From positions 1-26,004 of IMG/VR virus record IMGVR_UViG_3300017903_001713: DNA of 26,004 nucleotides. The stretch is one strand, 5' to 3'. A program made the translations under genes and the position numbers. This document shows, one piece after another, positions 1 through 26,004 of the stretch (positions are counted from its first letter, which is position 1; each line of letters opens with the position of its first letter). The notes below the pieces were generated by a model, which saw only the letters and a program-made list of their open reading frames with translations, was not told where the DNA came from and did not search any database. The stretch comes from a virus. Lineage: Duplodnaviria > Caudoviricetes.

Positions 1-2
1 TA

Positions 3-467
3 ATGGAATATGAAATTCTTGATAATGCATACTGGGAGGATGGTATCGATGATCGATCTGTTCTCAAGTGTATTCGTATGCACAAACAACCAGATGGTGG
101 GAAAAGGAAAGAGGTTGTGGTATTCTCTCGACTACTTCCAGATCGTTCTTTATGTCCCAACTTTAAAGAAGTGGTTGCAGTGGTTGGAAATGAAAAACTC
201 GATGCAAACACTGCGGAACGTCGTCAAAGAAAGGCGATGGAACAGAAGACAGGCCAAGTCAAACAAGAACAACAAAAGAAAGCGGCACAACTCGAAAGAC
301 TTTTTCATATGAAACTTCAGGCGTTTGAGATACCGGAGATACGTGACAGTAAGAATAGAAAGTTACGTACCGCATTAAGACGTTCTGAAAATGAAGTAGA
401 AATGAATGCATATGCATCTTTGATTATTGGTATAGAAAAAGGAATATTGAATGAGCGAACCGACTAA
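3..467 (+). CDS. Hypothetical phage protein with a charged, helical/coiled-coil central region
   Basis: 154-aa ORF. The window opens with TAATG, a possible stop/start overlap with an upstream gene. Its 3' end overlaps the next gene (451-467). No family recognised. Confidence 0.75.
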   Translation: MEYEILDNAYWEDGIDDRSVLKCIRMHKQPDGGKRKEVVVFSRLLPDRSLCPNFKEVVAVVGNEKLDANTAERRQRKAMEQKTGQVKQEQQKKAAQLERLFHMKLQAFEIPEIRDSKNRKLRTALRRSENEVEMNAYASLIIGIEKGILNERTD

Positions 468-1218
468 AGGGTTTTTGATCGTCGCATCTCGTACAAAGTT
501 TTTTTATTATTCTGCATGTAACCTAATCGAATCCATCAAGGATTTTATGCCGGAGGCCAAGTGTTGTCTGGTTACGGAAGAGAGGTTATTGGATGACAGA
601 GGAAGAGAAATTGCTGACGATCTTATTTTTTGTGATGATCATAAGCGCGCAAAGATATGGGGAATGGCTCGTTCACCTTATGACTTGACGTTTTACATTG
701 ACGCAGACTGTGAGGTTGAACATGAAGATATCTCGATTATCTTTGATCAGTTCAACGGTCACGATGTGTTGTTTACGGGTCTTCCGGTAGAACGCCATTA
801 TTGTTATGCAGAAGTTTACTTTGAGGGTGCACGTCGTCCAGATGGAGAACCCGCAGGGTTTGAGTTGTGTGGGGGTGTTTGTCTCTATGATATGCGTAAT
901 CCTCTGGTTCGGGAGTTTATGCATGATTGGTTTGATCTGACGGTTGAACAATATGCGGGTCGGTGGTGGCCCAAGAAAGAAGACGGAACGGAAGATCTGG
1001 AGAACTATCCCGCATCATTCAAACGATGGGATCAATTCTCTCTTTGGTGGTTGACCAAGAAAGAACCCAAGTTCTTTGATCTGAAGGTGGGAGTGTTAGA
1101 GGACGATGCACGTTGGAACTTCTACTCGAAGTACAAACCACATCTGAATCATAACAAAGATCCTATTGTGATTCGACACTATTCGTCTGCATCGGCAAAA
1201 CAGGAAGTCTATACATGA
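451..1218 (+). CDS. Putative GT-A fold glycosyltransferase (nucleotide-diphospho-sugar transferase, GT8-like)
   Basis: N-terminal beta strand GFLIVAS; 'K..GMARSPYDLTFYIDADCEV' with a DxD motif (nt 700-708); 'WDQFSLW', 'RWN' and C-terminal 'IVIRHYS', all typical of GT8-like enzymes. AAGGA upstream of the start. Confidence 0.75.
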   Translation: MSEPTKGFLIVASRTKFFYYSACNLIESIKDFMPEAKCCLVTEERLLDDRGREIADDLIFCDDHKRAKIWGMARSPYDLTFYIDADCEVEHEDISIIFDQFNGHDVLFTGLPVERHYCYAEVYFEGARRPDGEPAGFELCGGVCLYDMRNPLVREFMHDWFDLTVEQYAGRWWPKKEDGTEDLENYPASFKRWDQFSLWWLTKKEPKFFDLKVGVLEDDARWNFYSKYKPHLNHNKDPIVIRHYSSASAKQEVYT

Positions 1219-1898
1219 TGAAAGACATACCTCTCAATGAAGAGGCAATAGAAATCCTGAACGAGGCATTGTGGTTTCTCAAGGATGAGAGGTACAAGGC
1301 CGTTCCTTTACAATGTGCAAAGTTTGCGACCGTGGCCGATGCGGAACGATACACGAGTCTGGACTTCTTTCAGGAAATTCGACAGAAGGCAGGAGACCAC
1401 AATGGGTTTCCGGATGCATTGGTCGGTCACTCCTTTGGTTCAAGCAATCTTATGTTTGATCCAAAGGGAAGTGAGATCGTTGCAGAAGAAGTCGGTACGA
1501 AACTGACAGATTTTTATCAGAAACTCATGGCCACGTTCAACCTGAGAAAAAACGCATTGTTCTCAGTGTATCCCCCTGAAGTGGGTTACATCTCGTGGCA
1601 CAACAACGCAAATGCGTCAGCGTATAACTTTATCTTCACGTACAGTGAAACTGGAGAAGGGTGGTGGAAACACTATGACCCAATCAAGGATGAGATTGTA
1701 ACCATTCCAGACGTGAAGGGATGGCAGTGTAAGGCAGGATACTTTGGTGCGTATGAAGACGGATACGATAAGATCGTCTATCATGCCGCACGGAATCACG
1801 GAAAGGGCCTGAGAATGACAGTTGCATTCGTTCTCGACCGTAGTGATTTATCACAAGGTTTACAAGATTGGGTTATTGAAGACATTCGCGCTGACTAA
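1215..1898 (+). CDS. Putative 2OG-Fe(II) oxygenase / cupin-fold protein
   Basis: 'YPPEVGYISWHNN', distal 'YHAARN' and 'LRMTVAF' match the H...H...R layout of double-stranded beta-helix dioxygenases. ATGA overlap with the glycosyltransferase stop. Confidence 0.6.
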   Translation: MMKDIPLNEEAIEILNEALWFLKDERYKAVPLQCAKFATVADAERYTSLDFFQEIRQKAGDHNGFPDALVGHSFGSSNLMFDPKGSEIVAEEVGTKLTDFYQKLMATFNLRKNALFSVYPPEVGYISWHNNANASAYNFIFTYSETGEGWWKHYDPIKDEIVTIPDVKGWQCKAGYFGAYEDGYDKIVYHAARNHGKGLRMTVAFVLDRSDLSQGLQDWVIEDIRAD

Positions 1899-1901
1899 AC
1901 A

Positions 1902-1909
1902 TATAAATA
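1902..1909 (+). promoter_or_regulatory. T4-type late promoter (TATAAATA)
   Basis: Exact gp55 consensus in the intergenic gap before the structural gene at 1940. Confidence 0.8.
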
Positions 1910-1939
1910 AAACCATAATACTTTTATGGAATATGTTCT

Positions 1940-2290
1940 ATGGCATACTACGAAGAACTCACGATCGATCAGGGTACCGATGTCGCCATTGATATTTACC
2001 TCGTTAACAAAGATGGTACTAAGAAAGACCTAACAGGATACACGGCTGGTGCACGAATGGCAACCAGTTATGACGCAGATAGTGACGACAAGATTCGTTT
2101 CTCTGCGGGTATCGCTTCACCCGCAACAGACGGGATCGTCAATCTTTCTCTGACCAATGAACAGACTACAGATCTGAACCCCAAGAAACGTTATGTTTAC
2201 GATGTAGAAATATCTCTCGACAGTGACGGTGACACGACGATTGAACGAGTTCTACAAGGACTCATCACAGTTACCCCATCTGTTACATAA
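1940..2290 (+). CDS. Small virion structural protein (BppU N-terminal-like beta-sandwich)
   Basis: Pattern 'LTIDQGTD...DLTGYTA...GIVNLSLTNEQT..L...RYVYDVEI...RVLQGLITVTPSVT' is typical of a small structural protein common in marine T4-like phages. Follows a late promoter. Confidence 0.7.
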   Translation: MAYYEELTIDQGTDVAIDIYLVNKDGTKKDLTGYTAGARMATSYDADSDDKIRFSAGIASPATDGIVNLSLTNEQTTDLNPKKRYVYDVEISLDSDGDTTIERVLQGLITVTPSVT

Positions 2291-2300
2291 GGGGTAATTT

Positions 2301-3158
2301 GTGGCAAACATTCGCGTCGATAAAGTTTTAGTAGGAACACCCAATTACAAAGCTGTACTTGGTGATGCTACGCGAGTACTGAAAATTGAAGTCGGTGTTC
2401 CTACACGAAACGTTCTAATATCAAACCAAGTCAACCTCAACGATGTTGTTGGTATTACCACATCCAACATCCAAGAGGGTGATATTCTTATTGCCGATGA
2501 AAACGGCATACTTGTCAATAGAGCAAACGCAACAGACAGAATCGACGGTAAGGTATTCAACCGTGACTCTGATCGTGGTTTAATATTAATTCGACGTTCG
2601 GGTGACTCTGGAATCCCAGAAGGCCTGTACAGTGGTGAACTTGCGTATTCATATCTCGCAGATCCATCATACGGTACAGGCGGTAACGGTGGTAATCGAT
2701 TATACTTTGGTGTGGGTTCGGATGGAACTCAACTCGCAACTCGTATCGATGTCATCGGTGGTAAATACTTCACAGACCTTCTTGATCATACACACGGTAT
2801 TCTCACAAAGAACTCTGGTGTCATTGTTGACTCAGACAAGAAGATCAATGAGTGGTTGGTTGGTGGTGACCTTACGGTCGATGATAAAATCACTACGGTT
2901 AATTTAGAGGCCGACTCTGCGTCGATCACAACTCTATCTGTAACTAATATTAATGCAGGTGATCTCGCAACTAATCTGGAAGATTTGTTGGTTGCAGGTG
3001 AAGGTATTGACATTGTAAGAGAAGGTAATCAGTTAACAATTAAAGCAGAGTTTGCGACAGACACAAACGCGGGTATTGCAAGTTTCGATTCCGCAGCTTT
3101 CGAGTTGGGAGATTCGGGTCAGGTTGTTGCAGTAATTTTCGACGGTGGATCATTCTAA
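2301..3158 (+). CDS. Tail fibre-associated structural protein
   Basis: GTG start after AAGGGGT. 'ILIRRSG...L.SGELAYS...RLYFG...IGGKYFTDLLDHTHG' is a common fibre N-terminal module, and the protein ends in 'DGGSF'. Confidence 0.65.
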   Translation: MANIRVDKVLVGTPNYKAVLGDATRVLKIEVGVPTRNVLISNQVNLNDVVGITTSNIQEGDILIADENGILVNRANATDRIDGKVFNRDSDRGLILIRRSGDSGIPEGLYSGELAYSYLADPSYGTGGNGGNRLYFGVGSDGTQLATRIDVIGGKYFTDLLDHTHGILTKNSGVIVDSDKKINEWLVGGDLTVDDKITTVNLEADSASITTLSVTNINAGDLATNLEDLLVAGEGIDIVREGNQLTIKAEFATDTNAGIASFDSAAFELGDSGQVVAVIFDGGSF

Positions 3159-3164
3159 TAAATA
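3157..3164 (+). promoter_or_regulatory. T4-type late promoter variant (AATAAATA)
   Basis: 7/8 match overlapping the upstream stop codon, ending 6 nt before the ATG at 3171. Confidence 0.6.
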
Positions 3165-3170
3165 AAGACT

Positions 3171-5501
3171 ATGGCAATTACTAAACTTATACAGAAAAGA
3201 ACCGATGTCCCAGGCCGCAGGCCGGGGATTAGTGACCTATCGCTCGGCGAAATCGCCATCAATACACATGATGGTAAGATGTTCATCAAGAGAGATCAAG
3301 ATGGATCGATCGATGTCATACAGGTCGGTGATGATGCGGTAGAAAATGTCTATTATGTTTCGAAGGGTGCGATAAAAGGAAATTTAGGTACATCACTTCA
3401 GGACGCATTTCAAACCCTTGATTCTGCAATATCGACAGTACAGTCACAGAACGCATTTACCTTTGATCGTGTGAAATGTAAGAGAGACTTTGGTCTTATC
3501 TTTGACGGTCTCTATCACGATATTGCTTTCGGAACAAACTACAATGCGGTAACTTCTGGTCTGTCTTATCAACGTGCAAGTGCAAATGTAGTAAGGGATC
3601 AACAGATTGTCGCGACACGTTCTGGTTTCAATGAGGCAAAAGGTGCGGTTGCATCGGTACCAGAAGTCAAGGAAAGTACGGGTGTTGATGGTGCACTACA
3701 ACGAAACAATCGACATTGGTCAGAAGTTGTAGACATTCTAGTCAACGGTGCAGTATCGACAGAAACGGCCGCAGACACACTTGTATTCCCCGCACCCTCA
3801 GTATTACCTTCAGCGGATGCAGATGATGCGGCAGTTATTCTACAGAACAACCGTGCATATCTAAAAAACGAAGCAATCGCATACATCACTGCAAACTATC
3901 CGTCCTTGACATATGACGAAACGAAGTGTCGACGTGACGTAGGTTTCATTGTAGACGCATTAACATTCGACATACTCTACGGTGGCACACACGGTGTGCA
4001 GATCATTGCACAGTCTTACTTTGTGGATGGTGTGTCTCAGTTACCCGCAGGGCAACAGGCACAGTCAGTTGCGACATACACACACCTTGGTGTCATCATT
4101 GACGAATTGGTACGTAATGCACTGACATCTAATCTAACATCGACCGGATTAAATTCTGGTGGTAATAGTGGTCAGTATGCCACATCGACTGAGGGTAATC
4201 AACTCAAGGATACTTTGGTTCCTATCTTTGTCGACGTGATTGATGATAACAATCTAAACAATCTTCCCGCAAAGGTAGAACCCAACTACACATCACGAGG
4301 TGTGAGTTCAGAATTACGTGATGCGATCACTGCCATTAAAGACCTCGAAGATCTTATCATCACACAGTCGGTAGAACGAGCTGCGACAACAGGAGACACG
4401 GTAATCTATCTGAAGTCAGGTGATTACACAATTAACAATCCGTTGAAGTTGCCACCCAAGACTGCAATCGTGGGAGACAACCTACGAACTGTGACCATTC
4501 GGCCGCAGAGTGTTGACTCAGATCTATTCTACATGGACAACGGCACGTTCATCAAAGATGTGACCTTCCGTGACCATCAAAGTCTTGCTGCATGTGTGGC
4601 CTTTGATCCAAGTGTGGACTCGCCTGGCGCAGGGCCGTTCATTATTCAGTCACCGTATGTTCAGAACTGTACGTCAATTACCACAGATGGTGTGGGTATG
4701 CGTATCGATGGTTCAAAGGCATCTGGTCTACGGTCGATGGTATCAGACGCCTTCACACAGTATAACGCAGCCGGTTTCGGAGTGCAACTATTAAATCGTG
4801 GTTATGCACAGTTGGTATCAATCTTTACAATCTCGACTGCAACATCTATCGAAGCGAAGTCAGGTGGTCAGTGTTCAATTGCAAACAGTAACGCATCGTT
4901 TGGTGACTTTGGTCTGGTAGCTGAAGGATCAAGTCCACCTCTGTATCGTGGACTCCTTGAATCAGATCAGAGTGTGTTTGCGGACGTAGTTCGTTTCACT
5001 GACATACGAAACCTTGACTCGTACAGTTACCTTGATGACTTGAATGCATTCAAGAAACCAAACTATAACGATGCAATTAAGTTTGATAGTGAAGACTTCT
5101 ACTATACGATTACAGATGTTGACTCTGTCAGCCCAGGCGTCTATGATCTGACATTCCAACCACCCATGAACGTTGCAAAACAAGGTGGTCAAAGAGTAAA
5201 CTTTCATCAACGGTCACAGATCACAACCTCATCTCACACGTTTGAATATGTGGGGTCAGGTACAAACACATTTACTGCGATTCCACAGAACGGTGGTATT
5301 CCTAGTCGTGCACGAGAAGTTGTGTTTGACTCTGCGAACCAAGAAGGTCTTGTAGTATTTACAAGTACGGATCAGTTGGGTGACTTCCGAATTGGTGCAG
5401 ACTTGACAATCAATAGGGCAGAAGGCCGGATCGAAGGTGAGACCTTTGAACGATCTCTGTTCGAAATTCTAACACCATACATCTTGGCACTTGAGGGTTA
5501 A
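3171..5501 (+). CDS. Large virion structural/fibre protein with a probable beta-helix domain and two helical KCxRD repeats
   Basis: Fibre-type N-terminus (GEIAINTHDGKMFIK). 'VYYVSK' and 'IYLKSGDYTINNPLKLPPKTAIVGDNLRTVTIRP' resemble a pectin-lyase-like start. Two 'KCxRDxGxIxDxLxxDIxxG' repeats. C-terminal 'FTSTDQLGDFRIG' as in cyanophage-type structural proteins. Confidence 0.7.
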   Translation: MAITKLIQKRTDVPGRRPGISDLSLGEIAINTHDGKMFIKRDQDGSIDVIQVGDDAVENVYYVSKGAIKGNLGTSLQDAFQTLDSAISTVQSQNAFTFDRVKCKRDFGLIFDGLYHDIAFGTNYNAVTSGLSYQRASANVVRDQQIVATRSGFNEAKGAVASVPEVKESTGVDGALQRNNRHWSEVVDILVNGAVSTETAADTLVFPAPSVLPSADADDAAVILQNNRAYLKNEAIAYITANYPSLTYDETKCRRDVGFIVDALTFDILYGGTHGVQIIAQSYFVDGVSQLPAGQQAQSVATYTHLGVIIDELVRNALTSNLTSTGLNSGGNSGQYATSTEGNQLKDTLVPIFVDVIDDNNLNNLPAKVEPNYTSRGVSSELRDAITAIKDLEDLIITQSVERAATTGDTVIYLKSGDYTINNPLKLPPKTAIVGDNLRTVTIRPQSVDSDLFYMDNGTFIKDVTFRDHQSLAACVAFDPSVDSPGAGPFIIQSPYVQNCTSITTDGVGMRIDGSKASGLRSMVSDAFTQYNAAGFGVQLLNRGYAQLVSIFTISTATSIEAKSGGQCSIANSNASFGDFGLVAEGSSPPLYRGLLESDQSVFADVVRFTDIRNLDSYSYLDDLNAFKKPNYNDAIKFDSEDFYYTITDVDSVSPGVYDLTFQPPMNVAKQGGQRVNFHQRSQITTSSHTFEYVGSGTNTFTAIPQNGGIPSRAREVVFDSANQEGLVVFTSTDQLGDFRIGADLTINRAEGRIEGETFERSLFEILTPYILALEG

Positions 5502-5504
5502 TCA

Positions 5505-5876
5505 ATGGCAATCCCATTAAATGAATTTAAAACGAGAACTGCGAAGTTGGTCTCTAAACCTGATGGTGGGTTTATCGGTGATAGTGATGTCATCTATACA
5601 ACTCCCAACGGGATTACTTGTGTTGTGTTGATGGCACAGGCCGCCAACACGTCTACGGATACAGTACACCAAGTCACTTTCCAACACTACGACACAACTA
5701 CAGATGTTGCGACCAACGTGGTTAAGAACTTTGATGTACAACCCAACGATGCAGCGGGTCTTGTTACAGGTAAACTCATTGTAGAACAAAACAATCAAAT
5801 GCGAGCATTCACAGAAGATTCGTCAGGAGAAGACATAAACTTCATCTTCTCATTCTTGCAGGCATTGAACGGTTAA
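5505..5876 (+). CDS. Small virion-associated beta-sandwich protein, hypothetical
   Basis: 123-aa ORF tightly packed between structural genes. 'VIYTTPNGITCVVLMAQAAN...GKLIVE' resembles small marine phage structural proteins. Confidence 0.65.
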   Translation: MAIPLNEFKTRTAKLVSKPDGGFIGDSDVIYTTPNGITCVVLMAQAANTSTDTVHQVTFQHYDTTTDVATNVVKNFDVQPNDAAGLVTGKLIVEQNNQMRAFTEDSSGEDINFIFSFLQALNG

Positions 5877-5880
5877 TTAG

Positions 5881-7977
5881 ATGGCTACTAAAGGACTATC
5901 ACAACTTAGTGGAAAGGTAAGAGTAAGAGGGTTTAGTCGCCTCGACTCAGACCGTTATACTTTCCTTGGTCTGGATCAGGCAGAACCCAATGTAGGTTTG
6001 CCTGCGGACAGTGGTGGTCTTTTCCAATCTGCACTGGACGGTACACGTAGTCTCACAAAGAGCATCTCGATCAATGAGATCATCTATGAAGCAGATACAT
6101 TAGATTCGGTCACGGGTGGTAACGAACGATTTATTATCGGTATCGCAGATCCTACTGCCCGAAACCCTTTGGGAATTATTAGTCTTACTGAACTTTTGGG
6201 TGACAGTGGATTAGGTGCGGACACTCTACAGAAGGTAACAGAGGCCGGAGACTCAACTAGTCTCGCAATCACAATCGGTGGATTGTCTCTTACTGTTGCG
6301 GACTCTGATTCCAACACGAATCAGATCCTTGTATTGAATCTATTGACAGATTCAGTGGGTAAACGATCGTTCGGTGATTTGGCCGACGAAGCTGATTTAA
6401 TTCGTCAGGGTGACAGAGTTGATGCGGGTGGACTGACTCTCACGACAGATAGTTCAAATGACGACACGGTTCTTACGATTGATCTTGTCACCGACTCAGT
6501 AGGCAAACGGTCATTCCAGTCTCTTGCAGATGATGCGGGACTAGTATCTCAGGGTGATCAGATTAGTGCGGGTGGTCTTTCTCTCACAGTTGCAGATTCG
6601 AATCCCGACACGAATCAGGTACTTGTACTTGATCTTCTGACCGACTCAGTCGGTATTCGTTCGTTTGATGATCTTTCTGGAGAAGCGGGTCTTATTGCAC
6701 AAGGTGACGACATTGGTGCTGGGGGACTCACAATCTCTCAGGCCGATTCTGATTCGGACACCAACCAAGTTCTTGTTATTGATCTCGATACCGATTCGGT
6801 AGGTAAGAGATCATTTAATTCACTCGCAACCGAAGCAGGATTGATCGCTCAGGGAGACGATATCAATGCGGGTGGTTTGACAATCAGTCAAGCGGATTCA
6901 GACTCAGACACCAACCAAGTTCTAGTAATCAACCTAGACACGGATAGTGTTGGTAAGAGATCATTTGGTGATCTAGCGGATGAGGCAGATTTAATACGTC
7001 AAGGTGATCGAGTTGATGCAGGCGGTTTAACTCTTACCGCAGATAGTTCCAACGATCAAACCGTTCTGACTATCGACCTTTCTACTGACTCCGTTGGTAA
7101 AAGATCTTTCGATGATCTTGCAGGTGATGCGGGATTGATTGCACAGGGTGATGACATTGGTGCAGGTGGCCTTACTATCTCACAGGCAGACAGTGACTCT
7201 GATACTAATCAAGTTCTTGTCATCAACCTTGATACCGACTCCGTTGGTAAACGATCATTCAATTCCCTTGCGACTGAAGCTGGACTAATTTCACAAGGTG
7301 ACGACATCAATGCCGGAGGTTTGACAATATCCGAAGCTGATAGTGATCCGGATACAAATCAAATTCTGGTTCTTAATCTGGACACGGACAGTGTCGGTAT
7401 TAGAACCTTTGCATCACTTGCAGAAGAAGCTAATATTGGTGCAGACACATTACAATCTGTTACGGAACTTGGTGACTCTACTAGTCTCCCAATAACAATT
7501 GCTGGGTTGTCGATAACCAATCTCGACTCAGGTGAGGCCGGTGATCAACTTCTTGTTCTCGATCTTGCGACAGACTCAGTCGGTATCCGTGATTTTGCAG
7601 ATCTAGTAGAAGAAGCGGGTCTAGGTCAGGACACATTACAAACGGTAACAGATCGTGGTGATTCGACCGACAATGCGATTACTCTGAAGTCTGGTCTACT
7701 CACACCAAACCTACCAGTTAACAATGATACGACGAATGTTCTGGTTCTGACTTCAGACGACAGTGTTGCACAAAGAACCTTTGCATCTCTTGCTGCAACA
7801 GAGGCCGACACATTACAAGATGTGATGACTCGTGGAGATTCTACAACAATCGACATGACCATTCGTGATGCATCTTTGTCTGCGGACTCTGTGAAAGCCA
7901 ATGTCGGTTTCTTTGACACTAATAATAATCAATTGATCATCTACGATTCTGCCGGTGCAGTATTGTGGGGGTCATAA
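5881..7977 (+). CDS. Acidic tandem-repeat fibre-like protein (48-50 aa repeats, DS-rich)
   Basis: 698-aa ORF with nine TDSVG(K/I)R-containing repeats plus one degenerate copy, and four 'DTLQxVxxxGDST' motifs. Confidence 0.8.
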   Translation: MATKGLSQLSGKVRVRGFSRLDSDRYTFLGLDQAEPNVGLPADSGGLFQSALDGTRSLTKSISINEIIYEADTLDSVTGGNERFIIGIADPTARNPLGIISLTELLGDSGLGADTLQKVTEAGDSTSLAITIGGLSLTVADSDSNTNQILVLNLLTDSVGKRSFGDLADEADLIRQGDRVDAGGLTLTTDSSNDDTVLTIDLVTDSVGKRSFQSLADDAGLVSQGDQISAGGLSLTVADSNPDTNQVLVLDLLTDSVGIRSFDDLSGEAGLIAQGDDIGAGGLTISQADSDSDTNQVLVIDLDTDSVGKRSFNSLATEAGLIAQGDDINAGGLTISQADSDSDTNQVLVINLDTDSVGKRSFGDLADEADLIRQGDRVDAGGLTLTADSSNDQTVLTIDLSTDSVGKRSFDDLAGDAGLIAQGDDIGAGGLTISQADSDSDTNQVLVINLDTDSVGKRSFNSLATEAGLISQGDDINAGGLTISEADSDPDTNQILVLNLDTDSVGIRTFASLAEEANIGADTLQSVTELGDSTSLPITIAGLSITNLDSGEAGDQLLVLDLATDSVGIRDFADLVEEAGLGQDTLQTVTDRGDSTDNAITLKSGLLTPNLPVNNDTTNVLVLTSDDSVAQRTFASLAATEADTLQDVMTRGDSTTIDMTIRDASLSADSVKANVGFFDTNNNQLIIYDSAGAVLWGS
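6277..7620 (+). repeat. Coding tandem repeat of 144/150-bp units (GGLTISQADSDSDTNQVLVIxLDTDSVGKRSFxxLAxEAGLIxQGDDIxA)
   Basis: TDSVG codons begin at about 6346, 6490, 6640, 6790, 6940, 7084, 7234, 7384 and 7570 (spacings 144, 150, 150, 150, 144, 150, 150, 186). Confidence 0.9.
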
Positions 7978-7980
7978 ATA
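7973..7980 (+). promoter_or_regulatory. T4-type late promoter variant (CATAAATA)
   Basis: 7/8 match over the upstream stop codon, followed by GGAG (7993-7996) and the gp13 start. Confidence 0.65.
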
Positions 7981-8003
7981 GTAGAAACTATTGGAGAATA
8001 TAA

Positions 8004-8753
8004 ATGGCATCGCCAACCTCTAGACAAACATTGATCGACTACTGTCTACGCCGTTTGGGTAGTCCCGTTATTGAAATTAACGTGGATACCGATCAGGTGG
8101 AAGATCGTGTGGATGATGCTGTTGCTCTGTTTCGGGAATACCATGACGATGCGACAGTCAGAATCTTTTTAAAACATCAAGTCACACAGACTGACATCGA
8201 TAATGGTTACATTCCTATCAGTGCAGACATACCGTTCATTCGTCGAGTCATGCCTCTGAACCCCACGTATTCTAACGTAAATATGTTTGACATTCGATAC
8301 CAAATGATGTTAAACTCTCTGGGAGACTTCATGCAGTTCGCGGGTGGTATGTCATACTACTACCAGTTGGAACAGTATCTTGACTATCTCGACAATCTTC
8401 TTACTGGCCAACCTATTACGACATTCTCACGTAATCAGAATCGTCTTTATCTACACGGTAATTTCGAAGATAAGGATGTCCTCGTGGATCAGTACATCAT
8501 CGCAGAGTGTTTCCAACTGGTGGATGACGCTACGTATAATATCTGGGATGATATCTTCTTGCGTGATTATACCACACAATGCATCAAACAGCAATGGGGT
8601 GCAAACCTTATCAAGTTTGAGGGGATGCAGTTGCCAGGCGGTGTGACCATGAACGGTCGACAGATCTATGATGATGCAACCGCAGAGATGCAGAGACTCG
8701 AAGAGAAGTTACGGCTAGAACACGAAATGCCAGTTGACTTCTTCATGGGATAA
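8004..8753 (+). CDS. gp13: Neck protein (T4 gp13-like)
   Basis: 'LIDYCLRRLGSPVIEINV...QVEDRVDDA', 'KQQWGANLIKFEGMQLPGGVTMNGRQIYDDA' and terminal 'PVDFFMG'. Synteny with gp14 and gp15. Confidence 0.93.
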   Translation: MASPTSRQTLIDYCLRRLGSPVIEINVDTDQVEDRVDDAVALFREYHDDATVRIFLKHQVTQTDIDNGYIPISADIPFIRRVMPLNPTYSNVNMFDIRYQMMLNSLGDFMQFAGGMSYYYQLEQYLDYLDNLLTGQPITTFSRNQNRLYLHGNFEDKDVLVDQYIIAECFQLVDDATYNIWDDIFLRDYTTQCIKQQWGANLIKFEGMQLPGGVTMNGRQIYDDATAEMQRLEEKLRLEHEMPVDFFMG

Positions 8754-8756
8754 TAA

Positions 8757-9641
8757 ATGGCCACTAATCTTTACTTCACACAAGGAACACACAACGAGCA
8801 GGTTCTCTACGAAGACATCGTCATTGAGTCTTTGAAGATGTTCGGACAGGATGTGTATTACATTCCTCGTGAAATTGTTAATCGAGACGGAATCTTTCAG
8901 GATGATTCTGTGTCTCGTTTTGACAATGCCTATCGTATCGAAATGTACATCGAGAATGTCGATGGGTTCGATGGAGAGGGTGATCTATTCACCAAGTTTG
9001 GAGTAGAGATTCGTGACGCGGCCACCTTTGTTGTTGCACGTCGACGATGGGGTAGTACTGTTGCACTTTATGAAAACGAAATATCTGAACCATTCTACAG
9101 GCCACGTGAAGGGGATCTTATCTACCTCACATTGTCCAAGTCATTCTTTGAGATCACACGAGTAGAGACAGAGGAACCCTTCTATCAGTTGAAGAACCTT
9201 CCCGTCTTCAAGATGCGATGTGAACTCTTTGAGTACAACGACGAAGACTTTGATACGGGCATCGAAGAAGTTGATGATCTGGAAGCCGTACACGCATACC
9301 AGACCGTTCTTACATTCTCGACTATCACTGGAACGTTTGAGATCGGTGAAGAGGTTACACAGACTAACACTGATTATACCATGAAAGGCGAAGTTGTCAA
9401 GACTGATTTGTCAAATTCTGCCGCGAAGAAGGTATACATCTCTCATGCGGGTGCGACCGATGGTGAGTACCATGAGTTCACATTGTCCGCAGCCATCACC
9501 GGAAGTAACTCTGGTGCAACAGGTACACCAACAGCGATCGGAGAAGATCTACAGAACGATTCGATGAATAGTGACTTTGACAATATCGGAGACGCACTGT
9601 TAGACTTCTCTGAGAGTAATCCGTTTGGAGATCCGCAATAA
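8757..9641 (+). CDS. gp14: Neck protein (T4 gp14-like)
   Basis: 'ESLKMFGQDVYYIPRE', 'GFDGEGDLFTKFGVEIRD', 'RPREGDLIY', 'PFYQL' and terminal 'DFSESNPFG'. Confidence 0.93.
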   Translation: MATNLYFTQGTHNEQVLYEDIVIESLKMFGQDVYYIPREIVNRDGIFQDDSVSRFDNAYRIEMYIENVDGFDGEGDLFTKFGVEIRDAATFVVARRRWGSTVALYENEISEPFYRPREGDLIYLTLSKSFFEITRVETEEPFYQLKNLPVFKMRCELFEYNDEDFDTGIEEVDDLEAVHAYQTVLTFSTITGTFEIGEEVTQTNTDYTMKGEVVKTDLSNSAAKKVYISHAGATDGEYHEFTLSAAITGSNSGATGTPTAIGEDLQNDSMNSDFDNIGDALLDFSESNPFGDPQ

Positions 9642-10918
9642 TGTTTGGAGATCATTTCTATCATCAACGGATTCGTAATGCGGTGGCCGTATTTGGCTCG
9701 TTGTTCAATAATATAAATGTGGTACGTAAGAATACCAGTGGTGCATCAATAAGTCAAGTAAAAGTTCCACTTTCTTATGCACCCAAGCGTGACTTTCTTT
9801 CACGTCTCGATGCGATGACAGACGGTGAACAGGCTGAACGATCTATCGCAATCAAGTTGCCTCGCATGTCGTTTGAGATTGTTGCTATGCAGTACGACGC
9901 ATTGCGTCAATTACCAAAAGTAAACAATTGCACAGTACCAGGCTCAACCTATGGGGAGTCAAGTCAGGTATACACTCCCGTACCCTACAACATCAACTTT
10001 CAGTTGAATGTCTATGCAAAGGGACAAGACGATGCACTACAGATTGTAGAACAGATTCTACCTTACTTCACTCCGTCATATACTGTCACCATGAAACCCT
10101 TAGAAGACTTTGACGGTATCAAAGAAGACACTCCCGTCACACTACAGGGTATCACATTCTCAGATGACTATGAGGCGCCACTAGAGGCACGTCGTACCGT
10201 CATCTACACATTAGACTTTGAGATGAAGATCTCGATGTACAAGGCAATCGCAACCGCCACACCAATCATTACACAGTACGATATCGAGAATGCAGATCTG
10301 GATGGTAATGTATTCTTCAATATCGTGGACAGTGCAGCGATTGCAACGAACACAATTAAGACCATCAACGAAGATACAAAGTTGACGGTGGATAACTATC
10401 AGGTCAACAATGCACCATTGACGACACATGGATTGCAACTGGGATCAACCACACCATCGAATGGTACTGCGACGGTAACGTATTCAAAACGTTTAGTATC
10501 TGCGAGTGGTATCGTCGTTGCTCAGGGTGAATATACATATCTACCAGACAGTGACTTCAATGGTACAGATACATTCACCATTGACTTGTTGTACGGAGAT
10601 TCTGCAAGTCCACAAAAACTATCGCAGACAATCAACGTCACCATCAATGCGGTGCAGGATGTAACGGCAACGATATTGGGGCCATTCGCAGTAACGATTG
10701 GTGCACCATACGTACTTGATCTTACAACTAATGACAACTTTGCTTCTGCGACGTACAGTCTAATTAGTCAGGGTACTCGTGGTACCGCATCAATTACCAG
10801 TGGGGGTAACCTTACTTACAACGCATCTACGGCCGGAACAGATGAAATTGTTTACGGTGTTACACCAACAGGTGGAACGAGAGAGAATGTTACTGTAAGG
10901 TTCACCAATTCAGTATAA
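9641..10918 (+). CDS. gp15: Tail sheath stabiliser/terminator (T4 gp15-like) with a C-terminal Ig/cadherin-like extension
   Basis: 'FYHQRIRNAVAVFGSLFNNI', 'KVPLSYAPK', 'LPRMSFE', 'DDALQIVEQILPYFTP'. About 200 extra C-terminal residues include 'YTYLPDSDFNGTDTFT'. Confidence 0.92.
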   Translation: MFGDHFYHQRIRNAVAVFGSLFNNINVVRKNTSGASISQVKVPLSYAPKRDFLSRLDAMTDGEQAERSIAIKLPRMSFEIVAMQYDALRQLPKVNNCTVPGSTYGESSQVYTPVPYNINFQLNVYAKGQDDALQIVEQILPYFTPSYTVTMKPLEDFDGIKEDTPVTLQGITFSDDYEAPLEARRTVIYTLDFEMKISMYKAIATATPIITQYDIENADLDGNVFFNIVDSAAIATNTIKTINEDTKLTVDNYQVNNAPLTTHGLQLGSTTPSNGTATVTYSKRLVSASGIVVAQGEYTYLPDSDFNGTDTFTIDLLYGDSASPQKLSQTINVTINAVQDVTATILGPFAVTIGAPYVLDLTTNDNFASATYSLISQGTRGTASITSGGNLTYNASTAGTDEIVYGVTPTGGTRENVTVRFTNSV

Positions 10919-10921
10919 ATA
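10914..10921 (+). promoter_or_regulatory. T4-type late promoter (TATAAATA)
   Basis: Exact consensus over the gp15 stop codon; GAGGAAGGA ribosome-binding site before 10949. Confidence 0.8.
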
Positions 10922-10948
10922 AAGATACGAATTCTTGAGGAAGGATAA

Positions 10949-12172
10949 ATGGCAGGCATAAAAATCAGTGATTTGGACGAGTTGTCGACAGCTGATGCAA
11001 CTGATTCGGATCTTCTTGTCATCGTAGATGTCAGTGCCGATAAGACAAAGAAGATTGAGTACAGGACACTCTTAGCGTCTAATATTCAGGAAGCAGAAAC
11101 GGCGAAGGAACTAATAGTTAACGGTACTGCAACTCTGACTGATCGCGTAACAGACAATAATGAACCGTATCATGTTATCATGAGTGCACGGGGTGACCTA
11201 GAAAGATCAGGTAGTTTAGAAGCATCTGGGGCGGACTCATGTTTCATCGATGTCGGCAGATTCAACTACTTGCCCGATTCATCCGCACTGTATGTATCTC
11301 AAGGTATTAGAACCGCAGGTGGTAATGGACAACTTCAAGGGATTGCAGATCAGGCCTTGGTCGCAGATTCCGCAAACTTTGATCTGACATCAATCAATGA
11401 TGTGATTGATAATTTTACTGGTCTGGTAACTGGTCAGGTTCTCAAGTGGAATGGATCTGAGTGGGCAAATGCGAACGATAATACAGGTGACGTTGGTCAG
11501 GGTGTAATTGCGAAACTAATTAATACTAAGTCTGCGGGTGATGCTGATGCATCTTTCCTCGTGCCTTTCGTTGCTGCGGTAGGTACAGACTCAGTAGAAG
11601 TAGACAACCAGTTGACTTACAATCCAAATTCTAACACACTGACAACCACAACGTTTTCTGGTAACGCAACAACTGCAACTTTTGCAACGACTGCAACGAC
11701 TGCAACTCAGTCATATCAACTTGCAACAGATAGTGTGGGTGCAACGGGTACGTACTATCTGATTACTCGTGAACAACGAAACCCAGGCTTCGACAGTGCA
11801 AACACAAGTAGTGCATTAACATTCGACGCATCAACAGAAACTCTCGCTGCGACAAACTTCAGTGGAGATGGTTCAAGTTTAAACAACGTGGCGGCCTCAT
11901 CTGCGACTAACGCAACAAACGTGGCGATCACAACTGCAACTAACGACGCAACATTCTATGTTCACTTTGGTAATGCAACGTCTGGTAACGATGGCGTCAA
12001 TGTTAACACAAGTTTGACATATAATCCAGCAGATAATCTGTTGACATCTAATCTAACGTACACTGCTGATAGTGCGGGACTCTGGAACGGATCATCACCC
12101 ACAACCGTGGATAGTGCGATTGATCGTCTCGCCTTTGTAGTTAAGTCACTGAACGGTGGGGTAGGAGCATAA
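10949..12172 (+). CDS. Tail fibre-like protein
   Basis: N-terminal 'KISDLDEL...DSDLLVIVDVS...TKKI' module, 'GQVLKWNGSEW' fibre motif, three 'LT(Y/F)' repeat units and Ala/Thr-rich linkers. Confidence 0.7.
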   Translation: MAGIKISDLDELSTADATDSDLLVIVDVSADKTKKIEYRTLLASNIQEAETAKELIVNGTATLTDRVTDNNEPYHVIMSARGDLERSGSLEASGADSCFIDVGRFNYLPDSSALYVSQGIRTAGGNGQLQGIADQALVADSANFDLTSINDVIDNFTGLVTGQVLKWNGSEWANANDNTGDVGQGVIAKLINTKSAGDADASFLVPFVAAVGTDSVEVDNQLTYNPNSNTLTTTTFSGNATTATFATTATTATQSYQLATDSVGATGTYYLITREQRNPGFDSANTSSALTFDASTETLAATNFSGDGSSLNNVAASSATNATNVAITTATNDATFYVHFGNATSGNDGVNVNTSLTYNPADNLLTSNLTYTADSAGLWNGSSPTTVDSAIDRLAFVVKSLNGGVGA

Positions 12173-12175
12173 TAA

Positions 12176-12766
12176 ATGGCTGATATTAAAATCTCACAGT
12201 TGGTCGAACTTCAAGCCGCAGACTTGCGAGACAGTGATGTTCTGATCATTAACGATGTAAGCACTACAACCACTAAACAAATAACCTTTGGTAATCTTCT
12301 CTCTGCGTATACAGAAAACGTAGTAGATTCAGACACGGGTGCAAAGGTAACGGGTGATTTTGAAGTTGAGAATGAACTTACCATTGGTGGTGATACGTTC
12401 ACGACGGGTAAGATCACCTTTGGTTCGTTGGAGGATTACACAGAAGATATTTTCATTAGTAAGTTCGTTGATGAAGCAGACGGTATTGCAAACAATGCCA
12501 ATGACTCATGTATTCCAACGTCTGCTGCAGTAAAAGGATATTTCGACGATAATGTTCGAACTGTATATGCAGACTCCGGAACAGGGGACGGTCTAACAAC
12601 GACACTAACACTTATCAATGCAGGTGCGCCACCAGCGATCGCTAACACTCAGGTTTACATCGACGGTGTCTATCAGATGAAGAGTACATACTCTCTTACA
12701 GATGATGTTATTACATTCTCTGAAGCACCACCCAACCTTTCACGAATTGAAGTCATCACGTTATAA
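12176..12766 (+). CDS. Fibre-associated structural protein
   Basis: Same N-terminal module as the previous gene (KISQL...DSDVLIINDVS...TKQI), 'IPTSAAVKGY', and a C-terminal 'VYIDGVYQ...Y...ITFSEAPP' domain. Confidence 0.7.
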   Translation: MADIKISQLVELQAADLRDSDVLIINDVSTTTTKQITFGNLLSAYTENVVDSDTGAKVTGDFEVENELTIGGDTFTTGKITFGSLEDYTEDIFISKFVDEADGIANNANDSCIPTSAAVKGYFDDNVRTVYADSGTGDGLTTTLTLINAGAPPAIANTQVYIDGVYQMKSTYSLTDDVITFSEAPPNLSRIEVITL

Positions 12767-12777
12767 GGATCAAATAA

Positions 12778-15612
12778 ATGGCATTAACTAAAGTAAGTAG
12801 CTTCCTAAGTGACGCAGCTGAAGTCAGTGTTAAAGACTTTAATGCAAAGGGTGATGGATCGACAGACGATACTAGTGCAATTCAGGACGCGATTAATTAC
12901 GCTTCTAGTCATAAAATTCAAACGGTTTTCTTTCCGGATGGACACTATAAGTTTACCGTTCTACGATTCTATCACGATCAATCACTGAACCCCGGCTTTC
13001 AGGGAACCAACATATACACGGGTGATGACACAGAGGTAGATTTCAACTACGGTTGGTACATTGAAAGTGATGATGACCTTACCGTAACAGTTGACGACGT
13101 AGAACAGACACTCGACACGGACTATACTGTATCGGGTGTTGGTGACGTGAATGGTGGAACGGTTACGTTTACTACTGCACCAGCAAACACTCTCGAAGTA
13201 AAAATCTCTAGTACCAACAGAGACGGCCGAATGCAACTCAGAGGCACAGGTCGACTCTCGATCAATGACCTAAAGAATTATGACGGTACAAATACGGGTC
13301 GACTGTACGGTGCCGTTTTAGAATCAACGGGTGATGGTCTTATTGTCGAACCAGATGGAACATTCCAAGGCGAGTCAGACGCAAGAAATTTCGTAATAAA
13401 AGACCTTACGGTTATTGCAAACAATACTGGGCAAATCATACAAGTCGAGAGTTGTCCAGGCTTGACGTTCGAACACTGTTCCTTCAAACAGTTAAATGAT
13501 GAGGGTAATGGTTTATTAGTACGAAACTGTTGGTTCTTTACTATGCATCAATGTTATGTGTTTGGTGCATCAATTGAGACAAACAGTCCTGAAGAACCCG
13601 ATAACAACACGGGTACGGGTGTCAAATCGCAGTTTGTTGGATCTGCGTTTGGTAACTTTGCTGGCCTATGGAACATCACCGACTCCTTGATTGACAGTTG
13701 GAAATATGGTATTCAATGGACAGGTGGTACAGTAACAAACCTCTCAGTGAGAAACACGGGTATTCAAAACTGTAACAAATATAACTTCTTTGCTGATCGT
13801 GGAAAGATTCAAAATGCTCTTCTCGATAATGTTTACATGGAGAACCAAACAACGACAGGTGTTTCATTTGTAAAGGTTGGTCGTAAAGATTACTTTACTG
13901 CGGGTGCAAGTCAAACTGAATATACGTATGATTTTGTTAGTCCCGATGCTGATGGCGATATCGAAGTTACTAAACTTGGATTTACGGAAGAGACTTTTAC
14001 TGCAACAGGTGGAAGTAATGAGGTCTTTACATATACCTTTACAAGTCCCAGTAGGACAGGATTTATAATAGTACGTGAAGAAGGTGTAATCCTTGAACCC
14101 GACACATATACAGTCGACTTGACTGCTCAGACTGTTACTATCGACTCGACCACAGCCAGTGATGAAATAAAGATCTCAGTGGAAGAAGAAGAGACTCTTA
14201 CTCTCACCACAGACTACACAGTCAATCGTACCACAAAGGTGGTGACTCTTGTCTCTGCACCCAATCAGGGTGATACAGTAACGGTAGGCGTACCAGCCAG
14301 TTCAGGTGGTGGTGTTCTTAGATCTTTGAAGATGACAAACTGTTTCTTCCTTGCAGGTGGAAACGGGGTGGTGCAACGAGTCACTCGACCATGTATCGAT
14401 ATCAATAGAATCGAACAGGTATCGATTGATAACCATTACACGTTTAGATCTGTTCAACCGTTTATGAATATTGATTACTCATCAAACGGTCAGAACAATG
14501 TTGCTGAAATTCGAAACAGTATTTTCCAACAAGATCAAGACATAAGCAGTTTAGATCGATTCTATCTGTTCAGTGGTCTTCTTCCAAACTTGCACAATCT
14601 GGTTTGGCCTGGATTGGCGCAGGGTGTAGCAAACAATGTAACTGGAAAGATGCGTCTGTTCAGTCCGGCACCGGCTAATGCTTTTATCAGAGAGTATACG
14701 GATGTCGAAGGTCAAAAGGGTCTTAGTAAGTTTAGTTTCGGAGACACGGAACAATTGACGGGAGTTACATCTCCATATCGTATTGGTGGTGGATTCAATC
14801 CAATCAAGACCTACTATGATTTCGAACATCAAGAGTCCGGTGGTCTGGCAGTCTACCTACCTAATCCGACCTCTGTTTCTGACGGTAAAGTCTTCATCAT
14901 TCGAAACAATGAAGACTCACGAGTATCACCTTACGAATATCTGAACGTATTTTACTCAGATGCAGTACCACCCGCTGGAAGACTAGTCCAACTCAGGCCT
15001 GGCGATACTGCGATGTTTGTCTTGGATGGAAAAGGAACTCGTTCTGGATCAGAGGCGGGAGACTTTATCTGTGTCGCTAAGTGGAATGATGGTGACCGAT
15101 TGTTGGAGATGGAAGACAATATCCGGTTCAACGTTGATGGAGACGGTATTGACTTTGGTCAGACGGCTGGTAGTGGAAGTAGTTCAGAAGTTCTTGATGA
15201 TTACGAAGAAGGCACGTTCACACCGACGATCACTGCATCTACGACAGACCCAACTATCACCTATACGACACAACGGGGTCATTATACTAAGATAGGCAAC
15301 CTTGTAACTTGTCAGATTAGAATAGTAACATCTGCCGTCAGTGGTGGTGTGGGTAATACTTTCATTGCCGGATTGCCTTATGCATCGCTTACTCAGAGTG
15401 GACTTACACAAGCAGGAGTAGTGGCCTTTGCATCGGGTTTTGGGACAAACAATCATCCAAGATCTGTACAAGTACAAAGCAATACATCGCAGTTGATTCC
15501 CCGTATTGCCACAAGTACAGATGCGGATGGGCCATTAGGGGATGCAGTTGATGCAGCCAGTCTGTCAGCCGCAGTTACAGTCAATTGTTCAATTACTTAC
15601 ATAGCAGGATAA
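12778..15612 (+). CDS. Tailspike / receptor-binding protein with a pectate-lyase-like beta-helix and inserted small beta domains
   Basis: 'VSVKDFNAKGDGSTDDTSAIQDAIN...VFFPDGHY' is a Pectate_lyase_3-like start. C-terminal 'LDDYEEGTFTP...GHYTKIGNLVT' domain. Confidence 0.8.
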   Translation: MALTKVSSFLSDAAEVSVKDFNAKGDGSTDDTSAIQDAINYASSHKIQTVFFPDGHYKFTVLRFYHDQSLNPGFQGTNIYTGDDTEVDFNYGWYIESDDDLTVTVDDVEQTLDTDYTVSGVGDVNGGTVTFTTAPANTLEVKISSTNRDGRMQLRGTGRLSINDLKNYDGTNTGRLYGAVLESTGDGLIVEPDGTFQGESDARNFVIKDLTVIANNTGQIIQVESCPGLTFEHCSFKQLNDEGNGLLVRNCWFFTMHQCYVFGASIETNSPEEPDNNTGTGVKSQFVGSAFGNFAGLWNITDSLIDSWKYGIQWTGGTVTNLSVRNTGIQNCNKYNFFADRGKIQNALLDNVYMENQTTTGVSFVKVGRKDYFTAGASQTEYTYDFVSPDADGDIEVTKLGFTEETFTATGGSNEVFTYTFTSPSRTGFIIVREEGVILEPDTYTVDLTAQTVTIDSTTASDEIKISVEEEETLTLTTDYTVNRTTKVVTLVSAPNQGDTVTVGVPASSGGGVLRSLKMTNCFFLAGGNGVVQRVTRPCIDINRIEQVSIDNHYTFRSVQPFMNIDYSSNGQNNVAEIRNSIFQQDQDISSLDRFYLFSGLLPNLHNLVWPGLAQGVANNVTGKMRLFSPAPANAFIREYTDVEGQKGLSKFSFGDTEQLTGVTSPYRIGGGFNPIKTYYDFEHQESGGLAVYLPNPTSVSDGKVFIIRNNEDSRVSPYEYLNVFYSDAVPPAGRLVQLRPGDTAMFVLDGKGTRSGSEAGDFICVAKWNDGDRLLEMEDNIRFNVDGDGIDFGQTAGSGSSSEVLDDYEEGTFTPTITASTTDPTITYTTQRGHYTKIGNLVTCQIRIVTSAVSGGVGNTFIAGLPYASLTQSGLTQAGVVAFASGFGTNNHPRSVQVQSNTSQLIPRIATSTDADGPLGDAVDAASLSAAVTVNCSITYIAG

Positions 15613-15616
15613 AAAC

Positions 15617-15892
15617 ATGGCATTAACAGAGTCAACAGTTGAAGATAGAATCGAAGTAGTGGGAGAGTACAAGCACGTACAGATCCGTACTGCACGAGTC
15701 ATTTATGATGATGGAGATGAGGTCACACGTACCTTCTCTCGACGTGTATTGCATTGTTGCACTAAGTCTGGTGATACGTGGTCAAACACAGATGTCACAG
15801 GAGAGAGCACAGAAGTTCAAGCGATCTGTAGCGGAGTGTGGACAACCGCAGTTCGTACCGCTTACAAAAACGCAATGGATGCACAAGCCTAG
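15617..15892 (+). CDS. Small protein accompanying the tailspike (possible chaperone or tip protein)
   Basis: 'MALTE...DRIEVVG.YKHVQIRTA.VI..DG.E..RTF.R.VL' is a pattern I recognise downstream of DDYEEG-type fibre genes in aquatic phages. AGGA upstream of the start. Confidence 0.65.
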   Translation: MALTESTVEDRIEVVGEYKHVQIRTARVIYDDGDEVTRTFSRRVLHCCTKSGDTWSNTDVTGESTEVQAICSGVWTTAVRTAYKNAMDAQA

Positions 15893-15899
15893 ATAGTGT

Positions 15900-18800
15900 A
15901 TGCATAATAACTTTTTGGACAAAAGACGTAGACACCTACGTCTACAACCTGATCAGGTGGATCTGGCCTTACCAGAACACTTTGCAGCGTCGTATCCAAA
16001 ATTTATTAATCTTCTATCGTTCTATTATGAGTTTCAGGGTGAACAGAAGGCGACGGAACTTCTCCATCATCTCTTTGCGTCACGAGATATCACAGAAACC
16101 GACATCACTCTTCTCTCATACATTGAGGATGAGTTGTTATTGGGTGATGCATACTTTGAGAGTTTTGCAACAGGTGATGCAGAGAAACGTGCAGCTGCAA
16201 ACTTCTCCAACACATTGTTCCGATCAAAGGGAACTAAGTTTGCAATCGAATGGTTCTTCCGTTCGTTCTATGGTATCGACGCTGAAATCATCGAAACGAA
16301 TCAACGTATTTTTGAGTTAGGTAAACCTGAGTCATCCATTGGCCCCGACTCAGTACATTTTTTAACTGACGACAAGTTGTATCAGACATTTGCGTATCTG
16401 GTACGTTCGTCTATTCCTATCACAGAATGGGAAGAATTATTTAAGTTGTTTGTACACCCCGCAGGAATGTATCTTGGGGGAGAACTATTAATCGAAGATG
16501 TGGTTCAGGCCAGATTGGCATCTGAAGCATTTGATAGTTCAGTTTCAAGTCGTTTGTCTCCTACATATACTTTGGTAACTCAACCTTTCAGTACCGATTC
16601 CGAAGGTACACGGTTTGATTTTTCTTTGCAGGCAACCAATCTACCAAACAATCAGGGTCAGTACAAATACTTTATTAACAACTTAACCACGTCAGAAGAC
16701 GACTTTGCATTTGGTGCGGACTCGACTTTCCCCGATAGTGCAAACAAGCAGACGTTCCTATTGTCACCCAATATGAGTGAAACTGCGGCCGTTGGAATTG
16801 TGACTATTCCCACACTCCACGACTCAGATGAGACTGAAGGTACAGAAAGTTTTCAGGTTTTCTTTGAGGACGAAGAGGGACGTGAAGTAATCAATCAGAC
16901 CATAATCCTAAACGATATTGTCAGTGTTTTCTCAATCAGCGACGACACAGTAGGAAACGAAATCGATGAAGGGGACACTGTTACCTTCACCGTGACTGCG
17001 GAGGCCGGTACAGTACCAAACAACGGTAGTACAACTTTGGAATATCAGGTATTTCCGATCTCTGCGGACAGTGTTGATTTCGCGTCGACTGCATTCCCTT
17101 CAACCGGAACTAGAATTCCATTTAATATACGAGACGACTCAGGTTCTTTCACTGTGTCTACCGTGGTTGATGGTACTTCTGGTGGGGGGGATGACAACGA
17201 AACATTCAACGTCAAGATCTATACACTGTCTGGTATTGAGAAGGCTACGTCGGATACAATCACGATTAACGATCTGAACCCCCAAGACGAATACTCATTG
17301 ACTCCCGCAACCGTGACAATAACGGAAGGGGATGATATCGAAGTCACCCTAGCGACACCGGAGTCTATGATTGGTCGAGACGTGACATACACAATCACTG
17401 GTACTGATAGTAGGGTTCCGAACAAAGCCGGAACACTGACCGTGACCAGCGCGAGTGAGACGTTTACTCTGTCGACCACTTCTTCAAGTGATGTCTATCA
17501 AGGTGCAACCAGTGAGACGATCACTCTCACATCAAGTACCAGTGGTTTCTTTAGTCCAGAACTAACAGACACCGTTGCACTGACAATCAATGATGCAGAC
17601 GAAACATTCGATGACATTGTTGTTGATCTGGCCGGTCAGACAGAAGGTGACACAATCACATTCACAATTACGGGTACTAATCTTCAGGACGGTAACCGTG
17701 CGAAGTATTACATCGATCACGGTGACACAACGAATGCAGACTTCTCTGTCGCACCACCCACAACCGTAGGAACTGCGGCTGCCATATCGTTTACGTCAAA
17801 TTCTGGAACAGTCTCCTTGACATTTGCGGAGAATGGTGATGAAAACAATGAAGACTTTGAGATTGTCATCCTTGATAACGATGACGTTGAAGTTCTTCGA
17901 ACAAGTTACACAATCATTGGTGTGCCTGGGCCGGGTGATCCCCCCGCGCCAGAATATACATTGACACCTCGTTCAACTTCTGTGAATGAAAATGGGTCTG
18001 TTACTGTAGACTTTGAAGTTGTAAATGATGATGATGGATCATATTACTACTATGTTTCTGGTTCTGGTATCACTAGTGATGACTTCAGTTCTGGATATGC
18101 CCCATCAAGTTCAAGGCAAGAGATTACAGTAACATCCGGAATCTCTACAATTGATTTTACTTTAGCCGAAGATCAGGATCGAGAAGGTACAGAAACTTTC
18201 CGTGTGTTTGTTTCGAAAACATCTACGAGTGGTGTTATTGCACAGTCTTCAGAGATATCGATCACTGACACCTCAACACAAGCCTACACAGTCAGTCTGT
18301 CGGATGTTACGGAAGGTTCAACGTTGAACTGTGCAGTAATAGGTAATTTAGCGAATGCCAGTGCAGAGACCATTTATGTGACATTCTCTGGTGCAGGTGT
18401 AACTGATCGTATCACGACATTACAACCCGCGGCACAATCTGTAGGTGCGAATCAGTCTATAATATTCTCTTCTACAACAACTGTAGATGCTGCAGTCAAT
18501 GGGGATCAGACGATTACTGCAACCGCACGAATCGGATCTTACTCTGGTACGATTGTGGGAACAGACACTTCGACAATGTCGGATGCGGCTGCGTCATTTA
18601 CCTTGACAAACAATGGGCCTAAAGATGAGGGTCAGACAGTAACCTTCACCTTTGGAGGTACCAACGTTCCAACGGGTACATATTATTACTGGTTAAACGA
18701 CATTCAACCAGTGCAACAAAATCCTCTGTCATCAACCGCAGCTGGATCTGCAATCATTAGTGTGGTTAATTCAACGGGTGTTAACGTCGGAGATGAAGTT

Positions 18801-19721
18801 CGTGGTGATATCGGTTTCCCCGCAGGAACTACTGTTGTGTCGAAAACATCACAGACAATAACTATGTCTGACAATAACACAGAATCATCTGCTCGTACTA
18901 CTGGTGATTATTACTTTGCAACCCCTACTGTGTGGGAAGACTTTACTGTGTCTACTAATCCACCTTACGGTGAGTTCTCACATACCACTAATACCAGTAC
19001 AACGTTCGATGTTGACATTGCAGACACAGATGATTTGGAAGACGGACTTGAAGTAGACTACACCATGACGGTGAACAGTTCGAACATTGGCCCAGCAGTG
19101 AAGACAAATGTTTTCACAATAAATGATCCCGATGTAGATGACACACCGAATGTACAGAGAGGATCTCTTACTGATCCAGATTCTTACACTTGTATTGGTA
19201 GTGGAAATGATCTGGACACCGCAGCGCCTGAGGACATGCCAACGTGTTCACTCGTTCTTCTAAACACTGGTGCGATAGAAGTCACTCTAGATAATGATGA
19301 TCAAGGAGATCAAACACTAGCTAAAGGTAATTGGATAGACGATACAGATCCAGCAAACTTTACAGCCAGTGATTATGAGTGCATTGCAACCTTTGTGGAA
19401 GGTTCTAACAACAACTCTCAATATCCTGGCGACTTTGGTGTGGCAGAAAATCTAGGATCAAGTCGGGCATGGCAGGTTAAACCACCCAATCCAGCAGATG
19501 ATCAAATTGAAATTGCTTTCGTTGGGTTTGATCTTCTCATACGTCATGTCGATACTGTTAATCGTCCAAGTAATGCAATTACTACACGCATAAATCTGAC
19601 TGCGAATGCAACTGACTTCTCAACTGGTAGTTTACCAGGCGGTGGTGACCCCATTGGCCCGGGCGGTGACCCAGGCCAAGATCCAAACTTGAATCCTGAA
19701 ATTTCGAACAATCCCAGCTAA
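15900..19721 (+). CDS. Baseplate wedge gp7-like N-terminal domain fused to a long array of Calx-beta/Ig-like domains
   Basis: 'LPEHF...YPKFI.LL..YYEF', 'FRSKGT..AIEWFFRSFYG' and 'YQTFAY...W...FKLFVHPAGM' resemble the gp7 core. Repeated 'EGDT(V/I)TFT', 'EGTE(S/T)F' and 'ITIND' motifs follow. Confidence 0.7.
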   Translation: MHNNFLDKRRRHLRLQPDQVDLALPEHFAASYPKFINLLSFYYEFQGEQKATELLHHLFASRDITETDITLLSYIEDELLLGDAYFESFATGDAEKRAAANFSNTLFRSKGTKFAIEWFFRSFYGIDAEIIETNQRIFELGKPESSIGPDSVHFLTDDKLYQTFAYLVRSSIPITEWEELFKLFVHPAGMYLGGELLIEDVVQARLASEAFDSSVSSRLSPTYTLVTQPFSTDSEGTRFDFSLQATNLPNNQGQYKYFINNLTTSEDDFAFGADSTFPDSANKQTFLLSPNMSETAAVGIVTIPTLHDSDETEGTESFQVFFEDEEGREVINQTIILNDIVSVFSISDDTVGNEIDEGDTVTFTVTAEAGTVPNNGSTTLEYQVFPISADSVDFASTAFPSTGTRIPFNIRDDSGSFTVSTVVDGTSGGGDDNETFNVKIYTLSGIEKATSDTITINDLNPQDEYSLTPATVTITEGDDIEVTLATPESMIGRDVTYTITGTDSRVPNKAGTLTVTSASETFTLSTTSSSDVYQGATSETITLTSSTSGFFSPELTDTVALTINDADETFDDIVVDLAGQTEGDTITFTITGTNLQDGNRAKYYIDHGDTTNADFSVAPPTTVGTAAAISFTSNSGTVSLTFAENGDENNEDFEIVILDNDDVEVLRTSYTIIGVPGPGDPPAPEYTLTPRSTSVNENGSVTVDFEVVNDDDGSYYYYVSGSGITSDDFSSGYAPSSSRQEITVTSGISTIDFTLAEDQDREGTETFRVFVSKTSTSGVIAQSSEISITDTSTQAYTVSLSDVTEGSTLNCAVIGNLANASAETIYVTFSGAGVTDRITTLQPAAQSVGANQSIIFSSTTTVDAAVNGDQTITATARIGSYSGTIVGTDTSTMSDAAASFTLTNNGPKDEGQTVTFTFGGTNVPTGTYYYWLNDIQPVQQNPLSSTAAGSAIISVVNSTGVNVGDEVRGDIGFPAGTTVVSKTSQTITMSDNNTESSARTTGDYYFATPTVWEDFTVSTNPPYGEFSHTTNTSTTFDVDIADTDDLEDGLEVDYTMTVNSSNIGPAVKTNVFTINDPDVDDTPNVQRGSLTDPDSYTCIGSGNDLDTAAPEDMPTCSLVLLNTGAIEVTLDNDDQGDQTLAKGNWIDDTDPANFTASDYECIATFVEGSNNNSQYPGDFGVAENLGSSRAWQVKPPNPADDQIEIAFVGFDLLIRHVDTVNRPSNAITTRINLTANATDFSTGSLPGGGDPIGPGGDPGQDPNLNPEISNNPS

Positions 19722-19734
19722 TGAAAACTAAAGT

Positions 19735-20091
19735 ATGAGTGAAAACAAGAACATAAAAGAAGACTATGAAACGTCTCGCGATACTTATCTCGAATTGATG
19801 GAGACGGGTAAACGTGGTCTTGATCTCATGGTTGAGGTTGCACGAGAGTCTGAACATCCTCGTGCGTTTGAGGTATTGTCCGGTATGATCAAGAATGTGG
19901 CCGAAGTCACAGACAAACTAATGGACTTGAACAAAAAGAACAAGGACATTACTACCGAACCAAAACAAGAAGAACAAAAGGCAATCACTAATAATAATGT
20001 GTTTATAGGTAGTACTACTGATCTGCAAAGAATGTTGCAGAACCATGAAGAGAAGGTGATTGATGTTAGCTCAACGGATGACCAACGATAG
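19735..20091 (+). CDS. gp16: Terminase small subunit (T4 gp16-like)
   Basis: 'DYETSR...ESEHPRAFEVL...NNNVFIGSTTDLQRML'; directly upstream of and overlapping the large subunit. Confidence 0.92.
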   Translation: MSENKNIKEDYETSRDTYLELMETGKRGLDLMVEVARESEHPRAFEVLSGMIKNVAEVTDKLMDLNKKNKDITTEPKQEEQKAITNNNVFIGSTTDLQRMLQNHEEKVIDVSSTDDQR

Positions 20092-21682
20092 TTATCTTGG
20101 CAACGTAAATGTAAAGCGTGATGGGGTACAACAGCAGTGGACTGAGGATCAGGTTGTTGAATACGCTAAATGTATGCGAGATCCTGCCTATTTTGCGCGG
20201 ACTTATGTTAAGATTATATCACTCGATAAGGGACTTGTCAACTTCGATCTTTATCCGTATCAGGAAAAGATGTTCGATCATTTTAATGACAATCGCTTCT
20301 CGATCGTACTCGCCTGTAGACAGAGTGGTAAGAGTATTTCGTCCGTTGTTTATCTTCTATGGTACGCTATATTTCACCCTGAAAAGACTATCGCCGTCCT
20401 CGCTAACAAGGGGGCTACAGCGCGTGAAATGCTCGCCAGAGTCACCTTGGCACTTGAGAATCTACCTTTTTTTCTACAACCTGGCTGTCGAGCACTCAAC
20501 AAGGGGTCTATTGAGTTTAGTAATAATAGTCGCATTATTGCTGCTGCCACTAGTGGTTCTTCTATACGGGGTATGTCTGTTAACCTGCTTTTTCTTGACG
20601 AGTTTGCTTTTGTTGAGCGAGCAGCTGAGTTCTATACTTCAACTTATCCCGTTATCTCAGCGGGTAAAGATACGAAAGTTATTATCACTTCCACGGCGAA
20701 TGGTATTGGAAATTCGTTCCATAAAATCTGGGAAGGGGCGGTACAACAGACAAACGAATATAAAGCGTTTACGGTAAACTGGTGGGACGTTCCGGGCCGT
20801 GATGAGAAATGGAAAGAAGAAACCATATCGAACACGTCACAAATGCAGTTCGATCAGGAATTCGGTAACACATTCTTTGGTACCGGAGACACACTGATCA
20901 ATGCAGAGACACTTCTCAATCTTCGTGCCAATCCACCTAAAAAATTATTAGAAGGCGGAGACCTCAAGGTCTACGATGAAACGCAACCTAAACACGATTA
21001 CATAATAACTGTCGATGTAGCGAAGGGTCGAGGGTTGGACTATAGCACCTTTTCGGTAATTGATGTAACTACACGACCGTTTAAACAGGTCGCAGTGTAT
21101 CGAAACAATCGTATCTCTCCAATACTCTTCCCTGATATTATATATAAAATTGCGAAAGCCTACAACGATGCCTATGTCATTGTTGAGTCAAATGATGCTG
21201 GACAAGTGGTGTGCAATGGGTTATACTACGAACTAGAGTATGACAACATCCACCTAGAGTCTGCGATCAAGAAGAATGCGATTGGTATTGAGATGAATCG
21301 CAAGGTCAAGCGTCTTGGTTGTTCGGGTATTAAGGATCTACTCGAAGAGAATAAACTCGACATCGTCGATGAGAATACCATCCTAGAAATCTCCACCTTT
21401 GTATCCAAGGGTCAATCCTATGAGGCCAGTGATGGGAACCATGATGACCTCATGATGAATCTGGTCATGTTCGGTTACTTCATATCAACACAGACCTTTA
21501 CGGACATGACAGACATCAATCTCAAACAGATGATCTTTGAGAAACAACAAAGAGAGATCGAGGATGCGATCGTGCCGTTTGGATTTATTGACGATGGTAG
21601 TGATGCAATCCGACACATTGAGGAACAAGAGTCGTTCAAGACCCCTGAATGGGCCATCCCGTGGGACGTTGAAACCTATTAA
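20063..21682 (+). CDS. gp17: Terminase large subunit (T4 gp17-like)
   Basis: Walker A 'CRQSGKS', Walker B 'LLFLDEFAF', coupling motif 'STANG', nuclease motifs 'VDVAKG' and 'HDDLMM'. Start placed at ATG 20063 after AAGGTG; the ORF track uses TTG 20060, and ATG 20078 is also possible. Confidence 0.97.
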   Translation: MLAQRMTNDSYLGNVNVKRDGVQQQWTEDQVVEYAKCMRDPAYFARTYVKIISLDKGLVNFDLYPYQEKMFDHFNDNRFSIVLACRQSGKSISSVVYLLWYAIFHPEKTIAVLANKGATAREMLARVTLALENLPFFLQPGCRALNKGSIEFSNNSRIIAAATSGSSIRGMSVNLLFLDEFAFVERAAEFYTSTYPVISAGKDTKVIITSTANGIGNSFHKIWEGAVQQTNEYKAFTVNWWDVPGRDEKWKEETISNTSQMQFDQEFGNTFFGTGDTLINAETLLNLRANPPKKLLEGGDLKVYDETQPKHDYIITVDVAKGRGLDYSTFSVIDVTTRPFKQVAVYRNNRISPILFPDIIYKIAKAYNDAYVIVESNDAGQVVCNGLYYELEYDNIHLESAIKKNAIGIEMNRKVKRLGCSGIKDLLEENKLDIVDENTILEISTFVSKGQSYEASDGNHDDLMMNLVMFGYFISTQTFTDMTDINLKQMIFEKQQREIEDAIVPFGFIDDGSDAIRHIEEQESFKTPEWAIPWDVETY

Positions 21683-21684
21683 AT

Positions 21685-21692
21685 GATAAATA
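21685..21692 (+). promoter_or_regulatory. T4-type late promoter variant (GATAAATA)
   Basis: 7/8 match in the gp17-gp18 gap; AAAGGA ribosome-binding site before 21757. Confidence 0.65.
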
Positions 21693-21756
21693 ATCGTATT
21701 GATTAACTTTCCGTATAATGTAACTTATCATAACTCAACGATAAAAGGATACGATT

Positions 21757-23490
21757 ATGGCTCTATTACAGTCTGCATCGCCTAACGTTGCCATTAAAGA
21801 GGTGGATCTGTCGGGCATTGTACCAGCAGTAACTACAACTACTGGTGCGTTTGTCGGCGATTTCGCGTGGGGCCCCGTTCAACAACCAATCTTTGTAGGA
21901 TCAGAAGCAGAGTTGGTTGCTAATTTCGGAGACCCAACGTTCTCAAACGATAGTTCAGCAATTGAGTTCCTTTCTGCTAACCAATTCCTCAAGTACTCAA
22001 GCAATATGTTTGTTGTTCGTGAAGCTACTACTGCTGCGAAGAACGCTGTTGACAGTGGTACGTCTCTTCTCATCAAGAATCGTGATGATTTTGATGCAGG
22101 TAAGACAATCACTGGCGGTGGTAACTTTGCTGCTAAGTATGCGGGAAGTGCAGGAAACTCTCTCAAAATTTCAATCGCAGGTAACGGCCTCGGCTGGGAT
22201 GGATGGACGTATGCATCTTCATTTGATGCAGAGCCAGGAACATCATCATATGTTTCTGCACGATCACCCGACAGCGCTGTTGCAAATGACGAAGTACACG
22301 TCGCAATCATTGACGAAGATGGTACTTTCTCAGGAGCTCCTAACACAGTTCTTGAAACATTTGCAAACGTTTCTCTTGCGACTGACGCAAAAACCTCAGA
22401 CGGAACAACGAACTACCTTCTCGATGTATTGAATGATCGTTCGTCATATGTCTGGGGTGTAAGTCACCCAGCATTCTATGGAACTGCTGGTGCAGCTTCT
22501 GTGTTCGATAGTGACAACCGAGCAGCAACTGGATTAGATTCTGCTGGAGATGATTTCACTCAATCATTCACTGGTGGTGCAAACTCTGGTTCTCTTGCTC
22601 AGGCTCAGTACGAAACAGGTTTCAATCTGTTCGAAGATGAAAACACAATTCAGGTCGACTTCTTGATCGCACCTGGCCTTGCAGACGCAACTGCTCACAA
22701 GACTGTTGTAAACGATCTTGTTACAATTGCAGAAGGACGTAAGGATTGTGTAGTAGTCACTTCACCACATCGTGCAGCGGTTGTTAATGTAAATGACAAC
22801 ACCACGATCACAAATAACATCACAGCAAATGTTGACTTCACGCGATCTTCTTACTTGGTTGTTGACAATAACTACCTCAAGGTCTATGACAAGTACAATG
22901 ATAAGTATCAGTTTATTCCTGCTGCTTCATCAACTGCTGGTACCATGGCATCGACTGACAATGTCGCTGCACCTTGGTTCTCGCCTGCGGGTACACGACG
23001 CGGTCTCTACCGTGGTGTAACATCGCTTGCGTATAACCCAACCAAGTCACAACGTGATACCCTATATAAAGCAGGGGTTAACCCAATTGCGAACTTGCCA
23101 GGCCAAGGTATCGTTCTCTACGGAGACAAGACTTTCTTAGGTCGACCTTCAGCATTCGATCGAATTAACGTTCGTCGTTTGTTCTTGGTCATCGAAAGAG
23201 CTATCAAAGGTGCCGCACAAAACGTACTGTTTGAATTCAACGACGAATTCACCCGTGCAGAGTTTGTGAACATCGTAGAACCTTTCCTCAGAGAGATCCA
23301 AGGGCGTCGAGGTATTACTGACTTCCGTGTAGTTTGTGACGATACAAACAACACTGGTCAGATCATCGACACAAACTCATTCGTCGCGTCTATCTTTGTG
23401 AAGCCTGCACGTTCGATTAACTACGTAACATTGAACTTTGTTGCGGTACGAACTGGTGTAGACTTCGAAGAAGTAGTTGGCGCAGTATAA
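21757..23490 (+). CDS. gp18: Tail sheath protein (T4 gp18-like)
   Basis: 'SPNVAIKEVDLS', 'FAWGP', 'PWFSPAG..RG', 'SAFDRINVRRLF', 'FEFNDEFTR', 'KPARSINYVTLNFVA'. Confidence 0.97.
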   Translation: MALLQSASPNVAIKEVDLSGIVPAVTTTTGAFVGDFAWGPVQQPIFVGSEAELVANFGDPTFSNDSSAIEFLSANQFLKYSSNMFVVREATTAAKNAVDSGTSLLIKNRDDFDAGKTITGGGNFAAKYAGSAGNSLKISIAGNGLGWDGWTYASSFDAEPGTSSYVSARSPDSAVANDEVHVAIIDEDGTFSGAPNTVLETFANVSLATDAKTSDGTTNYLLDVLNDRSSYVWGVSHPAFYGTAGAASVFDSDNRAATGLDSAGDDFTQSFTGGANSGSLAQAQYETGFNLFEDENTIQVDFLIAPGLADATAHKTVVNDLVTIAEGRKDCVVVTSPHRAAVVNVNDNTTITNNITANVDFTRSSYLVVDNNYLKVYDKYNDKYQFIPAASSTAGTMASTDNVAAPWFSPAGTRRGLYRGVTSLAYNPTKSQRDTLYKAGVNPIANLPGQGIVLYGDKTFLGRPSAFDRINVRRLFLVIERAIKGAAQNVLFEFNDEFTRAEFVNIVEPFLREIQGRRGITDFRVVCDDTNNTGQIIDTNSFVASIFVKPARSINYVTLNFVAVRTGVDFEEVVGAV

Positions 23491-23501
23491 GGAGAAGATA
23501 A

Positions 23502-24029
23502 ATGGCAATTCTAGGCGTAGATGACTTTAAGTCAAAACTCCGTGGTGGGGGCGCTCGTGCGAATCTATTTCGTTGCACAATTAACTTCCCCGGCTACGCA
23601 GGCGGTGACGCAGAACTGACATCATTCTTGTGTAAGACTGCACAGTTGCCACAATCACAGGTAGGTTCATTCATCGTGAACTTCCGTGGTCGTGAACTCA
23701 AGATGGCGTCAGAGCGTACATTTGAACCTTGGACAGTAACCATCCTGAACGACACAGATTTTGCAATCCGTGACGCAATGGAGCGTTGGTCAAATGGTAT
23801 CAATGGTCACTCATCAAACACTGGTTTGGTGAACCCTGTTGACTATCAGACTGACTTGATTGTTGAACAACTTGATCGTGATGAGTCCGTGATCAAGCGT
23901 GTTGACATTCGTGGTGCTTTCCCTGAGACAGTAGGCCCAATCGCACTGAGTTATGATACTCGTGGTGAGATTGAGACATTCGACGTAACCTTTGCTTACC
24001 AATATTGGGAATCAAATACAACGTCTTAA
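23502..24029 (+). CDS. gp19: Tail tube protein (T4 gp19-like)
   Basis: 'FKSKLRGGGARANLF', 'FRGRELK', 'RTFEPWTVTILNDTDF.IR.A.E.W', 'F.VTFAYQYWE'; AAGGAG ribosome-binding site. Confidence 0.96.
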   Translation: MAILGVDDFKSKLRGGGARANLFRCTINFPGYAGGDAELTSFLCKTAQLPQSQVGSFIVNFRGRELKMASERTFEPWTVTILNDTDFAIRDAMERWSNGINGHSSNTGLVNPVDYQTDLIVEQLDRDESVIKRVDIRGAFPETVGPIALSYDTRGEIETFDVTFAYQYWESNTTS

Positions 24030-24035
24030 AACGTC

Positions 24036-24043
24036 TCTAAATA
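24036..24043 (+). promoter_or_regulatory. Possible late promoter variant (TCTAAATA) for the portal gene
   Basis: 7/8 match to TATAAATA in the gp19-gp20 gap, immediately 5' of the terminator hairpin. Confidence 0.55.
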
Positions 24044-24045
24044 CA

Positions 24046-24075
24046 GGGGAGACTTCGGTCTCCCCAGTTTTTTTT
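24046..24075 (+). terminator. Rho-independent terminator with a C(UUCG)G tetraloop
   Basis: GGGGAGAC-TTCG-GTCTCCCC perfect 8-bp stem (24046-24065) followed by AG and eight T residues. Confidence 0.92.
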
Positions 24076-24091
24076 ATTTTAGGAAAGGTAG

Positions 24092-25774
24092 ATGGCGGAA
24101 GAAAACGGTAGCGTACTAAAGTTATTTGGATTTGAAATCAAACGTGCTGGTAAATCTGAAACGGGCACACAGAAACTTGCATCTCCAGTAATACCCACAG
24201 ATCCAGACGGTGCTGGTTATACAACCACTGGCGCGGGATACTATGGTCAGTATATTAATCTAGGAGATGATCAGGCGAAAGATAACTCGCAGTTGATCAT
24301 GCGTTATCGTGGGGTTGCACATCACCCCGAAGTAGATATGGCGATCGAAGAGATCGTTAACGAAACAATTGTTGCATCCGAAACAGAATCATCGGTCGAA
24401 ATCGCTGTAGATGACATTGAAGCTCCCGATAAGATTAAGGATGTAATACGACAAGAATTCGAACAGATCGTTTCCATGTTGAAGTTCAATGACATTGGCC
24501 ACGATATTTTCCGTTCGTGGTACGTTGATGGACGATGTGTTCATCACCTACTCGTAAACGAATCAAACATCAAGGCGGGTATTCAAGAGATCCGTCACAT
24601 TGACTCTGCACGTATTCGCAAAGTCAAAGAAGTCAAGTACAAGAAAGATCCTAAGACCAACGTCAAGATTGTAGATAAGGTTGATGAGTACTACATCTAT
24701 GATGAGAAACCAGGCCAGTCTAACAGTTCAGTAAAGATTTCTACTGACGCAATCTCATATGTCACGTCTGGTGTACTTGACGAATCCAAGAAGAAAGTAT
24801 TATCACACCTACACAAGGCACTGAAGCCCATCAACCAGTTGCGTATGATGGAAGACTCCCTTGTGATCTATCGTCTTGCTCGTGCACCAGAACGACGTAT
24901 CTTCTACATTGATATTGGTAACCTTCCTCGTGGTAAGGCAGACCAATACATGAAAGATATCCAGTCCAAGTACCGTAACAAGATTGTGTACGATGCAAAT
25001 ACTGGCACACTCAAAGATGACCGTAAGCATATGTCTATGCTTGAAGACTTCTGGTTACCCCGTCGTGAAGGTGGCCGAGGTACAGAGATTTCAACACTGC
25101 CAGGCGGCGATAACCTTGGACAGATCGACGATATAATTTATTTTCAAAAGAGATTGTATCGTTCACTCAATGTTCCAGTGAATCGTCTTGAACAGGAGGC
25201 GCAGTTCTCGCTCGGTCGTTCTACTGAGATTTCACGAGATGAAGTGAAGTTTCAGAAGTTTGTAGACCGACTGCGCCGCCGTTTCTCTATGATGTTCTTG
25301 GGTATTCTGCGAAAGCAACTTGTACTCAAGGGCATCATTACCGAACAAGATTGGGATGAGTGGAAAGATAATATTTACATTGACTATCAGAAAGACAACC
25401 ACTTCACCGAACTCAAAGAGATGGAGATCTATCGTGAACGTGCAGGTCTTCTCAATGAGATGGCTGGTTTCGTTGGAGAGTACATCTCTAAAGAATGGGC
25501 GATGCGTAACATCATGCGTTTCTCCGATGATGATATGGAAGAGATACAGAAAGAAATCGATGGTGAGATCTCATCGGGTGAAGTGGAAGATCCGAATGCA
25601 GAACCCGAAGAAGAACAACCCAAGGAACAGAAACCTGTTCCCGTTCAGGTAGTGCCTGAGAAACCCAAAGAAGAAAAACCCGAACCTAAACAAGAACGTT
25701 ATATACCCTCTAATAATGATGAACTGACAGAAGAATTGACACGGTACATGGCGAAGTTAAATGAGCAAGATTGA
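24092..25774 (+). CDS. gp20: Portal vertex protein (T4 gp20-like)
   Basis: 'WYVDGR', 'LHKALKPINQLRMMEDSLVIYRLARAPERRIFYIDIGNLP', 'MLEDFWLPRREGGRGTEISTLPGG', 'EISRDEVKF.KF'. Confidence 0.97.
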   Translation: MAEENGSVLKLFGFEIKRAGKSETGTQKLASPVIPTDPDGAGYTTTGAGYYGQYINLGDDQAKDNSQLIMRYRGVAHHPEVDMAIEEIVNETIVASETESSVEIAVDDIEAPDKIKDVIRQEFEQIVSMLKFNDIGHDIFRSWYVDGRCVHHLLVNESNIKAGIQEIRHIDSARIRKVKEVKYKKDPKTNVKIVDKVDEYYIYDEKPGQSNSSVKISTDAISYVTSGVLDESKKKVLSHLHKALKPINQLRMMEDSLVIYRLARAPERRIFYIDIGNLPRGKADQYMKDIQSKYRNKIVYDANTGTLKDDRKHMSMLEDFWLPRREGGRGTEISTLPGGDNLGQIDDIIYFQKRLYRSLNVPVNRLEQEAQFSLGRSTEISRDEVKFQKFVDRLRRRFSMMFLGILRKQLVLKGIITEQDWDEWKDNIYIDYQKDNHFTELKEMEIYRERAGLLNEMAGFVGEYISKEWAMRNIMRFSDDDMEEIQKEIDGEISSGEVEDPNAEPEEEQPKEQKPVPVQVVPEKPKEEKPEPKQERYIPSNNDELTEELTRYMAKLNEQD

Positions 25775-26004
25775 TACAGTCTCTACTGCGTTTAGTATAG
25801 TACATACGCAAAAAGAGATAGAGAAACTTGAAGAGAAGTTATTGTATCTTCTCGATGAAGTCCGTGTTATTCAGGGGCCTAAAGGGGATCGCGGTGAACG
25901 CGGCCCCCAAGGTGCTCGTGGTGAACGTGGTGATCAAGGGCCCAAAGGTGATAAGGGAGTAAAGGGTGACAGAGGTGAACAAGGCCCTAGTGGACTTGAC
26001 GGTA
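25761..26004 (+). CDS. Collagen-like protein, 5' part only (runs off the window)
   Basis: Not in the ORF track. ATG 25761 overlaps the portal end and reads MSKIDTVSTAFSIVHTQKEIEKLEEKLLYLLDEVRVIQ, followed by 14 uninterrupted G-X-Y triplets from 25875 (GPKGDRGERGPQGARGERGDQGPKGDKGVKGDRGEQGPSGLD). Confidence 0.88.
   Translation, partial: MSKIDTVSTAFSIVHTQKEIEKLEEKLLYLLDEVRVIQGPKGDRGERGPQGARGERGDQGPKGDKGVKGDRGEQGPSGLDG

Follow-up and report, generated by a model that had tools for sequence, protein, structure and literature searches.

Asp-Ser enrichment in a few fiber proteins of a T4-like phage, and a candidate glycosyltransferase cassette that may serve a different fiber

A few fiber proteins encoded in a 26,004-nucleotide stretch of phage DNA (the window; IMG/VR record IMGVR_UViG_3300017903_001713) carry an excess of Asp-Ser (DS) dipeptides. 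We propose, with moderate confidence, that this excess is a structural signature of a few fiber proteins that are related by architecture within one clade, rather than the acceptor code of the enzymes encoded nearby. The preliminary description of this sequence had suggested that a phage glycosyltransferase, possibly together with an oxygenase, decorates DS sites across the particle, an interpretation that is partly supported overall.

The source phage is T4-like, marine, and uncultured, and it groups with cyanophages and with OM43 and Pelagibacter myophages, a grouping that does not include the known Bacteroidota phages; no assignment supporting a Bacteroidota host was found. The relevant features of the window are listed in Table 1.

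Table 1. Coordinates and assignments of features in the window
Coordinates	Strand	Feature	Basis
3..467	+	ORF1, 154 aa, opens the conserved cassette	no assigned family
451..1218	+	predicted retaining GT-A glycosyltransferase, GT8/glycogenin-like, 255 aa	fold, D-x-D
1215..1898	+	prolyl-hydroxylase-like double-stranded beta-helix protein, 227 aa, His-x-Asn replacing His-x-Asp	fold
1902..1909	+	TATAAATA box, late-promoter-like	41-nt gap between oxygenase-like gene and 116-aa gene
1940..2290	+	116-aa protein, PHROG annotation 'L-shaped tail fiber protein assembly'	phrog_1084 (E 3e-21), phrog_3304 (E 9e-15)
2301..3158	+	285-aa fiber protein, DS-rich	DS shuffles, similarity to Melnitz tail fiber
3171..5501	+	776-aa tail fiber protein, DS not significantly raised	phrog_17885 (E 2e-82)
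5505..5876	+	123-aa protein	family with DS and SD both raised
5881..7977	+	698-aa repeat fiber, at the T4 wac (fibritin) position	10 tandem units of ~50 aa
10914..10921	+	second TATAAATA box	28 nt 5' of 407-aa gene
10949..12172	+	407-aa fiber-like protein, DS-rich, Ala-periodic stretches	DS shuffles, relatives
12176..12766	+	196-aa protein	first 44 residues common to 407-aa protein (55% identity, E 1e-9, BLASTP)
15900..19721	+	1,273-aa baseplate-wedge-like protein, DS-rich in first 415 aa only	PF23786 (E 5e-11)

The DS excess is confined to a few fiber proteins

The 22 open reading frames (ORFs) of the window contain 91 DS dipeptides against 58.8 expected, and 48 SD. Per-protein shuffles give p<0.01 for three of them: the repeat fiber (33 DS, p=0.0003), the 407-aa protein (9 DS versus 3.4 expected, p=0.002), and the 285-aa protein (6 versus 1.8, p=0.004). 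The 196-aa (4 versus 1.5, p=0.05) and 123-aa (2 versus 0.5, p=0.07) proteins are borderline, and the remaining 17 ORFs have p values of at least 0.27, including the 776-aa protein (7 versus 5.6, p=0.33). When the repeat protein is removed, 58 DS remain against 48.4 expected (p=0.10), and when the 285-aa and 407-aa proteins are removed as well, the total falls to expectation (43 versus 43.3); the excess therefore belongs to a few fiber proteins. The earlier hand counts were all reproduced (two DS in each of the 116-aa and 123-aa proteins, five in the sheath, two in the portal, one in gp17, and none in the glycosyltransferase, the oxygenase-like protein, gp13, gp16, or gp19), except that ORF1 has one DS rather than none. 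The direction bias described previously is also evident, with 9 DS versus 2 SD in the 407-aa protein and 5 versus 2 in the sheath, and the serines of DS are encoded by TCN as well as AGY codons, in agreement with a protein-level signal.

Collapsing the repeat protein to a single unit (292 aa), a check that the preliminary description had called for, leaves it enriched (13 versus 3.5 expected, p=0.0002), and by part the N end has 5 DS versus 1.1 expected, the repeats 23 versus 7.9, and the C end 5 versus 1.4. The enrichment is genuine and directional, withstands repeat collapse, and is confined to a few fiber proteins rather than being particle-wide. The case is less clear for the 196-aa protein and for the first 415 residues of the baseplate-wedge-like protein; the latter protein as a whole has 10 DS versus 11.6 expected, and the 8 of these within the first 415 residues (2.9 expected, p=0.005) lie in a subwindow chosen post hoc. 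No enrichment was seen by shuffling in the 776-aa and 944-aa proteins or in the sheath, tube, portal, and neck proteins, which runs counter both to decoration across the particle and, more generally, to DS acting as a glycosylation sequon. At the 91 DS sites of the window, D directly follows S in 21, and G occurs within two residues after S in 25 (15% expected); [AV]-D-S-[AV] occurs 7 times against 1.3 expected, with controls at 0 to 3.

DS pairs occupy conserved positions in related fiber families

In relatives, the DS-rich families have DS at 2.1 to 3.7 times expectation, with SD near 1 and DT depleted. The values are 2.8 to 3.7 for the 285-aa family (41 and 20 unique relatives), 3.1 to 3.5 for the repeat-fiber family, 3.13 for the 407-aa family (37 unique relatives; SD 0.81, DT 0.58), and 2.15 for the 196-aa family (31 unique relatives). 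Both DS (3.6 to 3.9 times) and SD (2.7 to 3.0 times) are raised in the 123-aa family, DS is at 1.4 to 1.55 times expectation in the 776-aa family, and neither the enzymes nor the neck proteins gp13, gp14, and gp15 exceed expectation. DS recurs, mostly as [A/V/L/T/F]-D-S-[A/V/D], at fixed positions in the repeat fiber and the 285-, 407-, and 196-aa proteins, as well as in their relatives. The commonest context is [AV]-D-S-[AV], which in four families is far ahead of other [AV]xx[AV] tetrapeptides, with [AV]SD[AV] counts of 0 to 4; in the 407-aa family the counts are 188 and 0, respectively, and A or V follows S at 79% of DS sites. As judged from these comparisons, the excess is inherited within particular protein families and is clade-specific.

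The 10 units of the repeat fiber were located with a profile of the repeats, and the N and C ends are conserved around a variable middle; 42 unique relatives range from 153 to 2,394 aa and have a common C-terminal IYDSxGxxLWG. Four DS columns are invariant in 26 relatives (~400 aa, 28 to 42% identity), one of which is the hairpin-like C-terminal IYDSxG. Apart from a repeat-driven DUF6462 score, no Pfam family exceeded the cutoff and there is no PHROG match. None of the other DS-rich proteins is picked up by the repeat profile (E>0.08), so that a single common module is unsupported, an observation that weighs against a structural reading.

The persistence of invariant DS columns at 28% identity would also fit an enzyme-independent chemical role, with DS sites supplying carboxylate/hydroxyl ligands to Ca2+ or a different metal along the trimer axis, or making receptor contacts; the preliminary description had itself listed metal binding among its alternatives. 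D-S-D and acidic neighbors are frequent (D follows S at 12 to 21% of DS sites across families), and at its N-terminal DSD, which becomes DDD, DDV, or DND in relatives, the 407-aa family stays acidic while the serine varies. Nonetheless, the commonest context has a single acid, known metal-binding families are unmatched in Pfam and PHROG, and we think a metal or receptor role unlikely.

Our preferred structural explanation, which draws on sequence context and on general turn propensities, is that D-S pairs would mark the turns or the beginnings of strands in repetitive fiber modules, where Asp would cap the turn and Ser would be favored over the beta-branched Thr. Such an arrangement would account for both the direction bias and the deficit of DT.

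The neighboring enzymes have predicted glycosyltransferase and hydroxylase-like folds

The glycosyltransferase model (pLDDT 91.5) has its best Foldseek PDB matches in glycogenin, which is the top match, the UGGT catalytic domain, LgtC, and GlyE (E 3e-9 to 1e-7, TM 0.46 to 0.57), and D84 and D86 of the D-x-D motif are invariant in 34 family members. The window protein has no Pfam match, and 18 of the 34 members match PF00535 weakly (best E 6.5e-4). The previously described glycosyltransferase is thus supported as a predicted retaining GT-A transferase of the glycogenin/LgtC/UGGT type, and by inspection it is small and apparently soluble. SdgA and SdgB, staphylococcal glycosyltransferases considered below, are in the GT-B fold class. 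The adjacent protein, described previously as an oxygenase, is likewise supported by its model (pLDDT 93.6; Foldseek E 3e-5) as a 2OG-oxygenase-type double-stranded beta-helix with prolyl hydroxylases as its nearest matches; the VIA-align matches are headed by 6f0w (Z 10.8), 4iw3 (Z 10.6), and Dictyostelium PhyA (6t8m, Z 10.4), followed by PHD2 (Z 10.0), the PBCV-1 collagen prolyl hydroxylase vCPH (Z 9.9), and NgTET1 (Z 9.2). All 40 members share H129, N130, N131, H190, R200, and T202, such that an invariant Asn occupies the metal-binding Asp position. Neither this protein nor ORF1 has a Pfam or PHROG match, and membership of known enzyme families was not found at the sequence level for either the glycosyltransferase or the hydroxylase-like protein.

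In relatives the cassette is joined to a giant tyrosine-rich fiber gene

The glycosyltransferase gene shares 17 nt with the end of ORF1, and the hydroxylase-like gene starts on the glycosyltransferase stop codon (ATGA). An ORF1 homologue is upstream of the glycosyltransferase gene in 79 of 80 related loci, and the 116-aa gene is 3' of the oxygenase-like gene in 77, the other three ending just past the glycosyltransferase gene. Among 32 unique loci (glycosyltransferase identity of at least 59%), 31 have an ORF of at least 400 aa with at least 8% Tyr that ends ~15 nt or less from the ORF1 start, and in one relative (L013) the ORF1 start codon overlaps the stop codon of an upstream ORF of >3,180 aa. 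Tyr content in 10 of 10 sampled giant ORFs is 9.3 to 17.3%, compared with 0.4 to 6.0% in window proteins and 0.3 to 5.1% in 12 of 12 large proteins of four cassette-free phages. These giant ORFs are mostly DS-poor (0.0 to 1.5 of expectation, most below 1). The gene upstream of ORF1 is not visible here because the window begins 2 nt before the ORF1 ATG.

These arrangements suggest that ORF1 and the genes for the glycosyltransferase and the hydroxylase-like protein form a separate late cassette that in relatives would be translationally coupled to a giant Tyr/Gly-repeat fiber gene, which here would lie just beyond the contig start. Because of this coupling, we propose the giant fiber as the target of the cassette, which would mature or decorate it, for example with a Tyr- or hydroxy-Pro-linked sugar; the enzymes probably serve this fiber. 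As the partner fiber is Tyr-rich and DS-poor, DS is more plausibly structural than a sugar attachment code. A TATAAATA sequence, which we take to be the T4 late-promoter consensus, falls after the cassette and ahead of the DS-rich genes (Table 1). Its count is weak by itself (2 matches in the window versus 0.5 expected, with 10 of 100 shuffles reaching 2), and it is the intergenic placement that would carry a promoter-like reading. The linkage to the giant gene and the promoter-like box setting the DS-rich genes apart both argue against the earlier claim that the enzymes act on DS sites.

Alternatively, the cassette could be unrelated to virion proteins and instead modify glycans of the host envelope or the DNA of the phage. 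Cyanophage glycosyltransferases are usually taken to be cell-surface or DNA-modifying (PMC12801897, available in part), dioxygenase and glycosyltransferase pairs hypermodify DNA (10.1101/2023.12.21.572611 and PMC13326640, each available in part), and the fold matches include the LOS transferase LgtC as well as NgTET1. However, the cassette genes lie among late structural genes, with synteny within the late fiber block fixed in all 80 loci and a stop/start overlap with the giant fiber gene; prolyl hydroxylases score above DNA enzymes, and no methyltransferase or nucleotide-metabolism gene was found next to the cassette with Pfam and PHROG. We consider an envelope or DNA role quite improbable.

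DS as a possible glycosylation sequon

A further alternative retains the original proposal in a narrower form, in which the GT8-like enzyme, acting alone or following the hydroxylase-like protein, would O-glycosylate Ser of [A/V]-D-S-[A/V]-type fiber sites in the cytoplasm to form a glycan coat. In its favor, four or five fiber families of cassette phages show the excess across the clade, with a direction bias and a motif-like form, the glycosyltransferase fold and D-x-D are confirmed, and the enzyme genes are within the late fiber region. In fiber blocks with glycosyltransferase identity of at least 64%, DS is 2.3 to 3.8 times expectation, the exceptions being two loci (0.8 and 1.6) that stop before gp13; at 50 to 62% identity it is mostly 1.1 to 2.5 times, and in four phages without the cassette it is 0.86 to 1.01. 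That the excess follows the cassette-bearing clade counts against our structural reading; it is explicable by common descent, yet is also predicted by the sequon idea. GT8-type enzymes, moreover, include protein-directed ones (glycogenin, and GlyE on serine-rich adhesins).

Co-occurrence of the enzymes with the DS excess, another of the checks proposed earlier, is seen across the cassette-bearing clade but not in phage C48C1. Among 50,697 phage records searched with tblastn, only C48C1 yielded homologues of the two enzymes; it carries ORF1, the glycosyltransferase, oxygenase-like, and 116-aa genes, and a 3,232-aa giant with 10.6% Tyr. Its downstream fibers nonetheless have DS at 0.8 to 1.1 of expectation, and three of the four DS-rich families were not found there (285-aa and 196-aa families in 83 kb of sequence, 407-aa family in the whole genome). 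Conversely, Melnitz has no detectable homologue of either enzyme (tblastn, phage records), yet a tail fiber of this phage, with 40% identity to residues 94 to 267 of the 285-aa protein, keeps DS177 (LVDSxKKINEW) and DS263 (GIASFDS), such that these two sites predate or outlive the cassette. S-SM2 and HTVC008M have genes annotated like that of the 116-aa protein, and enzyme homologues were not found in them.

Substitutions at DS sites are also difficult to reconcile with a sequon. In DS-majority columns of the repeat-fiber alignment, S is replaced by a non-hydroxyl residue (G, I, L, R, V, Q, N, A, and others) in 80 of 106 cases and by T in 26, a threefold difference in counts of sequences rather than of evolutionary events. 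Relatives in the 407-aa family lose the serine of the N-terminal DSD, and DT, which an Asp-Ser/Asp-Thr sequon as first proposed would include, is at 0.4 to 0.9 of expectation in DS-rich fiber blocks. Together with the linkage of the cassette to a DS-poor fiber gene, these patterns lead us to regard the sequon explanation as improbable.

Similarity to known systems

The general O-glycosylation motif of Bacteroidota is D-(S/T)-(A/I/L/V/M/T) (PMC12871550, available in part), and the phage sites resemble its D-S-hydrophobic form in placing Asp before Ser and following Ser with a small hydrophobic residue, a precedent for a sequon that counts against the structural reading. According to the same source, Thr is also used, unlike the DT-depleted phage proteins, and the glycan is built on undecaprenyl phosphate; its transfer, which takes place in the periplasm, is restricted to non-cytoplasmic proteins. 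The phage fibers, in contrast, are presumably made in the cytoplasm, and the sole candidate enzyme is a small GT-A protein; no host assignment to Bacteroidota supports the parallel drawn in the preliminary description. SdgA and SdgB, which are dedicated and soluble, offer another precedent, glycosylating Ser-Asp repeats of the staphylococcal adhesins ClfA and Sdr proteins (PMC3794999 and PMC8561734, both available in part). Their targets are likewise Asp-flanked serines in repetitive surface proteins, and the phage repeat units carry ADSDSD; however, the targets are long unbroken SD runs with DS and SD equally frequent, unlike the phage proteins, where SD is unenriched.

The adjacency of glycosyltransferase and structural genes resembles that of mycobacteriophages, where virion proteins are the reported substrates. 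Freeman and colleagues (2023, Cell Host Microbe) reportedly found glycosylation of mycobacteriophage capsid and tail-tube C termini and not of fibers, and a hydroxylase-like partner is said not to be involved. Hydroxylases and glycosyltransferases are paired in the collagen lysyl hydroxylase/glycosyltransferases LH3 and Mimivirus L230, and on Skp1, where the prolyl hydroxylase PhyA acts with Gnt1 and the glycogenin-like Gat1. The phage cassette similarly places a 2OG-oxygenase-fold protein beside a retaining GT-A enzyme, although the former differs in having Asn for the metal-binding Asp and no sequence-level family; the pairing logic for the cassette is an analogy.

The repeat-fiber gene is immediately 5' of gp13, as is wac (fibritin) in T4. 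It has no sequence match to Pfam or PHROG fibritin families, and its Asp/Ser/Gly-rich repeats differ from the heptad coiled coil of fibritin. As in fibritin, however, the ends are conserved around a variable repetitive middle, and there is a short C-terminal strand-turn-strand-like motif.

The Asp-Ser excess and its distribution

The window is an entire IMG/VR virus record of 26,004 bases, estimated to represent 14% of a genome. It is a T4-type late region in which Pfam and PHROGs recognize gp13, gp14, gp15, gp16, gp17, sheath, tube and portal, with fibre-like genes between them and every large ORF on the + strand. Among 50,697 phage records, megablast found none that matches the window in DNA; judged by the portal protein, the closest is Phage C48C1, a member of Kyanoviridae with no stated host (65% identity), followed by OM43 phage Melnitz (52%) and then by Synechococcus, Prochlorococcus and Pelagibacter myophages (~50%), and these relatives do not tie the phage to a Bacteroidota host. 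In the same phage records, tblastn with the repeat protein found nothing, possibly through low-complexity masking, and the sole match of the 407-aa protein is a 20% stretch in S-CAM9. Related loci were fetched from IMG/VR, 80 via the glycosyltransferase family and 78 via the repeat-fibre family.

Coordinates of the features discussed, with Asp-Ser (DS) frequencies. Family ratios are for unique relatives; they come from related sequences and describe families, not independent events.
Feature	Coordinates	Length (aa)	Family DS, x expectation	DS shuffle p in window
ORF1	3-467	154
Glycosyltransferase	451-1218	255	0.1-0.5 (both enzyme families)
Oxygenase-like protein	1215-1898	227	0.1-0.5 (both enzyme families)
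116-aa protein	1940-2290	116
285-aa protein	2301-3158	285	2.84 and 3.68	0.004
776-aa fibre	3171-5501	776	1.44 and 1.55
123-aa protein	5505-5876	123
Repeat fibre	5881-7977	698	3.49 and 3.12	0.0003
gp13	from 8004		0.3
gp14			0.74
gp15, sheath stabiliser	9641-10918		0.98
407-aa protein	10949-12172	407	3.13	0.002
196-aa protein	12176-12766	196	2.15
Pectate-lyase-like protein	12778-15612	944
Baseplate-wedge-like protein	15900-19721	1273
Collagen-like ORF	25761-26003
C48C1, second oxygenase-like copy	L084 18267-18920
HTVC008M, annotated oxygenase genes	L087 34809-37682, 41199-41780
Jumbo phage, repeat-fibre anchor	L158 10001-12134

A recount reproduces the DS numbers of the preliminary description for all proteins except ORF1, which has one DS rather than none, and the serines are encoded by AGY and TCN codons alike, as had been claimed. 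The window holds 91 DS, with 58.8 expected, and 48 SD. When 22 ORFs were shuffled individually, three were enriched at p<0.01 (see table), the 196-aa and 123-aa proteins were borderline and 17 were unremarkable. The proposal of DS sites across the particle does not stand, as the excess vanishes once the repeat, 285-aa and 407-aa proteins are removed (43 DS versus 43.3 expected). The baseplate-wedge-like protein does have eight DS in its first 415 aa, as described (2.9 expected; nominal p=0.005 for a post hoc sub-window), but is not enriched overall (10 versus 11.6 expected).

The repeat fibre comprises 10 tandem units of ~50 aa, with TDSVG in each and ADSDSD in most; the repeats are apparent at the protein level only, and Tandem Repeats Finder detected none in the DNA of its gene. 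Its DS excess outlasts repeat collapse (13 DS in a one-unit version versus 3.5 expected, p=0.0002) because the unique N and C ends are DS-rich too. We considered whether the ~50-aa repeat might be homologous to the motif at the N termini of the 407-aa and 196-aa proteins, as one shared module, and rejected this; a profile of the eight best repeats matched the repeat protein alone, the rest of the window giving E>=0.08. The repeat fibre resembles T4 fibritin (wac) in lying directly upstream of gp13 and in having conserved termini, common to 42 unique relatives of 153-2394 aa, around a variable repetitive shaft. Unlike fibritin, it has no fibritin family match in Pfam or PHROGs, and its family profile has no PDB match.

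The four DS-rich families (285-aa, repeat fibre, 407-aa and 196-aa) have SD close to expectation and DT at 0.47-0.82 of it. The local context of DS is [A/V/L/T/F]-D-S-[A/V/D], and among [AV]xx[AV] tetrapeptides [AV]DS[AV] ranks first in each of these families, with 188 occurrences in the 407-aa family, compared with 0-4 for [AV]SD[AV]; in the window [AV]DT[AV] occurs once. The residue past the serine is A or V at 79% of sites in the 407-aa family, A at 48% in the 196-aa family, A at 30% in the 285-aa family, and V (27%) or A (22%) in the repeat fibre, and Gly falls within two residues past S at 25 of the 91 window sites (15% expected). Across the fibre block, from the 116-aa gene to gp13, loci with glycosyltransferase identity >=64% have DS at 2.3-3.8 times expectation, the exceptions being two loci (0.8 and 1.6) that both end before gp13; at 50-62% identity the ratios are mostly 1.1-2.5. 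In structural regions of the cassette-free phages Syn9, S-SM2, HTVC008M and Melnitz, DS occurs at 0.86-1.01 of expectation, and [AV]DS[AV] 0-3 times in each. The observation itself is thus confirmed as beyond chance: the DS excess is clade-specific, directional and motif-like, and is found in four or five fibre families. As a side observation, DT falls to 0.4-0.9 of expectation in nearly every fibre block of the fetched loci L003-L082, and lower still (0.2-0.5) in the Tyr-rich giant ORFs described below.

A predicted enzyme cassette, next to a giant Tyr-rich fibre gene in relatives

ORF1, the glycosyltransferase gene and the oxygenase-like gene overlap one another, and in 77 of 80 loci the glycosyltransferase gene is followed by the oxygenase-like and 116-aa genes, the other three loci stopping <=600 nt from it. 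The window begins 2 nt ahead of ORF1, so whatever giant gene this phage has is cut off, and the upstream context comes from relatives. In one locus (L013), a 5'-open ORF of 3180 aa ends at the start base of the ORF1 homologue, and of the 32 unique loci whose glycosyltransferase is >=59% identical, 31 have a long Tyr-rich ORF (>=400 aa, >=8% Tyr) that stops ~15 nt or less from ORF1; these upstream ORFs terminate in ET[YW]TLYVR[VI]A. For 24 more distant loci, a 40-nt rule picked up short ORFs only. All 10 giants sampled have 9.3-17.3% Tyr and Y-x-G-[DE]-Y repeats, compared with 0.4-6.0% Tyr in the window proteins, and they are DS-poor (0.0-1.5 of expectation, mostly <1).

The word TATAAATA, which matches the T4 late-promoter consensus, sits in the 41-nt gap preceding the 116-aa gene, with a second copy 28 nt before the 407-aa gene. 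Two copies are not significant by count alone (0.5 expected; 10 of 100 shuffles reach two). The placement of TATAAATA downstream of the cassette nonetheless leads us to infer that the cassette would be the tail of a giant-fibre transcription unit, and the DS-rich genes would be separate late units. In relatives, then, a conserved late cassette of a small protein, a glycogenin-like transferase and a His-x-Asn prolyl-hydroxylase-like protein is joined to a giant Tyr-repeat fibre gene; the cassette is a candidate for maturing a phage fibre enzymatically.

Fold-level assignment of the two enzymes

The label of glycosyltransferase is borne out at the level of fold, by a GT-A Rossmann-like model (pLDDT 91.5, pTM 0.90) and by a D-x-D metal/nucleotide-sugar motif, D84-A-D86, that is invariant in all 34 aligned members. 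Foldseek of the model against the PDB returned glycogenin, the UGGT catalytic domain, LgtC and GlyE (E 3e-9 to 1e-7, TM 0.46-0.57), and viral GT8 and GT-A models match with E 4e-9 and weaker; together these support the prediction of a GT-A retaining glycosyltransferase of the GT8/GT24 type (glycogenin, LgtC, UGGT). By sequence the protein matches no Pfam family at E<=0.01, Glyco_transf_8 included, and no PHROG; PDB sequence searches with the protein and its family profile gave no matches, and 18 of 34 relatives have weak matches to PF00535 (family 2; best E 6.5e-4). In one relative (P0075, 60% identity; 427 aa) the transferase is fused to a methyltransferase domain (Pfam PF13489), a hint that some phages may also methylate the acceptor or the sugar transferred to it.

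The oxygenase label likewise holds as oxygenase-like. The model (pLDDT 93.6) is a double-stranded beta-helix (Foldseek E 3e-5), for which VIA-align ranks prolyl hydroxylases first (Z 10.0-10.8 over 149-157 residues, rmsd 3.0-4.3) and other 2OG oxygenases just under them. H129-N130-N131 and H190 are invariant in 40 of 40 members, with Asn replacing the acid of the His-x-Asp/Glu triad, and R200-x-T202, also invariant, lies at the expected site of the 2-oxoglutarate C5-carboxylate motif (R/K-x-S/T). The His-to-His and His-to-Arg spacings are 61 and 10; those of PHD2 are 61 and 9. Assigned by spacing, the invariant residues would thus correspond to a prolyl-hydroxylase metal/cofactor site with Asn where the Asp ligand belongs, and classical hydroxylase chemistry is uncertain for such a His-x-Asn protein. 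The protein has no Pfam or PHROG match, none of 40 relatives matches a 2OG family at E<=1, and PDB sequence searches with the protein and its family profile gave no matches. An Atlas search placed it in unnamed viral clusters only; named families were sub-threshold at 0.87-0.89, with 2OG-FeII_Oxy_3 and Asp/Asn hydroxylase as leads at 0.87. Both enzyme families are large and are seen in metagenomic viral contigs only.

We note that C48C1 has a second member of the His-x-Asn family (41% identity over 174 aa), which sits between head/tail genes and uvsY with no adjoining glycosyltransferase gene; a DNA similarity search had located three places in the C48C1 record. HTVC008M has five annotated 2OG-Fe(II) oxygenase genes within its structural module, four just ahead of gp13 and one after gp16, and oxygenase-fold genes are therefore common among the late genes of marine T4-like phages.

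The enzymes and the DS excess in related phages

Co-occurrence of DS enrichment and the enzymes across T4-like genomes, which had been proposed as a check, is not supported. C48C1 is the sole record of the 50,697 with homologues of the enzymes, and it keeps the order ORF1, glycosyltransferase (54%), oxygenase-like protein (36%) and 116-aa gene downstream of a giant with 10.6% Tyr and F/Y-x-G-x-Y repeats. DS nevertheless stands at 0.89-0.92 of expectation in its structural regions and at 0.8-1.1 in the fibres directly downstream. BLAST found no homologue of the 285-aa or 196-aa family in 83 kb of C48C1, and the 407-aa protein has no match anywhere in the genome. The protein in the wac position is similar to the repeat-fibre profile in the profile's middle part alone (E 4e-9) and has five DS versus 5.9 expected. 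In the four cassette-free phages, 12 of 12 large proteins have 0.3-5.1% Tyr. From these comparisons, the enzymes travel with the Tyr-repeat giant fibre and not with the DS excess. Every related locus extending far enough upstream carries the cassette, and there is no within-clade contrast. Two complete jumbo-phage records (L158 and L159; 258 kb and 224 kb) have in common with the repeat fibre only its N-terminal anchor (36% identity over residues 8-93), here fused to long collagen-like GTQ repeats, with no glycosyltransferase homologue at E<=0.001; there are no DS in the 711 aa seen, and SS stands at the family's invariant DS, a pattern that fits a structural or a sequon reading alike.

DS as a structural pair or as an acceptor

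The alignment of 26 unique relatives of the repeat fibre (~400 aa, 28-42% identity) has four invariant DS columns and a fifth in which D is invariant, with S in 23 sequences and T in three; in the remaining DS-majority columns, S gives way to a non-hydroxyl residue 80 times and to T 26 times (sequence counts). The N-terminal DSD of the 407-aa family is DDD, DDV or DND in relatives. No enzyme homologue was found in Melnitz, yet two DS sites of the 285-aa protein, DS177 (LVDSxKKINEW) and DS263 (GIASFDS), are kept in its alignment with a Melnitz tail fibre; two others, DS102 and DS271, differ even between close relatives. PDB sequence searches with the repeat-fibre profile and the 285-aa and 407-aa proteins gave nothing meaningful. 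The substitution pattern, the variable DSD, the Gly after S and the DT deficit all suggest that selection acts less on a hydroxyl acceptor than on a pair that shapes the backbone, in which Asp would form a cap, followed by a small, non-branched Ser and then a strand. We regard it as improbable that the DS sites have some other chemical role.

The preliminary description drew on the Bacteroidota O-glycosylation sequon, D-(S/T)-hydrophobic, and the phage DS families are like it in that Asp precedes Ser and a small or hydrophobic residue follows. A cytoplasmic O-glycosylation code would have the GT8-like enzyme add sugar to the Ser of [A/V]-D-S-[A/V] turns multiplied in at least four fibre families of this marine T4-like clade, giving neck and tail fibres a sequon-directed glycan coat, a proposal that derives from sequence statistics. 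Phage fibres assemble in the cytoplasm, and Pfam and PHROGs identify no oligosaccharyltransferase-like gene in the window. The Bacteroidota pathway has non-cytoplasmic targets and periplasmic en bloc transfer (PMC12871550). The analogy thus fails on compartment, and also on Thr use, since the Bacteroidota sequon accepts Thr as well as Ser and DT is depleted in the phage fibre blocks (0.4-0.9) as in the DS-rich families. Against DS as an acceptor code stand the linkage of the genes, the comparisons with C48C1 and Melnitz, the depletion of DT and the pattern of substitutions; a phage-encoded DS glycosylation sequon is unlikely, and the cytoplasmic version has little probability. Were it true, it would be the first example of phage fibres with a sequon-directed glycan coat, and could make virion glycosylation predictable from sequence.

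What stands of the proposed phage-encoded modification system is that the enzymes are as labelled at fold level and are placed in a virion module, but not DS as their acceptor code. That the cassette acts on a non-virion target is, in our estimate, slightly more doubtful even than the DS code. The reading that we favour, and hold to be reasonably probable, is that DS is a structural motif and that the cassette serves the giant Tyr fibre. Either way, [A/V]-D-S-[A/V] is a clade-specific, direction-biased signature of several fibre families in abundant uncultured marine T4-like phages, and is worth bearing in mind, as a structural motif, in modelling these fibres.

Other features of the window

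An ORF whose start lies within the last part of the portal gene, and which is truncated by the contig edge, has collagen-type G-x-y repeats (PF01391, E 1e-8), and this collagen-like virion protein is conceivably another substrate of the prolyl-hydroxylase-like protein. The gp15 tail-sheath stabiliser carries an extension of ~200 aa in which a bacterial Ig-like domain lies (PF17963, residues 231-316, E 9e-8); gp15 of C48C1 and Syn9 has ~260 aa. At its N terminus the 944-aa protein has a segment resembling pectate lyases (PF12708, E 3e-12); it also has tailspike PHROG matches, shows no DS enrichment (four versus 5.6 expected), and is likely a glycan-degrading spike.

Follow-up and report, generated by a model that had tools for sequence, protein, structure and literature searches.

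The stretch of DNA analysed here (26,004 nt in all; hereafter the window) is from a marine T4-like phage. It holds structural and packaging genes together with several ORFs without a family match, which agrees with the first-pass remark that no modification gene lies in it. Across the window, a motif count finds the word CCNGG 26 times, from 3210 to 25100. As 25 of these occurrences begin at codon position 1 of long plus-strand ORFs, they encode Pro-Gly; the remaining one, at 19658, is in frame 2 and overlaps the in-frame CCNGG at 19659. The first-pass annotation had put the number at about 26, with 25 in-frame Pro-Gly pairs and one overlapping site, and the motif and frame count matches this exactly. 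The sites from the motif and frame scan are listed below, followed by two longer words located by motif scan; no strand is assigned to any of them.

3210..3214, CCAGG, in-frame Pro-Gly, Gly codon GGC (3' C)
3222..3226, CCGGG, in-frame Pro-Gly, Gly codon GGG, 5' G (GCC)
4623..4627, CCTGG, Pro-Gly, two flanks (GCCTGGC)
5133..5137, CCAGG, Pro-Gly, GGC
8634..8638, CCAGG, Pro-Gly, two flanks
9938..9942, CCAGG, Pro-Gly, GGC
11783..11787, CCAGG, Pro-Gly, GGC
12991..12995, CCCGG, Pro-Gly, GGC
13456..13460, CCAGG, Pro-Gly, GGC
14608..14612, CCTGG, Pro-Gly, Gly codon GGA, 5' G
14998..15002, CCTGG, Pro-Gly, two flanks
17925..17929, CCTGG, Pro-Gly, Gly codon GGG, 5' G
17931..17935, CCGGG, Pro-Gly, Gly codon GGT, 5' G
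19425..19429, CCTGG, Pro-Gly, GGC
19635..19639, CCAGG, Pro-Gly, GGC
19658..19663, GCCCGGGC, overlapping pair: 19658 (sole out-of-frame site, 5' G) and 19659 (Pro-Gly, GGC)
19671..19675, CCAGG, Pro-Gly, GGC
20480..20484, CCTGG, Pro-Gly, GGC
20792..20796, CCGGG, Pro-Gly, GGC
22234..22238, CCAGG, Pro-Gly, Gly codon GGA, 5' G
22672..22676, CCTGG, Pro-Gly, GGC
23098..23102, CCAGG, Pro-Gly, two flanks
23589..23593, CCCGG, Pro-Gly, GGC
24710..24714, CCAGG, Pro-Gly, GGC
25100..25104, CCAGG, Pro-Gly, two flanks
19227..19233, CCTGAGG, the window's single CCTNAGG, 5' G; fits the GCC flank rule
18427..18432, CCGCGG, the window's single copy, 3' C; fits the rule, weak evidence for CCGCGG

Depletion and flanking bases in the window

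At each of the 26 sites a G stands immediately before the word or a C immediately after it. At the 25 Pro-Gly pairs the glycine codon is GGC in 20, GGG in two, GGA in two and GGT in one, whereas the window's glycine codons overall number 385 GGT, 156 GGA, 72 GGC and 56 GGG. This excess of GGC after Pro (P of at least 20 of 25 given 72/669 = 1.3e-15) confirms the earlier remark that the pairs use a minor codon where GGT otherwise dominates. All five pairs without GGC follow a codon that ends in G, also as first noticed, the positions then given (3221, 14607, 17924, 17930 and 22233) being those of the flanking G; both flanks are present at five further sites.

A codon-shuffled null, already suggested at first pass, was run on the window with 1000 shuffles that kept every protein and the codon usage. 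CCNGG is present 26 times against 54.5±5.0 in the shuffles (minimum 40) and the unflanked form, HCCNGGD, 0 times against 40.1±4.8 (minimum 25), while CCNGGC is enriched (20 against 7.4±2.6). Compared by frame, unflanked Pro-Gly sites number 0 against 17.1; in the other two frames, there are 0 unflanked sites against 22.5 and 1 flanked site against 6.8. In a ranking of 136 gapped 5-mers, CCNGG comes last or next to last both in the window and in five related contigs, which bears out the claim that it is under strong negative selection. As a separate observation, CTGCAG and GGWCC are likewise depleted in the window's phage.

The flank rule in related phages and at other words

The rule is fully kept in 50 of 81 related marine T4-like sequences, with none unflanked among 657 CCNGG sites or, because related sequences inherit the same sites and pooled counts thereby overstate independence, among 412 distinct contexts after de-duplication. 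In 20 rule-negative sequences, by comparison, 250 of 343 sites are unflanked. Whole related contigs have 0/71, 0/57 and 0/50 unflanked sites, and a relative with 94% portal identity has 0/22. The cultured Methylophilales phage Melnitz-3, whose genome is complete, has all 74 of its sites flanked; C48C1 meets the rule at 63 of 80. Rule-negative relatives place GGT or GGA after Pro, with GGC only in 7/68 and 4/57 cases. Rule-positive and rule-negative sequences are interleaved in a portal tree, where the 40 positive rows imply no fewer than 11 changes of state. Flanked CCNGG is itself depleted 5-6 fold in free frames (6 against 31.7, 6 against 35.3 and 3 against 19.9); the flank is a second-best rescue rather than a neutral state.

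Other words obey the same rule. CCTNAGG is flanked at 26 of 26 distinct sites in rule-positive genomes versus 6 of 21 in rule-negative ones (Fisher 7e-8), with one of five unflanked in Melnitz-3. CCGG is flanked at 17/17 sites in Melnitz-3 and, among other cultured relatives, at 9/9 in S-CAM9, 10/10 in S-PRM1 and 9/10 in HTVC008M. The control words CCNNGG and CCWWGG are at an ordinary level, 68-71% unflanked. No rescue was observed at sites starting with CT that have a GCT flank; a mark would therefore be GCC-specific, unlike the published GC[C/T].

GGCC, which contains GCC on either strand, is not avoided in rule-positive genomes (observed/codon-shuffled 65/30, 212/161, 87/117 and 91/84); AGCC is half depleted there and AGCT further depleted. 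Rule-negative sister lineages avoid every RGCY, one of them (G004) having AGCT 0/372, AGCC 0/349 and GGCC 13/103 against shuffles. Loci L016-L018 and L163-L166 are rule-positive and yet avoid GGCC, which counts against a GCC mark, as such a mark would be expected to protect GGCC. Two cyanophages of Synechococcus WH 7803, S-PRM1 and S-T4, have GGCC at o/e 0.83 and 0.84 and retain CCGG only if flanked, whereas S-BM3, on the same strain, has no CCGG and GGCC at o/e 0.08. CCGG is down to 0 or 1 sites in syn9 and six other cyanophages, whatever the flank.

Explanations of the flank rule

The counts above show directly how CCNGG is depleted and distributed over the frames of the window, that its survivors follow the flank rule, that all this extends over related phages, and that the rule also holds at CCTNAGG and at the CCGG of cultured relatives. 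Behind these patterns there is probably a DNA modification: the sequences lead us to predict a GCC/GGC mark that shields unavoidable Pro-Gly CCNGG from host restriction. Restriction would be the selective agent. The phage would have purged CCNGG wherever synonymous codons permit, leaving the 26 sites that read GCCNGG or CCNGGC and would be forced by Pro-Gly, and a sequence-specific modification of GCC/GGC, encoded by the phage itself, would block a host enzyme that cuts CCNGG. What makes the flank effective may be a base that is modified within the site, either the first C (the middle base of GCC) or the opposite-strand G paired to it. That survivors are rescued by an overlapping GCC/GGC mark had been proposed at first pass; CCTNAGG and the CCGG of Melnitz-3 and the cultured cyanophages support this over chance or a codon preference.

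An unlikely alternative dispenses with modification: host enzymes would need a non-G before CC in both half-sites, so that their effective target is HCCNGGD and one G or C flank stops double-strand cutting. Some CCGG/CCNGG-family enzymes do read an outer base (PfoI, SexAI, Cfr10I and BsaWI), that one flank is enough suits a homodimer requiring two good half-sites, and the rule-obeying genomes yielded no writer gene common to them all. A protective GCC/GGC mark would nevertheless fit better than such a flank preference, because CCTNAGG, and CCGG in cultured relatives, follow the same rule, which would require an identical veto of the enzymes for all three words; because avoidable flanked CCNGG remains depleted where a veto predicts neutrality; because rule-obeying phages tolerate GGCC while their interleaved sisters avoid RGCY, a link that the veto leaves unexplained; and because same-host-strain cyanophages differ, some retaining only flanked CCGG, which syn9 and its six companions have all but lost.

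Somewhat less likely again is a GCC mark made by a methyltransferase widespread in the host population. No phage gene follows the rule across all genomes and a C5-cytosine methyltransferase (PF00145) is absent from all 60 records of phages near the window, as a host-made mark would have it. However, S-PRM1 and S-T4 differ from S-BM3 on a single strain, the rule switches repeatedly among close relatives in the portal tree, and Melnitz-3 has a C5-methyltransferase of its own.

The first-pass annotation had thought of a 7-deazaguanine, preQ0 or another, placed at GGC by a DpdA enzyme, and this we consider very improbable. In coliphage CAjan, DpdA-dependent preQ0 at GA and GGC blocks HaeIII (Kot et al., 2020; PMC7544227), a short-motif phage modification that includes GGC; GGC complements GCC, and sequence statistics alone do not reveal whether the G or the C would be the modified base. 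Still, PF01702 (TGT/DpdA) is missing from five of five related contigs (52-87% complete, all control genomes being matched), and a QueC-like match in the genome G001 is sub-threshold only. GGWCC always includes GA yet is wholly avoided, with 0 sites against 25.2 shuffled in the window and 1 against 732 in 32 relatives. A GA and GGC mark of the CAjan kind is thereby excluded; a GGC-only deazaguanine falls outside that exclusion. Finally, a translational preference for CCN-GGC codon pairs, which the 20 GGC of 25 might suggest, is already refuted, since the rule is strand-symmetric and acts on DNA (the five exceptions have G at the preceding third position), CCNGG is missing from the other two frames apart from the overlapping site, and in relatives that lack the rule the glycine codon next to Pro is GGT or GGA.

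Known systems and candidate writers

Phages reportedly avoid restriction sites, as Rusinov and colleagues are said to have described in 2018, and the present genome likewise lacks palindromic words that type II enzymes target. The avoidance here differs in being conditional on a one-base flank, with amino-acid-forced sites systematically re-flanked.

Marks of comparable motif have been described. Metavirome phages encode C5-methyltransferases that target GpC[C/T] and work together with TET dioxygenases and glycosyltransferases (Burke et al., 2021; PMC8256090). Such a three-base cytosine mark takes in GCC, and the enzyme would modify the first C in GCC-flanked CCNGG, CCGG and CCTNAGG, and GGCC on both strands; PF00145, however, had no match in the 60 related records, and rescue here is at GCC, not GCT. 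In the T4-like marine phage S-B43, CmoA, CmoX and CmoY are described as forming 5-carboxymethylcytosine at a GC motif and then a glycine amide, so that cytosines in a GC context are modified and restriction is blocked (Yang et al., 2025; PMC12783734), though the published motif is GC rather than GCC. The Melnitz-3 methyltransferase gene (PF00145), which adjoins its DNA polymerase gene and an ATP-grasp ligase gene, has its nearest cultured-phage homologues in S-CRM01 and S-B43 (37-39% identity). The S-B43 homologue is presumably CmoX, and this CmoX-like enzyme is the candidate writer in Melnitz-3; CmoA was not seen in that phage, and phages closer to the window yielded neither of the two genes. 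The GC-context cytosine methyltransferase raised at first pass fits Melnitz-3, but no PF00145 gene turned up in the 60 records nearer to the window, and the first-pass interpretation as a whole is partly supported.

PF01555 and PF02086 are, like PF01702, found in 0/5 related contigs, a Pfam scan of 158 of the 199 ORFs of G001 recognised no DNA-modifying enzyme, and no gene was found that is common to all rule-positive genomes and missing from rule-negative ones. Tentatively, and at less than even odds, the best writer candidate for the window's wider clade is a GNAT-fold, Mom-like protein of the DruA family, whose gene, if present, would lie outside the window. Phage Mu Mom is described as a GNAT enzyme that takes glycine off Gly-tRNA and attaches it to adenine N6 in dsDNA (Silva et al., 2026; PMC13219725); to explain the present footprint, the marked base would have to be a C or G in GCC/GGC instead. 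The DruA-family protein that rule-obeying relatives encode is modelled with a GNAT fold, and Mom is one of the top structural hits to this model (Z 8.8, 179/222 residues aligned), although many ordinary GNATs score equally well at Z 8-9. Carrying the DruA-like gene is neither necessary for the flank rule, because Melnitz-3 (rule fully kept) and C48C1 are without it, nor sufficient, because the carrier S-SM2 has 9/14 CCGG unflanked and six loci with the gene have three or more unflanked CCNGG each. It occurs in 10/55 related records, all 10 rule-positive, and Mom-family PF25680 genes occur in 5/22 records, all rule-obeying; Melnitz-3 also encodes a Mom-family gene. In six cyanophages the DruA-like gene occupies the gp44-gp62 slot, where six others have a DNA methyltransferase, and GGCC o/e differs between eight carriers and eight non-carriers (Mann-Whitney P = 0.0009).

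The CCNGG footprint in the window and its relatives

All long ORFs of the window lie on the plus strand and form a late module of T4 type, with genes for the head-tail adaptor, head closure, sheath stabilizer, small and large terminase, sheath, tube and portal, and with tail fibers and tailspike-like proteins upstream. From PHROG matches, it was evident that the T4-type set and order (gp13, gp14, gp15, terminase, sheath, tube, portal) are present. The phage is a T4-like marine myovirus of the Kyanoviridae type. Its portal is 65% identical to that of the cultured phage C48C1 and ~50% identical to those of Methylophilales phage Melnitz, pelagiphages and cyanomyoviruses, and a megablast search of 9 kb of the window against cultured phages gave no match. 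At the window edge, an ORF (25761-26003) overlaps the end of the portal gene, runs past the edge and encodes collagen-like Gly-X-Y repeats that match tail-fiber families.

The window contains 26 CCNGG sites. Twenty-five start at codon position 1 and are therefore Pro-Gly pairs, and the remaining site, at 19658, overlaps an in-frame one (19659). Glycine after proline is encoded 20 times by GGC, a codon used for 72 of all 669 glycines (P = 1.3e-15), and in the remaining five pairs the preceding codon ends in G; five sites carry both flanks. All 26 sites thus read GCCNGG or CCNGGC, a regularity that we call the flank rule, and the unflanked form, HCCNGGD, occurs in none of the three frames. When codons were shuffled 1000 times with proteins and codon usage preserved, unflanked sites numbered 40.1 ± 4.8 (lowest shuffle 25) against 0 in the window, CCNGG as a whole 54.5 ± 5.0 against 26, and flanked sites outside Pro-Gly 6.8 against 1. 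The footprint is thus real and very strong, and the first-pass annotation, which had reported the sites, their Pro-Gly context, the excess of GGC and the flanks, was correct in all details, also when set against the codon-shuffled null that it had proposed. Among 136 gapped 5-mers, CCNGG ranks lowest or second-lowest in all six genomes compared, including two contigs that do not obey the rule. This depletion is probably restriction-site avoidance; type II enzymes (ScrFI, SsoII, DsaV) recognize this word. The window's single CCTGAGG (19227) and single CCGCGG (18427) obey the flank rule as well.

To follow the trait among relatives, 80 IMG/VR loci around portal relatives were fetched, along with five long contigs (G001-G005) in whole. 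Including the window, 81 sequences were scored as rule-positive (at least 5 CCNGG, 0 unflanked) or rule-negative (at least 3 unflanked). The trait is bimodal, with 50 positives, 20 negatives and 11 sequences with too few sites to call. The positives hold 657 CCNGG sites, none of them unflanked; since such pooled counts include related sequences, we also give the de-duplicated count, 412 distinct 12-nt contexts. Among the negatives, 250 of 343 sites are unflanked. The first-pass annotation had regarded many HCCNGGD sites elsewhere in the genome as evidence against its reading; in the relatives, contigs of 148, 115 and 105 kb proved to have 0/71, 0/57 and 0/50 unflanked sites, against 159, 162 and 115 predicted by base composition. 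None of 22 sites is unflanked in a metagenome relative whose portal is 94% identical; metagenome contigs, one of them 96.7 kb long and 94% identical in the portal, were covered as 10-kb flanks. In two rule-negative contigs, CCNGG is purged from the free frames and the Pro-Gly sites remain unflanked (52 and 49 sites).

A predicted mark and its alternatives

The footprint is best read as restriction-site purging combined with rescue of unavoidable sites under a predicted GCC/GGC-directed DNA modification. Unavoidable Pro-Gly CCNGG would have been re-flanked to sit under the protective mark, and the flank rule would be a genome-wide readout of the modification, its GCC/GGC specificity being derived from sequence alone. 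An alternative is that the restriction enzyme itself prefers unflanked sites and leaves flanked ones alone. Flanked CCNGG is 5-6 fold depleted in avoidable positions, which argues against such a preference, as an unrecognized site should be neutral. A protective mark is also favored because other restriction-type words starting with CC share the flank rule in the same phages. In rule-positive phages, CCTNAGG occurs 31 times against 164 expected, and all 26 of its distinct contexts are flanked, as opposed to 6 of 21 sites in rule-negative phages (Fisher 7e-8). For the control words CCGG, CCNNGG and CCWWGG, 68-71% of sites in rule-positive phages are unflanked, which is the ordinary level. CCGCGG was considered as extra support and is too weak to serve, with 7/7 distinct sites flanked in positives and 6/8 in negatives.

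The tolerance of a word scales with the number of strands that carry GCC, and this gradation likewise favors a protective mark at GCC/GGC. In rule-positive genomes, GGCC is not avoided or is even enriched (65 observed against 30 expected in the window), AGCC is depleted by about half, and AGCT more so. For GGCC, the pooled Markov ratios of positives and negatives are 1.06 and 0.15, respectively, although some rule-positive loci nonetheless avoid GGCC. The rule-negative sister lineages G004 (L101-L106) and G005 (L107-L111) avoid the whole degenerate word RGCY. For G004, the counts are 0 against 372 expected for AGCT, 0 against 349 for AGCC/GGCT and 13 against 103 for GGCC. Such avoidance suggests that the hosts of these two lineages restrict DNA at RGCY in the manner of CviJI. 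In the portal tree (114 rows), positive and negative states are interleaved, with at least 11 changes among 40 positive rows; the window belongs to an all-positive clade of 12, nested in a larger one with 15 positives and 5 RGCY-avoiders. The interleaving favors a mark at GCC/GGC, and the two states look like alternative answers to the same restriction environment. Abundant marine T4-like phages would then alternate repeatedly between carrying the mark and purging RGCY.

The predicted mark can be narrowed further. CTAG, CTWAG and CTGCAG show no excess of G flanks, so there is no rescue at GCT; rescue occurs at GCC flanks only, with AGCT depleted and GGCC spared. The mark would therefore be narrower than the published GC[C/T] specificity. 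Two other explanations were rejected. For a phage-encoded nuclease whose own sites are avoided, no nuclease gene tracks the rule, and GGCC tolerance would be left unexplained. A codon-pair preference is ruled out, because the rule is strand-symmetric, a 5' G or a 3' C being equally sufficient, and because rule-negative relatives place GGT or GGA after proline, with GGC in only 7/68 and 4/57 pairs.

Several observations on composition may be added. At the protein level, the Pro-Gly dipeptide has an observed/expected ratio of 0.57-0.60 in G001-G003 (all rule-positive) and 0.77-0.78 in G004-G005. GGWCC occurs 0 times in the window against 25.2 ± 3.9 in codon shuffles and is nearly absent in 32 relatives, and GGSCC, which contains GGCC, is over-represented in the window (20 against 8.7). 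The window also has 2 CTGCAG (10.5 expected), 22 AGCT (57) and an excess of GATC (188 against 133), and AGC/GCT is depleted at codon junctions (observed/expected 0.53 in the window, 0.42-0.70 in G001-G003). CGCG occurs 0 times against 157 in G001 (L081-L088), CGNCG 10 times against 167 in G003 (L095-L100), and CGWCG 0 times against 316 expected in 14 pooled rule-positive phages; the surviving CGNCG are mostly CGCCG/CGGCG, that is, they contain GCC. Near-absent 6-bp palindromes in the 50 pooled positives are GACGTC (1), GCATGC (4), CGTACG (5) and ACGCGT (6), each against 164.

Candidate writers of the predicted mark

No single gene follows the flank rule across all genomes, and no gene of G001 is both present in Melnitz-3 (a cultured Methylophilales phage), C48C1, G002 and G003 and missing from G004, G005 and syn9. 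The writer may differ between lineages, or it may be of a kind that is not yet recognizable. Among known enzymes, GpC[C/T] C5-methyltransferases are described from metaviromes (PMC8256090), and CmoX of phage S-B43 is described as a carboxymethyltransferase acting at a GC motif (PMC12783734). The GC-context cytosine methyltransferase suggested in the first-pass annotation fits Melnitz-3, in which a PF00145 gene adjoins the DNA polymerase; among cultured phages, the closest homologues of this gene are in S-CRM01 and S-B43 (37-39%). In the window's closer relatives, PF00145 was found in 0/60 records, three of them 85-87% complete, and the 26 kb of the window has none either; as most contigs are fragments, such absence is weak evidence. 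Unlike the published GpC[C/T] mark on GCC and GCT, the footprint here shows GCC only. The system is probably a variant of known phage GpC-context cytosine modification, with a possibly novel writer in the window's lineage. PF01555 and PF02086 were each found in 0/5 related contigs. Melnitz-3 also carries an ATP-grasp ligase and a Mom-family gene, and G001 encodes several 2OG-Fe(II) oxygenases.

Coliphage CAjan DNA is modified at GA and GGC, as the first-pass annotation stated and as published (PMC7544227), but the preQ0/DpdA reading that the annotation proposed is not supported, because there is no TGT/DpdA homologue (PF01702 in 0/5 related contigs, with 14/14 control genomes matched) and because GGWCC, which always contains GA, is avoided in the window and the 32 relatives. 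Of preQ0 synthesis genes, a single sub-threshold QueC-like ORF was found, in G001.

The best remaining candidate writer in the window's relatives is a DruA-family protein of 376 residues (PF14236, phrog_19197). Its gene is present in 10/55 related records, each of them rule-positive, and another 80 loci with the gene have flanks at 472 of their 510 CCNGG sites. The protein model (pLDDT 75) has a GNAT fold, for which Foldseek returned weak GNAT matches alone (E 2e-3 and worse); FemA and Mu Mom were the top second-look matches, tied with many other GNATs. Sequence and profile searches against solved structures gave nothing below E 0.4. One GenBank record names the protein 'methylcarbamoylase mom'. 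In six cyanophages (L345-L347, L352-L354), the gene occupies the slot between the clamp-loader genes gp44 and gp62, which in six others (L348-L351, L356, L357) holds a DNA methyltransferase. The true Mom family, PF25680, was found in 5/22 records, all rule-positive, and is absent from the rule-obeying G001 and G002; the window has no Mom-family or DruA-like GNAT gene. The DruA-like gene is not necessary, because it is missing in the fully rule-obeying Melnitz-3 and in C48C1 (63/80 CCNGG sites flanked). Mu Mom modifies adenine, whereas the base implicated by the footprint is a C or G of GCC/GGC. A fuller proposal, tentative and on balance unlikely, is that the DruA-family GNAT, being Mom-like in structure and placed in the replication-module slot that other cyanophages fill with a DNA methyltransferase, writes a new non-methyl mark on a C or G of GCC/GGC in the T4-like phages that infect marine bacteria, and that whole lineages have recoded every Pro-Gly under it. 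If a DruA/Mom-like GNAT were the writer in most lineages, it would represent a new class of sequence-specific DNA base modification and give a role to a widespread viral family of unknown function.

One protein, a 'TnsA-like endonuclease' that at first appeared confined to rule-obeying contigs, proved to be the T4 gp4 head completion protein (phrog_218) and was dropped as a candidate. In four lineages, a 270-residue protein with invariant EHD and QDHH motifs is encoded directly upstream of the DruA-like gene, the pair lying at:

G003, 97763-99748: 270-residue protein and DruA-like gene
L116, 1239-3248: 270-residue protein and DruA-like gene
L117, 605-2614: 270-residue protein and DruA-like gene
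L180, 4362-6348: 270-residue protein and DruA-like gene

The same 270-residue protein adjoins the DNA polymerase in G001 and C48C1. Its model is poor (pLDDT 59.6) and gave no meaningful fold match.

Cultured phages

Cultured systems for comparison are Melnitz, S-PRM1, S-CAM9, S-T4 and HTVC008M on one side and S-BM3 and syn9 on the other. For 16 cultured Kyanoviridae, about 41 kb per phage was sampled. CCGG is missing altogether (64-109 expected) in seven cyanophages that lack the DruA-like gene, and their GGCC stands at 0.05-0.14 of expectation, whereas carriers tolerate GGCC (0.15-0.88; Mann-Whitney P = 0.0009, 8 carriers against 8 non-carriers). The CCGG that remain in CCGG-avoiding carriers are mostly flanked (S-CAM9 9/9, S-PRM1 10/10, S-T4 2/2, HTVC008M 9/10, S-CREM1 1/1), and S-SSM7 has 24/26 CCNGG flanked. 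Exceptions among carriers are S-SM2, with only 5/14 CCGG flanked, and S-B68, which shows no avoidance. S-PRM1, S-T4 and S-BM3 have one recorded host, Synechococcus WH 7803, yet their patterns differ, which argues against a property of the host enzyme or a host methylase and for a phage-borne cause.

In the whole genome of syn9, 205 of 273 CCNGG sites are unflanked, with 1 CCGG and 34 GGCC against 299 expected. The complete genome of Melnitz-3 (141,372 bp) has 74 CCNGG and 17 CCGG (172 expected), none of either unflanked, no GGWCC, and 5 CCTNAGG, 1 of them unflanked. The Melnitz-3 genome also encodes in a row (L365, 10686-16876) curli-type CsgF and CsgG, a curlin-repeat protein, a FecR-like protein and a CHASE2-guanylate/adenylate cyclase.
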